Shown one piece after another: positions 1 through 64,000 of a stretch of 64,000 bases of DNA. The translations under genes and the position numbers were made by a program. The stretch's first letter is position 1. Every line of letters begins with the position of its first letter. The stretch is from assembly GCA_041663185.1 (NCBI GenBank), contig JBAZQY010000002.1, positions 74,629-138,628 on the forward strand, given 5' to 3'. The notes below the pieces were generated by a model, which made no database searches, was not told the origin of the DNA, and worked only from the letters and a program-made list of their open reading frames with translations. The stretch is from Minisyncoccota bacterium (GTDB lineage: Bacteria; Patescibacteriota; Minisyncoccia; Phycocordibacterales; UBA9973).

Positions 1-379
1 TGGTATTGGACTTGGCAGATTAATGGGAACGATTGTCGAATCGCTTTCTGATGACAAGGGAATTATTTGGCCAGAATCAGTTGCCCCATTTAAAGTTCAC
101 TTGCTCCTTTTGGGTGATGATGATAAAACCAAAAAAGAAGCCGATAAACTTTATGAGGAATTATTGTCGAAAAGTATAGAAGTTTTATACGACGATCGCA
201 CTGATGTGAGTGCTGGAGAGAAGTTTGCTGATTCAGATCTGATTGGTATTCCATTCCGAGTTGTTGTATCAAAGCGTAGTCTAGAGGATCATGGTTTTGA
301 AATTAAGAAGCGTACAGAAGAGAAAGGTAAGATTGTTGGGAGTGAGGAGTTATTTAATTTGCTAGAAACTAGTCACTAG
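1..379 (+). CDS. 3' end of a class II aminoacyl-tRNA synthetase, probably prolyl-tRNA synthetase (anticodon-binding / C-terminal domain). The gene starts upstream of the window.
   Basis: The frame is open from base 2 and reads GIGLGRLMGTIVE...IWPESVAPFKVHLL...YDDRTDVSAGEKFADSDLIGIPFRVVVSKRSLEDHGFEIKKR. This is the typical ProRS C-terminal motif pattern (GIG.sR, YDDR, GiP.r..vG). Confidence 0.55.
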   Translation, partial: GIGLGRLMGTIVESLSDDKGIIWPESVAPFKVHLLLLGDDDKTKKEADKLYEELLSKSIEVLYDDRTDVSAGEKFADSDLIGIPFRVVVSKRSLEDHGFEIKKRTEEKGKIVGSEELFNLLETSH

Positions 380-394
380 AACCTAATTTAAAAA

Positions 395-1441
395 ATGTTT
401 AAAAAATTTTACAAAATGTTTTCAAATGATATAGGGATCGATTTAGGGACAGCCAACACGCTGGTTTATTTGAAGGGACACGGAATAGTAATTAATGAGC
501 CATCAGTAGTTGTTGTAAATCAGAAAACAAGACAAATTGTTGCTGTTGGAGCAGAAGCCAAGCAAATGCTTGGTCGAACTCCGGGGCACATCAAAGCAGT
601 TCGGCCGGTTGTTGACGGGGTGATTTCAGATTTTGAAGTTACCGAAGAAATGCTTACTTATCTAATAAATAAAACAGAAAAAATTTCTAAGAAATTTATT
701 CGTCCTCGTGTTGTTGTTGGTGTACCGACGGGGATTACAAATGTGGAGATTAGAGCGGTGGAAGATGCGGCTCATTCGGCTGGGGCTCGCGAAGTTTATA
801 TTGTTGAAGAGCCAATGTCTGCGGCAATCGGAATTCGTTTACCGATTCATGAAGCCGTCGGTTCGATTATTGTCGATATGGGCGGTGGCACGACCGACGT
901 AGCTGTCATATCTTTATCTGGAGTTGTTCGTTCTAAGAATTTAAAAATTGCTGGTGATCTTCTCAACACGAACATAATGAATTACATGAAAGATGAATTT
1001 AAACTTTTAATTGGAGAAAGGACTGCCGAGAATATAAAGATTGCTATTGGAAGTGTGATAGAAGGAGAGCCAATGGAGGCAGAAGTCAGAGGCCGAGATC
1101 TTGTCACAGGATTACCTCGCCAAGTAATAGTGACTGATTCAGATATTCGCGAAGCGATTATGCCCTCTGTTTATAGTTTGGTAGATGGGATTAAAGAAGT
1201 TCTCGAGACTACTCCACCTGAGCTTCTTTCTGATATTATTCACCGAGGGTTAGTTCTTTCAGGGGGAGGGGCTTTACTTCGAGGCCTTGATGTAATGTTG
1301 CAAAATATACTCAAGATACCTATATACGTAGCCGAAGACCCCTTGACTGCGGTTGCTCGGGGGACGGGAATTATTCTTGAAGAATTTGACACCTTTAAGG
1401 ACGTTTTATTAAACACCGATGACACATCAGTTCCGAGATAA
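395..1441 (+). CDS. mreB: Rod shape-determining actin homologue MreB
   Basis: The N-terminus DIGIDLGTANTLVY is followed by actin-fold phosphate and adenosine motifs (VVGVPTGIT, DMGGGTTDVAV, VLSGGGALLRGL). The start could instead be the internal Met at 416. Confidence 0.9.
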   Translation: MFKKFYKMFSNDIGIDLGTANTLVYLKGHGIVINEPSVVVVNQKTRQIVAVGAEAKQMLGRTPGHIKAVRPVVDGVISDFEVTEEMLTYLINKTEKISKKFIRPRVVVGVPTGITNVEIRAVEDAAHSAGAREVYIVEEPMSAAIGIRLPIHEAVGSIIVDMGGGTTDVAVISLSGVVRSKNLKIAGDLLNTNIMNYMKDEFKLLIGERTAENIKIAIGSVIEGEPMEAEVRGRDLVTGLPRQVIVTDSDIREAIMPSVYSLVDGIKEVLETTPPELLSDIIHRGLVLSGGGALLRGLDVMLQNILKIPIYVAEDPLTAVARGTGIILEEFDTFKDVLLNTDDTSVPR

Positions 1442-2216
1442 AAAACAAATAGAAAGAAAGAAGAAAATTATTCGAAACGTAATTGGTTTTGGTGTGTTTT
1501 TTGTTTTGGCAATCACCGGTGTTCTTTCTTGGTCCGGACATATTTTTAATTTTGTTGGTCGTCCAGTCTGGGAAGCGGAAAAATCTACCACATCTTTTTT
1601 TTATAATATAAATTATTTATTCAGAACAAAAGCGTCCATCACCAAGGAGAATCACAATCTAATAGAAGAGAATATGTGGATCAGATTATCAATGGCAGAT
1701 TATCAAGTATTAAAAAACGATTTGGATGAATTAAAAAAAGTAATGGGGCGTATTCCTGATGTAGAGAATTTTATACTCGGGAACATTCTAACTAAACCAA
1801 ATCATTCACCATACGATACTTTGATTATAGATATTGGCGGTAGTAATGATATTAGAGAAGGGAATAGTGTTTATGCGAATGGTAACATTCCAATTGGTAA
1901 TATTAGTAAAGTCTATGACAAAACTTCTTTAGTTTCTCTATATACAAATCCCGGGCAAAAAACGGAAGGATTTATAGATGGGACAAATGCCAGTGTGGAA
2001 TTAACTGGTCGTGGGGGTGGAAATTTTGAGATGATTATCCCAATTGAGTTAATCGTTGAGAAGGGAACGATTGTTTACTTACCAAGTAGTACTTCATTGG
2101 TTATTGCACAAGTAGATGAAGTCATATCAAAACCCTCTGACCCATTTAAAAAAGTTATTCTTAGTTCACCGGTCAATGTCCAAAATCTTAAGTGGGTGCA
2201 AGTAAAAAAAGATTAA
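1419..2216 (+). CDS. mreC: MreC-like rod shape protein. It has an N-terminal TM helix and C-terminal beta domains.
   Basis: It lies immediately downstream of mreB. It has a basic N-terminus with a TM segment, then a G-rich beta region (ELTGRGGGNFEMIIPIELIVEKGTIVYLPSS). The true start may be downstream of 1419, which overlaps mreB. Confidence 0.55.
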   Translation: MTHQFRDKKQIERKKKIIRNVIGFGVFFVLAITGVLSWSGHIFNFVGRPVWEAEKSTTSFFYNINYLFRTKASITKENHNLIEENMWIRLSMADYQVLKNDLDELKKVMGRIPDVENFILGNILTKPNHSPYDTLIIDIGGSNDIREGNSVYANGNIPIGNISKVYDKTSLVSLYTNPGQKTEGFIDGTNASVELTGRGGGNFEMIIPIELIVEKGTIVYLPSSTSLVIAQVDEVISKPSDPFKKVILSSPVNVQNLKWVQVKKD

Positions 2217-2875
2217 TGAAGTCAATTAATTTTATAATAGAAAAAAAAATAGCCGGTGCGCTGGGGCGTGTCGGAAAACTTGAAACTCCACACGGGACGA
2301 TTTTGACTCCTTCTTTTGTGGTTGTTGGAACTAAGGCGACAGTTAAGGCTCTTAGCCCTGAGCAAGTCAAAGATGCTGGGGCACAAGTTGTCCTTGCGAA
2401 TACTTATCATTTGTATTTACAACCTGGCGATGAACTTATTCGCGATGCTGGTGGGCTTCATAAATTTATGAACTGGAATGGTCCAACCATGACTGATTCG
2501 GGCGGCTTTCAAGTTTTTTCACTGGGTGTAGCTTATGGAAAAGAATTATCAAAAGTTGTTTCAATTACAGATCCAAGTTTGCTTATCCCAGAGCGCTCAA
2601 GTATTGAGGACGGAGTTCCACGGCTTGCAACAATTGGGAATGATGGAGTTTCTTTTCGCTCGCACATTGACGGGTCCCTCCATTATATTACTCCCGAGAA
2701 ATCAATTGAAATTCAGCACAATCTCGGAGCGGATATTATTTTTGCTTTTGATGAATGCACAAGTCCAACAGAAAATGAAAGATACCAAGAAGAAGCACTT
2801 TCTCGAACACACGCTTGGGCGAAAAGGAGTTTGGAAAAACATTTGGAGTTAGAGGAAGCGAGGCAGAAAAATTAA
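2216..2875 (+). CDS. tgt: Queuine tRNA-ribosyltransferase (tRNA-guanine transglycosylase), N-terminal two thirds. The frame ends prematurely.
   Basis: RVGKLETPHGTILTPSFVVVGTKATVK...LANTYHLYLQPG...TDSGGFQVFSL...FDECT...THAWAKRS matches the Tgt catalytic core. The reading frame then runs into a stop at 2873-2875. Confidence 0.8.
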   Translation: MKSINFIIEKKIAGALGRVGKLETPHGTILTPSFVVVGTKATVKALSPEQVKDAGAQVVLANTYHLYLQPGDELIRDAGGLHKFMNWNGPTMTDSGGFQVFSLGVAYGKELSKVVSITDPSLLIPERSSIEDGVPRLATIGNDGVSFRSHIDGSLHYITPEKSIEIQHNLGADIIFAFDECTSPTENERYQEEALSRTHAWAKRSLEKHLELEEARQKN

Positions 2876-3387
2876 GAAAAAAATCTGCCGAAGTGATTGG
2901 TGGGATGGATTTTGATGGTTTTGGTATTGGTGGATCTTTTGCAAAGGAGGATATGTCGACGGCAGTAAAATGGGTAAATGAAATTTTGCCAGAAGAAAAA
3001 CCTCGTCACTTACTTGGAATAGGGGAGCCGGAAGATTTATTTATGGGAGTGGAGAATGGTGTAGATCTTTTTGATTGTGTTGGCCCAACTCGAATTGCGC
3101 GAAATGGAACTTTATTTACGAAAAATGGAAAAATAAATATTACTAATGCGAAATTTGTAAATGATTTCAATCCAATTGATGAAGGTTGTAATTGCTATAC
3201 ATGCAGTAATTATACAAAAAGTTATCTCGCTCATCTTTTTAGAGCTAAAGAGATGCTCGGTGCAACATTAGCTTCAATTCATAATGTATATTTCATCAAT
3301 AAATTGGTTAGTGATATGCGCCAAGCAATTCTCGAAGACAAATTTTTTGAATTCAAAAAAGAGTTTCTAGCGGGTTATTTAAAATAG
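2848..3387 (+). CDS. tgt: Queuine tRNA-ribosyltransferase, C-terminal third, in a different frame (shifted by one base). This is a frameshifted gene or possible pseudogene.
   Basis: FGV...DFDGFGIGGS...HLLGIGEPEDL...DLFDCVGPTRIARNG...NPIDEGCNCYTCSNYTKSYLAHL carries the Tgt zinc site (CxCxxC...H). It continues the N-terminal fragment only after a 1-nt shift, within 2836-2850, next to an A5 run (GGAAAAAC). Confidence 0.75.
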   Translation, partial: VRGSEAEKLRKKSAEVIGGMDFDGFGIGGSFAKEDMSTAVKWVNEILPEEKPRHLLGIGEPEDLFMGVENGVDLFDCVGPTRIARNGTLFTKNGKINITNAKFVNDFNPIDEGCNCYTCSNYTKSYLAHLFRAKEMLGATLASIHNVYFINKLVSDMRQAILEDKFFEFKKEFLAGYLK

Positions 3388-3399
3388 ATATATTTTAAT

Positions 3400-3430
3400 T
3401 TGTCACAAAAGACAAAATGGTAGTATAATA
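3400..3430 (+). promoter_or_regulatory. Candidate sigma70-like promoter. TTGTCA-18 nt-TATAAT ends 9 nt before the uvrB ATG, implying a near-leaderless mRNA.
   Basis: ttgtca (3400-3405) and tataat (3424-3429) with the ATG at 3439. There is no Shine-Dalgarno sequence. Confidence 0.4.
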
Positions 3431-3438
3431 GTTTTTCT

Positions 3439-5634
3439 ATGTCCAATAACATATTCAAGCTTAAAAGTAATTTTTCTCCAGCCGGTGATCAGCCGAAGGC
3501 AGTTTCCGAGTTGCTAAATGGTCTTAAAAAGGGAATGAATAAACAGACATTACTTGGTGCTACGGGGACAGGGAAGACTTTTACTATTGCCAATGTAATT
3601 GAAAAATGGAATAAACCAACTTTAGTGATTGCTCACAACAAGACGCTAGCAGCACAGCTTGCTCAGGAATTTCGAGAGTTTTTCCCTGACTCGGCTGTTC
3701 ATTACTTTGTCTCGTATTATGATTATTATCAACCTGAGGCCTACATGCCAGTGACTGATACTTATATTGAAAAGGACGCTCAAATAAATAAAGAAATTGA
3801 CCGACTTCGTCACGCTACCACCCAATCGTTACTTACACGACGCGATGTGATTATTGTGGCTTCGGTGTCGTGTATTTACGGTCTGGGTAGTCCAGAAGAA
3901 TATGAAAAAGTAAATCTGAAACTAAATGTTGGAATGAAAATTGGTAGGACAGAATTAATGAAGCAATTAATCGGAATTCATTTTGAGAGAACCAATGCCG
4001 ATATAACACCAGGAACTTTTCGTTCAATTGGAGCGAAGGTAGAAGTTATGCCGATCTCGGAAACTTTTATTTATCAAATCGAATTTGAAGGAGGAGCAAT
4101 TTCAAGAATTGCGAAAGTTGATCCAGTTTCTTCACACATAATTAAAGAAGAAAAAAACATTTTTCTATTTCCCGCCAAGCATTTTATTACAAATTCTGAG
4201 CAATTAAAGATAGCGGTAAAAAATATTAAAGATGAACTTAATTTTCAGCTTAAAAAATTTGAGAAAGAAGGGAAACTTCTCGAAGCTGAAAGAATAAAAA
4301 GAAGAACGAATTATGACTTAGCGATGATCAGAGAAATTGGATATTGCAATGGAATAGAAAATTATTCAAGACAGATGTCCGGGAAAAAAGAAGGGGAAGC
4401 TCCAGAAACCTTACTTGCGTATTTTAAGGGTGATTTTCTGACAATTATAGATGAATCTCACGTGACCCTCCCTCAAATTGGTGGAATGTATGCGGGGGAT
4501 GCTTCGCGGAAAAATACGCTTGTGGAATTTGGTTTTCGACTGCCGTCAGCAAAAGATAATCGACCGTTAAAGATTAATGAGTTTGAAGAAAGAACTGGAC
4601 AAACTATTTATGTCTCTGCAACTCCAAGTGAAAAAGAAAAATCAATGAGTGCCCAAATCGTCGAGCAGATAATTCGCCCAACCGGACTTATTGACCCAGA
4701 AGTTATTGTCAGACCCGTTAGTGCGTTTACAAGAGAATCTTCTGAAAAAAATCGCTTATCCCTCTCCGCTCCTTCGGAGCTCCGGCGCGCCCACACCTAC
4801 GATTTTTTGTCAGAAGATTCTCTCTCCAACGCCTACCCTGGCCAAATTCAAGATTTTATTATTGAAGCGGAAAAAACAATCAAAAAAGGTTTTCGAGTTA
4901 TTGCCACAACTTTGACCAAGAAAATGGCCGAAGATTTATCTGTTTATTTAAAAGAGAAGGGAATAAAAGCAGAGTATTTACATAGTGAAATTAAAACTAT
5001 CGAGCGCATTCAAATTCTTACCCAATTTAGAAAAGGAGAAATCGATATTCTAGTCGGAGTGAATTTGCTTCGTGAGGGTTTGGATTTGCCAGAACTCGCA
5101 CTCATTGGTATTTTAGATGCCGATAAGGCTGGATTTTTACGCTCTGAAACATCTCTTATCCAGACTATCGGACGAGCGGCAAGAAATGTGGAGGGGAAAG
5201 TTATTTTGTATGCTGATGTAATGAATGATGCACTTGAAAACGCAATCGGGGAAACAAATCGTCGTCGTAATATCCAGATAGCTCATAATAAAAAACACAA
5301 CATTACTCCAAAAACAATTATAAAAAGAATTAAAGATATTACTGAAGAGCTAGAAGACAAACATGAAAAGGCGGTGAATTTAGAGCTTGGTTTAGACGTA
5401 GAGATATTCAAAAAAGCTTTTGAAAAAAATAAAAGTAATCGCGGAAAGGGGGAGCGGGAGTCAGTTAAGAATTTACTACTTTCAGATGAAGATAGGAATA
5501 AGGTTGTCTATGAGAAAATAATTAAAATGAAAGAGAGGGAAATGAATAAAGCCGTCCGAGAACTGGACTTCGAAACAGCGGCAATTTTGCGTGATGAGAT
5601 AATAGTGCTAAAAGAGAAAATGGAGGTTAAGTAG
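3439..5634 (+). CDS. uvrB: Excinuclease ABC subunit B (UvrB). It carries an in-frame subfamily-A repeat-element insertion at 4732-4823.
   Basis: GDQPKAV, GATGTGKTF, YFVSYYDYYQPEAY, the helicase motifs, the beta-hairpin and a C-terminal UVR domain (ELDFETAAILRDEI) are all present. It is about 70 aa longer than usual because of the insertion between RPV and the TTLTKKMAEDL block. Confidence 0.95.
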   Translation: MSNNIFKLKSNFSPAGDQPKAVSELLNGLKKGMNKQTLLGATGTGKTFTIANVIEKWNKPTLVIAHNKTLAAQLAQEFREFFPDSAVHYFVSYYDYYQPEAYMPVTDTYIEKDAQINKEIDRLRHATTQSLLTRRDVIIVASVSCIYGLGSPEEYEKVNLKLNVGMKIGRTELMKQLIGIHFERTNADITPGTFRSIGAKVEVMPISETFIYQIEFEGGAISRIAKVDPVSSHIIKEEKNIFLFPAKHFITNSEQLKIAVKNIKDELNFQLKKFEKEGKLLEAERIKRRTNYDLAMIREIGYCNGIENYSRQMSGKKEGEAPETLLAYFKGDFLTIIDESHVTLPQIGGMYAGDASRKNTLVEFGFRLPSAKDNRPLKINEFEERTGQTIYVSATPSEKEKSMSAQIVEQIIRPTGLIDPEVIVRPVSAFTRESSEKNRLSLSAPSELRRAHTYDFLSEDSLSNAYPGQIQDFIIEAEKTIKKGFRVIATTLTKKMAEDLSVYLKEKGIKAEYLHSEIKTIERIQILTQFRKGEIDILVGVNLLREGLDLPELALIGILDADKAGFLRSETSLIQTIGRAARNVEGKVILYADVMNDALENAIGETNRRRNIQIAHNKKHNITPKTIIKRIKDITEELEDKHEKAVNLELGLDVEIFKKAFEKNKSNRGKGERESVKNLLLSDEDRNKVVYEKIIKMKEREMNKAVRELDFETAAILRDEIIVLKEKMEVK
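4732..4823 (+). repeat. Structured palindromic repeat element, subfamily A, copy A1. It is in-frame inside uvrB and is translated as ...SSEKNRLSLSAPSELRRAHTYDFLSEDSL...
   Basis: The core cgcttatccctctccgctccttcggagctccggcgcgcccacacctac (4753-4800) is about 70% GC in a genome of about 33% GC. It is flanked by a copy-specific inverted repeat, agagaatcttctgaaaaaaatcg versus cgattttttgtcagaagattctct. The inner hairpin is gctcc-ttcg-ggagc. Confidence 0.8.
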
Positions 5635-5654
5635 AAAGGTGATATACTTAAAGG

Positions 5655-6476
5655 ATGAAAAAGAACTTAATTTTAGTTATATTTTTAATAATAATTTTAA
5701 TAATTATTGGATTTATTTTTAAAAATTCGAATACCAAGAAGGGTACTTCTGAGACAGAAAAACCGTTAATCTTAAACGAGGGGTTAATTGTAGCCGATTC
5801 ATACGAGACGAAAACCATGAATCTTGACGATCCATATTCAACATTTGATGTAAAGTATCCGTATTTTAAAAATGCTGATGTTAGTTTCAATGCTAATGTA
5901 GAGACATTTGTAAAAAATAAAATGGATGAGCATGTAAAAAATAGTGCGGATAGTTGGCAGGCTCGATATAACACACAAGTGAGGGGTGATAATATTCCAA
6001 AAGTTCCCGCAACCACAGATGATAAATTTTCTTTCATTTCCGATTTCACTATTATTCAAAGTAATTCATCATATATAAGCTTCGTTTTAAACTATGGGGG
6101 CTTTAGTGGAGGAGCTCACGGATATGAAAATAAAGTTTCTTTTAGTTATGATGTGAAAAATAAAAAAGTAATTGAACTGGAAGATTTGTTTACTAATAAT
6201 CCCGATTATTTAACTTATCTCTCCGAGCAATCGCGTGAAATTCTCAAAAAAGAATTTGCAACAGTCAGTGAGGAGGACAGAAAAAATTCAGACCCCGAAG
6301 CGATTAAAGAATATGTTGATAACATAGTTTCGATGATCCAAGAAGGAACTGAACCGAAAGCAGAAAACTTTAGTGTTTTCACTTTCACGCCAGAAAAAAT
6401 AAAAATCTATTTTGCCCAATACCAAGTCGGGCCGTATGTTATCGGAATGCCAACAGTAGAAGTGGATAGGGAATAA
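5655..6476 (+). CDS. Secreted or membrane-anchored protein. It is probably a DUF4163/DUF3298-type (RsiV-like) envelope protein.
   Basis: It has a signal/TM N-terminus. YPYF...NANVE and GGFSGGAHGYEN match the DUF4163/DUF3298 pattern. This is recalled from memory and is low certainty. Confidence 0.4.
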   Translation: MKKNLILVIFLIIILIIIGFIFKNSNTKKGTSETEKPLILNEGLIVADSYETKTMNLDDPYSTFDVKYPYFKNADVSFNANVETFVKNKMDEHVKNSADSWQARYNTQVRGDNIPKVPATTDDKFSFISDFTIIQSNSSYISFVLNYGGFSGGAHGYENKVSFSYDVKNKKVIELEDLFTNNPDYLTYLSEQSREILKKEFATVSEEDRKNSDPEAIKEYVDNIVSMIQEGTEPKAENFSVFTFTPEKIKIYFAQYQVGPYVIGMPTVEVDRE

Positions 6477-6483
6477 AAAAAGC

Positions 6484-6502
6484 GGGGGTAAAAAATACCC
6501 CC
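6484..6502. terminator. GC hairpin (gggggtaaaaaataccccc). The T-run is on the minus strand, so it is oriented as a minus-strand intrinsic terminator.
   Basis: An inverted repeat of 6 or more bp of G/C is preceded on the plus strand by an A7 run. Confidence 0.4.
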
Positions 6503-6654
6503 ACTCAATGCTTACCAGACAGTATTCTGTGTTTGACCCATCTCTTCACGTCTGAAAAAATGAACGAATTAATGTTTTTCAACAAACCTTCCGCCCGGTT
6601 CTATCAAACCAGTATCTGAGCTATATAAATGTAGATTACTAATTTATTATATTT

Positions 6655-6682
6655 TTGTCAAATATAATATTTATGCTACAAT
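6655..6682 (+). promoter_or_regulatory. Candidate promoter for uvrA (TTGTCA-16 nt-TACAAT) with a leader of about 130 nt.
   Basis: ttgtca at 6655-6660 and tacaat at 6677-6682. An AT-rich extended -10 lies upstream. Confidence 0.3.
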
Positions 6683-6818
6683 TGGACTAGTTAAATATTG
6701 GTGTACCCCCTCATAGAACAAATGTGGGGCTTATAGCGTTATATAAAAAGACTTGTCCCGTTAGAAATTTACGAGCTCAAGTTATAAGATAAATTTAATA
6801 ATTAAAATTTCTAATGGG

Positions 6819-9611
6819 ATGAAAAAAAACGAAGAAGGAAAAATAATAATAAAAGGGGCGCGGACACATAACTTGAAGAATATTAGCGTCGAGATGCCTC
6901 GGAATAAGATGGTTGTTATTACAGGTATGTCAGGAAGTGGAAAGAGCTCGCTTGCTTTTGATACTATTTTTGCTGAAGGCCAACGTCGGTATGTTGAGTC
7001 GCTTTCAGCGTATGCCAGGCAATTTTTAAACCAAATGCCAAAGCCAGATGTCGATGAGATAACAGGTCTTTCGCCGGCAATTTCGATTGACCAGAAATCT
7101 CGTTCGAACAATCCACGCTCGACAGTGGCGACGATTACAGAGATATATGATTATCTTCGAGTTTTATATTCTCGCATTGGACATCCGCATTGTCCGCTTT
7201 GTGGGGATGAAATAAAAAAACTTTCGAACGAAGAGATAATAAATTTTGCCTTGGATAAAATAAAAGAATTTCAAAAAAGTTCAAAAAAGAAAAAAGTTCT
7301 TGGTGTGGAATGGGACGAAACACCAATTTCTATTTTATCTCCAGTTGTTCGTGGCCGAAAAGGTGAATACTATCAGCTTCTGTATGATTTACTTGGCAAA
7401 GGCTTTACAGAAGTTCGCATGGATGGAAATATTAAAAAGTTGCGCGAGCGAATAGATATATCAAAAACAAAAACACACAACATTGAGGTTATAGTGGATT
7501 CTTTTCAAATCCATGAATTTAAAGATAATCCGAGCGATGCTCGAATGCGACTATCTGAAGCGGTGGAGAGAGCAATAATTGAGTCTGAGGGATTGGTTGT
7601 AATTGCTTTTGGGGATATAACTTTGCAGAAACACGCAAATTCTCCGCGCTTAACCCTAAAGGGCTCCGACACGACGGAGAATTTGCGTGTTTCTGCTCCG
7701 CTCCCTAATTATGAAGAATTTTTATTATCGTCAAAATTCTCTTGTCCACGAGATGGATTTGCGTTCCCGGAAATTGAACCACGACTTTTTTCTTTTAATT
7801 CTCCATACGGAGCTTGTCCGACATGTAATGGACTTGGGACAAAATATTTCGGTGGAACGGAAATATGTGATGATTGTCATGGTGCTCGACTAAGAGTTGA
7901 AGCCCTTAATGTGTTTATTGGGGAAAAAGTGAAGCAGGAACATAAAAATTCTTCCCGCTTAACCCTAAAGGGCTCCCTGCCCGACAGTGTCAGTCATAGG
8001 CAGGCGGGCGACACGGATAAGAATTTTCATATTCCTGCTTCGCTTAATATCGTTGACCTCACGCATTTATCGATAGACAAAGTTGCGGACTTTTTTATTG
8101 AACTTGAATTAAATGAACAAGAAAAAGAAATTTCAAATGTAGTGATTAAGGAAATTGAATCGCGTCTTCAGTTTTTATTGAACGTTGGTTTAAATTATTT
8201 ATCATTGGATAGAAAAGCCAATACTTTATCAGGTGGAGAAGCCCAACGTATTCGCCTCGCCAGCCAGCTGGGCTCACGATTAGTTGGAGCACTGTATGTT
8301 CTTGATGAACCGACGATTGGTCTGCACCAACGTGACAATGATAAATTAATTAAAACACTTGAAAATTTGCGTGATATTGGAAATACAATTATTGTTGTTG
8401 AGCACGATGAAGATACAATTTATTCATCGGATTATATCATCGATATTGGGCCAAAAGCCGGAGTCCACGGTGGGGAAGTTATTGTTGCTGATTATTTAGA
8501 CAAACTTCTAAGTGCTCCGACAAACTCTTCAAAATCAAGAACTTTGGCATATTTGCGTAATGAAGAAAGAATTGAAATCCCAGAGAAAAGACGTACGGGT
8601 GAAAAAGGTTCGATCAAAGTTGTTGGGGCAAAAGTTTTTAATATAAAAAACATGAATGTGGAAATTCCGCTCGGCAAGATGGTTACGATTACTGGAGTTT
8701 CTGGGTCTGGTAAAAGTTCTCTGATGTATGAAGTCCTCCATAAAAATCTACAGGCGCGTTATGAACGTAAATACAGAACAGCAACAGTGTTTAACTGCGC
8801 GTCTTTTTCAGGGACAGAATACTTGTCACGAGTAATTTTGATTGATCAATCACCAATCGGACGAACACCACGTTCAAATATTTCTACTTATACTGGCTCG
8901 TTTACTTTTATTCGTGATCTTTTTGCTAGCACCGAAGAAGCTCGTCTTCGGGGTTGGAAGGCCAATAGATTTTCTTTCAATGTAAAAGGGGGTCGTTGTG
9001 AGGCCTGTGAAGGTAACGGTGAGATAGCGGTAGAAATGCATTTCCTACCAACCGTCTATGTGACTTGTGATGTTTGTAATGGTAAAAGATTTGATAAAGA
9101 AACATTAACCATAAAATATAAAAAGAAAAATATTTACGATGTCCTCCAGATGACCGTCGAAGAAGGGTTGAAATTTTTTGAAGATATTCCAAATGTTTAT
9201 GACCGAGTTAAAACCTTAATGGATGTCGGGCTTGGATATGTGAAGCTCGGCCAATCAGCCACAACTCTTTCTGGTGGGGAAGCGCAAAGGGTAAAAATTT
9301 CTTCGGAGCTTTATCGCCCTTATTTGGAGAAAACAATTTATTTACTCGATGAGCCGACTGTCGGGCTTCATTATGATGATGTGGTAAAACTACTTGAGGT
9401 TTTGAATAAGTTAGTAAACAAAGGCAATTCTGTTGTTCTTATTGAACACAATATGGATATTATCAAAAATTCAGATTATATTATTGATGTAGGTCCTGAG
9501 GGAGGACTCGGTGGTGGTAATTTAGTGGCTAAGGGAACGCCAGAAGAAGTGGCCAACAATCCAGCTTCTCATACTGGTAAATATTTGAAAAAAGTGTTGA
9601 GGAGAAAATAA
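6819..9611 (+). CDS. uvrA: Excinuclease ABC subunit A (UvrA). It carries two in-frame subfamily-B repeat insertions.
   Basis: There are two ABC ATPase modules (GMSGSGKSSL and GVSGSGKSSL; LSGGEAQR twice; LDEPT twice) and zinc-finger Cys clusters (CPLCGDEI, CPTCNGLG, CEACEGNG, CDVCNGKRF). It is 930 aa. Confidence 0.95.
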   Translation: MKKNEEGKIIIKGARTHNLKNISVEMPRNKMVVITGMSGSGKSSLAFDTIFAEGQRRYVESLSAYARQFLNQMPKPDVDEITGLSPAISIDQKSRSNNPRSTVATITEIYDYLRVLYSRIGHPHCPLCGDEIKKLSNEEIINFALDKIKEFQKSSKKKKVLGVEWDETPISILSPVVRGRKGEYYQLLYDLLGKGFTEVRMDGNIKKLRERIDISKTKTHNIEVIVDSFQIHEFKDNPSDARMRLSEAVERAIIESEGLVVIAFGDITLQKHANSPRLTLKGSDTTENLRVSAPLPNYEEFLLSSKFSCPRDGFAFPEIEPRLFSFNSPYGACPTCNGLGTKYFGGTEICDDCHGARLRVEALNVFIGEKVKQEHKNSSRLTLKGSLPDSVSHRQAGDTDKNFHIPASLNIVDLTHLSIDKVADFFIELELNEQEKEISNVVIKEIESRLQFLLNVGLNYLSLDRKANTLSGGEAQRIRLASQLGSRLVGALYVLDEPTIGLHQRDNDKLIKTLENLRDIGNTIIVVEHDEDTIYSSDYIIDIGPKAGVHGGEVIVADYLDKLLSAPTNSSKSRTLAYLRNEERIEIPEKRRTGEKGSIKVVGAKVFNIKNMNVEIPLGKMVTITGVSGSGKSSLMYEVLHKNLQARYERKYRTATVFNCASFSGTEYLSRVILIDQSPIGRTPRSNISTYTGSFTFIRDLFASTEEARLRGWKANRFSFNVKGGRCEACEGNGEIAVEMHFLPTVYVTCDVCNGKRFDKETLTIKYKKKNIYDVLQMTVEEGLKFFEDIPNVYDRVKTLMDVGLGYVKLGQSATTLSGGEAQRVKISSELYRPYLEKTIYLLDEPTVGLHYDDVVKLLEVLNKLVNKGNSVVLIEHNMDIIKNSDYIIDVGPEGGLGGGNLVAKGTPEEVANNPASHTGKYLKKVLRRK
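7623..7700 (+). repeat. Structured palindromic repeat element, subfamily B, copy B1. It is in-frame in uvrA and is translated as ...NSPRLTLKGSDTTENLRVSAP...
   Basis: The core cgcttaaccctaaagggctccgacacga is flanked by the copy-specific inverted repeat aaacacgcaaattctccg versus cggagaatttgcgtgttt. The conserved outer ends are ttgcagaaa and tttctgctccg. Confidence 0.8.
7931..8041 (+). repeat. Structured palindromic repeat element, subfamily B, copy B2. It is in-frame in uvrA (NSSRLTLKGSLPDSVSHRQAGDTDKNFHIPAS) and carries a nested 31-bp palindromic insertion.
   Basis: The outer inverted repeat is gaagcagg versus cctgcttc, and the arms are aaaattcttcc versus ggataagaatttt. The core cgcttaaccctaaagggctcc...gacacgga is split by ctgcccgacagtgtcagtcataggcaggcgggc, which is itself an inverted repeat (ctgcc/ggcag, gcccg/cgggc). 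Confidence 0.75.
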
Positions 9612-9614
9612 AAA

Positions 9615-9633
9615 AGGGACAGACGCTGTCCCT
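9615..9633. terminator. Bidirectional hairpin between the convergent uvrA and a small minus-strand gene. The T-run lies on the minus strand.
   Basis: agggacagacgctgtccct with flanking A5 and A5 runs. Confidence 0.5.
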
Positions 9634-9653
9634 TAAAAAGATATTGGTTTTAT

Positions 9654-9872
9654 TTACCAATAATAGTCCATAAACTTGTAGAAGTATCTAAAAATTAAGA
9701 GTCCACCAAGAAAGCTCAGTCCTAAGGTTAAAAACAAAGGATTAAAAGGAGTTGAGTTTTCTATCCATTTTGTTATGTTTTCATTATAGCCAAGAGCAAT
9801 AATTCCAGTTTTAATCATAACAGCTGCTCCTAATACAATCATCGACAGGTAAAAAATAATTTTTTTGTTCAT
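9654..9872 (-). CDS. Small two-TM membrane protein, hypothetical.
   Basis: The ORF reads MNKKIIFYLSMIVLGAAVMI... with two hydrophobic helices. There is no recognisable family. Confidence 0.3.
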   Translation of the reverse strand: MNKKIIFYLSMIVLGAAVMIKTGIIALGYNENITKWIENSTPFNPLFLTLGLSFLGGLLIFRYFYKFMDYYW

Positions 9873-9913
9873 GATGTTGTTTTTTAGTTTCTTAAATGAT
9901 AACATAAAAAGAT

Positions 9914-11215
9914 ATGAAAGTCAAAGATTTAAAAAAATTTAAATTGCCAGAGAAACCAGGAGTTTATTTTTTTTACAAAAATAAAGATATTTTATATATA
10001 GGCAAGGCCACTTCGCTTCGCGATAGGGTAAAAAGCTATTTTGGTAAAGATCTCATAGTAACTCGTGGGCCAATTATTCTCGACATGGTAACTCAGGCAA
10101 CCTCGATTAAATGGCAGGAAACTGACAGTGTTCTAGAAGCGCTTATCTTAGAGGCAAATCTGATTAAAAAATATCAGCCGAAGTATAATACTAAAGAGAA
10201 AGATAATAAGAGTTTTAATTATGTTTGTATTACAAAGGAGGAAATACCCAAAGTTTTGGTTGTTCGTGGAAGGAACTTAAATTACCGAGCTGAAGGAAAG
10301 TTTTTCTCAGGTCCTCGGACGAGGGAGGACGAGGGGCCAGACCATTCAAAAAATCTTTCCTTCGGCTCGGTCTATGGCCCATTTCCAAATGGTTCACAAT
10401 TAAAAGAGGCGATGAGAATCGTGCGCAGGATTTTCCCATATATTGATGAACAATCCAGCAAAAAAAATAACAAAGAATTCTACAAACAATTGGGGCTAGT
10501 TCCTATTATTGGGGAGACAAAGCAGAAACATAAAAATTTTTATGTTTCTGCTTTGTCTGATTACAAGAAAAATATCAGAAATTTGAAGTTATTTTTTGAA
10601 GGCAAAAAGAAAAGAATAATTTCAAATTTAAAGAAAGAAATGGCAGCATTTTCAAAATCGCGAGATTTTGAAAATGCTGCTCGAATTCGCGACCAGATTT
10701 TTGCTTTAAATCATATAAACGATGTGGCTTTAATCAAAGAGGATAAGATATTCGGAAGTCCGACTTCCGAATATAGAGTTGAGGCATATGACATAGCTCA
10801 CATGTCAGGGCAAAATATGGTTGGAGTTATGACAGTTATGGAAGATGGACTACTCGCCAAAAATGAATATAAAAAATTTATAATTCGTTCGCAAAAATCT
10901 TCGAATGATACCGGCGCTCTTGAGGAAGTTCTTTCTCGTCGCTTTCGACATATAGAATGGGGCTTACCAAACCTCATTGTTGTCGATGGAAGTACTGCCC
11001 AGATAAATGTTGCCAAACGAGTTTTAAATAGATATCAATTCAAAATCGCAGTTGTTTCTGTTGTCAAAGACGACAAACATAAAGCCAAAGCAATAATGGG
11101 GGATGAAATACTCATCAAAAAATACAAAAAAGAGATTCTCCTAATAAACAGCGAAGCGCACCGTTTTGCAATTGCCTTTCATAAACAAAAAAGAAATAAA
11201 AATTTCCTCAGATAG
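9914..11215 (+). CDS. uvrC: Excinuclease ABC subunit C (UvrC), short form. It has GIY-YIG, UVR and endonuclease domains but no C-terminal (HhH)2. It carries an in-frame subfamily-C repeat insertion.
   Basis: GVYFFYKNKDILYIGKATSLRDRVKSYF is the GIY-YIG motif. FENAARIRDQIFAL is the UVR domain. The RNase H-like region is present. The 433-aa length is shorter than the canonical roughly 600 aa. Confidence 0.8.
   Translation: MKVKDLKKFKLPEKPGVYFFYKNKDILYIGKATSLRDRVKSYFGKDLIVTRGPIILDMVTQATSIKWQETDSVLEALILEANLIKKYQPKYNTKEKDNKSFNYVCITKEEIPKVLVVRGRNLNYRAEGKFFSGPRTREDEGPDHSKNLSFGSVYGPFPNGSQLKEAMRIVRRIFPYIDEQSSKKNNKEFYKQLGLVPIIGETKQKHKNFYVSALSDYKKNIRNLKLFFEGKKKRIISNLKKEMAAFSKSRDFENAARIRDQIFALNHINDVALIKEDKIFGSPTSEYRVEAYDIAHMSGQNMVGVMTVMEDGLLAKNEYKKFIIRSQKSSNDTGALEEVLSRRFRHIEWGLPNLIVVDGSTAQINVAKRVLNRYQFKIAVVSVVKDDKHKAKAIMGDEILIKKYKKEILLINSEAHRFAIAFHKQKRNKNFLR
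10285..10370 (+). repeat. Structured repeat element, subfamily C, copy C1. It is in-frame in uvrC and is translated as ...SGPRTREDEGPDHS...
   Basis: The core gtcctcggacgagggaggacgaggggccagaccat has an internal GGACGAGG x2 direct repeat. It is flanked by a copy-specific 26-bp inverted repeat, ccgagctgaaggaaagtttttctcag versus tcaaaaaatctttccttcggctcgg. Confidence 0.8.
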
Positions 11216-11223
11216 GAAAGATT

Positions 11224-11300
11224 ATATGCAAAAATTATGAGTAGGTGTGGGCGCGCGCCGAGCGAAGCGAGGTAGGGATAAGCGAATAATTTTTGTATAT
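11224..11300 (-). repeat. Structured palindromic repeat element, subfamily A, copy A2. It is intergenic between uvrC and ddl, in reverse orientation.
   Basis: The reverse complement is cgcttatccctacctcgcttcgctcggcgcgcgcccacacctac. The arms are atatgcaaaaattat versus ataatttttgtatat. The ORF-track N-terminal extension of ddl (MGARRAKRGRDKR...) is just this element translated. Confidence 0.8.
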
Positions 11301-11369
11301 AATCTTTCCTATTTTCAAATAAAAGCTATTTCAATTCCTATTATTTTAAATAATTGTTATAATGAATTT

Positions 11370-12374
11370 ATGATAAAAGTTGGAGTTATTCGTGGGGGAA
11401 TAAGTGGGGAATATGAAGTATCACTTGCAAGTGGTGCTCAAGTTCTTGAACATTTACGAAGCGACAAGATGAATAAAAAATACAAACCCGTTGATATCTT
11501 TATTGATCGCGATGGTATTTGGCATGTGAGTGGCATTCCTACAACGATGGATAAAATAATTCACAAAGTAGATGTTATTGTAAATGCTCTTCATGGGGAC
11601 TATGGTGAAGATGGTAAGGTCCAACAGTTGCTTGAGCAGTGGGGGATTCCATATACCGGTAGTGGGCCTTTTGCTTCAGCTATTGGCTACAACAAACTGC
11701 TAACCAAACAAGAATTTTCAAAGTTAGGAATAAACACACCAAGGCATATTCTTTTCCCAGCATATCAGGAAGATTTTGATGGACCAAAAGATAAATATGC
11801 ACTTTCAAAAGCTCGAGAAGTTCTTGAGCGCTTGCCCCCACCATGGATTGTAAAGCCCCTAACTGGTGGGTCATCGATGGGTATGCATATTTGTAAAACG
11901 TTTCAATCTCTTATTGATGCATTTAAAGATGGTGTCAATGGAAAGGTTAGTGTGCTTGTCGAAGAGTTTATAAAAGGCAAAGAAGCGACGGTAGGAGTGA
12001 TAGATAATTTTCGAGGAAAAGATATTTATACTCTCCCTCCGATTGAAATCCGAATTCCAAAAACGAGTGCATTTTTTGATAATGAAGTGAAATACAACGG
12101 TCAATCACAAGAAATTTGCCCGGGAAATTTTACAGATACTGAGAAAGAAGAGCTTGAACGCCTAGCTTCTCTTATCCACACCGGATTGGATCTTAGCCAC
12201 TATTCAAGAAGCGATTTCATTATTCACCCAAAGAGGGGCATTTTTGCTCTCGAAGTAAATACCTTGCCAGGGCTTACGGGAGAGTCACTAATGCCTAAAG
12301 CACTCAAGGCTGTCGGTTCTGATTTGCCTGAGTTTATTGAACATATCATTAAATTGGCGAAGAATCGAAGATAG
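11370..12374 (+). CDS. ddl: D-alanine--D-alanine ligase
   Basis: MIKVGVIRGGISGEYEVSLASG is the N-domain. ATP-grasp motifs (WIVKPLTGGSSMGMHI, EEFIKGKEATVGV, ALEVNTLPGLT) are present. The start is moved to the ATG at 11370, which is in-frame and downstream of the repeat. A TATAAT 8 nt upstream suggests a leaderless mRNA. Confidence 0.85.
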   Translation: MIKVGVIRGGISGEYEVSLASGAQVLEHLRSDKMNKKYKPVDIFIDRDGIWHVSGIPTTMDKIIHKVDVIVNALHGDYGEDGKVQQLLEQWGIPYTGSGPFASAIGYNKLLTKQEFSKLGINTPRHILFPAYQEDFDGPKDKYALSKAREVLERLPPPWIVKPLTGGSSMGMHICKTFQSLIDAFKDGVNGKVSVLVEEFIKGKEATVGVIDNFRGKDIYTLPPIEIRIPKTSAFFDNEVKYNGQSQEICPGNFTDTEKEELERLASLIHTGLDLSHYSRSDFIIHPKRGIFALEVNTLPGLTGESLMPKALKAVGSDLPEFIEHIIKLAKNRR

Positions 12375-12430
12375 TTATTTAAAGGGTATTGATTTTTCTA
12401 CATAAATATGATATAATATTAAGATAAATT

Positions 12431-13438
12431 ATGAAAAGATTTCTCGAAAAAATTACTCATACTATTATTCCCCACGAAAAGAACAGCAACGTTCCTCATA
12501 TTTTGAAGATAGAATCTCTGTTTGTTATCGCTACTTTTGCTATTGTTTTATTTTATTTTAATCAAAACAATTTTAGTATAATTAGGAATTTAAATTTATC
12601 AGCAACAGTTTATCCGGCGGTGCTTGCAGACCTCGCCAATCAAGATCGAGCAGTTTCTGGTGTATCTCTACTTACTTGGAACAATACTCTTGCCGAGGGA
12701 GCCAAATTAAAAGCCCTTGATATGGCGGAGAATAGTTACTTTGCCCACACGAGCCCATCTGGGGTTACTCCATGGTCATGGTTTGCAAAAGTAAATTATA
12801 ATTTTATCTATGCTGGAGAGAATCTGGCGGTAGATTTTACTGAATCAAAAAATGTACAGAACGCTTGGCTTAATTCTCCGACCCATCGAGCCAATATTTT
12901 AAGTTCACATTTCACTGAAGTGGGGATTGCGACCGTTGATGGAGTTTTTGAGGGTAAGAATACGACTTTTGTTGTCGAGTTTTTTGGCAGACCAGCTGAA
13001 GCTAAAGTGATTGAAAAATCTATTCTCAAAACACCCCAAACATTACCAAAAGAAACAAATAAAGTTACAACATCAAGTGTCGCCGGAGTATCAGCCGAGA
13101 AAGTACCGTCTCAAAATACTAAGCAAGATTTAAATATTAAAACAGTAGAAGAGACAGACAAATATATTGTTGTTAAAAATGAAAACATTCTAGGTGAAGA
13201 GTTTCCGATAATTTCAGATAATTTGAAAAGTAAATCATTGTCGACTTGTTTTGAGCGTTTTATCGTAAGCCCAACACAGACAATTAAATATATTTATATG
13301 ATTGTTCTCGTGCTAGTTTTGATCGCTATTTTATTAATGCTTTCAAAAGAGTACAAGAAACACCACATAAAACATGTAGTTATGGGAGTGGTACTCGTCA
13401 TTATAGTGGCGGTACTTTTATACACTATCTCTGTATAA
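12431..13438 (+). CDS. Membrane-anchored CAP/SCP (YkwD-like) domain protein.
   Basis: It has an N-terminal TM helix. The CAP-like motifs are AHTSPSG, YAGENLAVDF, NAWLNSPTHRANIL and HFTEVGIA. A C-terminal TM helix is present. Confidence 0.5.
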   Translation: MKRFLEKITHTIIPHEKNSNVPHILKIESLFVIATFAIVLFYFNQNNFSIIRNLNLSATVYPAVLADLANQDRAVSGVSLLTWNNTLAEGAKLKALDMAENSYFAHTSPSGVTPWSWFAKVNYNFIYAGENLAVDFTESKNVQNAWLNSPTHRANILSSHFTEVGIATVDGVFEGKNTTFVVEFFGRPAEAKVIEKSILKTPQTLPKETNKVTTSSVAGVSAEKVPSQNTKQDLNIKTVEETDKYIVVKNENILGEEFPIISDNLKSKSLSTCFERFIVSPTQTIKYIYMIVLVLVLIAILLMLSKEYKKHHIKHVVMGVVLVIIVAVLLYTISV

Positions 13439-14072
13439 TTTCTTCTTTTTTGTGACGGAAAAGGTCTATAATATAGAACATATATTTTGTTCCATTTTTT
13501 GATAAGTTGAAGAGTATTGCTATTGTAAACAATAAGATTGCAATCTTTGTACTATAAAATGCCACAACTATTGCGATAACAGCAGATATCACTGGGAAGA
13601 GGATATGCATATTTGCATGTTCGTTTTCTGTTTTAGTAAATGGTAGATTTTCAATCGTCTCGGATTTGATAGCATATCGTCTCATACGGTAAAGAATTAT
13701 ACCAATTAATATAATATTTATAGCAAAGAAAATGACTCCAGTTTTAGAATCGATATATCTTCCCAAGAAGTCAGAAGAGAATGGAACCAAAGCCACAAGG
13801 AATAAAAAGATTCCACTCAAATTTGAAAATTGCACATCAATATTTTTTGCAAGAACTGAGGCGATGATGTGGTGTGATCTCCAGTAAGTAAAAAGGAGAG
13901 AGAAGCTCAGCATGTAACTAAGCAGAAGTGGGTAGATACTAAACAGAGAACTAATAAGTGCTTGCTCTCCGACAATACCCGAAAGGATGGGCACTCGTAT
14001 TTCGAAAACTAAAATAGTCATAACGATAGCAAAGATACCATCTGATAATTGATCTAATCTTGATTGTTTCAT
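13425..14072 (-). CDS. DUF1211 / TMEM175-family membrane protein (putative K+ channel family).
   Basis: RLDQLSDGIFAIVMTILVFEIRVP is the signature motif, duplicated in the second half (FSSDFLGRYIDSKTGVIFFAINIILIGIILY). Confidence 0.6.
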   Translation of the reverse strand: MKQSRLDQLSDGIFAIVMTILVFEIRVPILSGIVGEQALISSLFSIYPLLLSYMLSFSLLFTYWRSHHIIASVLAKNIDVQFSNLSGIFLFLVALVPFSSDFLGRYIDSKTGVIFFAINIILIGIILYRMRRYAIKSETIENLPFTKTENEHANMHILFPVISAVIAIVVAFYSTKIAILLFTIAILFNLSKNGTKYMFYIIDLFRHKKEEIIQR

Positions 14073-14102
14073 ATAGGTAATTATATTATAATACTATTCA
14101 TC

Positions 14103-15077
14103 ATGCAAAGAAAAATATTAATTACTGGTGCCTTGGGCCAAATTGGCTCAGAGCTGATACCTGCCCTAAGAGAGAAGTATGGAAGTGAGAATGTCATTGC
14201 TGTCGGGCATCACAAAGAACCAACCGAAGAATTCAAGCAAGCTGGGCCTTTTGAGATGGCAGATGCAAGTGACAAGGAAGCCGTCCGAGCTTTGATTGAA
14301 AAATATCAAATCAATACGATTTACCATTTAGTTGGTATTTTGTCGGCTGTGGGGGAGAAGAATCCGAATCTAGCTTGGGATGTGAATATGAAAAGTTTGA
14401 AAAATGTTTTAGATTTGGCTGTGGAGTATAAAATCGATAGGGTATTCTGGCCAAGTTCGATAGCGGCTTTTGGGCCGACAACACCTTTATACGATACTCC
14501 TCAACAAACTATTTTGGAACCGACGACAATGTATGGAGTCACAAAAGTTTCAGGGGAATTATTATGTCAGTATTACTTTGTTAAATATGGCTTAGATATT
14601 AGAAGTTTACGTTATCCTGGAATAATTTCTTGGAAGACGCCCCCAGGTGGTGGTACGACTGACTATGCAGTTGCGATTTATTATGATGCTATCGCAAAAG
14701 GGAAGTATGAATGTTTTGTAAAAGAGGATACAGTTCTACCGATGATGTATATGGATGATGCTGTTCGTGCGACGATCCAATTGATGGAAGTCGAAAAAGA
14801 AAAAATAAAAGTGCATACTGCTTACAATCTAACAGCCATTAGTTTCTCGGCCAAAGAATTAGCCGACAATGTCGGGAAATATGTTGAGGATTTCGTCTGC
14901 ACATTTGTTCCAGATGAACGACAAAAAATTGCCGACTCATGGCCGAAGACGATCGATGATAGTAAGGCGAGAGGCGATTGGGGCTGGCAACATGAATTTG
15001 ATTTAGACAAAATTTCAGTTGAGATGATTAAAAATCTTAAAAATCCCAGTAGTAGAGCGAAGCTCACTACGGGATAA
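14103..15077 (+). CDS. NAD-dependent epimerase/dehydratase-family L-threonine 3-dehydrogenase-like enzyme.
   Basis: ILITGALGQIGSELIPALREKYGSENVI closely resembles the N-terminus of short-chain TDH (ILITGGLGQLG...). The YxxxK active site is present (YGVTK). Confidence 0.65.
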   Translation: MQRKILITGALGQIGSELIPALREKYGSENVIAVGHHKEPTEEFKQAGPFEMADASDKEAVRALIEKYQINTIYHLVGILSAVGEKNPNLAWDVNMKSLKNVLDLAVEYKIDRVFWPSSIAAFGPTTPLYDTPQQTILEPTTMYGVTKVSGELLCQYYFVKYGLDIRSLRYPGIISWKTPPGGGTTDYAVAIYYDAIAKGKYECFVKEDTVLPMMYMDDAVRATIQLMEVEKEKIKVHTAYNLTAISFSAKELADNVGKYVEDFVCTFVPDERQKIADSWPKTIDDSKARGDWGWQHEFDLDKISVEMIKNLKNPSSRAKLTTG

Positions 15078-15092
15078 ATAAAAAGGATTAAT

Positions 15093-15255
15093 TGGGCAAT
15101 AAAAAAGACCTGACATTGCTGTCAGGCCCAACCCTCATATCGAGGATTAATTAAGGTCACGCAAAAGCGGACGTGACATGTCCCCCAGGATACGGCGTTG
15201 CCAGGAACCGTTAAAATATTAGGGGGCTCGTATCTTATTTAGAATTAATATATCT
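15093..15255 (-). ncRNA. Candidate structured small RNA of unknown class, ending in a strong minus-strand intrinsic terminator.
   Basis: There are several G/C hairpins (gtcacgcaaaagcggacgtgac; ccccc...ggggg). The 3' hairpin cctgacagcaatgtcagg is followed by TTTTTT on the minus strand (15101-15126). No ORF is present. Confidence 0.3.
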
Positions 15256-15341
15256 AATTATAGTATTTTTGTCAAGTATTGTTTATACAACCCCAAAAAC
15301 AGATATTTGAGAAGTAAGTTAAAAAGTATTATGATTGAATT

Positions 15342-15557
15342 ATGCAAAAAAGAACAATCCTAAATGGGGGATATATTGGCATTCTAATGCTTTTGCTTGG
15401 AGTGGCTATTATTGTATTTTTTATTATTCGGACAGATTTATTTACAAATGAAAAAGATGGTAAAAATATGATTGAACAGAATAAGGATGCTATCGATAAA
15501 GCCAATGCAGTTAAGGCGCTGATGGAACAAAAAAGTAGGGAATCGGTTGGGGAATAA
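15342..15557 (+). CDS. Small single-TM protein, hypothetical.
   Basis: The ORF has a hydrophobic helix (GYIGILMLLLGVAIIVFFII). There is no family match. Confidence 0.3.
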   Translation: MQKRTILNGGYIGILMLLLGVAIIVFFIIRTDLFTNEKDGKNMIEQNKDAIDKANAVKALMEQKSRESVGE

Positions 15558-15756
15558 ATAAGAATTGATTATTTTGCTATGGAGTGCTACGCACACCAAA
15601 TTATTGTGTATCACAAGTTACTAAATATTTTACTCCAAGCATTCGCAAAATATGTAAGTACTCGCGACCCCAGCTCGGCAATTTTTCTGCTGAAAAATTA
15701 TGCCTGTGCTTTCCACAAACTAAAAATTCCCAAGCAGTTGGGAATTTTTTACGTTT

Positions 15757-15830
15757 GTGGACCCTACAGGACTCGAACCTGCCACCCCCTCATTGCAAAT
15801 GAGGTGCTCTACCAGATGAGCTAAGGGCCC
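15757..15830 (-). tRNA. tRNA-Ala (anticodon UGC)
   Basis: The reverse complement GGGCCCTTAGCTCATCTGGTAGAGCACCTCATTTGCAATGAGG...GGTTCGAGTCCTGTAGGGTCCA forms a cloverleaf. The G3:U70 pair and a TTTGCAA anticodon loop are present. Confidence 0.85.
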
Positions 15831-15989
15831 AAACTTAATTCTTAATTCTTAATTCTTTCATTATATATTACCTGATTTATATTTTTTTGCAATAGTTAAA
15901 GATTAGATATTATTTTGAATTTATTGACAATATTCTTACTTCATGCTAGTATTCAGAAAAACGAAAGATAAACCTTTAAACTGAAAATT

Positions 15990-16358
15990 ATGGCACTTAT
16001 TAGCACTAGCGCAGTAATACTCCTTATCATTGCGATAGGTTTGAGTATTTATACTACAAGACCCCCGGCTCCCCAGATTCCCCGGAATTGCCCAAACTGT
16101 GGAGATCATCTGGATCTCAAGGAATCAATGGCCATTGTTTTTGCCCCTCCAATTTTATTGGAAAAGGGAGAAATAAAGCAGGAAGTTGAATTCTGTTTAA
16201 AGTGTTTGAGTCCAGAAACCCGACTGAATCAGGGAAATATGAAAAACAATTTGCGCTTATTCTTCTCCTATGATGAGAAGCAAATTGAGGAAGTAATTAG
16301 TGCTTTCAATGATTACAGAAGAAAAGCGCTAAAACCCGTTCACTCTTTTCAAAAATAA
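15990..16358 (+). CDS. Hypothetical membrane protein with a CxxC...CxxC zinc-ribbon-like motif.
   Basis: It has an N-terminal TM helix, then CPNCGDH...CLKCLSP. Confidence 0.35.
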   Translation: MALISTSAVILLIIAIGLSIYTTRPPAPQIPRNCPNCGDHLDLKESMAIVFAPPILLEKGEIKQEVEFCLKCLSPETRLNQGNMKNNLRLFFSYDEKQIEEVISAFNDYRRKALKPVHSFQK

Positions 16359-16933
16359 TAATGAGATATAATTTATAGGCCGGTGCAATATGCATTGGCC
16401 TTTTTAATTTTTAAAATAAAAACCCCCGGAACAAATTGTTCCAGGGGAGTTGTTAAACTTTACTTAAATGAAAAGGTTTCACCAAAAAGGCTGGCAGCTT
16501 TACCACGACTGTTCAGCAAGTGAGAACCCTTTATCTTGAATTCTCATAAAGAGAACAATTTATTTCCCTTATATAGTATCAAATACCTTAGATAAGTCAA
16601 GAATAGAGACTACAGAGGTTTAAACTCAAATAAGATTAAAAAAAGCCCCAAACGAAATATCGCTTGAAGGGCTTTTCAACAATCAAAAACCACTATTATG
16701 GAAACATTACGAAGTCTATTAAAGAACAAAATAAGGATCCCGATAAGATACCTATAAAAATGGAGGTAAGCAAAAATGGTACTTACACGGGATCCCCAAT
16801 TTAATAACCAAAAACTACTTATATTATCGAAAATTAAAATCAATCTGTCAAGCATTATTTCCTTACCAAAATGTTTGAAAAATGAAGAGAAAAAGAGTAC
16901 CATGAAGGGGTAATTACGAATTAAAGAGGGGAA

Positions 16934-17815
16934 ATGCACATGGAAGAAATTGAGATAAAGCACAAAAAATCTATGCCGAAATTTCTGAAACGAATTTTGA
17001 AAATTTTCGGGTTGTTTTTGCTTATTTTTGTCGCTTCCGGCGTTTCGTATTTTGTTTATGATTCTGTTTTATATAGTTCTTACCAAAATATTTCCGGTGG
17101 AGCGATGCAAGGGGATTGCAATGTCTTGGGTATCAATATCCGAGGCGACCTTTATACCTATCTCGTCCGGGATGAGGACGGCTACGTTACAGAAGATTAT
17201 CTAGATGCGACTTCATCAGAAGAGATTATTGATTCATTAGAAAACGCCAAAAATGATACGAATGTCAAAGCAGTTATGTTCGATGTCGATTCTTATGGGG
17301 GCGCGCCAGTTGCTGGTGAGGAGATAGCGATTGCGATAAAATCAACCGAGAAGCCGACAGTGGCTTTCATTCGCCAAGCCGGAGTTTCGGCCGCTTATTG
17401 GGCAATTTCGAGTGCTGATTGGATATTGGCTTCGAAAAGTTCGGATGTTGGTAGTATTGGAGTCACTATGTCTTATCTTGAAAAGGCTAAACAAAACGAA
17501 GATTCGGGACTCAAATATATTGAACTTTCTTCCGGCAAATACAAAGATGCTGGTGATCCGGACAGGATTCTCTCGAAAGAAGAAAAGGAAGTTTTGCTTC
17601 GTGACGTCCTACTTACGCACGAGAATTTCATTCGCGCAGTTTCGGAAAATAGAAATATTCCACTGGAAAAGGTTGCAAGTTTTGCCGATGGCTCGAGTGT
17701 GCTCGGCGAACAAGCAAAAAGTTTGGGACTAATAGATGCAGTCGGCGGTTATGAGGAAGCAAGAAATTATCTGTCGGAAAAAATTGGGGAGGAAGTCGAA
17801 GTTTGCTGGTGGTAG
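16934..17815 (+). CDS. sppA: Signal peptide peptidase SppA (S49 family, 36K type)
   Basis: An N-terminal TM helix is followed by VKAVMFDVDSYGGAPVAG...AAYWAISSADWILASKSSDVGSIGV (ClpP/crotonase fold with a Ser/Lys dyad). Confidence 0.75.
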   Translation: MHMEEIEIKHKKSMPKFLKRILKIFGLFLLIFVASGVSYFVYDSVLYSSYQNISGGAMQGDCNVLGINIRGDLYTYLVRDEDGYVTEDYLDATSSEEIIDSLENAKNDTNVKAVMFDVDSYGGAPVAGEEIAIAIKSTEKPTVAFIRQAGVSAAYWAISSADWILASKSSDVGSIGVTMSYLEKAKQNEDSGLKYIELSSGKYKDAGDPDRILSKEEKEVLLRDVLLTHENFIRAVSENRNIPLEKVASFADGSSVLGEQAKSLGLIDAVGGYEEARNYLSEKIGEEVEVCWW

Positions 17816-17945
17816 AATATATGAGTGTTATGCGAAATAGAATTTATGCTAAAGTAGGGAATAGGAAAGAGATGCTCGAAAAAAGATCGAGATTTTAGAA
17901 ACGAAATGAAAAGGCAAACATACGAAATATAATAAGTTATAATTT

Positions 17946-18782
17946 ATGAAACCAAAAACACTGCAGATGCTTGTTCCAGGAGGAAATCCTAATGGAATGA
18001 AAATAATAGAACTTCCTGGATGGTCTGGCAAGTGTTTTTTATTACCTCGTCAAAATTTAAAAGAATTAAAGGATTCCTCTGATGTAAACCAACCGGGTCT
18101 TTATATTTTATTTGGTTCGAATGAAGAGTCAGGAGATGATCTTGCTTATATAGGTGAATCAGAAAATTTTTACAGTCGTATTACAAATCATGATGCAAAT
18201 AAAGACTTTTGGAATACAGCTGTTATTTTTACCGGGGAATTAAATAAAGCCCATGTTAAATATTTAGAGTATAAGGCTACGGCATTAGCCCATAAAGTAA
18301 ATCGTATGACGGTTCAAAACAAAGTACAACCTCCAGAAAATTCATTATCATATTTTGATAAGATTTCAGCCGAAGAATATTTTGAAAATGTACAATTTAT
18401 TTTAGAAGCATTGGGGTACCAACTTTTTGAAGCTGTTGCTGAGTCAATTTCTGACACTAAGCTTTATTATTTAAAAGCTGAAGGAGCAGACGCTAAAGCT
18501 CAATTATTAGAAGACGGTAGTCTTAATATTCTTAAAGGATCTACTGCAAGAATTAGAGAAACTGAAGCATTTTTTGGTTGGTCAAAGGCTGCAAGAGAAA
18601 AGTTTCTTAAGGATGGTATTTTAATTGAGAAGGGAGACGGGATATCTTATTTATTTACAAAAGATGTTTTATTTAAAAGTCCTACTGCTGCTGCCGCTAC
18701 GACCACAGGAAGACCAATCAATGGGTGGACATCATGGAAAGATGAATCTGGTAATACGTTAGATGAAAATTTAAGGAAATAG
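17946..18782 (+). CDS. GIY-YIG nuclease family protein with a C-terminal DUF4357-like domain. This family is commonly associated with R-M and defence loci.
   Basis: GLYILFGSNEESGDDLAYIGESENFYSRITNH is the GIY-YIG motif. The C-terminal block reads GSTARIRETEAFFGWSKAAREKFLKDGILIEKGDGISYLF. It lies directly upstream of hsdM. Confidence 0.65.
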   Translation: MKPKTLQMLVPGGNPNGMKIIELPGWSGKCFLLPRQNLKELKDSSDVNQPGLYILFGSNEESGDDLAYIGESENFYSRITNHDANKDFWNTAVIFTGELNKAHVKYLEYKATALAHKVNRMTVQNKVQPPENSLSYFDKISAEEYFENVQFILEALGYQLFEAVAESISDTKLYYLKAEGADAKAQLLEDGSLNILKGSTARIRETEAFFGWSKAAREKFLKDGILIEKGDGISYLFTKDVLFKSPTAAAATTTGRPINGWTSWKDESGNTLDENLRK

Positions 18783-18983
18783 GCTTTAATTAGTCTTTCT
18801 CAAATTAAAAGTTGAGCTGTTAATCTTTAATTTGACTTTTATATATTAAAGGTATAGTTTCATCTGCCATATTCTACCAGAATATAGAGTAAAAGGTATT
18901 TAAGCCCTAACCTATGAAAAATAGTCAATTTTGTTGTTCCTAGGTTAGCAACATAGGAAGAGTTAGGAAAATAGTCAAATAGC

Positions 18984-19012
18984 TTGACTTTTAGATTCAA
19001 AGGGTATATACT
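18984..19012 (+). promoter_or_regulatory. Candidate promoter for hsdM. TTGACT-17 nt-TATACT ends 7 nt before the ATG, giving a leaderless configuration.
   Basis: ttgact at 18984-18989 and tatact at 19007-19012, with the ATG at 19020. The direct repeat aaaatagtcaa occurs twice upstream, at 18912 and 18968. Confidence 0.45.
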
Positions 19013-19019
19013 ACCCTAT

Positions 19020-20717
19020 ATGACAAATAATTATTCAATAAAACAAGTAGCTAAAAGATTGGGGGTTCATGAAGATACTCTTCGCAATTGGGAAGATCAA
19101 GGGCTTATTAAACCTTTGCGTGTAGGCAAAAGACAAGATAGAAAATATACAGATGAAATTATAAATACAATAATTGAGAAAGGGTTAGCTCATCCAATTT
19201 TGAGTTTAGATAAAGACGCTCCAGAGAAAAAAGAAAAAATGAAATTATCAGAGCTTCAATCATTTTTATGGAAGAGTGCTGATATTCTCCGCGGGAAAAT
19301 TGATAGTGGCGATTATAAATCATATATTTTCGGACTTCTCTTTTATAAGAGAATAAGCGATATGTGGGATGAAGAGTATGAAGATATTTTAGCAAAATTT
19401 CACGATGAAGAACTTGCCAATGCCGACTACAACCACAAATTCCAAGTTCCGAAAGATTGCCGTTGGTTAGAAGTTCAGAAAGAAGCTACAAATATTGGCT
19501 CAAAGCTCAACGATGTTTTTGATAAATTAACTACTGCAAACACTCCCAAGCTTGATAAGATTTTCAACAACTTAAATTTCGCTGATAAAGACCGCTTCCC
19601 CAACGAAACAACTCAACGCCTCATAAACCATTTCTCAAAATATAATTTTGGTAATACTTACATCAATTCGGATATTCTTGGTGATGCATATGAATATCTT
19701 ATAAAACAATTTGCTTCAGATGCCGGGAAAAAGGGAGGCGAGTTCTACACTCCACGAGAAATTGAAAGAGTAATAATAAAAATAATAAAACCTGAAGCCA
19801 AAAGTCATGTAAATGACCCAACATGTGGCTCGGGAGGATTTTTATTGGAAGCTTATCATTATGTTCGTGAAAAATTTGGAGATAAGGAAGCTCGCAAGAT
19901 GTATTTATCGGGGCAAGAAATAAATATTGGAACTTATGCAATTTCAAAAATAAATATGTTCTTACACGGGCTTGAAAGTACCGACATCCGCCGAGGAGAT
20001 ACATTAGCAGATCCTCAATTTTTAGATAAAGCTGGGAAAATCCAAACATTTTCTCATGTAGTTGCAAATTTTCCGTACTCAATCAAAGAGTGGGAATGGG
20101 AAACTTTTACTCATGACAAATATGGTCGCACAGATGGGTATGAACTTCCTCCACAGAAAAATGCTGACTACGCTTTTATTCTCCACATAATAAAATCTTT
20201 GAACGAAAACGGCAGAGCTGGGATTGTTGTCCCGCATGGTGTGCTTTTCAAATCTGATACTTCGGGGAGAATTCGTGAGCAAGTTTTAAAGAATGACTTA
20301 ATAGAGGCAATTATCGCAATGCCTGCAAAGCTTTTCTCGGGAGTTGGTATTCCTGTGGCTCTTGTGATATTAAACAAGGCAAAAGCACCAAATCATAAAA
20401 ACAAAATTCTTTTCATAGATGCCGAAAGTGATTATCAAGAAGGGAAAAATCAAAATTCGCTACGAAATCAAGACATAGAAAAAATTGTTTCAGCTTTTGA
20501 TAATTGGAGAGATGTTGATAAATATGCTCGTGTTATAAATATGAAAGAAATAGAAGAAAACGATTATAATTTAAATGTTCGTAGATATATTGACTCATCG
20601 GAAGTAGAAGAAGTTATTGATGTTTCCGTTGTGTGGAAAGAATTAAAACAAACAGAAAAAGAGCGTGATGAAATCAATAAAAAAGTCGAGGGATATTTAA
20701 AAGAATTAATATACTAA
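19020..20717 (+). CDS. hsdM: Type I restriction-modification system methyltransferase subunit HsdM, with an N-terminal MerR/excisionase-like HTH.
   Basis: IKQVAKRLGVHEDTLRNWEDQGLI is the HTH. The HsdM N-terminal domain (LWKSADILRG) is present. The SAM-binding motif is DPTCGSGGFL and the N6-adenine motif is VVANFPYS. Confidence 0.9.
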   Translation: MTNNYSIKQVAKRLGVHEDTLRNWEDQGLIKPLRVGKRQDRKYTDEIINTIIEKGLAHPILSLDKDAPEKKEKMKLSELQSFLWKSADILRGKIDSGDYKSYIFGLLFYKRISDMWDEEYEDILAKFHDEELANADYNHKFQVPKDCRWLEVQKEATNIGSKLNDVFDKLTTANTPKLDKIFNNLNFADKDRFPNETTQRLINHFSKYNFGNTYINSDILGDAYEYLIKQFASDAGKKGGEFYTPREIERVIIKIIKPEAKSHVNDPTCGSGGFLLEAYHYVREKFGDKEARKMYLSGQEINIGTYAISKINMFLHGLESTDIRRGDTLADPQFLDKAGKIQTFSHVVANFPYSIKEWEWETFTHDKYGRTDGYELPPQKNADYAFILHIIKSLNENGRAGIVVPHGVLFKSDTSGRIREQVLKNDLIEAIIAMPAKLFSGVGIPVALVILNKAKAPNHKNKILFIDAESDYQEGKNQNSLRNQDIEKIVSAFDNWRDVDKYARVINMKEIEENDYNLNVRRYIDSSEVEEVIDVSVVWKELKQTEKERDEINKKVEGYLKELIY

Positions 20718-20721
20718 ATAT

Positions 20722-21543
20722 ATGGATATAACACCATTTGAGAAAATAAAAAAGGTTACAGATTATGGAGCAGAGTATTGGATAGCCAGAGAGTTAATGG
20801 AGGTTCTTGGTTACGATACATGGAGAAGATTTGAAGATGCTATCCAAAGAGCGATAGAATCATGTAATAACGCAGGAGGAGATGCAAGTCAAGAGTTTTT
20901 GCCGGCTCCGGCAAAAACCCAAGAGGTAGGTGGAAGACCCGGAAAAGACTATATTTTATCAAGATATGCTTGTTATCTTATAGCACAAAATGGAGATCCA
21001 TCAAAAGAGCAAATAGCTAATGCTCAGACTTATTTTGCAATACAAGCAAGAAAACAAGAAGTATATGAGACAACAATTGAGGATAAAAAGAGAGTAATGT
21101 TGCGAGAAGAAATGAAAAAGCATAATTTAGAACTTGCTTCAGCTGCTAAACAAGCCGGTGTTATAGATCCATACGATTATGCGATTTTTCAAAATTTTGG
21201 TTATAAGGGTTTATATGGGAATCTTGGTGTGCAAGATATTCACAGGAAGAAAGGTCTCAAAAAATCTCAGAAAATATTAGACCATATGGGGAGTGAAGAG
21301 TTAGCTGCAAATCTTTTTAGAACTACTCAAGCAGAGGCAAAATTACGACGAGAGAATAGAAAAGATAAAGGCAGAGCAAATGAATTACATAGAGAAGTAG
21401 GTGCTATGGTTAGAAAAACAATAAAAGAAATAGGAGGTACTATGCCAGAAAATTTACCCGTTGCTGAAGGGATAAATAAAACTGTTCTTAAATTGAAAAA
21501 AGGTACGATAGATAAAAAATTACTTAAACCTAATAAAAAATAA
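20722..21543 (+). CDS. DinD-like (DNA-damage-inducible protein D family) / Bro-N-domain protein, embedded between hsdM and hsdS.
   Basis: PFEKIKKVTDYGAEYWIARELMEVLGYDTWRRFEDAIQRAIESC resembles the Bro-N/DinD N-terminal signature. At 273 aa it is about the same length as E. coli DinD. This is recalled from memory and not searched. Confidence 0.5.
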   Translation: MDITPFEKIKKVTDYGAEYWIARELMEVLGYDTWRRFEDAIQRAIESCNNAGGDASQEFLPAPAKTQEVGGRPGKDYILSRYACYLIAQNGDPSKEQIANAQTYFAIQARKQEVYETTIEDKKRVMLREEMKKHNLELASAAKQAGVIDPYDYAIFQNFGYKGLYGNLGVQDIHRKKGLKKSQKILDHMGSEELAANLFRTTQAEAKLRRENRKDKGRANELHREVGAMVRKTIKEIGGTMPENLPVAEGINKTVLKLKKGTIDKKLLKPNKK

Positions 21544-21547
21544 ATTT

Positions 21548-22651
21548 ATGAGTATTTGGGATATTTTTAGAACAAATGAAGCAGAAATTATAAACAATAA
21601 AAAAATTGGGGTAATTTATGTTGCTGACTTTCCACAAGATACTGGTAAATATGTTTCTATTGCCGAGGGTAGTGTTAATAATTCAGATTTAGATATAAAA
21701 ATTTCAACTCGTATTCATTTACGCATTACTTATATAACACATTCAGAGAAGATTAGTGGAGTTGAGATTGCAAAAGTAGATGGGGATAAAATTGAGAAAA
21801 TTCATTTTTCTACTTTAGATTTTGAACGCATCCTACAGTTACTAAGTTTATTTTCTGAATTAGATTTAAAAGCAGTAGTCAATAAAACGGTGATGTTTGA
21901 TGAGTCTATAATAGGTGACTCTAAAGAAGTTTCAAGATTTTTAACATTAATAGCTTCAGACCCAGAAGGCAAAGAGAAATTAGGAGAAGTTGCTAAAAAT
22001 TATGGGCTTATTAAGGTTGGTGATATAGATAACATAGTTCAGAAAAAAGAAGCAGTTGCTCTTTTTGAGAAAATTTTAAATGATCAAAGGGAATTTACAA
22101 AATATAAGAGTGAGCTTGGAGTAGGAAAAGACGAAGAGGTTTGGCAGAAATTCTTTTCTCAAAATTCATGGATTCTAGGTTCTGATTTTGTTGAAATTCT
22201 TGATGAGAGACGGCTAGATGTTGAAAATATAACAGATTACCTTTTAAAATCATTTGATGGTTTTGTGGATATTATTGAATTAAAACTTCCTTCTGTTCAA
22301 TTTTGGACAACAGAGAATATTCCAAGAAGTGAATTAACTTCGGCAACTATGCAGTGTAATAGATATATTTTACAAACAGAAAGAAAAATAAATGATTTAG
22401 AGTTTAATAAGAAAATTCAAAATACTCCAATTGTAAAACCAAGGATTACTTTGATATATGGACGCTCTAATTCATGGGGTGACAACGAGAAAGAGGCGTA
22501 TAGAGTTTTAAATTCAAGTTATTATAATCTAAATATTATTTCTTATGACCATTTACTTGAACGAGCAAAAAGATTAATAGGGATTATTAGTACAAAAACA
22601 ATTATTGTTGAAAACGAAGATGAAATAAACACAGAAGATATCCCTTTTTAA
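21548..22651 (+). CDS. DUF4263 (Shedu SduA-like) PD-(D/E)xK nuclease-domain protein; candidate anti-phage effector nested in the type I R-M operon.
   Basis: The C-terminal domain reads FDGFVDIIELKLP...MQCNRYIL...PRITLIYGRS...YNLNIISYDHLLERAK. This is the D...ExK + QxxxY pattern and the terminal ...SYD.LL pattern typical of DUF4263. The N-terminal roughly 220 aa are of unknown fold. Confidence 0.5.
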   Translation: MSIWDIFRTNEAEIINNKKIGVIYVADFPQDTGKYVSIAEGSVNNSDLDIKISTRIHLRITYITHSEKISGVEIAKVDGDKIEKIHFSTLDFERILQLLSLFSELDLKAVVNKTVMFDESIIGDSKEVSRFLTLIASDPEGKEKLGEVAKNYGLIKVGDIDNIVQKKEAVALFEKILNDQREFTKYKSELGVGKDEEVWQKFFSQNSWILGSDFVEILDERRLDVENITDYLLKSFDGFVDIIELKLPSVQFWTTENIPRSELTSATMQCNRYILQTERKINDLEFNKKIQNTPIVKPRITLIYGRSNSWGDNEKEAYRVLNSSYYNLNIISYDHLLERAKRLIGIISTKTIIVENEDEINTEDIPF

Positions 22652-22653
22652 TT

Positions 22654-23841
22654 ATGAAAACTAACCAATTACAAAAGAAGATTCCAAATGGGTGGATGGA
22701 GGATAACATAGGAAAATATGGGTCTTGTATTCGTGGAGTAAGTTACTCTCCACGAGATCTTAGGGATACAGAAGACGAATCCTCTATCTCTTTATTGCGG
22801 TCTAATAATATTAAGGATGATAAATTGAATCTTTCAGACGTTCAAATTGTTTCAAAAACAAGAGTTTCAGATAATCAGATTCTTAAAAAGGGTGATATTT
22901 TTGTATGTATGTCCAACGGTTCTAAATCTTTAGTTGGTAAAAACGTTTTTATAAAAGATGATGCAGAATATACTATTGGAGCTTTTTGTTCTTTGTTTCA
23001 TTTGAATTCAAACAAGGTTGTTCCTTTGTTTATTAAGCAGTTGTTTCTCTCAGATAGTTATTTAAGACAAATTCAAGATAGTTTAGCTGGAACCAGTATA
23101 AATAATTTAAAAAATTCTCATATTGAAGATTTAAAATTTTTATTTCCTCCAAAACCAGAGCAAGAAAAAATTGCGGAGATTTTAAGTTCAGTTGATGAAG
23201 ATATAGAAAAAACTGAAAAAGTTATTAAAAAAACTGAAAAATTAAAAAATGGATTGTTTAAAAGTCTTTTAAATGAATGTAAAAATACAAAAGAAGTAAA
23301 TTTTTCTGAATTAGTTAAATTAAGAAATGAAAAATTCAGAGGATTAGATAATAAAAAATATGTATCTTTAGAGCACATAGAACAAGGCACTGGCAGGTTG
23401 CTGGGATTTGGAGATTCCGAGGAAACAAAAAGCATAAATTCTGTATTTAGCATAAATAATATTCTTTTTGGGAAATTACGCCCTTACTTACGAAAATATT
23501 GGAAGGCTGATTTTGAGGGTGTTTGTACTGGAGAAATATTGGTATTTGAGCCAATATTAGAGAGTGATATTGATTTCATTTTTCAATTAATACAAACTGA
23601 TGAATTTATCAATCATTCTGTCTCTGAATCTTTTGGAACTAAAATGCCAAGGACTGATTGGAATATAATTTCAAACTTTCAAATAAAAGTTCCGCCTCAA
23701 AAAGAAAGAGAAAAAATAGGAGAAATTCTTTCAGCTGTCGATGAAAAGATTTTGGTCAATAAAAAATTAAAAGAAAAACTTACTCAATTAAAGAAGGGAT
23801 TAATGTCGGATCTCTTGAGTGGAGAAGTAAGAACAATATAG
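22654..23841 (+). CDS. hsdS: Type I R-M specificity subunit HsdS (two target-recognition domains).
   Basis: The N-terminus KIPNGWMEDNIGKY and the conserved central and C-terminal coiled-coil repeats (EQEKIAEILSSVDEDIEKTEK / EREKIGEILSAVDEKILVNKK) are present. There are two variable target-recognition domains. Confidence 0.85.
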   Translation: MKTNQLQKKIPNGWMEDNIGKYGSCIRGVSYSPRDLRDTEDESSISLLRSNNIKDDKLNLSDVQIVSKTRVSDNQILKKGDIFVCMSNGSKSLVGKNVFIKDDAEYTIGAFCSLFHLNSNKVVPLFIKQLFLSDSYLRQIQDSLAGTSINNLKNSHIEDLKFLFPPKPEQEKIAEILSSVDEDIEKTEKVIKKTEKLKNGLFKSLLNECKNTKEVNFSELVKLRNEKFRGLDNKKYVSLEHIEQGTGRLLGFGDSEETKSINSVFSINNILFGKLRPYLRKYWKADFEGVCTGEILVFEPILESDIDFIFQLIQTDEFINHSVSESFGTKMPRTDWNIISNFQIKVPPQKEREKIGEILSAVDEKILVNKKLKEKLTQLKKGLMSDLLSGEVRTI

Positions 23842-23845
23842 TAAT

Positions 23846-24664
23846 ATGGATGATTTTAATAAAAGATGGGGAATAATAGAAGAGATAGACTACAAAGAAG
23901 AATTTGAAAAATTTAAAATAAGAGTTTTAACTGTTTTTCGTGAAGTTGATAGTCATGTTGAAGAAGAAGTTGTTGAAAACTTTTGTAATAAGTTGGGTAT
24001 TCCAGTTAATTGGACTTATGATGACTTTAATTATAGAAATTATGGAGAAAATATAATAAATATATTGACTTCAATTAAGGAAGAAAAAAAATTTTATTTT
24101 GCATTAGAATTATTATTAAATTTACCCATTCAAACTTTAATTGGTTACTCTCATGATGAAAAATATAGTAGAAATATATTAGTTAAAAAGTTTTTTGAGA
24201 TTTTAAATTATTCGAAAGTCAACCTTAAAGTTATTATAGAAGATAAAAAAGTAGTTTTGTATCCAGCAGGCGATGAAATGTTAGATGTAGAATTGGTTGA
24301 TAATACTTTAAATTTTTTAAATGCAGAAGCCAAAAAACATTTTGTAGAAGCATTAAAATTTTATCAAGATAAAAAATATATTAAATCTGCTGAAGGTCTT
24401 AGAAGGTCATTAGAAGAATTTTTAAGAAATAGATTGAAAAATACAAAAGGATTGAATGCTAACATTACTGAATTGCAGGCAAAACTAAAAAAAGACGGAC
24501 GCGATCCTCAAGTTAGGAATATAATTCAATCAACTTTTGGATGCCTAGACCAATATTTTAATGAGAATAGTAAACATAATGATGGCGATATTGATGATTC
24601 TGAAAATGAATTTTTAATATATCAGACAGGATTATTAATGAGGTATATAAATAGCAATATATGA
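23846..24664 (+). CDS. Hypothetical 272-aa protein embedded between hsdS and hsdR. It is a candidate accessory defence or abortive-infection-type gene.
   Basis: No family is recognised. It is acidic and alpha-helical, with a possible Rx4H at residues 32-37 (REVDSH). The position inside a type I R-M operon is typical for passenger anti-phage genes. Confidence 0.4.
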   Translation: MDDFNKRWGIIEEIDYKEEFEKFKIRVLTVFREVDSHVEEEVVENFCNKLGIPVNWTYDDFNYRNYGENIINILTSIKEEKKFYFALELLLNLPIQTLIGYSHDEKYSRNILVKKFFEILNYSKVNLKVIIEDKKVVLYPAGDEMLDVELVDNTLNFLNAEAKKHFVEALKFYQDKKYIKSAEGLRRSLEEFLRNRLKNTKGLNANITELQAKLKKDGRDPQVRNIIQSTFGCLDQYFNENSKHNDGDIDDSENEFLIYQTGLLMRYINSNI

Positions 24665-27579
24665 AATTCAACGAACAATACACAGTAGAAAATTACATTA
24701 TTAAGTTTCTTAAAGAGACACTAGGTTTTGAATATATAAAGCCAGAGATTTTTGAGAAGTTTCGCTCTTATGAGAATGAATATATTGCAGAGCCACTTTT
24801 ACAAGATGCCATCCGCAAGATTAATGGCAAGGTAGAAAGTGGTGAAATGAGAAATATCATTCAGATAATTCGTGGAGTTGAGACGAATAAAGAATTTCTG
24901 AATTTATTGCGAAATGGTATTGATTTAATTGATTCAGAAACTCGCAGGACAAAAAATTATCAAATTGTGGATTTTGATATTGTAGACAACAATCACTTTG
25001 TCGTTACCAATCAATTTTATTTCGCTGGAAATGCTGAGAATATCAGACCTGATATTATTCTTTTCTTGAATGGAATACCTATTGTTGATATTGAAGCCAA
25101 AAGTCCTACAGCTTCAGAGCAAGTTGATTATGCTATCGCTATCGGGCAGATAAAACGCTATGAAAGAAACGCTAAAAGCCTTTTTATCCCCAACTGCTTC
25201 AATATAGCTACAGATGGACTTAAGACTGTTTATGGGGCTACATATTCGGGAGAACAATTCTTTTCAGAATGGAAAGATAAGGATTTAGAAGAACAATATG
25301 GTGGAAAGTTAGAAAGCACACTTGTTGCACTTTTAGCGGGGCGAAATTTACTTGATATAATTCAAAATTTTATGGTTTTTGAAGATACTGACGAGGGGTC
25401 AATAAAGAAAATAGCTAGATATCAACAGCTTCGCGCTACCAATAAAATTTATGAACGAGTAAAAGAAGGAAAGCAAAAAAGAGGGCTTGTCTGGCATACT
25501 CAAGGATCTGGAAAAAGTTTGACGATGTTTTTCACAGCGTGGAAATTACGCTATGAAAAACTTTTAGAAAATCCTAAAATTTTTGTGCTTGTAGATAGAG
25601 TAGATTTGGATGACCAGATTTTTGAAACCTTTATAAACTGCGGTGGAGAAAATGTTGAAAGAGTGACATCAAGAGAAGAGTTGTTAAAAGTTATTGAATC
25701 AAAGGAGGCTGGGATTTTCGTTTCTACGGTTCATAAATTTGATGAAAATGTGAAAGATATAAAAAATGAAGCTTCAAATATCATTGTGCTAATTGATGAA
25801 GCACACCGTACTCAATATGGAAGTTTAGGTATCTATTTAAGGAGTTCTTTGCCAAATGCTAGTATGATAGGTTTTACAGGCACTCCAATATCTAAAACGC
25901 ATGAAGAATTTGGGCTTTTGACTTCTGGTAATCCCGAAAGGTATCTTGATTATTATTCCATCAAGCAAGCGATAGAAGATAACGCGACAGTTCCTGTTGT
26001 TTATGAAGCAAGGTTGTCAAAGTTTTCTATAGACGAAAAAGAAATTGATGCTCAATTTGATTTAGCAACAAGTGATTTATCAATAGAACAAAAAGATTTA
26101 CTTTCTAAAAAATACGGCAGAAAAGAAGCTTTTACAAAACTTGATAAAAGAATGGAAGCTATCGCTAGAGATATTTATGAGCATTTCAATACTTATGTCG
26201 CACCAGCTGGGTTTAAGGCACAAGTTGTTTGTTATGACAGAGAGACAACAGCTAAATATAAAGAAATTTTTGACCAAATAATGCCGAAAGAATATTCTGA
26301 AGTTATTTATTCCCCGGGCGAAGTTAATACTGATTCTCCAGAACTCAGCAAATACAATAAAACTAAAAGTGAAATAAAAGAGGCTATTAAGAAATTTAAG
26401 GACAAAAATCATCAACTTAAATTCTTACTTGTCTGCGATATGCTTTTGACTGGATTTGATGCACCTGTTGAGCAAGCTATGTATTTAGATAAGCCACTAC
26501 AACATCATAATCTTTTGCAAGCTATTGCTCGTACAAACAGAACCTATCCGCAAAAAGCGAATGGGTTGATAATTGATTATTATGGAATTACTAAAAACTT
26601 GAAAGACGCCTTGGATTTTGATGAAAGTGAAATTGCTGATTCTATGATAGATATGGATACTATTAAAAAAGATTTTGAATCTAGTTTTGAAAAAGTAAGC
26701 AAAATCTTTCACGGTATAAATACCGAAGACCCAAGAATGGAAAATTTAAGGAAATGTTTTGATATTTTCAGGGATAATACACAAAAGCAAGAAGATTTTA
26801 AAGAGGAATGGAATAAACTAAAAATCTTTTACGAAATAATTTCTCCAGACCCATACCTCTTACCATTTACTAGACAAGTAGAATGGTTTGCTTGTTTCTA
26901 TATTGCATTTAAAAAAGAATTTGAAGCCGACACTCGTGATGTCCACGCTCTTCTTTTTGAATATGGTTCAAAATTAAAAGCCATTATTCAATCTGAAGTG
27001 GATTTCGAAGGAATTACAAAAAATTATACCCCTATTCGGTTAGATCAGTTTACAGAACTTGAAAAATACAAAGACCCTGATGAAGATAAGGTTCGTATGC
27101 TTGAGAGAGCTTTAAATTATGAAATTTCTATAAATTTCGATGCTAGCCCTGTGTTTAAAAAATTCTCTGAAAGATTGACTCATATCAAGACAGAGTTTGA
27201 GAAACGTCAGGTGGCATTGCAAGAAACATTAAAAAAACTGCATGATTTAGCTGATGATATTAAAAAAGTTGATGATGAAGCCAAAGATTTAGGTCTTGAT
27301 ATGAAGCAATTCGCTCTATATTCTCTCTCAAAAGAAGAAGGATATATTAAAGAGGCTGAAAAGGGTGTTCTAAAGCAATTTTCAATTGATTTAGGTGAGT
27401 ATTTGGATGATTTACTTCCAGAGGGTTGGCAAGATACTCTTCGCAGAGAAGATTTTTTGAAAGATATAAAAAGACAAATTCAGCAAATGCTTCTACAAGA
27501 ATATAGAGATAATTTAGTTGTTCGTGATTTTCAAAAATATCTAAACAGGCTTGTTGATGTTATTTTAAAAAAGTTTTAA
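24661..27579 (+). CDS. hsdR: Type I restriction enzyme R subunit HsdR (nuclease plus SF2 helicase).
   Basis: The N-terminal PD-(D/E)xK region (VDIEAKSP) is present. The helicase motifs are I (HTQGSGKSLTM), II (VLIDEAHRTQ) and VI (QAIARTNR). It is 972 aa. Confidence 0.9.
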   Translation: MKFNEQYTVENYIIKFLKETLGFEYIKPEIFEKFRSYENEYIAEPLLQDAIRKINGKVESGEMRNIIQIIRGVETNKEFLNLLRNGIDLIDSETRRTKNYQIVDFDIVDNNHFVVTNQFYFAGNAENIRPDIILFLNGIPIVDIEAKSPTASEQVDYAIAIGQIKRYERNAKSLFIPNCFNIATDGLKTVYGATYSGEQFFSEWKDKDLEEQYGGKLESTLVALLAGRNLLDIIQNFMVFEDTDEGSIKKIARYQQLRATNKIYERVKEGKQKRGLVWHTQGSGKSLTMFFTAWKLRYEKLLENPKIFVLVDRVDLDDQIFETFINCGGENVERVTSREELLKVIESKEAGIFVSTVHKFDENVKDIKNEASNIIVLIDEAHRTQYGSLGIYLRSSLPNASMIGFTGTPISKTHEEFGLLTSGNPERYLDYYSIKQAIEDNATVPVVYEARLSKFSIDEKEIDAQFDLATSDLSIEQKDLLSKKYGRKEAFTKLDKRMEAIARDIYEHFNTYVAPAGFKAQVVCYDRETTAKYKEIFDQIMPKEYSEVIYSPGEVNTDSPELSKYNKTKSEIKEAIKKFKDKNHQLKFLLVCDMLLTGFDAPVEQAMYLDKPLQHHNLLQAIARTNRTYPQKANGLIIDYYGITKNLKDALDFDESEIADSMIDMDTIKKDFESSFEKVSKIFHGINTEDPRMENLRKCFDIFRDNTQKQEDFKEEWNKLKIFYEIISPDPYLLPFTRQVEWFACFYIAFKKEFEADTRDVHALLFEYGSKLKAIIQSEVDFEGITKNYTPIRLDQFTELEKYKDPDEDKVRMLERALNYEISINFDASPVFKKFSERLTHIKTEFEKRQVALQETLKKLHDLADDIKKVDDEAKDLGLDMKQFALYSLSKEEGYIKEAEKGVLKQFSIDLGEYLDDLLPEGWQDTLRREDFLKDIKRQIQQMLLQEYRDNLVVRDFQKYLNRLVDVILKKF

Positions 27580-27581
27580 AT

Positions 27582-28142
27582 ATGAAAAGAAAACTTGTAA
27601 TAAAAAATCAAAATATTACTGTTGAAATAAGGAAAAGCAAGAAAGCGAAGAGAATGAGAATAGCTGTCTATTGTGATGGCTCAGTTGTCGCTGTGCATCC
27701 AGAAAATATTAGCTTTTTGAAAATTTTATCAGTTATTGAAGATAAAATTAATTGGATAAAAGAAAAAGTTGATTTTTTTAGTTCGAAGCAAGATATTGCT
27801 GTTTTAAAAGGAACGAAAAGAGAATATTTAAAAAATAAAGAAGAAGCTCTTTTATTAGTTAAAAGTAAAGTTGAGTATTTTAATAATTTTTATAAATTTC
27901 ATTACAATAAAATTTATATTAAAAATCAGAAAACACGCTGGGGCAGTTGTTCGGTTAAAAAAAATTTAAATTTTAATTATAAAATTATATTTTTACCTAA
28001 AGAATTGCAGGATTATCTAATCGTGCATGAACTATGTCATTTGAAAGAATTTAACCATTCAAAAAAATTCTGGGACTTAGTGAGATTAAGAATTCCAAAT
28101 CTTAATCAAGTGAGCAAAATGTTAAGAAAGCATTTAAGATAA
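27582..28142 (+). CDS. M48/YgjP-family (DUF45) zinc metallopeptidase-like protein, commonly encoded next to hsdR.
   Basis: The HExxH motif is HELCHLKEFNHSKKFW. The size and position downstream of hsdR fit. Confidence 0.7.
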   Translation: MKRKLVIKNQNITVEIRKSKKAKRMRIAVYCDGSVVAVHPENISFLKILSVIEDKINWIKEKVDFFSSKQDIAVLKGTKREYLKNKEEALLLVKSKVEYFNNFYKFHYNKIYIKNQKTRWGSCSVKKNLNFNYKIIFLPKELQDYLIVHELCHLKEFNHSKKFWDLVRLRIPNLNQVSKMLRKHLR

Positions 28143-28159
28143 TTTTTTATATTAATTTT

Positions 28160-28687
28160 ATGAATTCACATTCAATATTAACTACTGATGGAGAAACAAC
28201 TATTTCTTTAGCATCTGGGAAAGTTGTTAATTTGCCTATTTGTCATCCACAATTTTCTTTATGGAGGGAACCAGTAAATAATTTTAATTATGGCGGAAAG
28301 CCATTGATTAATCATAATAATGAACCCATATTTGCGGAATTAGCGATATTGCGTATATTACAAGCAGATGGTTGGGAGGGTGTATGGGTTGAAACATATG
28401 GGGGAACTCATTTTCTTCAATCTATGCCAAAAGAATGGAAATTAAAATCAGAACATGTTTCAATTCCTAAAGACAAGGAAGAATTATTAAAAAAAATATG
28501 GAAAACAGCAAAAACAACTGCATGTTTTGATATTTTTGCGTGGAAGGGGAAAGACTTTATTTTTTGTGAAGCAAAAACTAAAGGAAAAGATAAACTCACC
28601 AACGGGCAGATTAAGTTTATTGAAGGAGCCCTGTTCTGTGGAATATTGCCTGAATCATTATTAATAGTGGAGTGGGAAGGTAATTAA
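28160..28687 (+). CDS. Hypothetical protein with a PD-(D/E)xK-like signature (possible small nuclease).
   Basis: FDIFAWKGKDFIFCEAKTKG gives D...ExK spacing. No further family can be assigned. Confidence 0.3.
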   Translation: MNSHSILTTDGETTISLASGKVVNLPICHPQFSLWREPVNNFNYGGKPLINHNNEPIFAELAILRILQADGWEGVWVETYGGTHFLQSMPKEWKLKSEHVSIPKDKEELLKKIWKTAKTTACFDIFAWKGKDFIFCEAKTKGKDKLTNGQIKFIEGALFCGILPESLLIVEWEGN

Positions 28688-28693
28688 ATAAGA

Positions 28694-28716
28694 TTAGCAA
28701 GGACAGTCCTTGCTAA
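28694..28716. repeat. Palindromic repeat TTAGCAAGGAC-AGT-CCTTGCTAA. It belongs to a four-copy hairpin family (28.7-29.9 kb).
   Basis: It is a perfect inverted repeat. It is related to the copies at 29041, 29643 and 29842. Confidence 0.6.
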
Positions 28717-28998
28717 AAAAAGAAATAGATCAAAAATTAAATTAAAAATATGGTTATAGATATTGAACTTACTTTGAATAGATTCGGTTTTGGGAAAATT
28801 GCCAAGAATAAATTTCAATTTTTTTGGTTAAGATTTTCAAAGTGGAATATCCCGGGCAAATACTCCATCTCTTTCGAGATAAATTGGCGAAAGAAAGAAG
28901 AAAATAAAAATTTATGATTTACACCCCAAAAATGCAACAAGCGACAAGATTTGCGTCAAAAACGCATCAAAAATCCCCAATGACATTCCAACATTCTC

Positions 28999-29026
28999 AA
29001 GAATGTGAGAATGTTGATAATATAGA
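28999..29026. promoter_or_regulatory. Palindromic operator-like site, candidate ArsR-family box (CAACATTCTCAAGAATGTGAGAATGTTG).
   Basis: It is a perfect 11-bp inverted repeat around AAGAA. It is preceded by the half-site-like gacattcc. It belongs to a four-member family. Confidence 0.5.
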
Positions 29027-29040
29027 TTGTGAGAAAATTA

Positions 29041-29069
29041 GGACTAGCAAGAACAGTTCTTGCTAGTCC
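29041..29069. repeat. Palindromic repeat GGACTAGCAAGAAC-AGT-TCTTGCTAGTCC.
   Basis: It is a perfect 13-bp inverted repeat. It overlaps the 3' end of the minus-strand kinase-like gene. Confidence 0.6.
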
Positions 29070-29581
29070 TTTAGTAATTTCTCAATATTTAATTTTCTGG
29101 GACTGTTTGTTATGACAACCCTTTTATCTTTTATAGATTCTAATATGGCAAACATTTTCTTTCTATGACTTCTATTCCAATTTAATATCCACTTTAAGAA
29201 TTTATAATCAACTGTTTCTTTTTTGTCACTAGAAGTTCCATGTCTTTTTTCCAATTTCAAGCTAACCCTAATTGCTCTCTTTAAAACATTAAATAAATGT
29301 AAACGAGTGGGCATATCAACAAAAATTATAAGATCAGACCACTTTATTCTTGCTTCTAAGACAGAAGAATAATTTCCATCTACAACGCCAATCTCTTTTG
29401 AGAGAAATTCATTTTTACAAATATTTAACCATTCACTTTTTTCTTTCATTGACCAATCTGAGTTCAAAAGCAAATTATCTAGATGATAAATAGGATAACC
29501 TGTATATATGCTAATTCTATTAGCAAGAGTAGATTTACCTGAACCACTACCACCTAGGACTATTATCCTTTTGTATTTCAT
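29063..29581 (-). CDS. P-loop NTPase / nucleotide kinase-like protein (topology-modulation FlaR / AAA-kinase family).
   Basis: RIIVLGGSGSGKSTLA is the Walker A motif. The small size of about 170 aa fits. Confidence 0.55.
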   Translation of the reverse strand: MKYKRIIVLGGSGSGKSTLANRISIYTGYPIYHLDNLLLNSDWSMKEKSEWLNICKNEFLSKEIGVVDGNYSSVLEARIKWSDLIIFVDMPTRLHLFNVLKRAIRVSLKLEKRHGTSSDKKETVDYKFLKWILNWNRSHRKKMFAILESIKDKRVVITNSPRKLNIEKLLKD

Positions 29582-29642
29582 ATATTATATAATATCATTT
29601 TTAAATATCTTTTTAAACTAAAAGATAGTAACTAGCAAGAAC

Positions 29643-29663
29643 GGTTCTTACTAAAATAAGATA
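29643..29663. repeat. Palindromic repeat TAGCAAGAAC-GG-TTCTTACTA (one mismatch).
   Basis: It is an inverted repeat of the same family as 28694, 29041 and 29842. Confidence 0.5.
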
Positions 29664-29717
29664 AAGTTCTCTAGCCCGCTAAAGTAACAAAACCTTCTAA
29701 GCCTCCCATGACATTCC

Positions 29718-29743
29718 GACATTCTCAAGAATGTGAGAATGTC
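29718..29743. promoter_or_regulatory. Palindromic operator-like site (GACATTCTCAAGAATGTGAGAATGTC), second copy of the 28999 variant.
   Basis: It is a perfect inverted repeat. It is preceded by gacattcc. It lies between the divergent kinase-like gene and the acyP fragment. Confidence 0.5.
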
Positions 29744-29756
29744 AAATATGCAAAAG

Positions 29757-29840
29757 AAAATTATTTTAAAAATTTACGGGAAAGTGCAGGGAGTGTTTTT
29801 TTGTGATTCGGTGAAAAGAAAAGCCGAAGAGCTCGACTTG
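29757..29840 (+). pseudogene. Truncated 5' fragment of an acylphosphatase gene, paralogous to the intact acyP at 31014.
   Basis: It translates IILKIYGKVQGVFFCDSVKRKAEELDLIS then stops. This matches INLKIYGRVQGVFFRDSAQKEARKLGL of the full gene. It is preceded by the same operator type. Confidence 0.55.
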
Positions 29841-29841
29841 A

Positions 29842-29869
29842 TTAGCTAGAATCGTTCTAGCTAGCTAAT
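29842..29869. repeat. Palindromic repeat TTAGCTAGAA-TCG-TTCTAGCTAGCTAA.
   Basis: It is an imperfect inverted repeat related to the TAGCAAGAAC family. It lies immediately after the acyP fragment. Confidence 0.5.
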
Positions 29870-29913
29870 TCAAGTCAAGAACTCTCTTTTTTGCTTTGTG
29901 GTATAATTAGAAT

Positions 29914-30582
29914 ATGAAAAAAATATATTTATATCTAATAATAGTGATAGTTATTGGAGTAGGGGCATGGTTTGTATTTAATAGTCAATTAACAAAAAAG
30001 CAAGATGCGGGCTTGGCAAATCCTGCCTCGGTATTTTGCGTAAACAATGGCGGACGGCTGGACATAAGAACTAATGCAAGTGGGGGGCAAACAGGGTATT
30101 GTATTTTTAAAGACAATAGCGAATGTGAGGAATGGGCGTATTCTCGAGGTGAATGTAAACAAGGCGAGCCCGTTTTGCCAGAGACAGAAATATCGATTCG
30201 CTTGTATTATTATAACCCCGCATTGGATCAAGGTCCTGGCGGAGCGCAATGCACTTCCAAGGGGCTTGTCGCCGTCGAGCGCATGATTCCAAAGACCACT
30301 ATGCCACTTACAGAATCGATCAAGCTTTTATTGAAGGGTGAGATATCGCAGGCAGAAAAAGCTCAAGGTCTTACCAGCGAGTTTCCACTCGCCGGTGTGA
30401 CACTCGCTCTGGCAACAGTCGAGAATGGAGTCGCAACGCTAACCTTTAGTGACTCTCAAAATAAAACTGGCGGTGGGTCATGCCGAGTCGCCATTTTATG
30501 GGCTCAAATCGAAGCCACAGCAAAACAATTTCCGACTGTTACCTCAGTCCGCTTTTTGCCAGAAGAATTGTTCCAACCCTAA
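29914..30582 (+). CDS. Secreted or lipoprotein with a DUF333 (putative-haemolysin-like) N-terminal domain and a GerMN-like C-terminal domain.
   Basis: A signal or TM peptide is present. NPASVFCVNNGGRLDIRT...GYCIFKDNSECEEWAYSRGEC is the DUF333 pattern. LYYYNPALDQGPGGAQC...LKGEIS is GerMN-like. Confidence 0.45.
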   Translation: MKKIYLYLIIVIVIGVGAWFVFNSQLTKKQDAGLANPASVFCVNNGGRLDIRTNASGGQTGYCIFKDNSECEEWAYSRGECKQGEPVLPETEISIRLYYYNPALDQGPGGAQCTSKGLVAVERMIPKTTMPLTESIKLLLKGEISQAEKAQGLTSEFPLAGVTLALATVENGVATLTFSDSQNKTGGGSCRVAILWAQIEATAKQFPTVTSVRFLPEELFQP

Positions 30583-30653
30583 ATAATTTTGGGATAGGGG
30601 GGAGGGGGCGCATTTTCGAATCTTACAAATTAAAATAACCCCATATTAATCAT

Positions 30654-30691
30654 TAACATTCCAACATTCTGCAGAATGTTGGAATGTTAAA
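30654..30691. promoter_or_regulatory. Perfect 38-bp palindrome TTAACATTCCAACATTCTGCAGAATGTTGGAATGTTAA upstream of the ArsR-family regulator; a likely autoregulatory operator.
   Basis: It is a perfect inverted repeat with duplicated AACATTC half-sites. It lies 24 nt upstream of the arsR-like ATG. Confidence 0.6.
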
Positions 30692-30714
30692 TTAAATATG
30701 CTAATATAGTAAAT

Positions 30715-30984
30715 ATGAGAAAAACATCAAAACAATTAGAACGTTATTTTAAGGGGGTATCTAATCATAGACGAATTGATATTTTATTAGCGGTAGAAAA
30801 AAATGAGGGGATCTCAGTTGAAGAAATTGCAAATTTATTGGAGACAAATTTTAAAACTATTTCTCAGCACACACATTCATTAGTTCGCGCAGGGCTTTTG
30901 AATAAAAAATATGCCGGTCGGCAGGTCACACATTCGCTTTCTCCATACGGAAGATCTTTTATAAAGTTCATGAAATCATTCTAA
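30715..30984 (+). CDS. ArsR/SmtB-family winged-helix transcriptional regulator.
   Basis: LERYFKGVSNHRRIDILLAV...ISVEEIANLLETNFKTISQHTHSLVRAGLL is the ArsR HTH signature. Confidence 0.7.
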   Translation: MRKTSKQLERYFKGVSNHRRIDILLAVEKNEGISVEEIANLLETNFKTISQHTHSLVRAGLLNKKYAGRQVTHSLSPYGRSFIKFMKSF

Positions 30985-31006
30985 CATTCTGCAGAATGTT
31001 AGAATG
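30977..31006. promoter_or_regulatory. Palindromic operator CATTCTAACATTCTGCAGAATGTTAGAATG upstream of acyP.
   Basis: It is a perfect 30-bp inverted repeat. It overlaps the end of the arsR-like gene and lies about 8 nt upstream of the acyP ATG. Confidence 0.6.
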
Positions 31007-31013
31007 TTAAAAT

Positions 31014-31286
31014 ATGTCAAAGAGGATAAATCTAAAAATTTATGGTCGGGTGCAAGGAGTGTTTTTTCGCGATTCGGCACAAAAGGAAGCGAGGAAGCTT
31101 GGCTTGGTCGGCTTTGCGCGTAATGATGTGGATGGGACCGTTTATATTGAAGTCGAAGGAGAAGAAGAAAAATTAAATGAATTCATCAAATGGTGTCAAA
31201 ACGGTCCCGACCATGCTCAAGTAGATAAAGTAGAAATGCAATGGCTCAAGGCCACCGAAACATTTTCCGATTTTAAAATAAAATAA
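31014..31286 (+). CDS. acyP: Acylphosphatase
   Basis: IYGRVQGVFFRDSAQKEARKLGLVGFARNDVDGTVYIEVEGEEEKLNEFIKWCQNGP is the acylphosphatase signature. It is 90 aa. Confidence 0.85.
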   Translation: MSKRINLKIYGRVQGVFFRDSAQKEARKLGLVGFARNDVDGTVYIEVEGEEEKLNEFIKWCQNGPDHAQVDKVEMQWLKATETFSDFKIK

Positions 31287-31304
31287 TAATGATATAATAG
31301 AAAG

Positions 31305-31697
31305 ATGCAAAGCGATTGGTACGCACAACTCATCAAGCCTTCTTGGGCGCCCTCTAGCTGGCTTTTTGGGCCGGTTTGGACTTTTTTGTATGCCATCATT
31401 TTTGTTTCTTTCGGTACGGTTTTTTATAAAGTTTTTAAAAAAGAGATTCCAGTAATCGTTGCTCTGCCTTTTGTTTTGAATTTGATTTTCAATTTCTCTT
31501 TTACTTATTTACAATTTGGATTAAAAAGTAATATATTAGCGGCTATTGATATACTACTAGTTCTTGGCACTTTGATTTGGGCGATGATAGCGATTTGGCC
31601 TCATTTACGTTGGGTGGTTCTCGCCAATATTCCATATCTCTTGTGGGTTTCCTTTGCCACAATTTTACAATTAACTATTACTTACTTGAATAAATAA
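31305..31697 (+). CDS. TspO/MBR-like tryptophan-rich membrane protein (short).
   Basis: LIKPSWAPSSWLFGPVWTFLYAIIFVSFG matches the TspO N-terminal motif. There are 4-5 TM helices in 130 aa. Confidence 0.45.
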   Translation: MQSDWYAQLIKPSWAPSSWLFGPVWTFLYAIIFVSFGTVFYKVFKKEIPVIVALPFVLNLIFNFSFTYLQFGLKSNILAAIDILLVLGTLIWAMIAIWPHLRWVVLANIPYLLWVSFATILQLTITYLNK

Positions 31698-32135
31698 ATG
31701 GAAGTTTTTTTTATTTTTATTACTTTAGCTGGTTTTATTATAGGACTTGGAGCAGTGACGGTTATTGATCTGCACGGCTTTCTTGGACGAAAATCAAGTT
31801 ATTGGACTGAAGCAACTATTCGCACTCATAAAATAACAAAACCTTTGATATGGATTGGTATTCTTCTTGTAAGTATAGGACACATTTTTCTTGCCAAGTT
31901 TGAAATAATCAATGCTTACCAATTAGAAATTAGATCTTTAATCATTGTTCTTTTGATAGTCAATGGGATTTTTCTTTCTTTTGTCGTAAGCCCAGCACTT
32001 CTTGCACAAGAAAAAGAAGGAAGGCAAAAAGAGCTTTTGCCAAAAATTCTGCAAAATAAAATAACAGCAAGTTTTGTTGTCTCATTTTTAGGCTGGTGGG
32101 GTTTGGTATATCTGTTTGCAATTATTTTTATATGA
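31698..32135 (+). CDS. Hypothetical multi-TM membrane protein.
   Basis: The ORF has 4 hydrophobic helices. There is no family. Confidence 0.3.
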   Translation: MEVFFIFITLAGFIIGLGAVTVIDLHGFLGRKSSYWTEATIRTHKITKPLIWIGILLVSIGHIFLAKFEIINAYQLEIRSLIIVLLIVNGIFLSFVVSPALLAQEKEGRQKELLPKILQNKITASFVVSFLGWWGLVYLFAIIFI

Positions 32136-32437
32136 GAGTCTGGGATATACATCCGAAACATTTATGTAGAAAACACTTACTGGCTGAGCACCGGGAACTT
32201 CACGGACTCTGGAATATTTTAACAATTCACAAGGCTAAGGGTGGATATTCTAGACATCCGGAGACCTTACGTTGGGTCGGGAAAACCAGAGCTCTTTATG
32301 ACAGGCATGAAGCATTAATAAAAGAATTCAAACGTCGAGGGTACAATCATTATACTCCGCTTAATAAGAAGTTCGCTAAAGGGAAGAAAGATCAGAATAT
32401 TTTTATAAATACAGTAAAAGAGCAAAAAAAATTCTGA
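32132..32437 (+). CDS. Pyrimidine-dimer DNA glycosylase (T4 endonuclease V / DenV-like).
   Basis: MRVWDIHPKHLCRKHLLAEHRELHGLW matches the T4 endoV N-terminal catalytic helix (..L.AEhRELp). The start is adjusted to the internal ATG. Confidence 0.6.
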   Translation: MRVWDIHPKHLCRKHLLAEHRELHGLWNILTIHKAKGGYSRHPETLRWVGKTRALYDRHEALIKEFKRRGYNHYTPLNKKFAKGKKDQNIFINTVKEQKKF

Positions 32438-32506
32438 AGAAAAAGCCGTGCGACTGTCTGCCTGATTAATATATTTATTAAAATAAATAAATGATATGAT
32501 ATATCT

Positions 32507-34108
32507 ATGACTCAAAAGGAAGCACTTTCGATTTTAAAAACTGGTGCAAATGTTTTTCTGACAGGAGAACCTGGAGCCGGGAAAACTTACACGATAAATG
32601 AATATGTAAAATATTTGCGTGATGCTGGTGTTGAAGTAGCCATTACGGCTTCGACGGGAATTGCCGCGACTCATATTGGCGGAATGACGATTCACTCATG
32701 GAGTGGGATTGGTATAAAAAGAAAACTTGATAAATATGATTTAGATAAACTTGGAAGTAATGAATATGTCGTTAAAAGAATTAACCGAGCCAAAGTACTT
32801 GTCATTGATGAAGTTTCAATGCTCTCGGCTGTGACTTTGTCGATGGTGGATGCAGTTTGTCGAGAAGTCAGGCGAAGTTCTGAGGCTTTTGGTGGTTTGC
32901 AAGTAATATTTGTTGGAGATTTTTTTCAATTACCACCAATAATAAAAAAAATGGTTGATGAGGAAATACAAATCGATGAAGATTTACAGATGACAATGAT
33001 GCCCGAAGGTAAAGAGCAAATATTTGCGTATGATTCGCAAGCGTGGCAAAGGGCAAGGCCGGTAGTTTGCTATATTAGTGAACAGTATCGTCAGGACGAC
33101 GAAGATTTTTTATCAATTCTCTCAGCAATCAGAAAAAATGATTTTCAAGATAAGCATTTAAAGAAAATTGAATCGCGGGTGGTTGATGAATTGAATTTCC
33201 CTAAAAATGTACCAAAACTTTTTTCGCATAATGTGAATGTCGATTTTGTAAATACTGAAACTCTTTCTAAGATTGACAATCCAACAGTTGTTTTTGAAAT
33301 GACTTCGAAAGGCCCAGATGCGCTTGTAAATATTTTAAAAAAGGGATGCCTATCGCCAGAAACTTTGTCTTTAAAAGTCGGAGCAGAAGTGATGTTTACA
33401 AAAAATAATCAAAAAGAAGGATTTGTAAATGGAACACTTGGAGAAGTTGTTGATTTTAAAAATGGGACTGGTTACCCACTTGTCCAGACGAAAAAAGGAA
33501 AAACAATTTTAGTCGAGCCGATGGAGTGGAGTGTTGAAGAAAATGGAAAAATTAAAGCCAAGATTATACAAATGCCACTACGGCTGGCTTGGGCAATAAC
33601 TGTCCACAAAAGCCAAGGGATGAGTATGGACTCGGCCTTGATGGATTTATCTGAAGTATTTGAATATGGCCAGGGATATGTGGCTCTTTCGCGAGTTAGA
33701 CGCTTGTCGGGGCTTCACATTATTGGATTAAATGAGAAAGCTTTCAAGGTTCATCCTGATGTTCTATCGAAAGATAAAATATTTAAAGAAGAATCATCTG
33801 AAGCCGAAAAAGCTTTTGCTCAAATTCCACAAGATGAGATGTCAACAATGCATGATAATTTTATTTTTGCCTCAGGGGGAACTCCTCGGAAAAATATTCC
33901 AAGTAAAAATAAAGGTTCCAAACTAGAAGAAATTAGAAAAAAATACCCAAATGCTTACAGGTCTTGGAGTAAAGAAGAAGATGATAAATTGCGGCATCTT
34001 TTTGTAAAAAAGATAAAAGCGCGAGATATCGCTCGTGAATTTGGGCGCAAAACCGGCGCAATCCATGCCCGATTAGAAAAACTTGGTTTAGAAGAAAAAA
34101 AGAAATAA
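32507..34108 (+). CDS. Pif1/RecD-like SF1 DNA helicase with a C-terminal HTH.
   Basis: GEPGAGKTY is the Walker A motif. ITASTGIAATHIGGMTIHSW, VIDEVSML (Walker B) and AITVHKSQGM (motif VI) follow. The C-terminus has DIAREFGRKTGAIHARL. Confidence 0.75.
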   Translation: MTQKEALSILKTGANVFLTGEPGAGKTYTINEYVKYLRDAGVEVAITASTGIAATHIGGMTIHSWSGIGIKRKLDKYDLDKLGSNEYVVKRINRAKVLVIDEVSMLSAVTLSMVDAVCREVRRSSEAFGGLQVIFVGDFFQLPPIIKKMVDEEIQIDEDLQMTMMPEGKEQIFAYDSQAWQRARPVVCYISEQYRQDDEDFLSILSAIRKNDFQDKHLKKIESRVVDELNFPKNVPKLFSHNVNVDFVNTETLSKIDNPTVVFEMTSKGPDALVNILKKGCLSPETLSLKVGAEVMFTKNNQKEGFVNGTLGEVVDFKNGTGYPLVQTKKGKTILVEPMEWSVEENGKIKAKIIQMPLRLAWAITVHKSQGMSMDSALMDLSEVFEYGQGYVALSRVRRLSGLHIIGLNEKAFKVHPDVLSKDKIFKEESSEAEKAFAQIPQDEMSTMHDNFIFASGGTPRKNIPSKNKGSKLEEIRKKYPNAYRSWSKEEDDKLRHLFVKKIKARDIAREFGRKTGAIHARLEKLGLEEKKK

Positions 34109-34111
34109 AAA

Positions 34112-35503
34112 TTAAAATAGGGAAATAATTGCGGCGATAGCAGTAATGCTCATAAGTCCGATTGTCAGCCAGCCGACTATTTTTTGTGATTTTGAATTTT
34201 TATGGTAACCCATTATTTTTTCATTGCTACTGATATGGACAATAAAAATTAAAATTATCGGTGAAATGATACCATTTGTGATTGCTGAATAAATCAAAGC
34301 TTTGATTGGGTGAATACCAATAAAGTTTATAAGAATACCAATTAAAATTGAGATGATGATAATTGTGTAAAAAGCGCGAGCTTTTTTGAATCGACGATAC
34401 AATCCTTCTTTCCAGCCAAAACTTTCTGAAATTGCATACGATGTCGAGCTGGCCAGTACCGGGACGGCAAGCATACCAGTTCCAATAATACCAATTGCAA
34501 ATAAAACAGTAGCGAAGCTTCCGGCAAATGGCAGAAGGGCTAACGCGGCGTCACTGGCTGTGTCGATATCATGAACTCCATTTACAAAAAGTGTATTGGC
34601 ACAAACGGCGATAATGAAAAACATCACTAAGTTTGACAAGAACATTCCTGTCCAGATATCTCTTCTCATTTTTTTAATTTCTATTTTATTTGTTCCTCGT
34701 CGGGAATGAACAGTTGTTTTACCCTCGGCTATTTCTTCTTCAACTTCTTGTGACGTTTCCCAGAAGAAAAGATAAGGGGAAATTGTTGTCCCCAAGATTG
34801 CAGTAATTAGAAGTATTTGGCTTTTAGAAAAAGTGATATGGGGGATAAGACTATGATCGAGTAAATTACCCCAATCCATATGAATGATAAACCCAGTAAT
34901 AATGTATGAAAAAAGAGTAATTACTAACCATTTTAAATACCGGGCGTATTTTTTGTAAGGAATGATAACAGGCAAAGTTAAACACACTATTCCAATAGCA
35001 ATAATTAAAAAAGTGAAAGAGACACCAGGAGTGATTAATTGAAAAGCTGTCGCCATTGCTCCTAAATTAGCGCCGATATTAAAAATATTAGCAATCAGAA
35101 GAACGATAGTTACAAAATAAAGTAATTCTTTTTTATAAGAATGTTTGATATTAGCAGCCAGTCCGTTACCAGTCACAAGGGCGATACGGGCGCACATTTC
35201 TTGGACAGTTATAATTAAGGGAAGGGTCCAGACAGATAACCACAACAGATTTGGTCCAAACTGAGCTCCAGCTTGTGAGTAAGTGGCAATTCCCGAAGGG
35301 TCATCATCAGCAGCGCCAGTTATGATGCCCGGGCCTAATTTTTTGATATAGTCTTCTCCTTCTTCAAGAAGAGTTTCTTTTTTTATGGTAGAAGTGGCGC
35401 CAGAAACTTCTTTGACGAGGTCCTCGGACGAGGGAGGACGAGGGGCCAGACCATCGCCAAAGGAGTTTCTGGCGTCACTATTTTTATTTTCGGATGTATC
35501 CAT
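34112..35503 (-). CDS. mntH: NRAMP-family divalent metal (Mn2+/Fe2+) transporter MntH. It has an in-frame subfamily-C repeat in its N-terminal cytoplasmic tail.
   Basis: GPGIITGAADDDPSGIATYSQAGAQFG is the Nramp signature. It has 11-12 TM helices. The N-terminal tail ...GDGLAPRPPSSEDLVKEVSG is encoded by the repeat. Confidence 0.85.
   Translation of the reverse strand: MDTSENKNSDARNSFGDGLAPRPPSSEDLVKEVSGATSTIKKETLLEEGEDYIKKLGPGIITGAADDDPSGIATYSQAGAQFGPNLLWLSVWTLPLIITVQEMCARIALVTGNGLAANIKHSYKKELLYFVTIVLLIANIFNIGANLGAMATAFQLITPGVSFTFLIIAIGIVCLTLPVIIPYKKYARYLKWLVITLFSYIITGFIIHMDWGNLLDHSLIPHITFSKSQILLITAILGTTISPYLFFWETSQEVEEEIAEGKTTVHSRRGTNKIEIKKMRRDIWTGMFLSNLVMFFIIAVCANTLFVNGVHDIDTASDAALALLPFAGSFATVLFAIGIIGTGMLAVPVLASSTSYAISESFGWKEGLYRRFKKARAFYTIIIISILIGILINFIGIHPIKALIYSAITNGIISPIILIFIVHISSNEKIMGYHKNSKSQKIVGWLTIGLMSITAIAAIISLF
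35397..35473 (+). repeat. Structured repeat element, subfamily C, copy C2. It lies inside the 5' end of the minus-strand mntH and is in-frame.
   Basis: The core gtcctcggacgagggaggacgaggggccagaccat is identical to C1. It is flanked by a 21-bp inverted repeat, cgccagaaacttctttgacga versus tcgccaaaggagtttctggcg. Confidence 0.8.
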
Positions 35504-35552
35504 ATTAAATATATTATACTATTTTTTTATAATTTGATACAATTATAAAAGT

Positions 35553-37058
35553 ATGGCTTTGAACAAACCTAACAAGATTCAGATAATTAAATATGCTCCT
35601 CCGCCTCCTGATCTGCCGACTCTTGGTAAATCAGATCCGAGCGAGGTAGTATTTATCGGACGCACCAACTACGTGGCGGCTCTCGAAGAGAAAAAATTTG
35701 TCTTTGGAATCAAGCGCATCGACCGTCGCCGTCATATGTACATTATTGGTAAGTCTGGAGTCGGTAAATCAAAACTTTTGGAATTAATGATTCGCCAAGA
35801 TATCGCCTATGGCCAAGGAGTCTGTGTGATTGACCCACACGGAGAGTTGATAGATGATATTTTAAACTTCATGCCGAAAGAAAGAATCGAAGATGTCTGT
35901 ATTATTGACCCAGGGGATATTGATTATCCATCATCATTTAATCCACTTTCAAATATTGATCCAGCCTTCAAACATCAACTCACTCAAGGGTTGATAGAAG
36001 TTTTGCGTAAACAATTCGGAGCAAACTGGACGCCACGTCTGGAGCACGTTTTTCGTTTTACAACTTTGGCGCTACTGGATTATCCTCACGCGACAATGCG
36101 TGGAATGATTTCGATGCTGACCGACCGTAACTATCGTCAAAAGGTTGTTGAGTATATCGAAGATGACATGGTCAAAAGATTCTGGGCAATTGAATTCGCC
36201 GACTGGTCTGAAAAGTTCGATACCGATGCTATTATTCCGCTTGTTAATAAATTAGGGCAGTTTCTTTCTGATCCAATGCTTCGAAACATTTTCGGACAAA
36301 AAGAAAATAAAATTGATTTGGAAAAATTGATGAATGAACAAAAAATTCTTTTGATTAATTTGTCTAAAGGAAAAATAGGGGAGGAGAATTCTTCTTTCTT
36401 TGGAGCAATGTTCTTGACCAAAATCAAACAAGCTGGAATGGCGCGAGCAAAACTTGAACCACAAGATAGACATGACTTTTATCTGTATGTCGACGAGTTC
36501 CATAATATTGTGACAGATACCTTCGAAAATATTCTCTCCGAAGCGCGTAAATATGGAATAAATCTTATCGTAGCACATCAATACGTCGGCCAACTTTTGC
36601 CAAAAGTTGAGCAAGCTGTTCTTGGAAATACTGGTTCGATTATTACATTCCGTGTGGGAGGTGATGATGCCGTCAAACTCAAATCTGACTTTGCACCGAT
36701 TTTTGAAGTTAAAGATATGATTAACTTAGGGGTTGGAGAATTTTTTATAAAAATGACAATTGATGGAGAAAGCTATGACCCATTCTCAGCCGAGACACTT
36801 CGAGTTCTGCCAGCGACTCATCCATCGTATCGCCAAGAGGCAATTGATGCATCTCGTCGCAAATACGCAATCTTGGCCGGCGAGGCCCAGAGATTGATTG
36901 CGGAAGAAGAAGCAACCATCATTCGTTCAGCACAAGAAAAAGCCGCAATTGTTGGAAATAAAAAGCCAGGAGAAGAAGACAAAGCAGAAGGAGAAGAAAA
37001 AACAAACACCAAAGGTGAATCTCCAAAAGAAGAAAAGGGCGGAGAACCACTAATATAA
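35553..37058 (+). CDS. TraD/VirD4/TrwB-like (type IV coupling protein-like) P-loop ATPase with an acidic, K/E-rich C-terminal tail.
   Basis: HMYIIGKSGVGKSKLLELMI is the Walker A motif. VIDPHGEL, YLYVDEFHN (Walker B) and AHQYVGQL follow. It is paralogous to the 43513 gene. Confidence 0.55.
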   Translation: MALNKPNKIQIIKYAPPPPDLPTLGKSDPSEVVFIGRTNYVAALEEKKFVFGIKRIDRRRHMYIIGKSGVGKSKLLELMIRQDIAYGQGVCVIDPHGELIDDILNFMPKERIEDVCIIDPGDIDYPSSFNPLSNIDPAFKHQLTQGLIEVLRKQFGANWTPRLEHVFRFTTLALLDYPHATMRGMISMLTDRNYRQKVVEYIEDDMVKRFWAIEFADWSEKFDTDAIIPLVNKLGQFLSDPMLRNIFGQKENKIDLEKLMNEQKILLINLSKGKIGEENSSFFGAMFLTKIKQAGMARAKLEPQDRHDFYLYVDEFHNIVTDTFENILSEARKYGINLIVAHQYVGQLLPKVEQAVLGNTGSIITFRVGGDDAVKLKSDFAPIFEVKDMINLGVGEFFIKMTIDGESYDPFSAETLRVLPATHPSYRQEAIDASRRKYAILAGEAQRLIAEEEATIIRSAQEKAAIVGNKKPGEEDKAEGEEKTNTKGESPKEEKGGEPLI

Positions 37059-37078
37059 TTACGAATTATAATTAAAAT

Positions 37079-37546
37079 ATGAAAAAAATATATAAACACA
37101 TTATTCTCGTTCTCAACTTAATTTTAGTAGGATCTCTTGTTTTTTTCTTATTTGGTGAGGATAAGGATACTTTACCGCGTTCTTTCGTTATGGAATTTCG
37201 TAATAATTCTACCAGCTCAGGAGCTAATCGTATTCATCATGGAGGACTCACTTTTATAAACAATAAATTGATAAATGGTTATCAGTATTATAATCTTGCA
37301 GTAAACCCATCGGCCTGCCCAGACCAAAAAAGTTGCGGTAAAGATATTGCTTGTGTGATAAAAGAAAATAAATGGGTAAGTACTATTGACGGCGATAAAT
37401 GCGAAATATATTGGTTTACGGTGATATCAAAGAAAGAGCTTGAACAAAAAATAGGAGAAATTAAACAAAACTCATCCCTGTTTAAAAAGACTGATAATAT
37501 ATATAATTGTCATTATGATACTTGTTATAAAATAACTAAATTATAA
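37079..37546 (+). CDS. Hypothetical exported protein (N-terminal TM/signal, Cys-containing).
   Basis: The ORF has a hydrophobic N-terminus. There is no family. Confidence 0.3.
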   Translation: MKKIYKHIILVLNLILVGSLVFFLFGEDKDTLPRSFVMEFRNNSTSSGANRIHHGGLTFINNKLINGYQYYNLAVNPSACPDQKSCGKDIACVIKENKWVSTIDGDKCEIYWFTVISKKELEQKIGEIKQNSSLFKKTDNIYNCHYDTCYKITKL

Positions 37547-37594
37547 TTCTAATACATTACTTAACACTATCGAGCAAATGATGTAAATAAAAAA

Positions 37595-38002
37595 ATGGAG
37601 AATAATAAAAATGTATTAGAAGTAAAGAGAAAATACAATAAATTAGCAATAATCAGCTTTGTTTCTTCTTTGGTTTCTTTTTTAATCTTGTTAATAATAA
37701 CCCTTGATGTCTCTAATTTATTCTTTAGAGAACTTCCTTTTGCTCAATTTTTGTCTTTTAGAGAACTTCCTTTTGTTCGATTCTTGTCTTTTCTTACTGG
37801 TTATTTGGGTGTCTTTTTCTTCAATTTAGTTCCAATATGTTTTATAATAGGCGGGATAGGGGGCATGATAACAATCAGAGAAATTAAGTATTCTCGTGAA
37901 AAAGGAAAAGGTTTAGCTATTAGTGCAATATTTTTAGCAATACTTAGTATATTTATGTTTTTGCATGGTTTATATGCAATTGTGACTGTTTTTCGCGACT
38001 GA
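37595..38002 (+). CDS. Hypothetical membrane protein containing a 33-bp tandem duplication (RELPFAQFLSF / RELPFVRFLSF).
   Basis: The ORF has 3 TM helices. The tandem DNA repeat is at 37727-37792. Confidence 0.3.
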   Translation: MENNKNVLEVKRKYNKLAIISFVSSLVSFLILLIITLDVSNLFFRELPFAQFLSFRELPFVRFLSFLTGYLGVFFFNLVPICFIIGGIGGMITIREIKYSREKGKGLAISAIFLAILSIFMFLHGLYAIVTVFRD

Positions 38003-38091
38003 TTATCAAATAATGTTATAATTAAAAATTTAAATTGTCATATTAATACATTTTTTATATGCTATAGCACACAGAAAATGTAAATAAAAAT

Positions 38092-38514
38092 ATGGAAAAA
38101 ATTTGTGAACATTATATAATATATAAACTAATGATGTTCTCAAATATCTTTCTTGCTTTACCTGTAATCTTTGCAGGAATTTATCAAGAGTGGCTTTATT
38201 GCTTTTTAGCAAGTGGACTTTTAATTTTCTCTCCACTATACCATTGGTATAGAATTTCTAAACCTTCTTCTTTGTATTTTCGCTTATTCAAAAAATTAGA
38301 TTGGTCTTTTGCAGTGGGTGCCTTTATTTATATGTATTACTATGCCTATCAAAACATAGTAGGGTATAATCAAATTATTTTTTATGCATTACTTTCTCTC
38401 GTTTTGATATTTTTCTGGTATGGATATAAAAAGAATGATTATGAAAAATGGCATCCTTGGTTTCATATCATTGCCCCTATAATTTCATCAGCAATTCTTA
38501 TTGTTGCTAATTAA
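38092..38514 (+). CDS. Hypothetical multi-TM membrane protein.
   Basis: The ORF has 4 hydrophobic helices. Confidence 0.3.
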   Translation: MEKICEHYIIYKLMMFSNIFLALPVIFAGIYQEWLYCFLASGLLIFSPLYHWYRISKPSSLYFRLFKKLDWSFAVGAFIYMYYYAYQNIVGYNQIIFYALLSLVLIFFWYGYKKNDYEKWHPWFHIIAPIISSAILIVAN

Positions 38515-38668
38515 AGTTATTCGAACATCGTCCCAAGTTCGCCAGCCTGTAAAAGCTATGCTTTGGCATTTGCGGGTAGGTTTAATAGAAGTTCGAACCT
38601 GATTGATATTTTTTTTGAAAAGGAGTAAGGTAAAGAAAAAGTATTATAAACAACAAAAATTGAATACT

Positions 38669-39034
38669 ATGGTCACACTCGAAACCCCTATTGAAGAATT
38701 GGTTGAACGTTATACAAAAGATATATTGTATGATTGTCACTCAGTTGAAGCACGGATAGATCGCTCGCCAGCGAGAGTTTGTCTTCAATTAAAAGGGAAA
38801 GAAGCCCTTGATTACATTGCCAAGGAAATGGAATCCTTGTTCTCCTCAGGAGAGATTGATTATGATCTCTTTATGGCATACGTCAGACTAATTTGTGGGA
38901 TTATTGAAGAACACAATTTACCAGAAGCCCCATATCTTCCAAATGTGAAATATGGGAATCAAAATCCATTAATTTGGATTAATTATTGTAAAGCAAATGG
39001 TTGTTTAATCAACCCCCCCACGATGATCTGTTGA
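38669..39034 (+). CDS. Hypothetical protein.
   Basis: The ORF start is placed at the internal ATG, which has better context. There is no family. Confidence 0.25.
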   Translation: MVTLETPIEELVERYTKDILYDCHSVEARIDRSPARVCLQLKGKEALDYIAKEMESLFSSGEIDYDLFMAYVRLICGIIEEHNLPEAPYLPNVKYGNQNPLIWINYCKANGCLINPPTMIC

Positions 39035-39287
39035 TGGTAAATTTGGAGGGGATTGGAGATACTACATTTTCCAAACAAGATTTTTCGAAAGCAAAAGAGA
39101 CTTACGTCCCGTCTGATCCCGATTGTCAGACATGTTGATTTTATCTGGTATTTCAAAAAACTAGGCTGTTTGACTACTATTTTCAAACAGCTTTTTTTAT
39201 TTATCACTCATAATATACCTAGACCGATAATCAAATAATGTTATAATTAAATAGTAAAGGTCGTAGTTTAATTTACCTCTATATTTT

Positions 39288-39593
39288 ATGGTATTTATAT
39301 ATACAACATGTAAAAATATGGATGAGGCAAAAGGGCTCGGGGAATTAATTATCGAAAAAAAGATTGGTGCCTGTGTGGATTTCTGGCCAATTTCGTCTTG
39401 TTATAATTGGCAGGGTTCTATGACATGTGTCTCGCAAGCGATGCTTTTGATAACTACTTTTGAAGCAAAATTGGAAGAAGTTAATCAGATTATTTCCGAG
39501 CACCATACTTATAGTACCCCTCTTATTGCCGGAGTAGATGTCCGTCGAATTAATCACCCTTATAAAGAATGGATGATGGAAGTTATTGAATAA
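39288..39593 (+). CDS. cutA: Divalent-cation tolerance protein CutA.
   Basis: IGACVDFWPISSCYNWQGSM...HHTYSTPLIAGVDV...YKEWMMEV matches the CutA1 motifs (AC.n..p.sS.Y.W.G.i; HpYe.P). Confidence 0.7.
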   Translation: MVFIYTTCKNMDEAKGLGELIIEKKIGACVDFWPISSCYNWQGSMTCVSQAMLLITTFEAKLEEVNQIISEHHTYSTPLIAGVDVRRINHPYKEWMMEVIE

Positions 39594-39596
39594 ATT

Positions 39597-40016
39597 ATGT
39601 CAAACAAAACTGTCGCAATTTTCGGCGTTTTTGATGGTGTGCACGAAGGCCATTTATTTTTTATAAAAGAAGCAAAAAAGCAGGGGAATCATCTTGTGGC
39701 AATTGTGGCGCGCGATAATATTGTAAAAGAATTGAAAGGGAAGTCACCTCGATATACTGAAGCCCAAAGAGTGAATGAACTTTTAAAAATTGAGGATATA
39801 GATTTAGTTTTGCTTGGAGACCCTAAGTTAGAAACATACCACGTCTTAAAAGAAGTTAATCCAAATATTATTTATCTTGGCTACGACCAAGAAGATTTAT
39901 TAGAGAATTTAAATAAAGTAGTAAAAAATGGAGATTTATCAGAGGTTGAAATTGTCTGCGGAGAATCGTACAATCCAGAAATTTTTCATTCTTCAATTTT
40001 GAATAAGAATAAGTAG
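39597..40016 (+). CDS. Cytidylyltransferase-like nucleotidyltransferase (HxGH family, for example FAD synthase / RibL-like).
   Basis: VAIFGVFDGVHEGHLFFIKEA is the (T/H)xGH nucleotidyltransferase motif. It is 139 aa. Confidence 0.55.
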   Translation: MSNKTVAIFGVFDGVHEGHLFFIKEAKKQGNHLVAIVARDNIVKELKGKSPRYTEAQRVNELLKIEDIDLVLLGDPKLETYHVLKEVNPNIIYLGYDQEDLLENLNKVVKNGDLSEVEIVCGESYNPEIFHSSILNKNK

Positions 40017-40126
40017 TATGGAAAATTAATTAAGAATTAATAATTACGAATTAAGAATTAGAATAAGTAGAAAATAGTAATTACCAACTCAAACCCATAG
40101 GATTGACTTGGTAAATAGAAAAAAAG

Positions 40127-41824
40127 ATGAAAGAAGAAACTAAACAATGTCAGAATTGTAAGAAAGAGTTCACGATTGAACCAGATGATTTTTCATTTTA
40201 CGAAAAAATTAAAGTTCCTCCACCGACTTGGTGTCCGGAATGCAGGATGATCAGACGTTTTAATTATAGGAATGAAAGTTTCTTGTTTCGAAGGAATGAT
40301 GCTCATTCGGGTAAAGAAATTTTTTCTGGATTTTCCCCTGAAGCAAAAGTGATTACATACGATAATAATTACTGGTTTGGTAATGAATGGGATCCATTAG
40401 AAAATGGATTTGATTATGATTTTTCTCGCCCGTTTTTTCAACAATTCGAAGAACTTACTTCGCGTGCTCCTTATCCAGCTCGTTCTAGTCTAAATATGAC
40501 GAATTCAGATTATTGTAATGAAATAAGTTATACGAAAAATAGTTACTTGTGTTTTAATAGTGACTATTTGGAAAATTGTGCATATTTAAGGAAGGTTAAT
40601 CGTTCGCAAGATTGCTTCGATTCTTATGAAGGGACTGAAAATGAACTTTGTTATGAGGATGTTATGGTAGATAAATGTTATAAAACATTTTTTTCTCTTG
40701 ATTGTGAAAGTTGTGTTGATGTTTGGTTCTCAAAAGGATTAAGGGGGTGTACTAATTGTTTTGGATGCGTAAATCTAATAAATAAAACTTATTACTATTT
40801 TAATGAGCAGTGTACAAGAGAAGAATATTTATCTAAGTTTAAAAATGAATTTTACGGCTCTTATAATTCTTTGCAGAATATTATAAAAAAAACAAGAGAA
40901 TTTTGGAACAAATTTCCAGTAAGGTATGTTCGAGGGCTTCGCGCCATCAATTCAACGGGTGAGCGTATTTTTGATTCAAGAAATGTGAAAAATAGTTATT
41001 CAGTTAGAAATTCCGAAAATTTAAAATTTTGTCAGGATATTCAATTAAAGGCTGCTAATTCATATGATCTCACTGTTTGGGGAGACGGAGCAGAAAATAT
41101 TTACGAATGCGTGACTTGTGGAATGGGTAGTTATAATTTAAAATTTTGTTTTAATTGTTGGCAAGAAGTTCAAAATTTGGAGTATTGTTCATATTGTATT
41201 GGTTCTAAAAATTGTTTTGGTTGTGCTGGTTTATACAAAAAGGAATATTGTATTTTAAATAAACAATACACAAAAGAAGAGTATAATGAATTAATTCCGA
41301 AAATAATAAACCAAATGAATGAAATGCCGTACGTAGATAAAGTTGGGCGAGTTTATAAATATGGCGAATTCTTTCCTTTTGAAATTTCACAAGTCGCTTA
41401 TAATGAAAGTATAGCTCAAGACTTTTTTCCTCTGGACTCAAAAACTGCCCTAGAAAATGGTTATATATGGTGGGATATAAATAGACGTGAATATAAAACT
41501 ACAATTGATGCTATTAGTTTACCAGACGATATTAAAAGCACAGACGAAGATATTACTTACGAAATTATAAAATGTAAAAATTGTAGTAAGGCATACAAAA
41601 TTGTAAAAATGGAACTACAGTTTTATCAACGTTTTCTTTTGCCCTTACCACGTATGTGTCAGGACTGTCGTTTTACAGAGCGTTTTAAATTAGTAAATCC
41701 TCCAAAACTTTGGCACAGGAAATGTATGAAAGAAGGTTGTCAAAATGAATTCGAGACATCATATGCTCCCGACCGACCGGAAATAGTATATTGTGAAAAA
41801 TGTTATCAGCAGGAAGTGTATTAG
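40127..41824 (+). CDS. Large Cys-rich protein with similar zinc-ribbon modules at both termini and internal Cys repeats; hypothetical.
   Basis: It has about 60 Cys. The N-terminal FYEKIKVPPPTWCPECR resembles the C-terminal FYQRFLLPLPRMCQDCR. The repeated C..C..Y patterns are unassigned. Confidence 0.4.
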   Translation: MKEETKQCQNCKKEFTIEPDDFSFYEKIKVPPPTWCPECRMIRRFNYRNESFLFRRNDAHSGKEIFSGFSPEAKVITYDNNYWFGNEWDPLENGFDYDFSRPFFQQFEELTSRAPYPARSSLNMTNSDYCNEISYTKNSYLCFNSDYLENCAYLRKVNRSQDCFDSYEGTENELCYEDVMVDKCYKTFFSLDCESCVDVWFSKGLRGCTNCFGCVNLINKTYYYFNEQCTREEYLSKFKNEFYGSYNSLQNIIKKTREFWNKFPVRYVRGLRAINSTGERIFDSRNVKNSYSVRNSENLKFCQDIQLKAANSYDLTVWGDGAENIYECVTCGMGSYNLKFCFNCWQEVQNLEYCSYCIGSKNCFGCAGLYKKEYCILNKQYTKEEYNELIPKIINQMNEMPYVDKVGRVYKYGEFFPFEISQVAYNESIAQDFFPLDSKTALENGYIWWDINRREYKTTIDAISLPDDIKSTDEDITYEIIKCKNCSKAYKIVKMELQFYQRFLLPLPRMCQDCRFTERFKLVNPPKLWHRKCMKEGCQNEFETSYAPDRPEIVYCEKCYQQEVY

Positions 41825-42041
41825 ATTGGCATATAACCATTTCTGACGATCGTCTGAAAAGGTTAAAAGTTACAGTAAAGATGAGATTAGTTAAAGGTCA
41901 TCTTTGACCCTAGGCTTATTTGACTAAATAAGTAATTAATGCTATTTTGTAAATAAAGATGGTTTCTTGATAATGGTTTTATTGGTGACCACAGAAGATA
42001 TAAAGTTGTCTTTTATGGTCACTAATTAAAACCAAAAAATC

Positions 42042-42449
42042 ATGAAAAAAATAATAATTATCGAGGACGATCCAATTGTCGTTTCGAATATCGAAAAAGC
42101 GTTTAAGGAAAAAACTGATACAGAAATTATTTCTTTTTATCCAAGCATTTCGACGTATCCTTGCGAGGAAGAAGTTCGTAACCAACTTAAAAAGGTTTGC
42201 CAGGAGAATATTTTTGACTTTGCCTTACTTGATTATGGACTATGGAACAAACTAACGGGGGTGATTTTTGTTGATATATTAAAAAATACCCAGATTCCAT
42301 TTGTTACTTTTTCAAGTTATGATGAGCACAATGATGAACTTATGGAGCTAGGTGCTATTTATGAAATAAATAAAAAATCGCTTTTCCGGTTTGGTCTTGA
42401 TAGAAAAAGACTATTTAGTGAAATAGAAAAAATTTATTCCTTAATTTAA
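42042..42449 (+). CDS. Stand-alone CheY-like receiver-domain protein (atypical).
   Basis: IIIIEDDP...ALLDYGLW fits the REC fold pattern. This is low certainty. Confidence 0.35.
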   Translation: MKKIIIIEDDPIVVSNIEKAFKEKTDTEIISFYPSISTYPCEEEVRNQLKKVCQENIFDFALLDYGLWNKLTGVIFVDILKNTQIPFVTFSSYDEHNDELMELGAIYEINKKSLFRFGLDRKRLFSEIEKIYSLI

Positions 42450-42455
42450 GGAACT

Positions 42456-42480
42456 GTGGCCAGTGTTTTACACTGGCCAC
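42456..42480 (+). terminator. Intrinsic terminator after the receiver gene.
   Basis: gtggccagtg-tttta-cactggccac is followed by tttgaatatttt. Confidence 0.6.
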
Positions 42481-42581
42481 TTTGAATATTTTATACCTTA
42501 CTAGCTAAAATTCACTATTAGATGCTATAAGTAGAAGATTTTAAGGAAGTGAATAATAGACAGGAAGTGTATTAAAATTAT

Positions 42582-42621
42582 CAGTGGTAAAAAATCCACG
42601 GCCGTGGATTTTTTACCACTG
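42582..42621. repeat. Perfect 40-bp palindrome (cagtggtaaaaaatccacgg|ccgtggattttttaccactg).
   Basis: It is a 20-bp perfect inverted repeat with no loop. It is intergenic. Confidence 0.6.
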
Positions 42622-42750
42622 AAAAGTAAATGAGTAAGGCAAGACCTTGCTCACTCGAAAATTATGGAATACAAATTATTTAAAATCCCTATCGTAATCC
42701 CTAGTCATTTCCCTAGGGATTATTAATTTTATAAAAATAAAAACCCTGGC

Positions 42751-43317
42751 TTATGGTGCAGGGCTTTTTGTTCTCTTTTTTAGGAGTTTTCTTATTAGTG
42801 GTATTATGTCAACCACTGTTTGGGTTCCAAGGGCGATAGGGAACAAGTGCTCTTCGGTTATGTATTCATTTAAAACACTTTTTTCAAATGTTAAAGAAAA
42901 AATACAGCCCAAAATAAAAAATGAATAGCCAATGATGTAGATAGGCCTTGGTTTTTTCCAACTTTCTTTTGTAAGTGGCCAACCGGCTATAACTTGAGCA
43001 ATTACCCCAAGGGTAATCACCAAATTTTTATCTTTAACAATTGGTTTTTCTCCATATTCTGACAAAGCCCAGAGAAGGAAAGTAACAATTACTAAAAATA
43101 AACTTATCATTTCATTTTTACCCCACCTTACCTTTTTTACCTTGAAGAATAAATAACCAGAGATTACCAATGATCCTCCTGACGATGCCATCAGTAAAAT
43201 AAATGGTGCTCGTCCTCCCTGCTCCAGGGTTGGAATTATAAGGGCAATATCAAGTAATAACCAAAGTATCCAGCTACAGAAACTTTGACCTTCACCCTTT
43301 TCTTTTATTATCCCCAA
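42751..43317 (-). CDS. Hypothetical multi-TM membrane protein.
   Basis: The ORF has 5-6 TM helices. Confidence 0.3.
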   Translation of the reverse strand: MGIIKEKGEGQSFCSWILWLLLDIALIIPTLEQGGRAPFILLMASSGGSLVISGYLFFKVKKVRWGKNEMISLFLVIVTFLLWALSEYGEKPIVKDKNLVITLGVIAQVIAGWPLTKESWKKPRPIYIIGYSFFILGCIFSLTFEKSVLNEYITEEHLFPIALGTQTVVDIIPLIRKLLKKRTKSPAP

Positions 43318-43512
43318 AAGTATGAAAATGTACGTAAGAACTCCTAATAGGATTAACAGTCAGTCATGACCAGTTAACCCCCAAAAAACTTGAAAAAACA
43401 TATTACCTCCTTTGTTTACTTTTAATTTACTCCTTTAATTATTTGTGGTCAAGTTAAAAGGGGTAATTTATTTGCTTGTGGTTGCTATTTACTGTTATAA
43501 TGCAAGTAATCT

Positions 43513-45807
43513 ATGGACAACGAAATTCCACACAATCGAGACGTCACTTATTTTGGAAAGACGAACTTTCGAAATAGCGATGACATCTTTGGAATAAAAC
43601 GTAAAGACCGTCGCCAGCACATGTACGTACTCGGAAAATCTGGTACTGGTAAATCTGTGCTCTTATCTAATCTTATTGTTCAGAATATTCAAAATGGAGA
43701 AGGTGTTTGTGTGGTTGACCCGCACGGAGAATTGGTGGAAGAGATTCTTCACCTTATCCCTGACTATCGAGCAAAAGATGTAATTTATTTTAATCCGGCT
43801 GATGCGGATTTTCACATTGGCTTTAATGTTATACAACTCGATGACCCAAAGTATAAGCACTTGGTAGCTTCAGGGTTGATGGGAATTTTCACGAAAATTT
43901 GGGCTAACGCTTGGAGTTCTCGTATGGAATACATTTTGAATAATGCAATTTTAGCGCTCCTTGATACTCCCGGAACGACGCTTTTGGGAATTCCAAGGTT
44001 GCTTGTGGACAAAGATTATCGTCAAATGATAATTGGTAATTTGAAAGATCCTGTTGTCAAAGCTTTTTGGGTTCACGAGTATGAACAGTGGCGTGATCAA
44101 TTCAGAAATGAAGCGATCGCTCCGATTCAAAACAAAGTTGGACAATTCCTCTCGACTTCGATTATTCGTAACGTCGTCGGTCAACAGAAATCGACCATTG
44201 ATATTTTTAAAATAATGAATGAGGGTAAAATTTTCCTTGTGAACGTTTCAAAGGGGCGTATCGGTGAAGATAACTCGGCACTTTTGGGAGGAATGATTAT
44301 TACCAAAATTCAGCTTGCGGCGATGGAGCGTGTCCGAATTCCAGAAGACGAAAGAAAAGACTTCTATCTATATGTCGACGAATTTCAGAACTTTGCGACT
44401 GACTCGTTTGCAAACATTTTATCTGAAGCTCGTAAGTATCGTCTCAATCTTACTATTGCTCACCAATATACAGCTCAACTTGAGAATAAAGACGGGTCAA
44501 AAGTTCGTGACGCGGTTTTTGGTAACGTTGGAACGATGATAATATTCCGCGTGGGTGCTGATGATGCCGAATTTTTAGAAAAAGAGTTTGAGCCAGAATT
44601 TACTGCTCAGGATTTAGTGAACTTACCAAACTTTCATATCTATCTAAAATTAATGATTGACGGGATTACTAGTCGGCCATTTTCGGCATCGACCCTACCA
44701 CCCATAAAAGTAGATTTATCAAAAGGAATTAAAGACAAAATTATAGAATCATCTCGTAAGCTTTATACTCGTTCGAGAGAAGTAGTTGAGGGTGAAATTA
44801 CAAAATGGAGTGGTATGCTCCAAATGACTGACGGGGAATCAAAATATAAAGCAACTTGTTCCAACTGTAAACAAGAGACGATGGTACCCTTTGAACCCAA
44901 AGAAGGTCGCCCCGTATATTGTAAAGATTGTATGTTCAAAATTAAAAATGGCGAACTTAATCCTGGGCAGGGATTTGTGGCTTCTCGTTCTGCAGGCCAG
45001 ACAGAAAAAGCTTCGACGGAACCGTTAGCTCTTTTAGGAATTGAATTCAAATCAACAACAGGTCCTGGTGGCGCAGGGACTCGGTCATCTACCCCTAGTG
45101 ATTCAGGGAGCTTTTCAAAAGGTTCTGAACAAACATATCAAAAACCAGACTATTCTAATAAAAAAGATTATCAAAATAAACCGAATTATTCTAATAGACC
45201 CAATAATGGGAACAAGCCGAATTTTCCAGAGAGAAAAAAACATGCTGGCCCGTCGCCACTTTTGAAAGGGTTATTAGAAAAAATTGGAATGGGTAAAAAT
45301 GAGGAAGACCAGAAGGGAAATTTAAAAGTAGAAGAAGTTAAAATTCCGACACCCGCTCCGATGTCTTTGTCTAGTTTAAAAAGAAATAATAATGGAACCC
45401 CTCAAGTACCAGCTACACCACCAGTCACAAAGGAAGCTTCCGAGGAGAATAAGGCATCACTTAAAGATGTATTAGCAAGAGTGACGAATAATGTTCCCCC
45501 TAAACAAGAGGAAGTTAAACCAGAACCTGTTGTAAAAAAACCCCCTTCCGTACAAGGTTCTATCGAGGCCAAGGAAGAGCCCAAAGTGGAAGAAATAAAG
45601 AAAGAAGAAGTAAGGCCAGAACCTGTGATACAACCTGAAATTAAAATCGAGGAGGCAAAGCCTGCTTCCACACAAAGCTCCAGCGATGCAAAGCCCGCCT
45701 CCGCCTTAAGCTATAGTGAGGCGAAGGGAGACAAAGATGATTCTTGGCAGAAACCTAAAGCAAAAAAAGAAGTCCCTGAAGATGTTTTACGTAAATTATT
45801 AGAGTAA
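43513..45807 (+). CDS. TraD/VirD4-like coupling-protein-type P-loop ATPase with a C-terminal zinc ribbon and a long low-complexity tail.
   Basis: HMYVLGKSGTGKSVLLSNLI, VVDPHGEL, YLYVDEFQN and AHQYTAQL are present. The zinc ribbon is CSNCKQ...CKDC. The tail has KPEPV/KEE repeats. It is paralogous to the 35553 gene. Confidence 0.55.
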   Translation: MDNEIPHNRDVTYFGKTNFRNSDDIFGIKRKDRRQHMYVLGKSGTGKSVLLSNLIVQNIQNGEGVCVVDPHGELVEEILHLIPDYRAKDVIYFNPADADFHIGFNVIQLDDPKYKHLVASGLMGIFTKIWANAWSSRMEYILNNAILALLDTPGTTLLGIPRLLVDKDYRQMIIGNLKDPVVKAFWVHEYEQWRDQFRNEAIAPIQNKVGQFLSTSIIRNVVGQQKSTIDIFKIMNEGKIFLVNVSKGRIGEDNSALLGGMIITKIQLAAMERVRIPEDERKDFYLYVDEFQNFATDSFANILSEARKYRLNLTIAHQYTAQLENKDGSKVRDAVFGNVGTMIIFRVGADDAEFLEKEFEPEFTAQDLVNLPNFHIYLKLMIDGITSRPFSASTLPPIKVDLSKGIKDKIIESSRKLYTRSREVVEGEITKWSGMLQMTDGESKYKATCSNCKQETMVPFEPKEGRPVYCKDCMFKIKNGELNPGQGFVASRSAGQTEKASTEPLALLGIEFKSTTGPGGAGTRSSTPSDSGSFSKGSEQTYQKPDYSNKKDYQNKPNYSNRPNNGNKPNFPERKKHAGPSPLLKGLLEKIGMGKNEEDQKGNLKVEEVKIPTPAPMSLSSLKRNNNGTPQVPATPPVTKEASEENKASLKDVLARVTNNVPPKQEEVKPEPVVKKPPSVQGSIEAKEEPKVEEIKKEEVRPEPVIQPEIKIEEAKPASTQSSSDAKPASALSYSEAKGDKDDSWQKPKAKKEVPEDVLRKLLE

Positions 45808-45819
45808 ATTTAATTTTTT

Positions 45820-47202
45820 ATGAATATAGATAAATTAAAATCCTACATTATTTTTGTCGCGGTGTTTTTCTCTTGGGTAAGTTTTGCTAGTGCTAATTTA
45901 GAAATTTCTAATATAATGTATGACCCAGAAGGGGCCGATACTAATCGTGAGTGGGTAGAATTATATAATAATGGGAATGAAAGTATTACAATAGTGTCGG
46001 GTAAATCTGGTTCGGCTTGGCGCTTGGGAGATGGTCCGACAGGAGAAACACTTCACTATATTAATGATACCTTAACAATAGCACCTGGTGAATCTGCTAT
46101 CTTAGCCAGTGATAAAGATACTTATCTTTCAGAATATTCATACTCTGGAGAAGTTGCAGATACTTCAATGTCCCTAAATAATACAAGTGGTATTGTGACA
46201 ATCTGGGATGGATCAGATCCTAGAAATGTAATAGTTTCAAAATCATACAGTTCAAGTGATACAGGAGAGAGTGAAGAAGTAGCTAGTGGGGATGAAAATA
46301 ATACAAATGATGCTAAAGATGACTTAGAGCCCACACAGGATAATTCAACTATTCTTAAAATAACAACGAAAATTATTTCACCCAAGATTGTTGTTGCTCG
46401 AACGCCGTTCTCTTTTAATTCATTAACTACAACGAATAGGGGACAAACTTATGCAACGGGGAAATGGGTTTGGAATTTTGGTGATGGGATGACAAGCCAA
46501 GTTATTGAAACTGGACCATTTGCTTATGTATATGAATATCCTGGTGAGTATGCTTTAACCTTGTCATATTTTGATAATAGTTTCACTTTGGTACCAGACG
46601 CCACAGATAAAATTATTATTAAAGTTATAGAATCGGAAGTTTATATAAGTGCAGTTGGAGATAATGGTGACCCATTTGTTGAAATTGAAAATCAATCAAA
46701 ATACGAAGTAGATCTTTCTGGTTGGATTGTCACAGCTGGGACACATTATTTCAAGATTCCTGAGGGGACAATACTCTTACCAGATAAAAAAATAAAACTT
46801 TCACCCAAGATTACCGGGTTTACTTCTTTTGATTTAGCCTCAATTGTGATTACAAATCCAAATAAATTTGTAATTGCGACTTACCCAGTTCAGATAAAAC
46901 AATTTAAGGTAGATAAAATTGATACAAATGGAACAACTCCTGAATCAGACAAAGTTTATATCAATAATAAAGCTTCTGAAAATTCTCCATCAGATGATTC
47001 AGAAATCATAAATCTAAATGATCTGGGAGCAAGCGCGTCTGGGGCAAAAGTTAATATTTCAAAAACTGTTTACTCACTTGTGGGGCTTTTGCTTATAATT
47101 GGTCTAGGAGTCACTAGTTTTTTGTTAATAAAAAAGAAAAACAACACCCCTGATTATGTAGAAAAACAAATCCGTGCTGAAGATATGACGATAATTGAAT
47201 AA
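45820..47202 (+). CDS. Cell-surface protein with two lamin-tail (LTD) domains, a central PKD-like domain and a C-terminal TM anchor.
   Basis: A signal peptide is present. The LTD motifs are LEISNIMYDPEGADTNREWVELYNNG and FVEIENQSKYEVDLSGW. The PKD-like motif is WNFGDG. A C-terminal TM helix follows. Confidence 0.55.
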   Translation: MNIDKLKSYIIFVAVFFSWVSFASANLEISNIMYDPEGADTNREWVELYNNGNESITIVSGKSGSAWRLGDGPTGETLHYINDTLTIAPGESAILASDKDTYLSEYSYSGEVADTSMSLNNTSGIVTIWDGSDPRNVIVSKSYSSSDTGESEEVASGDENNTNDAKDDLEPTQDNSTILKITTKIISPKIVVARTPFSFNSLTTTNRGQTYATGKWVWNFGDGMTSQVIETGPFAYVYEYPGEYALTLSYFDNSFTLVPDATDKIIIKVIESEVYISAVGDNGDPFVEIENQSKYEVDLSGWIVTAGTHYFKIPEGTILLPDKKIKLSPKITGFTSFDLASIVITNPNKFVIATYPVQIKQFKVDKIDTNGTTPESDKVYINNKASENSPSDDSEIINLNDLGASASGAKVNISKTVYSLVGLLLIIGLGVTSFLLIKKKNNTPDYVEKQIRAEDMTIIE

Positions 47203-47212
47203 AGCAGGAGAC

Positions 47213-47298
47213 GAAAACGGAGCAGAAATTTGAAAATTATTCGCGCTTTACCCTAAAGGGCTCCGACACGACTCATAATTTTCAAATTTCTGCTCCGT
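47213..47298 (+). repeat. Structured palindromic repeat element, subfamily B, copy B3 (intergenic). It forms a large hairpin acting as a bidirectional terminator between convergent genes.
   Basis: The 27-bp perfect inverted repeat is aaaacggagcagaaatttgaaaattat versus ataattttcaaatttctgctccgtttt, around the core tcgcgctttaccctaaagggctccgacacgac. A T-run follows. Confidence 0.8.
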
Positions 47299-47300
47299 TT

Positions 47301-47879
47301 TTAACCTATTTTTTCTAACGCTTTTGGAATTTTTTTGAAATCTTTTATTAGTGTTTCTCTCATTCCGCCATTATACAAAGCGGCGGCGGGATGATATAAG
47401 GGAAGGAACGCTTGTTTGCCGAGTTCTGGGGTGGTTTTTATCAAAAGTTTACCGTGAATGTCGGATATTTTTTCAGTAGGAAAGAATCTAGTCATTGAAT
47501 GTCGGCCAAGAAAAACAATTAATTTGGGAGAAATTATTTTTAATTCATTTATAAGCCATTCGTTGCAGGCTTCTTTTTCTTCAGGTTCAGGGTCACGATT
47601 GTTTGGTGGACGATATTTTACAATATTTGTGACATAAATATCTTCACGTTTTTTTCCGATACCCATTAGCATTTCTTCTAGAAACTTTCCGGCGGATCCG
47701 ACAAATGGAATTCCTTTTAGGTCTTCATTTTTACCCGGCGCTTCACCAATAAAAACAATTTCGCTTTCTGCATTTCCGTTGCCAAAAACAGCCTGGGTGG
47801 CTGTTTTTCTCAATCCACACTCGCAATTCTCCTGCCAATACTTATTTAATTCGTCTAATTTTTCACGTTTTGATAGCAT
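47301..47879 (-). CDS. Family-4 uracil-DNA glycosylase.
   Basis: GEAPGKNEDLKGIPFVGSAGKFL is the family-4 UDG motif A. HPAAALYN is motif B. An Fe-S Cys cluster is at the N-terminus. Confidence 0.8.
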   Translation of the reverse strand: MLSKREKLDELNKYWQENCECGLRKTATQAVFGNGNAESEIVFIGEAPGKNEDLKGIPFVGSAGKFLEEMLMGIGKKREDIYVTNIVKYRPPNNRDPEPEEKEACNEWLINELKIISPKLIVFLGRHSMTRFFPTEKISDIHGKLLIKTTPELGKQAFLPLYHPAAALYNGGMRETLIKDFKKIPKALEKIG

Positions 47880-47993
47880 GGTGTTATTTTAGCATTTTAA
47901 GTATAAGTAGTATAACCCCGTAGTGAATTTTTGAAAAAAAATCTACTACGGGGTATAATAACGAAAAACAAACAAATATAGGAGGCAAAAAAT

Positions 47994-48242
47994 ATGCGTC
48001 AGATAAGAACATATAGACATAAAGCCCGAACTTACCATTGGTGTTGTCTATGCACAAGACAGATTGCTCCCGGGGACATTTACGCAGGAAACGTGATGGT
48101 TATAAACAACAAATTATTTGTCCACAAGGAACATGTTGACCCATGTTGTAACCCACCTGAAGAAGAATTTCTTAGTTCTATGAATGAGAAAGAAGGGAAA
48201 GAGGTGTTAATGGAACAACAATCTCAAAAAGTAGCGGCTTAA
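47994..48242 (+). CDS. Small Cys-containing hypothetical protein.
   Basis: This is an ORF only. Confidence 0.2.
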   Translation: MRQIRTYRHKARTYHWCCLCTRQIAPGDIYAGNVMVINNKLFVHKEHVDPCCNPPEEEFLSSMNEKEGKEVLMEQQSQKVAA

Positions 48243-48283
48243 TTAAAAACTACCAGGTAAGATCTAGTAGTTTTTTTAATTTC

Positions 48284-49798
48284 TTATTTAATAATTTTGA
48301 TATCAGCACCAATGGAGTTTAAGCGTTCAGCAATTTCTTCGTATCCGCGACTAATCATATAGACATTGCGTAGAATTGAAGTCCCTGGGGCCGCTAACAT
48401 TGATACAAGGATAACCATAGAAGGACGAAGAGCCGGTGGACAGACAACTTGAGCAGGTTTTAATGGTGTTCCACCTTGGATATAAACGCGATGTGGGTCA
48501 GCGAGAGTTACATTGGCTCCAAGGCGATTTAGCTCTGTAAAATAAATTGCTCGATTTTCATAAACCCAATCGTGAATCATTGTTTGGCCTTTGGCTTTTA
48601 TGGCAATTGGGACAAAAAATGGTAAGTTATCGATGTTTATTCCAGGGTAAGGATTGGTGGAAATTTTATCGAAAAGGGCTGTTAATTTACCAGGTAATAT
48701 TTTAATATCAACTAATTTCGTTCGTCCATTAAAGGATAAATATTTTTTAAGTATTTTGTATTTCAGGCCCATTCTTTTCATTTTTTCTAATTCAAGAGAA
48801 AGGAAATCTATCGGGCAACGAGTGATTGTCAGTTCTGAGTCAGTGATAACAGCGGCAGATATAAACATCATCGATTCGATTGGATCTTCACTGTTCCAGT
48901 ATTCAATATTTTTATTAATATCTTTCACTCCATGTACAGTTAAGGTGGAAGTTCCAATGCCGTCTATTTTTACGCCAAGCGCCTCAAGGAAGAAACAAAC
49001 TTCTTGGACCATATAATTTGCACTAGCAAAACTAATATTTGTTACACCATTTATTTTTGCCGAGGCAGTAAGAACATTCTCACAAGCAGTATCACCAGAT
49101 TCATACATGACGATGTTGTTTGGTTTTAGCTTTTTTGATTCTATCTCGTAGTTTGTTGCTGTCGTCTTTATTTTAACTCCTAAATCCTCAAGAGCATATG
49201 TATGGGCGGCAATAGTTCGTTTTCCGAGGTTACACCCCTGGGCATGGGGGAGTTTGAAAGCAGGGAACAGGTGAATAAGTGGACCCATAAACATAACGAT
49301 AGAGCGAGTTCTGATTGCTGATTCAACATTTATTTTGTTCAAATCGAGTTTTTCAGGTGGAATAATAATGAGAGAGTTACGGTCAATCCATTTAATTTCT
49401 ACTCCGATACTCTCAAGAATTTCGATAACCCTATTTACTTCTTCAATACGGGCAATGCCATGGAGAGTTGTTTTTCCCTTATTGAGTAGAGAGGCGCACA
49501 AAAGTCCAACAGAGCCATTTTTAGAAAAGTTTGTTTTAATACTCCCGTGTAATTTTTTCCCACCGCTCACCTTGAAATCAATAGAATCATTGATTGAGAC
49601 AATTTGATGATCAAGCACCTTACTTATTTTAAGAAGTAGTTCGGTTGTGAAATTTTGTTCACCTTTTTCCATCCGGGGAACTGAACTTTGTGAAGTATCT
49701 AACGCTTTGGCGAATGCCTCCTGAGTCATTCCTCGACGTTCCCGTAATTCCTTTATAAAATAACCTATTTTTTGTTGCTCTGTTTTTTCTTTTTTCAT
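48284..49798 (-). CDS. murA: UDP-N-acetylglucosamine 1-carboxyvinyltransferase MurA with an N-terminal XRE-type HTH domain fusion.
   Basis: GMTQEAFAKALDTSQSSVPRMEKGE is the HTH_XRE motif. The EPSP-synthase fold of MurA follows (KVSGGKKLHGSIKTNFSKNGSV...). Confidence 0.75.
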   Translation of the reverse strand: MKKEKTEQQKIGYFIKELRERRGMTQEAFAKALDTSQSSVPRMEKGEQNFTTELLLKISKVLDHQIVSINDSIDFKVSGGKKLHGSIKTNFSKNGSVGLLCASLLNKGKTTLHGIARIEEVNRVIEILESIGVEIKWIDRNSLIIIPPEKLDLNKINVESAIRTRSIVMFMGPLIHLFPAFKLPHAQGCNLGKRTIAAHTYALEDLGVKIKTTATNYEIESKKLKPNNIVMYESGDTACENVLTASAKINGVTNISFASANYMVQEVCFFLEALGVKIDGIGTSTLTVHGVKDINKNIEYWNSEDPIESMMFISAAVITDSELTITRCPIDFLSLELEKMKRMGLKYKILKKYLSFNGRTKLVDIKILPGKLTALFDKISTNPYPGINIDNLPFFVPIAIKAKGQTMIHDWVYENRAIYFTELNRLGANVTLADPHRVYIQGGTPLKPAQVVCPPALRPSMVILVSMLAAPGTSILRNVYMISRGYEEIAERLNSIGADIKIIK

Positions 49799-49838
49799 AT
49801 TTACAATTTTATCTCATATATGATATAATTGCAATAGG

Positions 49839-50963
49839 ATGAATGTCAAAGAATATGTGGATATCAAAAATTATTCCACCCTTAAAATAGGTGGGCAGTT
49901 TCGCTATTTTGCAGAAATAGATAATAAAAAAGAGCTGAAGGACGTTTATGATTTTGCGGAACAAAAGAATATTCCTGTGTTTATATTGGGAGGTGGTTCA
50001 AATATTGTTTTTTCCGATGGAGTTATAAATGTTTTAGCTCTGAAGGTTGAAATTAAAGGTTTCGACATAATAAATGAAGACGACGATTTTGTTGATATAA
50101 AAGTTGGGGCGGGAGAAATTTGGGATGAAATTGTCGAAAAAACCATCGAGATGAATTTATCGGGGCTTGAAGCTCTTTCGGCCATTCCAGGTACTGTCGG
50201 GGCAACACCAGTTCAAAATGTCGGAGCTTATGGAGCAGAAGTTAAAGACACGATTATTTCTGTAGAGGTTTTTGATATTAAAAATCAAACGATAACTTTT
50301 CTATCAAATGAGGATTGTAAATTCGGATATCGAGATAGTATTTTCAAAAATGAAGCCAAGGGTAAATATGTCATAACGGCGGTGACCTATAGATTGAAAA
50401 ATATAGACATAGACCAGCAAGATATTCCTTCTAAAAATCGCTTATCCCTACCGCATCCTTCGGATTCGGCGCACGCCCACACCTACGATTTTTATAAGCA
50501 ATATCTTGCTGGTCTTCCGGTTATGAATTACCCAGGAGTTAAAAAGTATTTTGAAGATAAAAAAATAGAAAATCTCACCTTGAAACAAATTCGGGAGGCG
50601 ATAATAGAGATAAGAAAAGAGAAATTACCAAATCCAAAAATAATTCCGAATGTTGGCTCATTTTTTAAAAATCCAATTGTTGAAAATAAAATAGCTGAGG
50701 ACATTAAGGAAAAGTTTCCTAATTTGAGATTATTTCCAGTTGATGAAAAAATAACAAAAATTCCCGCTGGCTGGCTTATCGAAAATGCTGGGTTAAAAGG
50801 GAAGTCGCTTGGTAATATTTCTGTCTATGATAAAAATGCACTTGTCTTAATAAATAATGGAAATGCTTCAAAAGAAGATTTACTAGAAGCAAAAAATGAA
50901 ATAGTTAAAATAGTCAAAGAAAAATTCGGAATAACCTTAGAGCAAGAACCCGAGATTTTATAA
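49839..50963 (+). CDS. murB: UDP-N-acetylenolpyruvoylglucosamine reductase MurB, carrying an in-frame subfamily-A repeat insertion.
   Basis: The FAD-binding domain (LKIGGQ...ILGGGSNIVF, GLEALSAIPGTVGATPVQNVGAYG) and the C-terminal domain are present. The insert is translated as ...KNRLSLPHPSDSAHAHTYDFYKQ... Confidence 0.8.
   Translation: MNVKEYVDIKNYSTLKIGGQFRYFAEIDNKKELKDVYDFAEQKNIPVFILGGGSNIVFSDGVINVLALKVEIKGFDIINEDDDFVDIKVGAGEIWDEIVEKTIEMNLSGLEALSAIPGTVGATPVQNVGAYGAEVKDTIISVEVFDIKNQTITFLSNEDCKFGYRDSIFKNEAKGKYVITAVTYRLKNIDIDQQDIPSKNRLSLPHPSDSAHAHTYDFYKQYLAGLPVMNYPGVKKYFEDKKIENLTLKQIREAIIEIRKEKLPNPKIIPNVGSFFKNPIVENKIAEDIKEKFPNLRLFPVDEKITKIPAGWLIENAGLKGKSLGNISVYDKNALVLINNGNASKEDLLEAKNEIVKIVKEKFGITLEQEPEIL
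50414..50512 (+). repeat. Structured palindromic repeat element, subfamily A, copy A3. It is in-frame in murB.
   Basis: The core cgcttatccctaccgcatccttcggattcggcgcacgcccacacctac is flanked by a 27-bp copy-specific inverted repeat, ccagcaagatattccttctaaaaatcg versus cgatttttataagcaatatcttgctgg. Confidence 0.8.
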
Positions 50964-51033
50964 TTAATTACGAATTACTAATTAAGAATTAATAATTTAA
51001 AATCACTAAACAATGTTTAGTGATTTTGCTTTG

Positions 51034-51115
51034 TGCCGGAGGAGAGAATCGAACTCTCACCCCTTACGAGACACGATTTTGAGTCGTGCGCGTCTACCAA
51101 TTCCGCCACTCCGGC
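51034..51115 (-). tRNA. tRNA-Leu (anticodon CAA)
   Basis: The reverse complement GCCGGAGTGGCGGAATTGGTAGACGCGCACGACTCAAAATCGTG...GGTTCGATTCTCTCCTCCGGCA has a long variable arm and a CTCAAAA anticodon loop. The 51013 ORF on the plus strand is an artefact of this tRNA. Confidence 0.8.
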
Positions 51116-51172
51116 AATGTCAACATTCTATCAGAAAAGAAGGCAAAAGCAATAAAAAACATATATTATTGA

Positions 51173-51628
51173 CTAATATATGTTTTTGGGAAGTTCATTT
51201 TCTGTAAACACTTTAATTTTTTCTTTTAATAAAAGATTTGTAAATACTCCGTTTCCAGGAATTAATTTTCCTGAAAAGGTACCGTCATATACTTCACCGT
51301 AACCGCAAGATGGAGATTTTGATTTTAAAATTGCCATATTACATTTTCTAGTTTTTGCGACTATCAGTGCTTCTTTTGCTCCATCAATAAACTGATTAGT
51401 GAGATCTTCCCCACTTTTTGTAATAATTTTATTATTATTACATTCGGCTGGTTCTCGTGGGGTGGTCATTCCACCTAATATTTCTGGGCAAACAGTGATT
51501 GCCTTACCTTGATTAACTAAATCAATAACTTGTTTACAGGGACTTGCTTTTCTGTTGTATCGGCAATGTATTCCGGCAAGACACGCGCTAACAATAAATT
51601 TATTTTTCATAGGGAAATCTTTTTTCAC
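51173..51628 (-). CDS. DUF523-family protein (TudS-like 2-thiouracil desulfidase family).
   Basis: FIVSACLAGIHCRYNRK...VCPEILGGMTTPREPAE matches the DUF523 Cys motifs. Confidence 0.6.
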   Translation of the reverse strand: MKKDFPMKNKFIVSACLAGIHCRYNRKASPCKQVIDLVNQGKAITVCPEILGGMTTPREPAECNNNKIITKSGEDLTNQFIDGAKEALIVAKTRKCNMAILKSKSPSCGYGEVYDGTFSGKLIPGNGVFTNLLLKEKIKVFTENELPKNIY

Positions 51629-51700
51629 ACTTTATAATATTCTAATCAATTTGTCAAAGGTTTTTAATAAGAGATATTTAGTGCTAGAATAACATTACAG

Positions 51701-52834
51701 ATGAATGATTTACCGCTTTCATATATAGAGATTTCGAAAGAAAATTTGATACACAATATCAAGCAATTTCGTAGTTTATTGAAAAACAGGACTAAAATAG
51801 CCTCTGTGGTCAAGGCCAATGCTTATGGTCATGGGGATTATGAAGTGGTTAAAATCATTAGCCCTTATACAGATTATTTTCAAGTGGATAGTATGGAAGA
51901 GTTGGAAAGAGTTAGGAAGGTTACAAAAAAACCAGTATTAGTTTTTGGTTATCTAAATGAGGAAGGAATAAAAAAGGCAATTAAAATGAAAGCAATAATT
52001 TCTGCTTTTGACCTGATTCATCTTTTAAAAATTAATCGCATTGCGGGGAGTTTAAAAACTAAAGCAAAAGTTCACATCGCAATTGATTCATATCTCGGAC
52101 GTGAGGGGATAATGCCGAATCAAATAATTAATTTTATTGTTGAAGTCAAGAAAATGAAAAATATTGAGATTGATGGTATTTATTCTCATTTTGCAAATAT
52201 TGAAGATACGATGAATTTTACTCACGCCCAAAAGCAGATTGATATGTATCATGAATACATAGAAATTTTTAAAGGGAAGGGTTTTGGAAAAATAAATACG
52301 CACATATCGGCAACTTCAGGAATTCTTGTCTATGAGAAGGGGAATAGCTTACATAGTATTGTACGTCTGGGCATTGGGCTTTATGGTCTTTGGCCTAGTG
52401 AACATTTAAAATATTTGAATAAAAAGAAAATTAATTTAAAACCAGTTTTGAAATGGGTAACTCACGTCGCTCAAATAAAAATTCTTCCACCGAATCATCC
52501 TATCGGTTATGGTTTAACTTATATAACAAAGAAGACAACCAAGATAGCAGTTATCCCTCAGGGTTATGCTGATGGTTTACCTCGTTCACTTTCTAATAAC
52601 GGTGAAGTTTTGATAAAAGGCAAAAGAGCAAAAATTTTAGGAAGAGTAGCTATGAACATGACCGTTGTGGATGTTTCTCATATTAAAGATGTTTTACCCG
52701 AAGATGAAGTTATAATTTTGGGGAAGCAAGGCAATAATGAAATTACAGCCGAACAGATTGCCAAAGAGTCAGGCACTATCAACTATGAGGCAGTGACGCG
52801 AATAAGCCCACTTTTACCGAGGGTAGTTAAGTAG
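51701..52834 (+). CDS. alr: Alanine racemase
   Basis: ASVVKANAYGHG has the PLP lysine. The C-terminal beta domain is present. Confidence 0.85.
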   Translation: MNDLPLSYIEISKENLIHNIKQFRSLLKNRTKIASVVKANAYGHGDYEVVKIISPYTDYFQVDSMEELERVRKVTKKPVLVFGYLNEEGIKKAIKMKAIISAFDLIHLLKINRIAGSLKTKAKVHIAIDSYLGREGIMPNQIINFIVEVKKMKNIEIDGIYSHFANIEDTMNFTHAQKQIDMYHEYIEIFKGKGFGKINTHISATSGILVYEKGNSLHSIVRLGIGLYGLWPSEHLKYLNKKKINLKPVLKWVTHVAQIKILPPNHPIGYGLTYITKKTTKIAVIPQGYADGLPRSLSNNGEVLIKGKRAKILGRVAMNMTVVDVSHIKDVLPEDEVIILGKQGNNEITAEQIAKESGTINYEAVTRISPLLPRVVK

Positions 52835-52933
52835 CAAGTAGAAGGTAGTATGTAGAAAGGATAAATACAGAATTTGTTCTTTTTATATTTGTGTGCTATA
52901 CTCATTTTGCGTTTGGGAATTAGTAGTATTCCC

Positions 52934-52963
52934 TTACTACTTACTACTAACTACTTACTACTT
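52934..52963. repeat. Short tandem heptamer repeat (TTACTAC-like x4) upstream of rpmG.
   Basis: The sequence is ttactacttactactaactacttactactta. Confidence 0.5.
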
Positions 52964-52969
52964 ATAAAT

Positions 52970-53134
52970 ATGTCACAAGATAGATTATTTAAATTAAAAT
53001 GTAGTGTTTGCAAAAGTGCAAATTATTATACAGATAAGAACAAAAAACTCGTTACAAGAAAGATTGAGCTTAAAAAGTATTGTAAGAAATGCAGAAAAAG
53101 TACTAAGCATAAAGAAGCTAAAATCACTAGTTAA
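52970..53134 (+). CDS. rpmG: 50S ribosomal protein L33
   Basis: MSQDRLFKLKCSVCKSANYYTDKNKKLVTRKIELKKYCKKCRKSTKHKEAKI is the L33 zinc-ribbon signature (C..C...Y.t.KN......KLEL.KYC..C..H..HKE). Confidence 0.75.
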   Translation: MSQDRLFKLKCSVCKSANYYTDKNKKLVTRKIELKKYCKKCRKSTKHKEAKITS

Positions 53135-53245
53135 ATAAAATCCCCAATTGGGGATTTTATTTTTTAGCTTTAAAATTAATATTTTATTAAAAATTAAAAC
53201 CCTTGACTTAAACAGTACAAGGGTTTATAACCAAAATTGCTTAAT

Positions 53246-53782
53246 TTAATGGATGAGAAATACATTTACTCCAGCGTTATGACTTCCACCATCTACATAA
53301 TCAACATCATATAAAAAATGTCCACCAGTAAACTGATAATCCGCGGAGTGAAGAATTCCATCATCTCCCATAAAATAACCCATAATGTTTCTTTCACTCC
53401 AGATTTGCTTAATTCTTTGGCCGGAGAACTTCTCATCTTTTCTTTTACACATTGTCGCAATCATAGACCAAAGAATTTGTTGTTTAGAAAGTATTTTATT
53501 GTTTTCAATTATACTAAGTTCAGATATAATCTCTTCATCTTTCATAATAAATCGCTCATAATGTGGTTCTGGTTTTACTTTGTACAACGAATAATGCATT
53601 TCTGGTATTGGATTAAGAGGGCTTGTGATATTCAGAAGATGTTTTTTAAACTTATCACTGGAATTATTAAAGTACCATCTTGTGTAATCTTCCATGGTAA
53701 GAGGCTTCAAAAGTGATGGTAATTTTATATTTCTCTCTACCAATTTCAGATGTCTTGTTTCTTGCAAAATCTTGATTTCCAT
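53246..53782 (-). CDS. Hypothetical protein.
   Basis: This is an ORF of 178 aa with no family recognised. Confidence 0.3.
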   Translation of the reverse strand: MEIKILQETRHLKLVERNIKLPSLLKPLTMEDYTRWYFNNSSDKFKKHLLNITSPLNPIPEMHYSLYKVKPEPHYERFIMKDEEIISELSIIENNKILSKQQILWSMIATMCKRKDEKFSGQRIKQIWSERNIMGYFMGDDGILHSADYQFTGGHFLYDVDYVDGGSHNAGVNVFLIH

Positions 53783-53938
53783 TTTTGTGATATTTAGGGT
53801 TAAAATACTTAATTTATTTATCTTTATCCCCCTTAAGAAACAAAGATAAATAAACTAAGTAATCAACTCGTTGATATTATCAAAAAACTGTTATTGTATA
53901 AGTAATAACATATTGTATAAATAAATCAAGTCAAGCGG

Positions 53939-54009
53939 GCGGTGAAGGAATCGGACCCTCGCCAATTCTTTTGGAGAGAATTGTACTACCACTATACTAA
54001 CCGCCCTTA
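53939..54009 (-). tRNA. tRNA-Trp (anticodon CCA)
   Basis: The reverse complement GGGCGGTTAGTATAGTGGTAGTACAATTCTCTCCAAAAGAATTGGCGAGGGTCCGATTCCTTCACCGCCCG forms a cloverleaf with anticodon loop CTCCAAA. Confidence 0.75.
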
Positions 54010-54034
54010 TGGGTGAGTATACTACAAGAACATC

Positions 54035-54964
54035 TTATTTTCCACCCTCTTGGCGGGCAGACAAAAACTTTTTTATTTCTTTTAAAACTTTTGTTTCAGA
54101 GCCATTTTTTCTTGGGTCAATCCAAATAATATTTGCGTCGCGTTTGAACCAGGTTTTTTGACGTTTGGCATAATGCCAGATTGCTGTATTTAATTCCTCA
54201 AGCATCTTATTTTTAGGAAGTTTCCGTTGTAAATATTGCGATACGTACCTGTATTCAAGACCGAGCTCATTCATTCGCTTCCACGAGACACCGTTTTTAT
54301 GTAAATTTTCAATTTCTTTAATCATCCCTTCTCTAATTCGCGCGAATAGGCGACTACGGATTTTTTCTTTTAGAATTTCAGGTGGTAAAGTAAGACCAAT
54401 TTTTAAAACCTCATAATTTTGCAAAGGAAGGACCTTTGCAAGGAGAGGGACCTTACCTAGAGCTTTGGCTATTTCAATAGCGCGAATTAATCTGATTTTA
54501 TTATTTTTATCGATTGTTTTTGCTCGGGCTGGGTCTAATTTTTCTAAATACCCCAATAATGCTATCGCTGTTTTTGGGTAAAGTTTTTCACGGAGTTTTT
54601 TATTGGGTGGAACTTTTGGAAAGGTTGTTTCATTTGTGATTGCATCAATATAAAATCCTGTGCCTCCGCAAATAATTGAAACCTTCCCACGTTTATTTAT
54701 TTCTTCAATTTTTTTAAAAGCTCTCTTTTGAAAATCACTCACCGAAAAAACGCGTGAAGGGGAAGAAATATCAAGCAGATGATGGGGAACCCCACGCATT
54801 TCTTTTTTTGTGATTTTACCTGTTCCTAGGTTCATTCCCTTATAGACCTGACGTGAATCAGCAGAAATTATTTCCCCGTCAATTTTTTTAGCAATTTCCA
54901 CAGCAAAATCACTCTTTCCAGTGGAGGTTTGACCGAGTATTACAACTAGTTTATTTTTTCTCAT
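54035..54964 (-). CDS. miaA: tRNA dimethylallyltransferase MiaA
   Basis: VVILGQTSTGKSDFAVEIAKKIDGEIISADSRQVYKGMNLGTGK is the P-loop plus MiaA signature. Confidence 0.85.
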   Translation of the reverse strand: MRKNKLVVILGQTSTGKSDFAVEIAKKIDGEIISADSRQVYKGMNLGTGKITKKEMRGVPHHLLDISSPSRVFSVSDFQKRAFKKIEEINKRGKVSIICGGTGFYIDAITNETTFPKVPPNKKLREKLYPKTAIALLGYLEKLDPARAKTIDKNNKIRLIRAIEIAKALGKVPLLAKVLPLQNYEVLKIGLTLPPEILKEKIRSRLFARIREGMIKEIENLHKNGVSWKRMNELGLEYRYVSQYLQRKLPKNKMLEELNTAIWHYAKRQKTWFKRDANIIWIDPRKNGSETKVLKEIKKFLSARQEGGK

Positions 54965-54986
54965 ATTTGGTTAGAAAAGAAAAGTA

Positions 54987-55066
54987 ATATTCAAAATTTA
55001 TGAGTAGGTGTGGGCGCGCCGGAGCCCGAAGGGCGGAGAGGGATAAGCGAATAAATTTTGAATATT
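54987..55066 (-). repeat. Structured palindromic repeat element, subfamily A, copy A4. It is intergenic upstream of miaA, in reverse orientation.
   Basis: The reverse complement is cgcttatccctctccgcccttcgggctccggcgcgcccacacctac. The arms are aatattcaaaatttat versus ataaattttgaatatt. Confidence 0.8.
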
Positions 55067-55128
55067 ATTTTTCTTTCACATATATTATATTCGCACAAAA
55101 ATAGTTTTTTTGCTATAATATCAAAATT

Positions 55129-55431
55129 ATGGGATTTAAAAAATTTATTACAAAACAAGCTCTTCGAATGAAAGGTGTGTCTTCTGATAAGGCGGAAGAA
55201 ATAGCTAAACAACTTGATGAAAACCCTAAAATTGCTCAAAGTTTGAAGGCTCTTGAAGGGAACAAAGAAGTTAAAGAACTTTTTGAAAAAATTACAAAGG
55301 AAATTGAAGAAAAGAAAAAAACTGGACTTGGCGAGCAGTACGCTGCAGTTTTGGTTATGGGGAAATATAAAGCGGAAATTATGAAGCATCGCGAAGCCCT
55401 TGAACCACTGATGGGTTTGATGCAGAAATAA
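55129..55431 (+). CDS. Hypothetical K/E-rich small protein.
   Basis: This is an ORF only. Confidence 0.3.
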   Translation: MGFKKFITKQALRMKGVSSDKAEEIAKQLDENPKIAQSLKALEGNKEVKELFEKITKEIEEKKKTGLGEQYAAVLVMGKYKAEIMKHREALEPLMGLMQK

Positions 55432-55433
55432 AA

Positions 55434-55688
55434 ATGTTATCATTTTCGGAAAAAGTTTATAAGGTAGTAATCAAAATCCCGAGAGGAAAAGTTCTGACAT
55501 ACAAAGAAGTTGCAAAGCGAGCGGGCAATTCAAACGCGAGTAGAGCTGTCGGAAATATTTTAAATAAAAATCATAATCCAAAAATTCCTTGTCACCGTGT
55601 AATTAGGTCAGACGGAAAACTTGGTGGGTACAATAAAGGGACTCGACAAAAGAGAAAAATTTTAAAAATGGAGGGATATATAAAATAA
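55434..55688 (+). CDS. MGMT/Ogt-family methylated-DNA--protein-cysteine methyltransferase DNA-binding domain protein (stand-alone).
   Basis: IPRGKVLTYKEVAKRAGNSNASRAVGNILNKNHNPKIPCHRVIRSDGKLGGY carries the PCHRV active-site motif. Confidence 0.65.
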   Translation: MLSFSEKVYKVVIKIPRGKVLTYKEVAKRAGNSNASRAVGNILNKNHNPKIPCHRVIRSDGKLGGYNKGTRQKRKILKMEGYIK

Positions 55689-55734
55689 TTTTTTTAATCT
55701 TTATTTTTCGGTCATAATTTGCTAAAGTTCTTTT

Positions 55735-56724
55735 ATGTCACTATCAATTGGAATTGTAGGTCTGCCAAACGTCGGGAAATCGACTCTTTTTAATGTACTA
55801 ACAAAAAAGGGTGTACCGGCCGAAAACTATCCTTTTTGCACAATCGATCCATCTGTGGGAATTGTGCCTGTTCCTGATGAGAGATTATTTAAATTATCTG
55901 AATTTTCAAAATCAGCGAAAACGATACCGGCTGTTATAGAGTTTGTCGATATTGCTGGACTTGTGAAGGGAGCTTCAAAAGGAGAAGGATTAGGTAATAA
56001 ATTCTTAACAAATATTCGGGAAGTGGATGCGATTGCTCACGTCGTTCGAACATTTGAAGATAATTCGGTGATTCATGTTGATAATAAGATTAGCCCAATG
56101 GATGATATTGGTGTTATAAATCTCGAGCTTGTTCTGGCAGATTTTGAAACAGTTTCAAAACGAATTGCAAATATTTCCAAAGAATTAAAGAAGGGGGATA
56201 AAGATGCGATTACTGAGGAAATTATTTTAAAAAAATTAATGAAAGTGTTTGAGGAGGGGAAGATGGCAACAGATGCTAATTTACATGATGAAGAAAAATT
56301 TAAAATAAAATCACTTAATTTACTTACATTAAAACCGATGCTTTATGTTCTAAATACGTCAGAAGCAAGTGAAAATATTGAAATAAATTCACCTGGAATG
56401 TTTGTTAAAATTGACCCAGTATTCGAGCGGGGATTTGATAATTTGATTAAAAAAAGTTATGAACTTTTGGGACTTGAGACATATTTTACAACCGGAACTG
56501 ACGAAACTCGGGCCTGGACGATTAAAATTGGTAGTACCGCACCGGTGGCTGGAATGGCAATCCACACTGACTTTAGAGACAAATTTATTCGCGCCGAAGT
56601 TATTAATTGGAAGAGTTTACTTGAAGCAGGAAGCTATGCCGAAGCAAGAGCCAAAGGGAAAGTGCGGACAGAGGGTAAAGAATATATAGTTAAAGACGGA
56701 GATGTGATTGAATTTAGAATCTAG
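55735..56724 (+). CDS. ychF: Ribosome-binding ATPase YchF (Obg-family GTPase)
   Basis: IGIVGLPNVGKSTLFN is the G1 motif. DIAGLVKGASKGEGLGN is G3. A C-terminal TGS domain is present. Confidence 0.85.
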   Translation: MSLSIGIVGLPNVGKSTLFNVLTKKGVPAENYPFCTIDPSVGIVPVPDERLFKLSEFSKSAKTIPAVIEFVDIAGLVKGASKGEGLGNKFLTNIREVDAIAHVVRTFEDNSVIHVDNKISPMDDIGVINLELVLADFETVSKRIANISKELKKGDKDAITEEIILKKLMKVFEEGKMATDANLHDEEKFKIKSLNLLTLKPMLYVLNTSEASENIEINSPGMFVKIDPVFERGFDNLIKKSYELLGLETYFTTGTDETRAWTIKIGSTAPVAGMAIHTDFRDKFIRAEVINWKSLLEAGSYAEARAKGKVRTEGKEYIVKDGDVIEFRI

Positions 56725-56882
56725 GCAAAAAAATACGCCCCACAAATTTGTGAGGCGTCCCTTGCGGGATATTATAGCATATATTAACTTACTTATATCA
56801 TAGCAAATCTATCTAATTTTGTCAAGTTCAGAAGATGGTAGTTTTATAAAGTTTAGGATTTAAAAAACAATTAAATATCTTC

Positions 56883-56957
56883 ATAAACTTTATCAATAAA
56901 AAAGTCCTCGGAGGAGGGAGGACGAGGAGCCAGACATTTACACTTTCAAAAGTTTAT
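56883..56957 (+). repeat. Structured repeat element, subfamily C, copy C3 (intergenic).
   Basis: The core gtcctcggaggagggaggacgaggagccagacat has 3 substitutions versus C1 and C2. The outer inverted repeat is ataaacttt versus aaagtttat. Confidence 0.65.
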
Positions 56958-56972
56958 TTTAGTAAAGACACT

Positions 56973-57572
56973 ATGAAAAATTCATGGGAAAAAGCTGAAA
57001 TAGTTTTAAAACACAATGGCCTGCCTCGACACAAGGCGGGGGTAATCATACTTCCGACTGATACGATTTACGGTATTGTCGGGGATGCTTTTTCGAAGAA
57101 GGCAATTTTGAGAATGTATAAAATCAAAGGACGGAATACAAAAAAGCCGTTTATAGTTCTTATTTCTGATCTGAATGATTTAAAAAAATTTAAAATTGAC
57201 CATTTACCTATTCGTACGAATAAGCGAATAGAAAATCTTTTAACAAAAAAAATAAGCATATTGTTGTCTTGCCCCAGTAAAAAATTTTCTTATTTACACC
57301 GGGGTACAAAAAAAATTGCTTTCCGACTAATAACAAAGAACAATAAAAATCTTTTTAATTTAATAAAAAAAGTTGGGCCAATCGCGACAACAAGCACTAA
57401 TCCGGAAGGATTGAAACCAGCAGAAACAATTACAGAGGCAAAAAAATATTTTGGCTCAAAAATTGATTTATATGTTTCTGGAGGCAGGAAGAAGGGGACT
57501 CCCTCCACTTTAATTGAATATAAAAACAACAGAATAGTGGTTCTCCGTCAAGGTCAAACGATAATAAAATAA
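56973..57572 (+). CDS. tsaC: L-threonylcarbamoyladenylate synthase TsaC/YrdC
   Basis: GVIILPTDTIYGIVGDAF and PFIVLISD match the YrdC/Sua5 motifs. Confidence 0.7.
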   Translation: MKNSWEKAEIVLKHNGLPRHKAGVIILPTDTIYGIVGDAFSKKAILRMYKIKGRNTKKPFIVLISDLNDLKKFKIDHLPIRTNKRIENLLTKKISILLSCPSKKFSYLHRGTKKIAFRLITKNNKNLFNLIKKVGPIATTSTNPEGLKPAETITEAKKYFGSKIDLYVSGGRKKGTPSTLIEYKNNRIVVLRQGQTIIK

Positions 57573-57612
57573 AGTTTATATCGGGCCATATTTCTGCTAT
57601 AATAAGGCCATT

Positions 57613-58629
57613 ATGGAACCAACAATAAAAAAAGCATCTTTGACACCCAGATTCTTCTTTGTGTCACTTGGAGTCATTGTGACTCTCATTACTAGTGTTT
57701 CCTCATTTTTGTTACTTTTTTTCGCGACTTTAGAAAAAAAGTTTCCTGATGTTTTGAATTCTGCTTATCAGTATGGATACAATACTACGACATTTGATAG
57801 TATTCGTGGATCACTGGCCACTCTCATAATTATTTTCCCAGTATTTTTTATTCTGGCATATTTTTGGAGAAAATTATCGAAAGGTGAATTAGGAAGTACC
57901 GATATTATTATTCGTAAATGGATGATTTATTTGATTCTTTTCTTGGCGGCTATTGTTATCATTGCTGACCTAGTCACTCTGGTTCGATATTTTGTTGCCG
58001 GAGAAATTACAAATAGATTTATCTACAAGGTTATCGGGACATTGGTGACAGCTCTGATTGTCGGTAAATATTTTTATATTTCTGAATTTTGGAATGGCAA
58101 AGAAATAATTAAAAAATTAAATAGTATTATTAATCCAATTGTTAGTGTTGCCTTGGTAATCCTTGTGATTGTTTGCAGTTTCATTATTATGGGTAGTCCA
58201 GCAAAACAAAGGTTACTTAGGTTAGATGATAGAAGGGTCTCTGATTTACAGAGTATCCAATACCAGGTGATCAATTATTGGCAACAGAAAGAAAAGTTGC
58301 CAACAACGCTATCTGAATTATCAAATCCGATGTCTGGCTATTCTCTACCAGTTGATCCTGAGTTTGAAAAAGGAAAGGTATATGAATATATTCCAAAAGA
58401 CAAACTCTCATTTGAATTGTGTGCAACTTTTTCTCTTGATATGCCAAAGGGTTGGCAAGAATATAATTATGGTGGGGGAGTAATACCAATGTATGCAGAA
58501 AAAGATATCGCTGTTTCATCTTATCCATATCCTGGAGGAGGAACAAATGAATCATGGGATCATAAAGCTGGACGAACTTGCTTTACTCGAACAATAGATA
58601 CAGATATCTATCCACCATTTCAGAAATAA
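57613..58629 (+). CDS. Hypothetical membrane protein. It has an N-terminal polytopic region and a C-terminal soluble domain.
   Basis: The ORF has 6 TM helices. The C-terminal domain is unassigned. Confidence 0.3.
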   Translation: MEPTIKKASLTPRFFFVSLGVIVTLITSVSSFLLLFFATLEKKFPDVLNSAYQYGYNTTTFDSIRGSLATLIIIFPVFFILAYFWRKLSKGELGSTDIIIRKWMIYLILFLAAIVIIADLVTLVRYFVAGEITNRFIYKVIGTLVTALIVGKYFYISEFWNGKEIIKKLNSIINPIVSVALVILVIVCSFIIMGSPAKQRLLRLDDRRVSDLQSIQYQVINYWQQKEKLPTTLSELSNPMSGYSLPVDPEFEKGKVYEYIPKDKLSFELCATFSLDMPKGWQEYNYGGGVIPMYAEKDIAVSSYPYPGGGTNESWDHKAGRTCFTRTIDTDIYPPFQK

Positions 58630-58634
58630 AAATA

Positions 58635-61019
58635 ATGAAAGAATACGATCATAAAAAAATTGAATTAAAATGGCAGAAAGATTGGGAGAAGAAAAAGATT
58701 TTCTCGGCTATTAATGGATCTAAAAAACCAAAATTTTATGCTCTAATAGAATTCCCATATCTTTCTGGGTCCGGACTTCATATTGGCCACATACGCTCAA
58801 ATACAGCAATGGATATAATTTCTCGAAAACGTTGGATGGAAGGATATAATGTTATGTACCCAATAGGGTATGATGCTTTTGGCCTACCAACTGAAAACTA
58901 TGCAATTAAAACTGGAAAGCAACCGACAATCATCAATAAAGAAAATACAGAGATGTTTCGTCGACAACTCAAAAAAATTGGGTTTGCTTTTGACTGGTCT
59001 CGAGAATTAAACACAGCAAACCCAGCTTATTATAAATGGACCCAATGGATATTTTTACAAATGTTTAAAAAAGGTTTGGCTTATAAACAAAAAACGATGA
59101 TTAATTGGTGTCCGAAAGATAAAATTGGTTTAGCTAATGAAGAAGTAGTAAATGGAAAATGTGAGCGATGTGGAACAGAAACTATAAAAAAGGAAAAGGA
59201 GCAATGGATGCTTGCTATTACAAAATATGCCGAGCGCCTCGATAAAGATTTAGATGATGTGGATTATTTAGAAAGAATAAAAGCCCAACAAAGAAACTGG
59301 ATAGGTAAGTCAGAAGGAAGTGAAATTGAGTTTAAGGTTAAAGGTGATTCTCAATCAGTGCGAGTATTTACCACTCGAGCTGATACTATTTTAGGAGTAA
59401 CGTATGTTGTGCTTGCACCGGAAAGTGTATTGGTTCAAAATCTAAAATCACAAATTACAAATTGGAATGAAGTAGAGAAATATATTGAAAAAGTAAAAAA
59501 AGAGTCAGAGCAAGAAAGAACGAAGGAGGATAAAGAAAAAACTGGAGTTGAACTGAAGGGAATTAAGGCTATAAATCCAGCAAACAAAGAAGAGCTTCCT
59601 GTTTGGATTGCCGACTATGTTCTTGCGTCTTATGGAACAGGCGCAGTTATGGCAGTTCCACAACACGATAGTCGTGATAAAGAATTTGCTGAAAAATTTA
59701 ATCTTTCAATTATTGATAGACCATTAGTGGATGCAGAAGAAATAACAAAAAGAGTTGGCGGGAAAATGGTTACAAAATATAAATTACGTGATTGGATTTT
59801 CTCAAGACAAAGATACTGGGGTGAGCCTATTCCTTTGATTCACTGCGATCGATGTGCCCTAAACGATCCCGACGGGCAAGGATATATTCCAGTGCCCGAT
59901 AAAGATTTGCCAGTAGTTTTGCCGAAAGTTAAATCGTACACCCCTACAGATACTGGCGAATCACCACTGGCTAATATTTCCAAATGGGTAAATGTTAAAT
60001 GTCCTAAATGCGGAGGTAAAGCGCGCAGAGAGACAGACACAATGCCAAACTGGGCGGGTTCTTCTTGGTATTATTTGCGCTATACTGATCCTAAAAATAA
60101 AAAAGAGTTCGCTAGCGCAAAAAATTTAAAATATTGGACTCCTGTGGATTGGTATAACGGTGGGATGGAACACACGACACTTCATCTTTTGTATTCTCGT
60201 TTTTGGCACAAGTTTTTATATGACATGAAATTAGTTCCAACAAAAGAGCCATATAAAAAACGCACAGCACATGGGATGATTTTGGCCGAAGATGGAGAGA
60301 AAATGTCAAAATCAAGAGGCAACGTGGTTAATCCAGATGAAATCGTTAAGCTATATGGAGCTGATACTTTTCGACTTTATGAAATGTTTATTGGTCCATT
60401 TGATCAGACGGTTACTTGGAATACAAATAGTATTATTGGCCCTCGAAGATTTTTGGAAAAAGTTTGGAAGATAGGAGAAAAAATCACTACACAGAAACAG
60501 ATAAATTCTTCGCGCTTAACCCTAAAGGGCTCCGACACGACGAAGAATTTTTCTGTTTCTGCTTCATTCCAAACGCTTTTAAATAAAACAATAAAAAAAG
60601 TTTCTGAAGATATTGAGAGTATGAGTTTTAATACAGCTGTTTCTTCAATGATGGTTTTGGTCAACGAAATGGAAAAACAAGATGTTGATAAAAAAGATTT
60701 TAAAATATTTTTACAGATTTTAGCACCATTTGCTCCACACATTACCGAAGAATTGTGGAATATGTTAGGTGAAAAACAATCAATAAATAAAAGTAAATGG
60801 CCAAAGTGGGATGAAAAGAAAATTATTGATGATAAAATAAAAATAGCTGTTCAAATAAATGGCAAAGTTCGCACCGAAATTATGGTCTCGAAAGATATGT
60901 CCGAAGGGGAAATTAAACCTTTAGTTTTGAAAGATCAAAAGATCATCAGTTGGATGGAGGGAAAAGAAATTAAAAAATTCATATATGTTCCAAATAGAAT
61001 AATAAACATAGTCATTTAG
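58635..61019 (+). CDS. leuS: Leucyl-tRNA synthetase, carrying an in-frame subfamily-B repeat insertion in the linker before the anticodon-binding domain.
   Basis: HIGH is present (SGSGLHIGH) and KMSKS is present. The editing domain is present. The insertion is translated as ...INSSRLTLKGSDTTKNFSVSAS... Confidence 0.9.
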   Translation: MKEYDHKKIELKWQKDWEKKKIFSAINGSKKPKFYALIEFPYLSGSGLHIGHIRSNTAMDIISRKRWMEGYNVMYPIGYDAFGLPTENYAIKTGKQPTIINKENTEMFRRQLKKIGFAFDWSRELNTANPAYYKWTQWIFLQMFKKGLAYKQKTMINWCPKDKIGLANEEVVNGKCERCGTETIKKEKEQWMLAITKYAERLDKDLDDVDYLERIKAQQRNWIGKSEGSEIEFKVKGDSQSVRVFTTRADTILGVTYVVLAPESVLVQNLKSQITNWNEVEKYIEKVKKESEQERTKEDKEKTGVELKGIKAINPANKEELPVWIADYVLASYGTGAVMAVPQHDSRDKEFAEKFNLSIIDRPLVDAEEITKRVGGKMVTKYKLRDWIFSRQRYWGEPIPLIHCDRCALNDPDGQGYIPVPDKDLPVVLPKVKSYTPTDTGESPLANISKWVNVKCPKCGGKARRETDTMPNWAGSSWYYLRYTDPKNKKEFASAKNLKYWTPVDWYNGGMEHTTLHLLYSRFWHKFLYDMKLVPTKEPYKKRTAHGMILAEDGEKMSKSRGNVVNPDEIVKLYGADTFRLYEMFIGPFDQTVTWNTNSIIGPRRFLEKVWKIGEKITTQKQINSSRLTLKGSDTTKNFSVSASFQTLLNKTIKKVSEDIESMSFNTAVSSMMVLVNEMEKQDVDKKDFKIFLQILAPFAPHITEELWNMLGEKQSINKSKWPKWDEKKIIDDKIKIAVQINGKVRTEIMVSKDMSEGEIKPLVLKDQKIISWMEGKEIKKFIYVPNRIINIVI
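60492..60565 (+). repeat. Structured palindromic repeat element, subfamily B, copy B4. It is in-frame in leuS.
   Basis: The core cgcttaaccctaaagggctccgacacga is flanked by the inverted repeat cagaaacagataaattcttcg versus cgaagaatttttctgtttctg (1 mismatch). Confidence 0.8.
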
Positions 61020-61081
61020 GTTTATTTAAATTATCGATGTATAATGAGTAGGTCTGATTAATTAATAATTTTTTACATAAA

Positions 61082-63433
61082 ATGGAATCAAAAAAAATAG
61101 AATTTTTTAATAAGTTATCATTTTCAATTTTTCTTTTAACCATATTTCTGTGCTTTTTTTTCTTTGTGCCCAATACTTTAGTGGGGTTGGATGCCAGTAA
61201 AGGATTTATATTGTCAATTGGCATGACCCTGTCTCTATTTTTTTGGTTGGTTTCCAGATTGGGTGATGGAAAATTTGTAATTCCCAAAGACAAATTACTT
61301 TTATTTGCTGGAATTGTACCATTAGTATTTCTTATTTCATCATTCTTTTCTTATTCTTTCTACTCCTCACTTTTTGGTAATGGTTTTGAAATAGGAACAT
61401 TTGGAAGTATGTTGATACTTTTTATTGTTTTATTTTTATCTTCCATTTACTTTCAATCAGAAAAACGTTTGTGGTATTTTCTCGGAACCGTATTTATAGG
61501 AGGGTTGATTATTGTTGTGTTTGAATTAATCAACATAATATTTATTGGTTTAAATTTTGCTTTACCAAGTTTTTTGGGCTTAAATGCCGATAATCTTGTG
61601 GGGGATTGGGGTAATTTTGCTTTACTGATGGGAATTATGGTTTTGCTTTCTCTCTTTACTATTGAATTATTAAAAACCAGACGTTTAGTTAAAATAATTC
61701 AATATATTTTGTTAATTTTGGGTATTTTGTTTCTTGTAATGGTCAATATTTCCTGGATTTGGTTATTAGTAGGATTGTTTGCCGTAATTATTTTTGTTTA
61801 TATTTTTTCTATTCAACGTTCGGGGGTCAAAATTATTCAAGATGGAGGAGAAAAAAGTAAATTCCCATTGACTTCTCTGGTTGTTATTTTTATTTCTTTA
61901 ATATTTTTAATTGGTAGTAATTTAACGAGTAATTTTCTTTCGAATTATATAAGTATTAACACTTCGGAAATTCGCCCATCTATTGTGACCACATCTAAAA
62001 TTGCCTACAAATCACTTCTACACAATCCACTTTTAGGAACTGGTCCAAATACTTTTGTAATTGATTGGGCACTTTGGCAACCGAAAGAAATAGCCCAAAC
62101 AGTTTTTTGGAATGTTGACTTTACAAATGGATTTAGTTTGCTCGCTACTTTTGCCGTAACCACCGGCTTACTAGGAGTTATTTCTCTATTGTTGCTATTT
62201 ATTGTTTATCTTGCTAGAAGTATACAGTCAATCAGAGTAGCTTTACGTGATACTCTCTCGAATTATTTTATCATTACTATTTTAATGATTTCTTTATATT
62301 CATGGATTACGATTATATTTTTTAATCCTAATATTACATTATTAATGTTGGCTTTTTCTTCTAGTGGTATTTTGGTGGGTATCCTAGTTAGCAAAAATGC
62401 GATTCCAGCCAAAGAATATTCTTTTTTATCTGATCCTCGTAACAATTTTCTGTCTATTTTAGGAATACTCTCCTTGATGATTTTTGCAGTTTTTTTAACT
62501 TATGTTTATGTGGAAAAATTTACTTCAGTCATATACTTTTCTAAGGGTTTATCAAATCAAAACACAATTGAATCTTTAGCTCATTCAGAAAAAATGTTTT
62601 TAAAAGCAATAGCTCTAGATAAAAATGATGCATATTATCGTTCCTTATCTCAGATATATGTTAATCAAATAAGTATTTTAATCACTGATAAAACATTATC
62701 GCCAGATATATTAAAATCAAATTTACAACAATTAATTTTCCAAGCTGAGAATTCAGCTAACTTAGCGATAGAACAAAATAAAAAACAATACCTAAACTAT
62801 ATTAATCTTGGAGATATTTATAGTTCTTTGGTTCCATTATCAGTTGAAAACAGTTACGAACGAGCTGTCTCGGCTTATAACAAGGCATTAACTCTTGCCC
62901 CCAACAATCCATCTATTCCTTTAGCTCGGGCTACTTTGGAATTTATAAATAAAGATAATAGTGAAGCAAGAAAATTTATTAAACAATCGCTTGATTTAAA
63001 ACGAAATTACATTGATGCTATTTTTCTTTTAGTTCAAATTGAAACAAATGAAGGTAATCTACCTGAGGCAATTAAACAAGCTGAATACGCTGGTGAGATG
63101 GCTCCCAATGATGAAACAGTCTTCTTTAGATTAGGGCTACTGCGTTATTATAATAGTAATTATAATGGAGCAATTAGCGCTTTTGAAAAAGCTGTTATTC
63201 TTAATAATGGTTATTTGAATGCTCGTTTTTTCCTTGGACAATCATACAAAAAAGTGGGAAGAACCAATGATGCCTTAACGCAATTTAATATTTTAAATAA
63301 AATTATTCCTGATAATCAAGAAATAAAAAATGCAATCAATTCAATAAGTGAACCAACTAGTGTTACCGGTGAAGCAACAGATCATACCGCAGACTCACAA
63401 CTCAAGCCACCTCTAGAAGAGAAAAATAATTAA
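61082..63433 (+). CDS. Large polytopic membrane protein with C-terminal TPR repeats (O-antigen ligase / Wzy_C-like glycosyltransferase-type).
   Basis: It has about 12 TM helices. The periplasmic loop is HNPLLGTGPNTF. The C-terminus is TPR-like (AYYRSLSQIY..., YERAVSAYNKALTLAPNN, AISAFEKAVILNNGY). Confidence 0.45.
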   Translation: MESKKIEFFNKLSFSIFLLTIFLCFFFFVPNTLVGLDASKGFILSIGMTLSLFFWLVSRLGDGKFVIPKDKLLLFAGIVPLVFLISSFFSYSFYSSLFGNGFEIGTFGSMLILFIVLFLSSIYFQSEKRLWYFLGTVFIGGLIIVVFELINIIFIGLNFALPSFLGLNADNLVGDWGNFALLMGIMVLLSLFTIELLKTRRLVKIIQYILLILGILFLVMVNISWIWLLVGLFAVIIFVYIFSIQRSGVKIIQDGGEKSKFPLTSLVVIFISLIFLIGSNLTSNFLSNYISINTSEIRPSIVTTSKIAYKSLLHNPLLGTGPNTFVIDWALWQPKEIAQTVFWNVDFTNGFSLLATFAVTTGLLGVISLLLLFIVYLARSIQSIRVALRDTLSNYFIITILMISLYSWITIIFFNPNITLLMLAFSSSGILVGILVSKNAIPAKEYSFLSDPRNNFLSILGILSLMIFAVFLTYVYVEKFTSVIYFSKGLSNQNTIESLAHSEKMFLKAIALDKNDAYYRSLSQIYVNQISILITDKTLSPDILKSNLQQLIFQAENSANLAIEQNKKQYLNYINLGDIYSSLVPLSVENSYERAVSAYNKALTLAPNNPSIPLARATLEFINKDNSEARKFIKQSLDLKRNYIDAIFLLVQIETNEGNLPEAIKQAEYAGEMAPNDETVFFRLGLLRYYNSNYNGAISAFEKAVILNNGYLNARFFLGQSYKKVGRTNDALTQFNILNKIIPDNQEIKNAINSISEPTSVTGEATDHTADSQLKPPLEEKNN

Positions 63434-63449
63434 TATATAAATTATAGTA

Positions 63450-64000
63450 ATGGTCAATCGCATTATAACATTTCTTAATAAAGAATTTCGTGGAGTTAAT
63501 GAAGCCGCCTTATTGCTTGGCGGTTTTGCTTTTCTTTCACAACTATTAGGGCTTGTTAGAGATAGAATGTTGGCTCACATTGTGGGCGCAGGGCCAATGT
63601 TGGATATTTATTATGCAGCATTTAGAATTCCAGATTTTTTGTATATATCAATAGCATCTCTGGCTTCAGTTACAGTCCTGATGCCATTTTTGGTGGATAA
63701 AATAAATAATGATAATAATACTTCAAATAAAGCACGAGCATTTATGAATAATATTTTTAGTGCTTATATGTTATTCATGGCTATTACTAGTGTGATTATA
63801 ATTATTTTTATGCCGTATTTTGTTTCTCTAATTGCCCCGGGGTTTAATGAATCACAGACTAATTTATTAATTACAACCAGTCGGATAATGTTGCTCTCGC
63901 CGATTTTTATTGGCTTGTCAAATCTAATTGGAACAGTTACTCAACTCTTTAGGAATTTTCTTATTTTTTCACTTTCTCCAATATTTTACAATATAGGTAT
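63450..64000 (+). CDS. murJ: Lipid II flippase MurJ (MviN), 5' part. It continues beyond the window.
   Basis: LLLGGFAFLSQLLGLVRDRMLAHIVGAGPMLDIYYAAFRIPDFLY is the MurJ N-terminal signature. Confidence 0.7.
   Translation, partial: MVNRIITFLNKEFRGVNEAALLLGGFAFLSQLLGLVRDRMLAHIVGAGPMLDIYYAAFRIPDFLYISIASLASVTVLMPFLVDKINNDNNTSNKARAFMNNIFSAYMLFMAITSVIIIIFMPYFVSLIAPGFNESQTNLLITTSRIMLLSPIFIGLSNLIGTVTQLFRNFLIFSLSPIFYNIG

Follow-up and report, generated by a model that had tools for sequence, protein, structure and literature searches.

How GC-rich palindromes come to lie in frame inside essential genes of a small, AT-rich genome, and how they stay palindromic, is the question raised by a 64,000-nucleotide stretch of contig JBAZQY010000002.1 from a Minisyncoccota bacterium, which we refer to as the window. 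We analysed the window together with about 2.4 Mb of related loci (numbered with the prefix L), all of which derive from metagenome assemblies. The first-pass annotation had described eleven such elements in three groups, A, B, and C, and all eleven were found where it had placed them. The sequence CTTAACCCTAAAGGGCTCC, the core of the B elements, matches the window four times against 0.01 expected matches, and the C core matches three times against an expectation of 0. The two A boxes, TCGCTTATCCCT and GCCCACACCTAC, have four exact matches each. Cores or loops have a GC content of 57–71% in a window of 34.6% GC, confirming the description of GC-rich cores in AT-rich DNA.

Seven of the eleven elements reside within genes, which Pfam or PDB matches identify as UvrB, UvrA (two elements), UvrC, MurB, LeuRS, and an Nramp protein. 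As the annotation had claimed, all seven host reading frames run through the element and give the peptides that it had read. Among the A elements, A1 (4723–4832, plus strand, core 4752–4803, folding z-score −7.4) adds 40 amino acids to the interdomain linker of UvrB, between residues 427 and 429 of the solved UvrB structure (PDB 2fdc), and A3 (50411–50515, plus strand, z = −9.6) is in frame in murB. The two other A copies are intergenic and on the minus strand: A2 (11212–11312) is located between uvrC and ddl and has 27-nt arms with 96% complementarity, and A4 (54976–55076) has the miaA start codon 12 nt downstream. The B and C elements are all on the plus strand. Both B1 and B2 are in frame in uvrA, B1 (7625–7696) at a hotspot at reference residue 265, with perfect 22-bp arms and 102 bits against the B covariance model, and B2 (7927–8045) at another, at residue 338 of the reference, where a GC-rich insert of 33 nt (7977–8009) is nested inside the element. 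B3 (47214–47301, z = −10.7) fills the gap between the convergent genes of an LTD/PKD-domain protein and a UDG-family protein and possesses perfect 27-bp arms. B4 (60489–60564) is in frame in leuS; one contig breaks inside this element. C1 (10284–10371) is in frame in uvrC, and C2 (35393–35479) keeps the frame of the Nramp gene, close to the N-terminal end. As that gene is on the minus strand, C2 is oriented opposite to C1 with respect to its host. C3 (56883–56955) is a degenerate intergenic copy upstream of a Sua5/YrdC gene.

The architecture of a core flanked by inverted arms holds for ten of the eleven elements, with arms of 21–30 nt that are 83–100% complementary and folding z-scores of −5.2 to −10.7, but not for C3, which retains arms of about 9 bp (z = −0.65). 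The arms had also been described as unique to each copy. This is correct for the C arms, whose identity of 36–58% is at chance level, and conservation between copies is likewise absent from the A1 and A3 arms, but it does not apply to the B arms (68–82% identity between copies) or to those of A2 and A4 (77–82%). The B arms are composed of a conserved outer part (CAGAAA...TTTCTG) and a conserved inner part (AATTCTTCG) with a hypervariable middle. No two full-length copies at separate loci in the window are identical.

Beyond the eleven, the window contains two extra B copies, both on the plus strand. B5 (10515–10558, 31 bits against the B covariance model) is a coreless, perfect 22+22-nt palindrome that preserves the uvrC frame. 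Its orthologue at 6279–6368 of L163 is a complete B element, and in the window the core has been lost between AAAATTTT repeats. The other, B6 (2855–2870), is the stump of a left arm in tgt. L169, an assembly otherwise 100% identical to the window, carries a complete B element with 28-bp perfect arms in tgt, relative to which a deletion of 115 nt between CAGAAAA repeats has shifted the tgt frame in the window. The additional 9.6 kb that L169 covers upstream of the window hold no more A–C copies. The tgt deletion and the core loss in B5 are both slippage deletions. A palindrome of another kind occupies the native UVR motif of uvrC (10643–10680), where 17–19 bp pair perfectly in the window and in L003 only. 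We considered it as a coreless element and rejected this assignment because the protein length is unchanged. A native segment has here become palindromic in place, and inverted copying of native DNA therefore occurs in the lineage.

The related loci contain 108 further non-redundant elements on 57 sequences, which fall into four core families (A, B, C, and D), and 85 of them (79%) lie inside long open frames. In total, 958 hairpins were counted, as compared with 381 in block-shuffled controls. Since the same cores recur between genes as well as inside unrelated ones, in either orientation, and, in other genomes, in different reading frames, they are repeats at the nucleotide level and not conserved protein linkers. 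The relatives also substantiate the proposed unity of A and B. Their D family combines the 5′ box of B (GCTTAACCCT) with the 3′ box of A (CCCACACC), and the B covariance model finds weak matches to A2 and A4 in the matching orientation. Two copies in L161 are identical at 70 of 72 positions, so that here the whole element including its arms was duplicated. Other elements are nested or chimeric, including B2, an element in L163 (B plus C), and those of L007, L017, and L026, in which B outer arms enclose a C core. One and the same site in uvrB, tgt, uvrC, or uvrA has been struck repeatedly by different families, which could partly reflect recombination between lineages or the small number of permissive loops rather than target preference. 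Scanning IMG/VR viral contigs with three core patterns gave zero matches.

Comparison with empty sites defines the inserted unit. In a comparison of L003 with L042, taking out both arms makes the occupied site collinear with the empty one, with 0 gaps; the inserted unit is the whole hairpin, consisting of both arms and the core. Because empty sites in relatives lack both arms, the arms are not copies of the target, and the earlier suggestion of an inverted duplication of target sequence at insertion is contradicted for the elements that have empty sites. We also rejected, as a general rule, that arms are resident and only cores move, since the arms at the uvrB site cluster with the core family; B-arm/C-core chimeras at uvrA site 265 are exceptions. 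Over all 108 elements, the longest direct repeat in the flanks has a mean length of 3.09 nt, as compared with 2.93 nt for random pairings, giving no indication of a target-site duplication. B copies are often flanked on both sides by GCTTCGC or GCTCCGC (four 7-nt direct repeats, against 0.3 expected), but as this motif is identical at unrelated sites, it looks less like a duplication than like a preferred target or a piece of the element itself.

The arms vary and nevertheless remain complementary. Double changes are found in 17 of 24 pairs of the B arms, which none of 500 shuffles reached. Watson-Crick covariation holds even for copies at the same site in different species: six C copies that occupy one uvrB site, each in a different species, have double changes in 10 of 22 arm pairs and are 95.5% paired. 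The arms contain hardly any G-U pairs, and the sense strand shows 59 A-C mismatches against 28 of the G-T type. Such strict Watson-Crick covariation, almost free of G-U, indicates that the maintenance of the arms acts on DNA, not on RNA. The suggested selection on hairpin structure can thus be retained as maintenance at the DNA level, whereas an RNA hairpin is unlikely, given the few G-U pairs, the excess of A-C over G-T, and the occurrence of elements both along and against the direction of transcription. Concerted evolution of the core alongside a maintained hairpin, also proposed earlier, fits well, as arms and core evolve differently. These comparative patterns suggest conversion of one arm by the other, which would not be continuous because uncorrected mismatches are shared by B2 and L003 and likewise by L026 and L040.

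At the protein level, UvrA homologues of 79–88% identity range from 844 to 979 residues, the insert-free form being 863 residues long. Genic copies are open in one to four of the six frames and intergenic copies in none to two. All surviving genic copies keep the host frame open; hence only in-frame, stop-free copies persist. Judging solely by the intact open reading frames, we infer that the genic copies are translated and provide extra surface-loop peptides, as do Rickettsia palindromic elements (RPEs). An AlphaFold2 model of UvrA from 26 close homologues (mean pLDDT 43) was too poor for placing the inserts, its sole signal being a local drop at residues 270–296. The 31-residue peptide of B4 gave a single chance match, to an unrelated repeat protein, among 1.84 billion representatives, and a search with concatenated element peptides returned one candidate, an RsmA fragment with the C peptide.

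We consider it probable that the elements are selfish, translated, RPE-like hairpin repeats of Paceibacterota, whose arms are actively homogenised and which are mobilised in trans. Each repeat, non-autonomous and about 70–120 nt in length, is a single long hairpin: its arms are AT-rich, its conserved GC-rich core comprises a short G-C stem and an asymmetric internal loop, and its apical hairpin is variable. Copies spread within and between lineages. After insertion, one arm would be converted by the other at the DNA level, presumably through template switching at quasi-palindromes or repair of the extruded hairpin, so that complementarity is kept and the arms may drift fast and yet stay perfect. 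The near-identity of cores within a genome could arise because they are recognised by the putative mobilising machinery or because gene conversion homogenises them. Mobilisation itself may be due to a structure-specific enzyme acting in trans and leaving no target-site duplication; a scan of the window ORFs revealed no mobilising enzyme or transposase and no parent insertion sequence with matching ends. The identical cores of C1 and C2 (37/37 positions) between unrelated arms are not fully explained by this reading. A tentative, considerably less probable alternative is a modular, structure-directed mobile system, in which GC-rich core cassettes would enter resident DNA hairpins at their tips, or be swapped there, and conversion templated by the hairpin would rewrite the arms; an undescribed CPR enzyme or a repair peculiarity of reduced genomes would be responsible. 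If true, new surface peptides would continually be made in essential proteins.

The absence of a target-site duplication and an apparent recognition by hairpin shape plus a small conserved core would also suit REPIN-like hairpins. In that case, a domesticated HUH Y1 transposase of the RAYT or IS200 type would recognise the conserved core and move the elements as single-stranded DNA. Indeed, Y1_Tnp-like genes occur in 4–5 of about 170 related loci, each with a short hairpin on either side. We nevertheless regard this origin as unlikely: the hairpins beside the Y1 genes (in L165, L002, L108, and L128; e.g., GTAGACGTCGGACGTCTAC) are unrelated to the A–D elements, the window lacks any Y1 gene, the predominance of genic copies (79%) is unlike REPs, and the A–D cores bear no GTAG or CGTC tag. 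Classical MITEs, for which a DDE transposase would recognise the terminal inverted repeats, cut and paste the element, and duplicate the target site, are very unlikely. The common outer arm ends of the B copies and the motif recurring on both of their flanks point in that direction, but the motif is the same at unrelated sites, the flanks of the 108 elements carry no direct-repeat signal, the arms of C, A1, and A3 differ between copies, and no parent insertion sequence was found among the window ORFs.

The strong stem covariation, the conserved unpaired boxes, and the very stable predicted folds could further be ascribed to selection for the folding of a structured RNA, be it a cis-regulatory element, a terminator, a ribozyme, or a small RNA; B3, moreover, separates two convergent genes, and T runs follow it on either strand. 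The mismatch spectrum described above makes this highly improbable, as do the occurrence of one family both sense and antisense to its hosts (C1 versus C2, and L010) and the location of most copies in coding sequence, where they are gained and lost among close relatives. Rfam searches at gathering and relaxed thresholds returned only tRNAs and sub-threshold hairpin noise, and a terminator scan, a simple one that is blind to long-loop hairpins, flagged only the core of C3. The mechanism originally put forward, in which the core inserts and one arm is made as an inverted copy of adjacent native gene sequence, is barely credible. It would account for the copy-specific C and A arms, which have no third copy in the window, and has a precedent in the native uvrC segment turned palindromic in place, but both arms are missing at empty sites, same-site arms cluster with the core family, and the L161 arms were duplicated along with their core. 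Equally, we give next to no credence to removal or skipping of the elements as mini-introns, inteins, or by translational bypass as with the mitochondrial byps of Magnusiomyces, although GC-rich hairpins in genes of an AT-rich genome do recall yeast mitochondria. Inserts that are removed or bypassed need no open frame, so the long open frames kept by every genic copy of the window and by 85 in the relatives count against it; furthermore, the elements are shorter than inteins or self-splicing introns, and the tgt deletion variant has a broken frame.

Selfish, translated hairpin repeats have their closest counterpart in the RPEs, families RPE-1 to RPE-8/10 (Ogata et al., 2000, 2002; outlined in PMC10969869). 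The analogy drawn in the first-pass annotation holds for a multi-copy hairpin family with 7 of 11 copies in frame in the window and 85 of 108 in relatives. Both systems comprise several short palindromic families in a small AT-rich genome, with many copies in frame in housekeeping genes and others intergenic, without a transposase or clear target-site duplication, and presumably translated as surface peptides. The RPEs belong to a different phylum from Candidatus Paceibacterota, the host here, their sequences are unrelated as far as a comparison with Rfam can tell, and they are about 100–150 bp in size, as compared with 70–120 for the A–D elements. Unlike RPEs, the A–D elements have a GC-rich conserved core with AT-rich arms and show extreme same-site reuse, nesting, and chimeras between families. 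RPEs are reported, in the discussion of PMC6649704, to lose repeat identity over time, whereas the A–D arms stay perfectly complementary through compensated changes. The same article describes perfect inverted repeats in coding regions of Nematomorpha mitochondrial genes, seemingly maintained by repeat conversion, for which template switching was proposed. The actively maintained arm identity in translated genes is similar, and the UVR palindrome of uvrC is exactly of this kind. The A–D elements are not, because both of their arms are inserted: they are bacterial repeat families with a shared core, whereas the nematomorph arms are native conserved mitochondrial coding sequence.

More distant likenesses exist. 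REP/REPIN-RAYT hairpins also keep their pairing while the sequence varies, leave no target-site duplication, and recall the hairpin-flanked Y1 genes of the relatives, but REPs are extragenic, 20–40 nt long, and GTAG- or CGTC-tagged, whereas the A–D elements are mostly genic, longer, and untagged, and do not flank Y1 genes. Yeast mitochondria (Saccharomyces; Magnusiomyces capitatus) contain GC clusters and byps, which are likewise GC-rich and palindromic, are mobile, occur inside genes, and nest in one another in an AT-rich genome; the ribosome skips byps, which need no frame, whereas the genic A–D copies, on a bacterial chromosome, are all in frame and stop-free. ORF-fusing bacterial MITEs (ERIC, Correia, BOX, and Coxiella QMITE; PMC10969869, PMC5896051) are likewise small, non-autonomous, and hairpin-folding, and sometimes add peptides. 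Their terminal repeats are conserved, target-site duplications are usual, and they are mostly intergenic, whereas the A–D elements conserve the centre and sit mostly in essential genes. Full-text literature searches yielded no report of such elements in CPR/Patescibacteria.

In-frame coding palindromes have hitherto been treated as a peculiarity of Rickettsia. Our analysis shows that another lineage, likewise reduced and host-dependent, acquired the same phenomenon independently and in a richer form: it has four related families whose members nest, form chimeras, and return to the same sites at codon level, with arms kept perfect by compensated changes. For the annotation, phylogenomics, and assembly of CPR genomes, the elements are a warning, exemplified by the contig break inside B4 and by tgt split through an element-linked deletion. 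They are a source of rapid length variation in the core proteins UvrA, UvrB, UvrC, TGT, LeuRS, and MurB, and they offer a natural system for studying template switching and the upkeep of palindromes in bacteria possibly devoid of the usual hairpin-processing nucleases.

All eleven GC-rich hairpin elements listed in the first-pass annotation (A1–A4, B1–B4 and C1–C3, named after their core families) were found at their stated positions in the window, which has a GC content of 34.6%. The window belongs to a Candidatus Paceibacterota (Parcubacteria, CPR) genome, its UvrA being identical to a protein assigned to that taxon by NCBI and JGI. An element comprises two inverted-repeat arms around a GC-rich core, and the sharing of cores far exceeds chance expectation, with four matches to the B core against 0.01 expected, three to the C core against 0 expected, and four exact matches to each of two A boxes. 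Inverted arms had been ascribed to every element; ten of the eleven carry them (21–30 nt, 83–100% complementary, folding z-scores of −5.2 to −10.7), the exception being C3, a decayed copy (z = −0.65). The seven genic copies, residing in the genes for UvrB, UvrA, UvrC, MurB, LeuRS and an Nramp transporter, all read through in frame, in agreement with the earlier reading. Additional B copies are a coreless perfect palindrome of 22+22 nt in uvrC (10515–10558) and a left-arm stump in tgt (2855–2870), and B2 contains a nested GC-rich insert of 33 nt (7977–8009). A B covariance model run on the window gave no B copies beyond those already known. Two intergenic spacer-less palindromes, perfect or near-perfect and without a GC core, at 42578–42625 (24-nt arms) and 30653–30690 (19-nt arms), are possibly terminators or additional coreless elements. 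A gene for a GIY-YIG/DUF4357 protein (17946–18782) is followed by 10 kb of lower GC (29–31%, at ~20000–30000) without A–C elements, which possibly forms an island of its own.

A de novo scan for GC-rich loops between AT-rich arms, covering ~170 related loci (2.4 Mb in total), identified 108 non-redundant elements across 57 sequences, of which 85 lie within long open frames; hairpins totaled 958, compared with 381 in block-shuffled controls. IMG/VR viral contigs, scanned with three core patterns, gave no element copies. The cores fall into four families: B-like (27 copies), C-like (18), D (17; …GCTTAACCCT-TCCCGGAGTACCGGG-TGGGACCCACACC…) and A-like (10). The D core combines the B 5' box with the A 3' box, which supports the proposed superfamily for A and B; no such bridge was seen to C. 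The apical hairpin varies inside each family with compensated changes (CCC-TAAA-GGG, CCCC-AGA-GGGG, CCCGTC…GACGGG), and the copies of one lineage have a lineage-specific core variant in common, e.g., the C apex GGACGAGGGAGGACGAGG in the window, L165, L042, and L001. The same cores are read in other frames and in reverse orientation in other genomes (L010, L088), indicating conservation at the DNA rather than the peptide level, that is, nucleotide repeats and not protein linkers. An RsmA/KsgA fragment from another metagenome (P0121, ENA, 136 aa) contains the C-element peptide KFFSGPRTREDEGPDH, making RsmA/KsgA a further C host gene.

UvrA homologues with 79–88% identity are 844–979 aa long, the insert-free length being 863 aa, and the alignment confines their extra residues to the N-terminus and reference residues ~153, 235, 265, 338, and 498. 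Any one UvrA position holds B, A, C, another peptide or nothing, depending on the relative. In different species, a single uvrB position is occupied by A and C elements, each in both orientations, and by two other families; three families occupy one tgt position and likewise one uvrC position. Compared with solved structures, the window UvrB is longer by 40 residues, placed precisely between residues 427 and 429, in the interdomain linker, and B1 lies between UvrA residues 256 and 262; the quality of the AlphaFold model of UvrA was too low for locating inserts. In the close relative L163, a diversity-generating-retroelement-like pair (865–2089), consisting of a bAvd accessory protein and an Lcl_C-domain reverse transcriptase, resides immediately upstream of uvrA.

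Both arms are part of the insert. After removal of its 72-nt hairpin, L003 is collinear with L042 with zero gaps, and several uvrB cases are collinear with empty sites at 0–2 gaps. Since these empty sites lack both arms, the suggestion that one arm is native gene sequence is unsupported. Target-site duplications are absent over all elements (longest flanking direct repeat 3.09 nt on average vs. 2.93 nt for random pairings). Recurrent GCTTCGC or GCTCCGC occurs on both flanks of B copies only.

Core identity within the window is 75–100% (C1/C2 37/37, B1/B4 28/28). The arms had been described as unique to each copy, which holds for the C arms, whose similarity is at chance level, but not for the B arms and the A2/A4 arms (68–82% identical); no third copy of the C or A3 arms was found in the window. 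In B arms, a conserved outer CAGAAA and a conserved inner AATTCTTCG enclose a hypervariable middle of 6–7 nt that is always mirrored by the opposite arm. Of the 24 arm pairs compared across 21 B copies, 17 have changed on both sides, with 88.7% of cells paired, a covariation approached by none of 500 shuffles and by no slid control. At one uvrB site, the arms of six C copies from six species are homologous; 10 of 22 pairs are compensated, including transversion-type swaps, and these arms are 95.5% paired. G-U pairs are nearly absent, and sense-strand mismatches are more often A-C (59) than G-T (28). Together with the presence of elements in sense and antisense within genes, this argues that arm complementarity is maintained on DNA and not through selection for an RNA fold, the option raised earlier, for which Rfam also returned no match.

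In L161, the B copies at uvrA sites 265 and 338 match at 70 of 72 positions, including the variable arm middle, indicating recent copying or conversion of whole elements; the window copies at these sites differ from those of L161 and from each other. At site 265, B arms surround a B core in the window, L161, and L164; in L163, a C element is nested with a B left half; and L007, L017, and L026 have a C core inside B-type outer arms and flanks. Cores can therefore nest and be swapped within resident arms. They are also lost: the coreless uvrC palindrome is orthologous to a complete B element of L163, its core having been lost between the AAAATTTT stretches of the inner arms, which are self-complementary.

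Across 11.3 kb, a second assembly, L169, matches the window at 100% identity, apart from 115 extra nt in tgt comprising a complete B element (perfect 28-bp arms, read as SQNSSRLTLKGSDTDKNF) and 44 nt of native tgt. Whereas the L169 tgt (11822–13108) is intact and encodes 428 aa with the B element, the window tgt (2192–3387) has a 115-nt deletion between two CAGAAAA repeats, and the frameshift results in two ORFs. The deletion represents either true variation in the population or an assembly error that the element induced, and reflects hairpin-caused instability under either reading. An independent assembly, the Logan contig L170, corresponds to window 60513–64000 and breaks exactly within the B4 core, exemplifying how the repeats fragment assemblies. 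L169 also has an intergenic inverted repeat (5229–5315) whose arms resemble a tRNA T-arm and acceptor end (…TTCGAATCC…), containing a second, perfect hairpin of 14 bp.

Stop-free frames number 1–4 of six in genic and 0–2 of six in intergenic copies. The B consensus, read by eye, has a single open frame out of six, which largely explains why B copies read RLTLKGS, as noted previously. The long open frame is kept in 85/85 genic elements, as a filter acting on putatively translated inserts would predict; introns, inteins or bypassed elements would not need it.

A palindrome can also arise on native coding DNA. The UVR motif of uvrC (AAFSKSRDFENAA, 10643–10680) is a perfect palindrome with 17-bp arms and a 4-nt loop that leaves the protein length unaltered. 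It is limited to the window and L003/L084 (19 bp there); in ~140 relatives the arms do not exceed 9 bp. The left arm seems to be an inverted copy of the right arm, which is conserved. The palindrome was apparently produced by template switching, the process proposed for the coding palindromes of Nematomorpha mitochondria, whose pattern it shares (PMC6649704). Rickettsia palindromic elements, in contrast to the Nematomorpha palindromes, lose repeat identity (PMC6649704).

Classical MITE transposition, an RNA function, target-derived arms, and removal or bypass of the elements each fail at least one direct test. REPIN-like mobilization by an IS200/RAYT-like Y1 enzyme is only a candidate: such genes are present in related loci (L165 2110–2815, L002 567–1300, L108 2207–2971, and L128 13921–14577), but the short hairpins on both their sides, e.g., GTAGACGTCGGACGTCTAC, are lineage-specific and unrelated to families A–D. 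The best-supported reading is that of Rickettsia-type selfish, non-autonomous hairpin repeats, with arms that would be actively homogenized on DNA after insertion.

The original observation is thus confirmed and extended, and its interpretation was partly right. Literature searches turned up no such elements described from CPR bacteria. The elements are Rickettsia-like coding palindromes in Paceibacterota, set apart from the Rickettsia elements by a central conserved core, maintained arms, hotspot reuse, and modular nesting.

Follow-up and report, generated by a model that had tools for sequence, protein, structure and literature searches.

Subfamily A repeats of CPR bacteria: an optional inner hairpin within a nested palindromic DNA element

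At four places in a 64,000-nucleotide stretch of DNA (the window), a core of repeat subfamily A contains a variable centre in which complementary bases differ from copy to copy. The first-pass annotation took these differences as the signature of selection on an RNA (or ssDNA) structure, and the question is whether they mean this or are a property of the repeat itself. The near-invariant boxes that it described around the variable centre are indeed present: the 5' box CGCTTATCCCT has four exact occurrences, at 4753(+), 11274(-), 50439(+) and 55039(-), each followed by the 3' box GGCGCGCCCACACCTAC with 0, 1, 2 and 0 mismatches respectively, where the chance expectation is none.

The first element, A1 (4723..4832, + strand, inverted repeat I7), is a whole palindromic insertion in uvrB (ORF 3439-5634). 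Its counterpart in UvrB is residues 428-467, a 40-residue insertion missing from solved UvrB structures in a PDB alignment, and it is flanked on both sides by Pfam UvrB domains. Its DNA fold has a z-score of -6.05 on the + strand and -6.59 on the opposite strand. The A1 core (4753..4800, +) consists of the 5' box (4753-4763), the variable segment (4764-4789) and the 3' box end (4790-4800), and its inner hairpin, GCTCC-TTC-GGAGC (4768..4780, +), has 5 bp and a triloop. Element A2 (11212..11312, - strand, I12; core 11241-11284) lies between uvrC and ddl, with an outer stem of 27 bp, 96% complementary; its centre is the quasi-palindrome CC-TC-GC-TTC-GC-TC-GG (11272-11258, -), which pairs over 2 bp, a tandem TC/TC mismatch and another 2 bp. 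Element A3 (50411..50515, + strand, I9; core 50439-50486), with orthologous copies in L029 and L033, sits in murB (ORF 49839-50963) between the FAD-binding and C-terminal domains of the product. Its outer stem has 30 bp, 93% complementary, and its inner hairpin, CCGcATCC-TTC-GGATtCGG (50451..50469, +), spans 8 positions with one C·T mismatch around a perfect inner part, ATCC-TTC-GGAT (50455-50465, +). Element A4 (54976..55076, - strand, I20; core 55004-55049, -), upstream of miaA, overlaps the end of ORF 54991-55443; it combines an outer stem of 26 bp, 96% complementary, with the inner hairpin GCCC-TTC-GGGC (55024..55034, read 55034-55024 on the - strand; 4 bp, triloop). The arms of A2 and A4 are AT-only. 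A different stem in each copy, as had been claimed, is thus found in A1, A3 and A4; A2 lacks the CGC/GCG stem ascribed to it. The reported TTCG-type loop resulted from counting one G twice: the loops of A1, A3 and A4 are TTC triloops, and a cUUCGg loop is ruled out there because its register clashes with the remaining stem. Both genic copies are in frame, A1 in uvrB and A3 in murB, as had been noted, and would be translated.

The search for further copies yielded a larger set of 151 distinct ones, from more than 25 CPR/Patescibacteria genomes and from metagenomes. Exact copies number 65, in 57 loci of more than 25 CPR genomes, with more than 80 metagenome loci in addition. As the search pattern demanded CCTAC, every copy has it. 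Degraded boxes are rare (4 fuzzy copies in 488 kb), and between orthologous copies the boxes are 100% conserved while the flanking proteins are merely 50-90% identical. Boxes kept so intact amid diverged flanks indicate strong purifying selection or homogenisation that goes on all the time. A repeat that is purely selfish and decays would not show them, which is a point against the explanation that we favour below. Sister families occur in uvrA, uvrC and leuS, and the A and B cores have the box CGCTTAWCCCT in common. A search of viral contigs found no copies. At gathering thresholds, Rfam recognized three tRNAs and nothing else in the whole window; E-value scans of one A and one B element brought up only generic miRNA-precursor hairpins, far below gathering scores, and no Rfam family resembling the A element.

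The copies either follow a stop codon at a distance of 0-20 nt or lie within uvrB and murB, in frame. Those between genes are directly 3' of stop codons, in co-directional or convergent arrangements, and 20 of the 151, including the uvrB and murB copies, are inside ORFs without causing a stop codon or a frameshift. Relative to transcription, 60 copies are same-sense and 34 antisense; the orientation bias is modest (48 versus 26, p = 0.014). At the locus L014, a separate, ordinary terminator adjoins the element, so that this copy is not needed for termination. At another locus, L011, the gene between two nearby copies begins like thioredoxin reductase, judging by eye from its first residues.

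The dominant structure, a 25-bp outer stem, had been overlooked in the first-pass annotation. Each element is built as a 46-nt GC-rich core at the tip of a long, AT-rich, copy-specific outer stem of about 25 bp; the conserved core is not self-complementary and the boxes are unpaired. Over the 151 copies the stem has a mean length of 25 bp and is 94.6% Watson-Crick. It covaries, with 86.9% of cells paired and double changes in 12 of 13 tested pairs, and where arms are related, 444 of the 858 positions at which copies differ have changed on both sides with pairing kept. In the RNAalifold consensus it is the only helix, the inner hairpin being absent. G·U is nearly absent (9 of 1393 cells) and G·T pairs are scarce (26 of 3804 pairs in the 151 copies); this scarcity of G·U intermediates is typical of DNA inverted repeats and not of evolving RNA helices. 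A·C mismatches exceed G·T ones (71 versus 26), but about half of the excess falls at arm positions 10-12, mostly in one genome in the first 65 copies, and it is only suggestive as a strand test. RNAfold folds the G-rich strand better in 65 of 65 copies, probably a composition effect. A strand-specific folded molecule could yield both of these asymmetries. Arm positions 18-30 show no sequence conservation (information 0.1-0.3 bit); in TC-type copies, the GC content of positions 18-25 is about 50%, and T accounts for 53-65% at the 3' positions 26-30. At its distal end the outer stem often has a GC clamp and A/T runs as a cap.

How far does the inner complementarity exceed what GC-rich sequence would produce by chance? 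Shuffled GC-rich segments often make 3-4 bp stems, the variable segments have an RNAfold z-score of just -0.5 on average, and A2 has no real stem, all of which would suit the idea that the complementarity is fortuitous or an artefact of four copies. The larger set has already refuted this idea, to which we give practically no credence. When the 65 copies were aligned with MAFFT, blind to structure, and compared with 500 shuffles, 57.7% of the cells of the inner helix were paired against 41.5% in the shuffles, and its covariation score was 0.301 against 0.113 in shuffles and 0.06-0.22 with slid partners; not one of the 500 shuffles came up to the real pairing or covariation. Of 97 distinct variable segments, 23 form a perfect stem of 6 bp or more, against an expectation of 2.5% (p = 3e-16), and 13 have a stem of 8 bp or more, against 0.1%. 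The perfect inner stems of different sequence types are unrelated in sequence, and true double substitutions exist, for example GCAAGT/ACTTGC versus GCAAGC/GCTTGC. Complementarity above chance, unrelated stems and double substitutions together mean that something favours a hairpin, and the covariation noticed in four copies persists in the larger set.

A hairpin in every copy, as first described, does not exist: 102 of the 151 copies, A2 among them, have at most 3 contiguous Watson-Crick pairs, so that the inner stem is weak in about two thirds of the family. The commonest variants are mismatched quasi-palindromes, and yet they have multiplied. The loops vary freely (TTC, ATTA, CAGC, TCAA, CATT, CAA and others) and do not conform to cUUCGg. 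The inner hairpin is therefore the innermost, optional layer of a palindromic DNA repeat of about 100 bases. The compensatory changes in it are genuine; still, they seem to reflect what palindromic repeats show in general and do not amount to proof of a functional RNA. Of the covariation argument, complementarity above chance is what stands; the step to RNA is weakened by the loops, the success of mismatched variants, the scarcity of G·U, the orientation of the copies, the sharing of cassettes described next, and the precedent of REP families, for which alternative complementary stems and self-complementary variable loops are on record (PMC3733652).

Cores and arms evolve apart. The same variable segment is present in 173 non-orthologous pairs whose distal arms are at background identity (0.35), and copies with similar arms nearly always differ in their variable segment. 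Within a genome, 10.7% of pairs have identical segments; across genomes, 0.56% do. Arms are thus inherited with the site, and cores are common to different sites; as variable segments recur at non-orthologous sites and differ at orthologous ones, much of their variation must stem from cassette exchange and not from stepwise compensation in place. At one uvrB site, three genomes have an A core where L054 has one of the D5 type. Some palindromes with B-type arms contain no core at all, and the stem CCGAATCC carries four different loops within one genome. At empty orthologous sites in related genomes, the spacers are 0-15 nt long, and comparison of occupied with empty sites revealed no transposase, target-site duplication or autonomous partner. 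Pairwise comparison of arms showed no identical arms at two sites, as recent transposition of a whole element would leave.

Three other ideas were discarded. The arm composition profile suggested that cores with 17-nt arms insert into the loops of terminator hairpins, which fails as a general rule because the empty sites of 0-15 nt have no hairpin and the L014 element lies beside, not inside, its terminator. The arms are not inverted target-site duplications, since their sequences are missing from empty sites, and they are not hypermutable, since all 19 of 19 proximal arm bases are unchanged between the orthologous copies L008 and L012.

On balance, we think it probable that subfamily A is a REP/RPE-like family of nested palindromic DNA repeats in CPR, kept at the DNA level. 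Its unit is a hairpin-forming sequence of about 100 nt, with a copy-specific outer stem and a core in which two unpaired, near-invariant boxes surround the variable segment. Complementarity would be maintained in DNA, either because formation of a hairpin or cruciform is required for the element to spread or be repaired, or because template switching between arms corrects quasi-palindromes; either way, a change in one arm would be copied to the other. Arms would pass down with the insertion site, while the core, including the inner hairpin, would pass from one copy to another through gene conversion or re-insertion at the tip of a hairpin, making the inner hairpin an exchangeable, dispensable apical module. 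Genic copies would be retained only if in frame, and presumably translated as surface insertions.

The orthologous copies, which keep their boxes and change their stems by compensated substitutions as orthologous RNA genes do, could also be read as a cis-acting structured RNA, whose long stem presents the boxes and whose inner hairpin is a variable-length stem selected for RNA folding; it could be a REP-like stabiliser of 3' ends, a bidirectional terminator or a protein-binding hairpin. The place of intergenic copies right after stop codons, the distal GC clamp followed by a T run and the preference for the sense orientation (60 versus 34) would fit, and the A·C excess over G·T together with the better folding of one strand hints at a preferred strand. 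However, that strand, the G-rich one, is the opposite of the one more often transcribed, and some 36% of copies run antisense to the genes around them. There is no Rfam family match, G·U intermediates are very rare, two thirds of the copies are without a real inner helix, which is missing from the RNAalifold consensus, and one copy has an ordinary terminator next to it. A long perfect RNA duplex is a target of RNase III, and 25 bp of it in the uvrB, murB and leuS mRNAs would presumably be cut. We therefore hold a structured RNA to be doubtful, though with a real chance of being correct.

The independence of cores from arms invites another reading, in which the boxes are a DNA recognition signal, the core is the active unit, and the arms and the inner hairpin are by-products; the core could be the site of a recombinase or nuclease that moves it into hairpin tips, or an uptake-type signal spread by transformation and recombination. 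Cores common to sites and genomes irrespective of arms, different core families on the same arms or at the same site, coreless palindromes, hypervariable apical loops on identical stems such as the one with four loops, the box shared by A and B, and a preference for DNA-repair genes, which REPs are also reported to have, all speak for it. Against it, no enzyme was identified, nothing matched in viral contigs, and about 4 copies per 64 kb is far below the density of known uptake sequences. Clean empty sites without a pre-existing hairpin also count against it, as they mean that whole palindromes come and go too. We find this reading improbable. Unlikely, though a little less so, is that the 46-nt cores (A, B, D5 and others) are independently mobile cassettes that home into, or are swapped between, the tips of existing DNA palindromes; a dedicated putative enzyme or transformation-driven conversion may do the swapping, with the boxes as recognition signal. 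The landing-pad palindromes of such a CPR cassette-in-hairpin system would be far older than the current cores, and some would lie within essential genes.

The DNA-repeat account that we prefer bears on RNA discovery by covariation, which in repeat-rich genomes must allow for palindromic DNA repeats, since compensated base changes are possible in them without a functional RNA. The repeat system spans many CPR lineages and would add peptides to the essential UvrA, UvrB, UvrC, MurB and LeuRS, in organisms with otherwise extremely streamlined genomes. That core and arm are independent may reflect a new way in which repeats move or evolve in concert. To judge by the literature searched, this nested palindromic system is undescribed so far: searches with the box sequences gave coincidental matches only, such as the coding sequence of the 3xHA tag, and searches on CPR palindromic elements found nothing relevant.

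Among known repeats, the RPEs, which insert in frame in ORFs (PMC10969869), come close. Like them, the present elements are palindromes some 100-150 nt long in a genome that is small and AT-rich, with many copies in frame in housekeeping genes, including uvrB, and presumably read through as an extra peptide, other copies intergenic and no transposase of their own known (PMC10969869; PMC3733652). The host phylum, CPR, is a different one. Unlike RPEs, these repeats conserve the central core and have copy-specific arms; the core is common to many genera, and cores and arms evolve independently. REPs resemble them in following closely on ORFs, with unidirectional or convergent genes on the two sides, in having sub-families with alternative complementary stem residues and loops with a variable self-complementary interior, and in having copies within genes, namely uvrA, uvrB and those of tRNA synthetases (PMC3733652). 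Read on the reverse strand, the A core always has GTAG at its start (GTAGG, required by the search pattern) and the B core has GTCG; however, the outer stem encloses this tag in its loop, whereas the REP tag is at the foot of a GC-rich stem. A REP is a GC-rich stem-loop of 20-40 bp; here the unit is about 100 nt, its stem is AT-rich and unconserved, and the conserved GC-rich boxes are unpaired within the loop. With MITEs (Correia, ERIC, RUP) and SPRITE the repeats have in common that they are small, non-coding, multi-copy and hairpin-forming. Intergenic copies may also be likened to a terminator, as a T run comes after a GC-rich stem base in TC-type copies, but not in A2 and A4 with their AT-only arms. 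Unlike classical MITEs, they have unconserved terminal inverted repeats and show no target-site duplication when occupied and empty sites are compared, and we know of no related insertion sequence. The GC clusters and 'byps' of yeast mitochondria are likewise GC-rich palindromic modules that have spread in a very AT-rich genome and lie inside protein-coding genes. Byps, however, are eukaryotic (organellar) and skipped by the ribosome, whereas the genic copies described here are in frame without a stop codon, so that read-through is a simpler explanation for them than a byp-like bypass.

The window (GC content about 35%) contains exactly four copies of the 5' box CGCTTATCCCT, and each of them is followed within 22-26 nt by the 3' box GGCGCGCCCACACCTAC with zero to two mismatches, where none is expected by chance. 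This box search places the subfamily A cores at 4753-4800 (A1, + strand), 11241-11284 (A2, - strand), 50439-50486 (A3, + strand) and 55004-55049 (A4, - strand), and bears out the four copies with near-invariant flanking boxes described in the first-pass annotation. A small hairpin with a TTCG-type loop had also been seen in the variable segment of every copy. It is present in A1 (GCTCC-TTC-GGAGC), A4 (GCCC-TTC-GGGC) and A3 (ATCC-TTC-GGAT, extending to eight positions with one C·T mismatch) and absent from A2, where a tandem TC/TC mismatch separates the only pairs of the centre, two blocks of 2 bp. One G had been counted twice, so that each loop is a triloop of sequence TTC and not cUUCGg. The feature is real but was over-read, and the larger palindromic repeat system is more interesting than the small hairpin.

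Each core in the window lies at the tip of an inverted repeat of 21-30 bp, 83-96% complementary, whose sequence differs among the four copies, and the elements A1-A4 fold into long hairpins on either strand (z = -5.7 to -9.0, DNA parameters). A search with the pattern 5' box, 8-38 nt, 3' box recovered 65 copies at 57 loci in more than 25 CPR/Patescibacteria species genomes, and at least 80 further loci in metagenomes; the same pattern found no copy in viral contigs. When duplicates were removed from the genome and metagenome matches listed, 151 different elements remained, and among them 97 different variable segments. Slight mutation of the boxes is rare, with only 4 such copies found in 488 kb. 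No Rfam family matches the repeat, and a literature search for the box sequences returned coincidental matches only.

The main covariation signal is carried by the outer stem. Over the 151 elements it averages 25 bp, 94.6% of them Watson-Crick. In a structure-blind MAFFT alignment of the 65 copies, with both halves of the variable segment anchored to the boxes, 86.9% of the proximal cells are paired and 12 of the 13 proximal pairs show double changes; of the 858 positions that differ between copies whose arms are related, 444 have changed on both sides with pairing kept. In intergenic copies of the TC type, an AT-rich, semi-conserved part of the arm spans positions 1-17. It is followed by a stretch of about 50% GC and unconserved sequence (positions 18-25) and then by positions 26-30, where A predominates on the 5' side and T on the 3' side. 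Arm position 10-12 from the core (alignment columns 14-16 / 95-97) is hypervariable and usually paired, A-T, C-G, G-C and T-A all being found there; it also carries a recurrent A·C mismatch, which on the G-rich strand would be a G·U wobble and which explains much of the surplus of A·C relative to G·T.

The inner hairpin was assessed on the same alignment and, free of alignment, on the 97 segment types. Paired cells make up 57.7% of its nine-pair helix as against 41.5% in shuffles, a value reached by 0 of 500 shuffles; the covariation score is 0.301, compared with 0.113 for shuffles and 0.06-0.22 for slid partners, and 8 of the 9 pairs show double changes. Of the 97 segment types, 23 contain a perfect stem of 6 bp or longer, where 2.5% would be expected (p = 3e-16), and 13 contain one of 8 bp or longer. 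These stems are mutually unrelated (AAAATTTTCGC, GATTTCTGCC, AGCCCCGCC, CCGAATCC, CTCCGACC, GCAAGT and others), and compensated change is also seen on a fine scale, as in GCAAGT/ACTTGC versus GCAAGC/GCTTGC. The signal is real but not general across copies: 102 of the 151 elements have at most three contiguous Watson-Crick pairs, and the commonest variants (GCTCG-TTC-CTCGC, GCTCGC-AA-GCTCGC and CCGCTCC...CCGCTCC) form only quasi-palindromes, interrupted by tandem mismatches between pyrimidines. The RNAalifold consensus retains the outer stem and nothing else.

Comparison of orthologous sites separates the behaviour of arms and cores. Among 244 comparable sites, 108 have an A element in both genomes and 136 lack it in the other genome. 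At 33 of these 136 the stop codon almost meets the start codon, the spacer being shorter than 25 nt, and none of the 33 holds a pre-existing hairpin; therefore, whole palindromes are gained or lost. Between orthologous copies the proximal arms are kept (19/19 bases between loci L008 and L012, whose distal arm differences are compensated), while the variable segments usually differ, are at times inverted, and at times belong to another core family. Indeed, a core of the sister family D5 occupies a window site that holds A cores at three other loci (L009, L016 and L095), and the uvrB site carries a D5-type core in L054 and A cores in the window, L051 and L046. Conversely, 173 pairs of non-orthologous copies share an identical variable segment, and the likeness of their distal arms is 0.35, equal to the background of 0.35. 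Identical segments are 19-fold more frequent within a genome (10.7%) than between genomes (0.56%), and cross-genome cases exist too. The two parts have therefore evolved separately: arms stay with the site and cores are exchanged. The stem CCGAATCC/GGATTCGG bears four different loops inside one genome, making the apex the most variable point.

Sister families of the same build are present in the window. B elements, with the core CGCGCTTAACCCTAAAGGGCTCCGACACGAC in arms of 21-27 bp, lie at 7625-7696, 7927-8045, 47214-47301 and 60492-60561 (two in uvrA, one in leuS, one intergenic); their arms have in common GCAGAAA...AAATTCT, which encloses a variable block of 5 nt with compensated changes, and the copy at 7927-8045 has an extra nested hairpin, CTGCC...GGCAG, in its core at the place of the A variable hairpin. 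D5 elements (GGTCCTCGGACGAGGGAGGACGAGGGGCCAGACCA; core GGTCCTCGGAnGAGGGAGGACGAGGrGCCAGACCA) lie at 10284-10371, 35393-35479 and 56902-56938, in uvrC, in an Nramp gene and in an intergenic region. The uvrC and Nramp cores are identical (37/37) within wholly unrelated palindromic arms, and the fetched loci contain 13 further D5 copies, including that at the L054 uvrB site, where A1 stands in the window. Further palindromes cluster in uvrC (10515-10558, 10579-10629 and 10643-10680). One of them is a 17-bp stem with a 4-nt loop. Another, 44 nt long, is perfect, has B-type arms and lacks a core; it may represent an element that has been excised or a landing pad left unoccupied. The uvrC ORF (433 aa) stays open across the whole cluster.

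Other repeats were met alongside these. A 48-nt near-perfect palindrome without spacer, TTATCAGTGGTAAAAAATCCACGG/CCGTGGATTTTTTACCACTGAAAA, lies at 42578-42625, and the fetched CPR loci contain 126 coreless long hairpins with stems of 15-31 bp, some of which group into families, e.g. AAGGCCGTGCTTTAAAACATAC... and ...CTACAAACTCTGCCA|TGGCAGAGTTTGTAG. Another family is built on a larger core, about 83 nt long (CTCTTCTCGAAATGCAC...TTCTGCTGAAAAATT...GCTCGCGCCGTCGC...GCATTTCTCAAAGA), which contains internal hairpins and lies between AAATAG/CTATTT arms (L130 6128-6248, L145 5497-5613, L025 2242-2354, L042 6285-6416 and others); in some genomes it occupies intergenic sites that have A elements in others. 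Upstream of the A element of L009, at 6494-6620, two tandem perfect 13-bp hairpin modules, GAATTCAAGATTT-AGTA-AAATCTTGAATTC, are another small repeat. The palindromic motif ACATTCCAACATTCTGCAGAATGTTGGAATGT, with four copies in adjacent intergenic regions (28977-29014, 29705-29742, 30650-30690 and 30970-31010), looks like a repeated operator-type site, not a member of the core/arm families. The ORFs at 35553-37058 and 43513-45807 share stretches of about 74% identical DNA (repeats D7 and D8), including a P-loop-like GKSGxGKS segment, and appear from this likeness to be paralogous ATPase genes.

The two genic A copies noted initially are indeed in frame, A1 in uvrB and A3 in murB. Residues 428-467 of the window's UvrB have no counterpart in solved UvrB structures; therefore, the whole A1 palindrome is a 40-residue insertion (an example peptide spanning the insert in UvrB/MurB is NRLSLSAPSELR). 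The intact ORFs suggest that genic copies are translated, and their survival would be limited to sites where the reading frame is kept.

Covariation had been taken as a signature of selection on RNA. It is significant, yet partial, is no UUCG-type RNA signature and forms one layer of the larger palindromic system. G·U wobble cells are very rare (9/1393 in the alignment), as are G·T pairs (26 in 3804 over the 151 elements), and mismatches are mostly pyrimidine-pyrimidine or A·C. The latter outnumber G·T by 71 to 26, about half of the excess falling at arm positions 10-12, where, in the first 65 copies, it comes mostly from one genome. Both orientations relative to transcription are common (48 same versus 26 opposite between co-directional genes; 12 sense versus 8 antisense within genes), and the G-rich strand, the better folder in every copy, is the one transcribed less often. 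Together, these data are better explained by complementarity kept strictly at the level of DNA than by an RNA helix in evolution, and a cis-acting structured RNA seems rather unlikely. Less likely still is a recognition signal in the DNA whose cores move independently.

The best-supported explanation is that these nested DNA palindromes form a repeat family akin to REPs and RPEs, in which complementarity at the distal arm, the proximal arm and the inner hairpin would be favoured or regenerated at the DNA level, the inner hairpin being an optional apical module that would move with the exchangeable core. Template switching is an established mutational mechanism. Complementarity might arise by its correction of quasi-palindromes, or because spread or repair includes a step that depends on a hairpin. 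Hairpins created by template switching are the subject of the title of PMC10710096.

REP families lie directly downstream of ORFs, where the neighbouring genes are unidirectional or convergent; they have alternative complementary stem residues and self-complementary variable loops, and some members have inserted into uvrA, uvrB and genes for tRNA synthetases (PMC3733652). The present repeats, A and its sister families together, have in common with them the post-ORF position, the complementary stem variants, the self-complementary loops and the insertions in these genes. RPEs show high-frequency in-frame insertion (PMC10969869). The CPR repeat differs from classical MITEs in its unconserved termini, without target duplication, and from REP units, as defined, in size and composition. 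Unlike in REPs and RPEs, its conserved part is central and unpaired, its long stem is AT-rich and copy-specific, identical cores are common to many genera, and cores and arms are decoupled.

Follow-up and report, generated by a model that had tools for sequence, protein, structure and literature searches.

A 33-nt mini-hairpin nested in a palindromic repeat of uvrA belongs to a widespread family of insertion units and may be a captured selfish element

The uvrA gene of a Paceibacterota bacterium carries a 33-nt unit, designated U, within the conserved core of a larger palindromic repeat, B, and both are read in frame into the UvrA protein. Comparison of sequences identified U as a discrete insertion unit with widespread family homology. 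The explanation that we favour, with moderate confidence, is that U is a tiny selfish hairpin that was captured in the loop of B, and that the enlarged element (B-long) then spread and was translated and tolerated in UvrA. The following features were located in the 64,000-nt stretch of DNA that was analysed (the window):

2864–2870, plus strand: CAGAAAA, junction at which 115 bp present in the sister assembly are deleted (blastn, L004 against the window)
6819–9611, plus strand: uvrA coding sequence, 930 aa (ORF list and translation)
7625–7696, plus strand: B1, a plain B copy at UvrA hot-spot site 1 (repeat family D1/D2 and fold)
7927–7955, plus strand: 5' arm of the B2 stem, pairing with 8017–8045 (fold of 7925–8045)
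7956–7976, plus strand: left part of the B2 core, CGCTTAACCCTAAAGGGCTCC (exact core match)
7977–8009, plus strand: unit U, the nested 33-nt mini-hairpin and the finding of interest (peptide LPDSVSHRQAG)
8010–8016, plus strand: right part of the B2 core, GACACGG (alignment of B copies)
8017–8045, plus strand: 3' arm of the B2 stem (fold)
47221–47294, plus strand: B3, a plain B copy between convergent genes
60490–60560, plus strand: B4, a plain B copy in frame in leuS (58578–61019; peptide QKQINSSRLTLKGSDTTKNFSVS)

Unit U reads CTGCCCGACAGTGTCAGTCATAGGCAGGCGGGC and lies directly after the left part of the B2 core and directly before GACACG, while in the other three cores of the window (at 7647, 47244 and 60513) GGGCTCC is followed immediately by GACACG and U is absent. 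The original prediction had described a 31-bp, itself-palindromic segment inserted between these two motifs. The discrete insertion into the conserved B core was borne out; the length proved to be 33 nt, and the palindromy is weakly true for the uvrA copy, with 16–22 of 200 shuffled sequences folding as well (z about −1.3 as DNA and −1.4 as RNA). Also upheld was the intact uvrA frame, as 33 nt correspond to 11 codons and the ORF remains open across the insert (...LKGS-LPDSVSHRQAG-DTDKN...). The complete B2 hairpin (7925–8045) had a predicted folding energy of −51.2 kcal/mol (z = −6.9). Within the window, U was found once even when three mismatches were tolerated (chance expectation 0), and it was the only match there to the covariance model R1 (56.3 bits, E = 2.5e-11). 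A search for further copies in the same genome, as proposed with the original prediction, yielded only this one in the roughly 75 kb read (window and flanks).

The uniqueness of U in the window, together with the proneness of palindromes to misassembly, raises the question whether the insert arose by misassembly or through a single local event (for example, a chimeric junction, a template switch at a quasi-palindrome or a local duplication). The window also differs from a sister assembly by the 115-bp deletion, which lies at another B copy. This deletion removed a fifth copy of B (B2 subtype, without U) and 40 bp of tgt, which in the window is broken into ORFs at 2192–2875 and 2815–3387. Against such an origin, the independently assembled ENA contig k141_1586727 (L004/L131) was 100% identical to window positions 1–19611, including the same 33 nt; a homologous composite of B and U was present in two further records (L007 and L069); and more than 100 homologous units were found elsewhere. 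No segment of U of 11 nt or longer recurs in the window as a local template, by which a local-template origin was ruled out. The artefact that the original prediction had named as its possible undoing is contradicted by the second identical assembly and by the composite in another genome, and we regard it as highly improbable.

The host element B is represented by four copies in the window and one in the sister assembly, each forming a long hairpin. B1, for example, consists of a long AT-rich stem and a 28-nt GC-rich core, encodes the peptide QKHANSPRLTLKGSDTTENLRVS, and folds at −43.2 kcal/mol (z −8.8). The conserved part of B is the GC-rich loop; the AT-rich arms vary between copies with complementarity kept. 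Although four of its six frames are open, one frame is used at 7/7 independent genic sites (two in uvrA, two in uvrC, and one each in leuS, tgt and rnhB), all of which read ..NSSRLTLKGSD... B may be described as an RPE-like palindromic repeat on account of this behaviour, with no claim to family membership.

The UvrA protein of the window is 100% identical to P0001, annotated at NCBI as excinuclease ABC subunit UvrA (Candidatus Paceibacterota bacterium), and had matches in the PDB at E = 5e-285; relatives free of inserts have 863 aa. Among 120 homologues, site 2 held B in 18, B with U in one and other element types in 22, while 69 had no recognisable element there. Comparison of uvrA among relatives, also proposed with the original prediction, showed U in the sister assembly; 18/18 relatives with B at site 2 are without it, including the closest (P0002, 88% identical; L001 at the DNA level). 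UvrA residues 271–296 and 371–405 had AF2 pLDDT values of 23–30 and no secondary structure, and lie between confident domains. The B and U inserts are thus predicted to sit in a disordered loop, so that the protein would tolerate the 11 extra residues contributed by U. The uvrA copy of U looks eroded, its inner stem being weakened by two changes. Most likely, U contributes nothing to UvrA function and is a selfish passenger in the course of decay.

An exact search with a 22-mer of the uvrA insert gave no match among 185,579 species genomes. The middle part of the uvrA copy diverges from the consensus of the family, and relaxed search patterns were needed for that reason. A metagenome scan in which only both ends of U were fixed and the middle was left free returned at least 119 loci, with the consensus CTGCCCGACAGTGCCAGTCTTTGGCAGGCGGGC and unit lengths of 30–34 nt. 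About 100 of the at least 119 listed loci share the free middle GTGCCAGTCTTT or close variants of it, on contigs with a GC content of 31–52%. The matches listed comprise 85 distinct contexts in 53 flank clusters, in Paceibacterota, Doudnabacteria, Woesebacteria and one cluster or contig named as Desulfobacterales. The original suggestion of a fourth, smaller hairpin element type was substantiated by these more than 100 metagenome copies in 53 dissimilar flank contexts, with both filled and empty sites. Many unrelated repeats that form hairpins host U, mostly in CPR bacteria and in a few other uncultivated lineages. In other genomes there is typically one U per locus, in either orientation relative to long ORFs, in all three frames and also between genes; about one third of copies lie within open frames of at least 150 codons. 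The near-identity of the 33-mer across CPR classes could also reflect functional constraint. No U was found in the viral contigs searched, and there is therefore no sign of a phage vehicle. Literature searches for the U string and its reverse complement returned nothing relevant, and no paper connecting CPR with miniature repeats was found in the literature searched.

The contexts revealed a preference in the sequence flanking U. In the 85 contexts, position −1 was C in 79, position −3 was T in 58 and position +1 was G or A in 72, placing U 3' of YTRC (with a preference for C-T-[G/A]-C) and 5' of G(A). Six host elements besides B are known both with and without U. For B itself, position 5964 of L004 is empty and window position 7977 is filled. 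In a second pair, cttactcgAATTTGC adjoins AATTCTtcgtaag in L031, the empty site, and L085 is filled; in a third, family (i), represented by L112 and L106, the two sides of the junction are GCTGC and GACCAC. Further pairs are L068 and L042, L032 and L049, and L117 and L128. For L063 and L103 the comparison is within a single element, one arm of which has U while the other does not. All seven comparisons (six between elements and one between arms) gave exact junctions with at most 1 nt of ambiguity, and the target-site duplication that marks MITEs and DDE-type transposition was not seen.

The predicted fold of U consists of an outer stem, GCCCG/CGGGC (or gcCTGCC/GGCGGGC), an inner stem, TGCCA/TGGCA, and the loop GTCTT. 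The consensus folds at −11.5 kcal/mol as DNA (z −2.9) and −19.2 kcal/mol as RNA (z −2.5). When U was removed, pairing of the host flanks across the junction exceeded that at random sites only modestly, with 13.8 pairs compared with 10.7 (p = 5e-4). The idea that U is always in the terminal loop of its host was dropped after a strict test placed it there in 18% of U-removed hosts, compared with 13% at random sites. Since only the looser measure of junction pairs was significant, U is described as often, rather than always, central or nearly central in a host palindrome.

U could instead be a functional nucleic-acid module, for instance a hairpin that a conserved host factor binds or cleaves as a signal for RNA processing, stability or replication. 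Selection would then maintain U, repeats would have recruited it, and it would act in a regulatory capacity in the uvrA mRNA. The unusual conservation of U across CPR classes at low copy number would fit such a role. So would its ten one-sided inner-stem changes, all of which are C to U and retain G.U pairs, the C(UUCG)G tetraloops, typical of RNA, in neighbouring elements, and the lack of an associated transposase in 100 loci (search with a TnpA probe). On the other hand, U occurs in both orientations, in all three frames and between genes, its stem is degraded in the uvrA copy, and its presence or absence in otherwise identical host elements marks it as dispensable to them. Rfam 15 at the gathering threshold detected only three tRNAs in the window, and a search of 15 U-bearing loci at E ≤ 1 found nothing overlapping U or the host elements. 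No covariation signal was seen: 92.9% of cells in the stem pair, as they do in shuffles, and there is one double change only. Covariation is uninformative for U, since the sequence varies too little and the search pattern had fixed both ends. Overall, we consider a functional module improbable.

A second composite of B and U informs the order of events. Positions 5181–5234 of L007 read GGGCTCC + CTGCCCGACAATGCCAGCTATAGGCAGGCGGGC + GACACGGATAA, in frame in the rnhB gene of a distant Paceibacterota (...FTLKGSLPDNASYRQAGDTDKN...), and the homologous composite was found again in L069. The uvrA and rnhB composites have identical junctions and the same reading frame, belong to the same B subtype (TTCC-core-GACACGGATAA), carry the rare A22 variant of U, and are 86% identical over 100 nt; beyond the repeat elements, the DNA of the window genome and that of L007 align in one 72-nt stretch only, at 76%. 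Because the rnhB composite shares the junctions, the B subtype and A22, the composite probably predates its insertion into uvrA. The original prediction had taken the insert to indicate ongoing structural turnover within uvrA, a claim that fell short of demonstration, the same composite being present in this distant rnhB. Searches for more B-long peptides returned no match at E ≤ 0.001 with phmmer (37-aa peptide against 1.84 billion representatives) and no candidate with a word-index search using a 44-aa two-sequence profile.

A recent insertion in situ, in which U jumped into a plain B already present at uvrA site 2, would instead reflect current element-in-element activity. The U-less site 2 copies in all 18 B-bearing relatives, including P0002, are consistent with this, as are the filled and empty pairs, in which U enters pre-existing elements of other lineages. 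The nearest B copy is, moreover, the U-less tgt copy of the same genome: without U, B2 is 84% identical to it, compared with 73% to the L007 composite, a difference that fits gain or loss of U in situ as well as descent of the composite. Several observations argue against recent insertion. The distant rnhB has the same junction, B subtype and rare A22; the roughly 75 kb of genome holds no second U as a donor; and the weakened inner stem, with a fold matched by about 10% of shuffles, suggests age. The arms of B2 are 75% identical to those of the site-2 copy of P0002, no higher than between unrelated B copies, and a common ancestral insertion therefore cannot be shown. We judge recent insertion in situ to be unlikely, if less so than a functional module.

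In the favoured explanation, U would have been captured in the loop of an element B in this lineage, and B-long would then have propagated as one unit to uvrA hot-spot site 2 and to rnhB of the distant Paceibacterota. As to how U itself moves, we favour insertion into a single-stranded hairpin DNA loop by a trans-acting enzyme, similar to that of HUH/IS200-REP systems; short microhomology-templated copying between hairpin loops, with CTRC on the left and GA on the right, would be a close second. No recurrent protein family was found beside U in 100 loci. A small GIY-YIG protein was considered as a neighbour and dropped, since it occurred at three loci, kilobases from U. An IS200 TnpA probe (an approximate query sequence) had no match in the 100 U loci or the window, no transposase domain was detected in the examined parts of the window, and no Y1 HUH transposase in the 64 kb and flanks of this genome.

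Classic selfish repeats reach copy numbers far above that of U. The low copy number of U counts against a selfish reading.

More broadly, and tentatively, U may represent a class of ultra-small (30–34 nt) mobile DNA without earlier description, passed horizontally among CPR phyla and some other anaerobes. Such units would specifically enter the loops of other hairpin repeats without target duplication (after YTRC and before GA), through an enzyme or a repair process that has so far had no link to transposition. Carried by gene-invading palindromes, they would reach and remodel essential proteins such as UvrA, RNase HII, LeuRS and a UvrD-like helicase.

On a selfish reading, even the tiny, streamlined genomes of CPR/Patescibacteria carry selfish DNA. 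Translated palindromic repeats abound in their essential genes (uvrA, uvrC, leuS, tgt and rnhB), and these repeats in turn host the smaller, cosmopolitan U. The phenomenon of selfish DNA in coding genes, familiar from Rickettsia, would extend to a second, independent bacterial lineage, with element-in-element nesting as a further layer. The boundaries, target preference and filled/empty pairs of U would offer a handle on the machinery that moves very small repeats, which is also an open question for REPs, SDRs and mitochondrial GC clusters. Such inserts swell and fragment protein families, misguide alignments and can create assembly differences, as with the 115-bp deletion in tgt.

Among known systems, the closest to B in behaviour are the RPEs of Rickettsia, with similar elements in Wolbachia, which are dispersed palindromes that lie in frame in unrelated housekeeping genes, always with the same encoded peptide, and are tolerated by the protein; the review from which these properties are taken describes no nesting of a module within RPEs (PMC10969869). 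Like them, B is dispersed and in frame in unrelated housekeeping genes, with one conserved peptide that the protein tolerates. B is shorter, at about 70–75 bp compared with about 150 bp, its host belongs to the Paceibacterota (CPR) rather than to the alphaproteobacteria, and it is set apart by a conserved GC-rich loop with variable, complementary AT-rich arms. A genome contains hundreds of REPs, which are species-specific and nearly all extragenic, lie beside a gene for a RAYT (a Y1, IS200-like transposase), and are proposed to move by a single-strand hairpin mechanism without target duplication (PMC3116915). U resembles REP/REPIN elements as a short, imperfect, GC-rich palindrome with no coding capacity. 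It differs from them in its low copy number (one per roughly 75 kb), in the location of about one third of its copies in long ORFs, in being common to phylum-level groups, and in having an adjacent Y1 gene in 0 of 100 loci.

In behaviour, U is also like the SDRs of Nostoc punctiforme, being a hairpin of less than 40 nt that is nested in other repeats, has no transposase of its own, and is present or absent between otherwise identical hosts. SDR1–8 were reportedly described by Elhai et al. in Genome Research in 2008 as "very small mobile repeated elements". SDRs are 21–27 nt long, are known from one cyanobacterial subgroup, reach high copy numbers and lie inside other repeats and mini-transposons. 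U is 30–34 nt long, low in copy number, nearly identical across several CPR classes and translated within coding sequence. The mobile G+C clusters of yeast mitochondria are organellar elements of about 30–40 bp, some of them translated in var1 and some inside one another, and members of the major class have a duplicated target (TAG) on either side. There is no duplication at U and no resemblance in sequence; the features in common are a GC-rich palindrome of about 30–40 bp in an AT-rich genome, a short preferred target, nesting and translation in coding sequence. IS200/IS605 elements, finally, which move by single-strand transposition, need two different hairpin ends and TnpA, which was not found in the U loci or the window (U is a single 33-nt hairpin), and they recognise a fixed tetra- or pentanucleotide where U shows a preference only. 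Like these elements, U inserts without target-site duplication and has a hairpin as its candidate recognised structure, and it tends to lie 3' of a short motif.

Repeat B consists of a conserved 28-nt GC-rich core, CGCTTAACCCTAAAGGGCTCCGACACGA, flanked by a long AT-rich stem, in a window of about 35% GC. Its copies and the uvrA features are as follows.

6819–9611, uvrA: open reading frame of 930 aa, 100% identical to a protein named UvrA by NCBI from a Candidatus Paceibacterota MAG
7625–7696, + strand: B1, in uvrA
about 7927–8045, + strand: B2, in uvrA, the sole window copy with extra sequence
7977–8009, + strand: the 33-nt unit U in B2, CTGCCCGACAGTGTCAGTCATAGGCAGGCGGGC, between GGGCTCC and GACACG
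47221–47294, + strand: third B copy, intergenic
60490–60560, + strand: fourth B copy, in leuS

The original prediction of an extra in-frame segment between GGGCTCC and GACACG was borne out, except that its length is 33 nt and not 31. U supplies 11 in-frame codons (LPDSVSHRQAG) and is unique in the window, allowing up to 3 mismatches. Fold computation gave a highly stable hairpin for the complete B2 (z −6.9) and a weak one for the 33-mer by itself (z about −1.3). Within the window, the + strand carries every copy of B (four) and of the AGGTCCTCGG family (three); GC skew is positive throughout and the majority of genes are on +. Repeat orientation may follow the direction of replication or transcription.

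An independently assembled ENA contig, the sister assembly L004/L131, is 100% identical to window 1–19611 and carries the same 33 nt, contradicting an assembly artefact, the explanation that had been raised against the segment. The sole difference is a 115-bp segment (L004 5938–6052) absent from the window, comprising a fifth B copy in tgt, of the same subtype as B2 but without the 33-mer, and 40 bp of tgt coding sequence. Two CAGAAAA heptamers bound the deleted stretch, and the junction is at window 2864–2870; tgt is frameshifted in the window (ORFs 2192–2875 and 2815–3387) and intact in L004/L131 (428 aa). Either the population varies here, or the assembly collapsed at a hairpin.

A search of 185,579 species genomes did not find the exact middle of the uvrA insert. 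A search for the B core with any 3–33-nt filler recovered a second composite of B with U in L007 (Ca. Paceibacterota SO_2017_GW3_9), reading GGGCTCC, CTGCCCGACAATGCCAGCTATAGGCAGGCGGGC, GACACGGATAA, in frame within RNase HII and read as ...FTLKGSLPDNASYRQAGDTDKN.... Its junctions are identical to those in the window, and its 33 nt differ at 4 positions, all internal. The repeat elements are 86% identical over the composite's 100 nt; outside them, the two genomes align at DNA level over just one 72-nt stretch, at 76%. When the ends alone were fixed (CTGCCCGACA N8–14 GGCAGGCGGGC), a metagenome scan returned at least 119 loci. About 20 of the matches listed, on contigs above 58% GC, had unrelated middles and were set aside as chance or coding matches. 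At least about 100, on contigs of 31–52% GC, have a common middle (consensus CTGCCCGACAGTGCCAGTCTTTGGCAGGCGGGC, variants of 30–34 nt). The finding is more general than was first thought. The matches listed comprise 85 distinct contexts, which form 53 flank clusters. Proteins on these contigs have named relatives in Doudnabacteria and Woesebacteria and, for one 50%-GC contig, in Desulfobacterales. U was found neither in 2.9 million viral contigs nor in the literature searched, and had no Rfam match.

Beyond B, six further host elements exist with and without U, with exact junctions and no duplication; judged from sequence, U is a discrete insertion unit. In the cleanest pair, L031 is empty (...cttactcgAATTTGC/AATTCTtcgtaagtgattttgatccccc, the slash marking the junction) and L085 has U between the same flanks. 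Family (i), ...GCTGC/GACCACTTCGTGGACTA, is empty in copies of L112 and filled in L112 and L106; the remaining filled/empty pairs are L068/L042, L032/L049 and L117/L128, and within one element of L063 and of L103 one arm is filled and the other empty. Among the 85 contexts of the matches listed, the 5' flank prefers C-T-[G/A]-C, with C at −1 in 79, and the 3' flank G or A, then A; the B junction CTCC/GAC resembles CTGC/GAC of family (i). In about one-third of cases U falls within an open frame of at least 150 codons, where it occurs in each of the three frames and in either orientation; the remaining copies are intergenic, such as those in tRNA spacers. All six frames of the consensus are free of stop codons, and reading continues through a family (i) element with U in a UvrD-like helicase and in LeuRS (L083 and L084, ...LPARQCQSLAGGRPL...). 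In L093 and L104, a second mini-palindrome, CCTGCCTGCCGGCAGG(C/T)AGG, sits in GACCACT/TCGTGG of the family (i) right arm, just 3' of U, so the nesting of GC-rich mini-hairpins goes more than one layer deep.

ViennaRNA predicts two helices for U. The outer one pairs GCCCG with CGGGC, or gcCTGCC with GGCGGGC, the latter including one G.U pair; the inner one pairs TGCCA with TGGCA around the loop GTCTT. In 53 distinct sequences, 92.9% of cells are paired, a level that shuffles also reach, and a single compensatory change (A16G/T22C, L102) was found beside 10 one-sided C-to-U changes; this fold is thus a plausible prediction and no more, and pairing data of this kind plausibly fit DNA-level and RNA-level structure alike. 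The uvrA copy carries C14T and T22A, both weakening the inner helix.

We compared 120 UvrA homologues of 78–100% identity, mostly unnamed metagenome proteins with some named Paceibacterota or Nomurabacteria. The base form has 863 aa, and lengths span 844–979 aa, varying mainly at two hot spots, residues 266–298 (site 1, window 7614–7712) and 373–403 (site 2, window 7935–8027) of P0001, which is identical to window UvrA. Relatives differ in the element type of the peptide occupying them.

Peptide types at the two UvrA hot spots (number of homologues)
B (NSSRLTLKGSD): site 1, 7; site 2, 18, plus 1 B with U (window)
VLGRGGREPVPDH: site 1, 6; site 2, 4
RRRGRA...: site 1, 0; site 2, 9
SSGLAPAPVP...: site 1, 0; site 2, 5
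NRLSLP...AHTYDF: site 1, 0; site 2, 4
TSENLYEFD: site 1, 12; site 2, 0
No recognisable element: site 1, 77; site 2, 69

The presence of at least six repeat types across relatives, with 863-aa forms lacking any, indicates that the same two loops were invaded repeatedly and independently. In an AlphaFold2 model of window UvrA, residues 271–296 and 371–405 have pLDDT 23–30 and no secondary structure, between confident domains. Comparison with solved UvrA structures places site 1 between blocks that align, and site 2 where most of the insertion domain is missing from the window lineage. B is open in four of six frames, yet a single frame is used at all seven independent genic sites (two in uvrA, leuS, tgt, two in uvrC of L001, and rnhB of L007), which argues for translation of B elements and for filtering of the peptides they encode. 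The B core was not found outside loci related to the window. B behaves in the manner of Rickettsia palindromic elements; PMC10969869 reviews their properties. At site 1 of P0012, P0031 and P0032, the first half of B (SRLTL / HFTL) precedes a complete VLGRGGREP-type element; these peptides appear to be further composite or nested elements, known at the protein level.

Other repeats were also observed in the window. A second family (NRLSL...AHTYDF peptide type; 4747–4807 and 50433–50493 on +, 11237–11290 and 55001–55050 on −) has a core that starts CGCTTATCCCT and ends ACGA, as in B, and an internal hairpin whose loop, TTCG, is conserved and whose arms vary between copies yet stay complementary; the family resembles a B that carries different nested modules. 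A third (10308–10344, 35414–35459, 56904–56933), with core AGGTCCTCGGACGAGGGAGGACGAGGGGCCAGACC and AT-rich complementary arms, probably corresponds to the VLGRGGREPVPDH peptide in UvrA relatives. Separately, 18984–28142 is a low-GC (29–33%) defence island in which the genes of a type I restriction-modification system (HsdS, HsdR and an HsdM carrying a MerR-type HTH) are interspersed with those for a Bro-N protein, a YgjP-like peptidase and a protein resembling Shedu SduA. The stretch 28690–31115 has few ORFs of at least 180 aa and holds a cluster of short palindromic repeats with no relation to B or U: four copies of the CATTCCAACATTCTCAAGAATGTGAGAATGT family and four of the ACTAGCAAGAACAGTTCTTGCTA family.

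For the uvrA copy, we lean towards a composite that would have formed before landing in uvrA and then spread as one unit. The window and L007 copies agree in their junction, belong to one B subtype (TTCC-core-GACACGGATAA) and both have the rare A22 in U, and about 75 kb of the window genome holds no other U as a potential donor. In-situ gain or loss of U at uvrA is the less likely alternative, to which the following observations point: outside U, the nearest match of B2 is the tgt copy of its own genome, which lacks U (84% identical, against 73% for L007), and every relative with B at site 2 is without U. In one of these, P0002, the arms of the site-2 copy differ from B2 and nearly match those of its own site-1 copy. 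The two P0002 copies (L001 10871–10891 and 11177–11197) are 89% identical, arms included, against 73% for the window uvrA pair, which suggests recent replacement or gene conversion within one gene. The original prediction took the segment as a sign of ongoing turnover in uvrA; the finding is real, but does not by itself demonstrate current turnover.

U may enter the loops of single-stranded hairpins by means of a trans-supplied enzyme, a route that fits its single hairpin, lack of duplication, short 5' target preference and hairpin-forming hosts. With U removed, host flanks form 13.8 pairs across the junction versus 10.7 at random sites (p = 5e-4), a modest excess; a stricter loop test was not significant. 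Neither a recurrent protein beside U nor a Y1 transposase was found at 100 loci, the latter searched for with an IS200 TnpA probe, and no transposase domains were seen in annotated parts of the window. An equally good fit is copying from one hairpin loop to another, templated by short microhomology, while DNA is replicated or repaired. Trans-acting insertion into single-stranded hairpins has been proposed for REP/REPIN-RAYT and IS200/IS605 elements (PMC3116915). U works partly like REPs, from which it differs in being low-copy, inside genes and conserved across phylum-level groups. That U is a functional motif seems improbable. Very small nested repeats, the SDRs, are also known from Nostoc, and yeast mitochondria have mobile GC clusters. 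U, which does not show all the defining features of SDRs, GC clusters or REPs, would be assigned to none of the three, and works like both the Nostoc SDRs and the mobile GC clusters.
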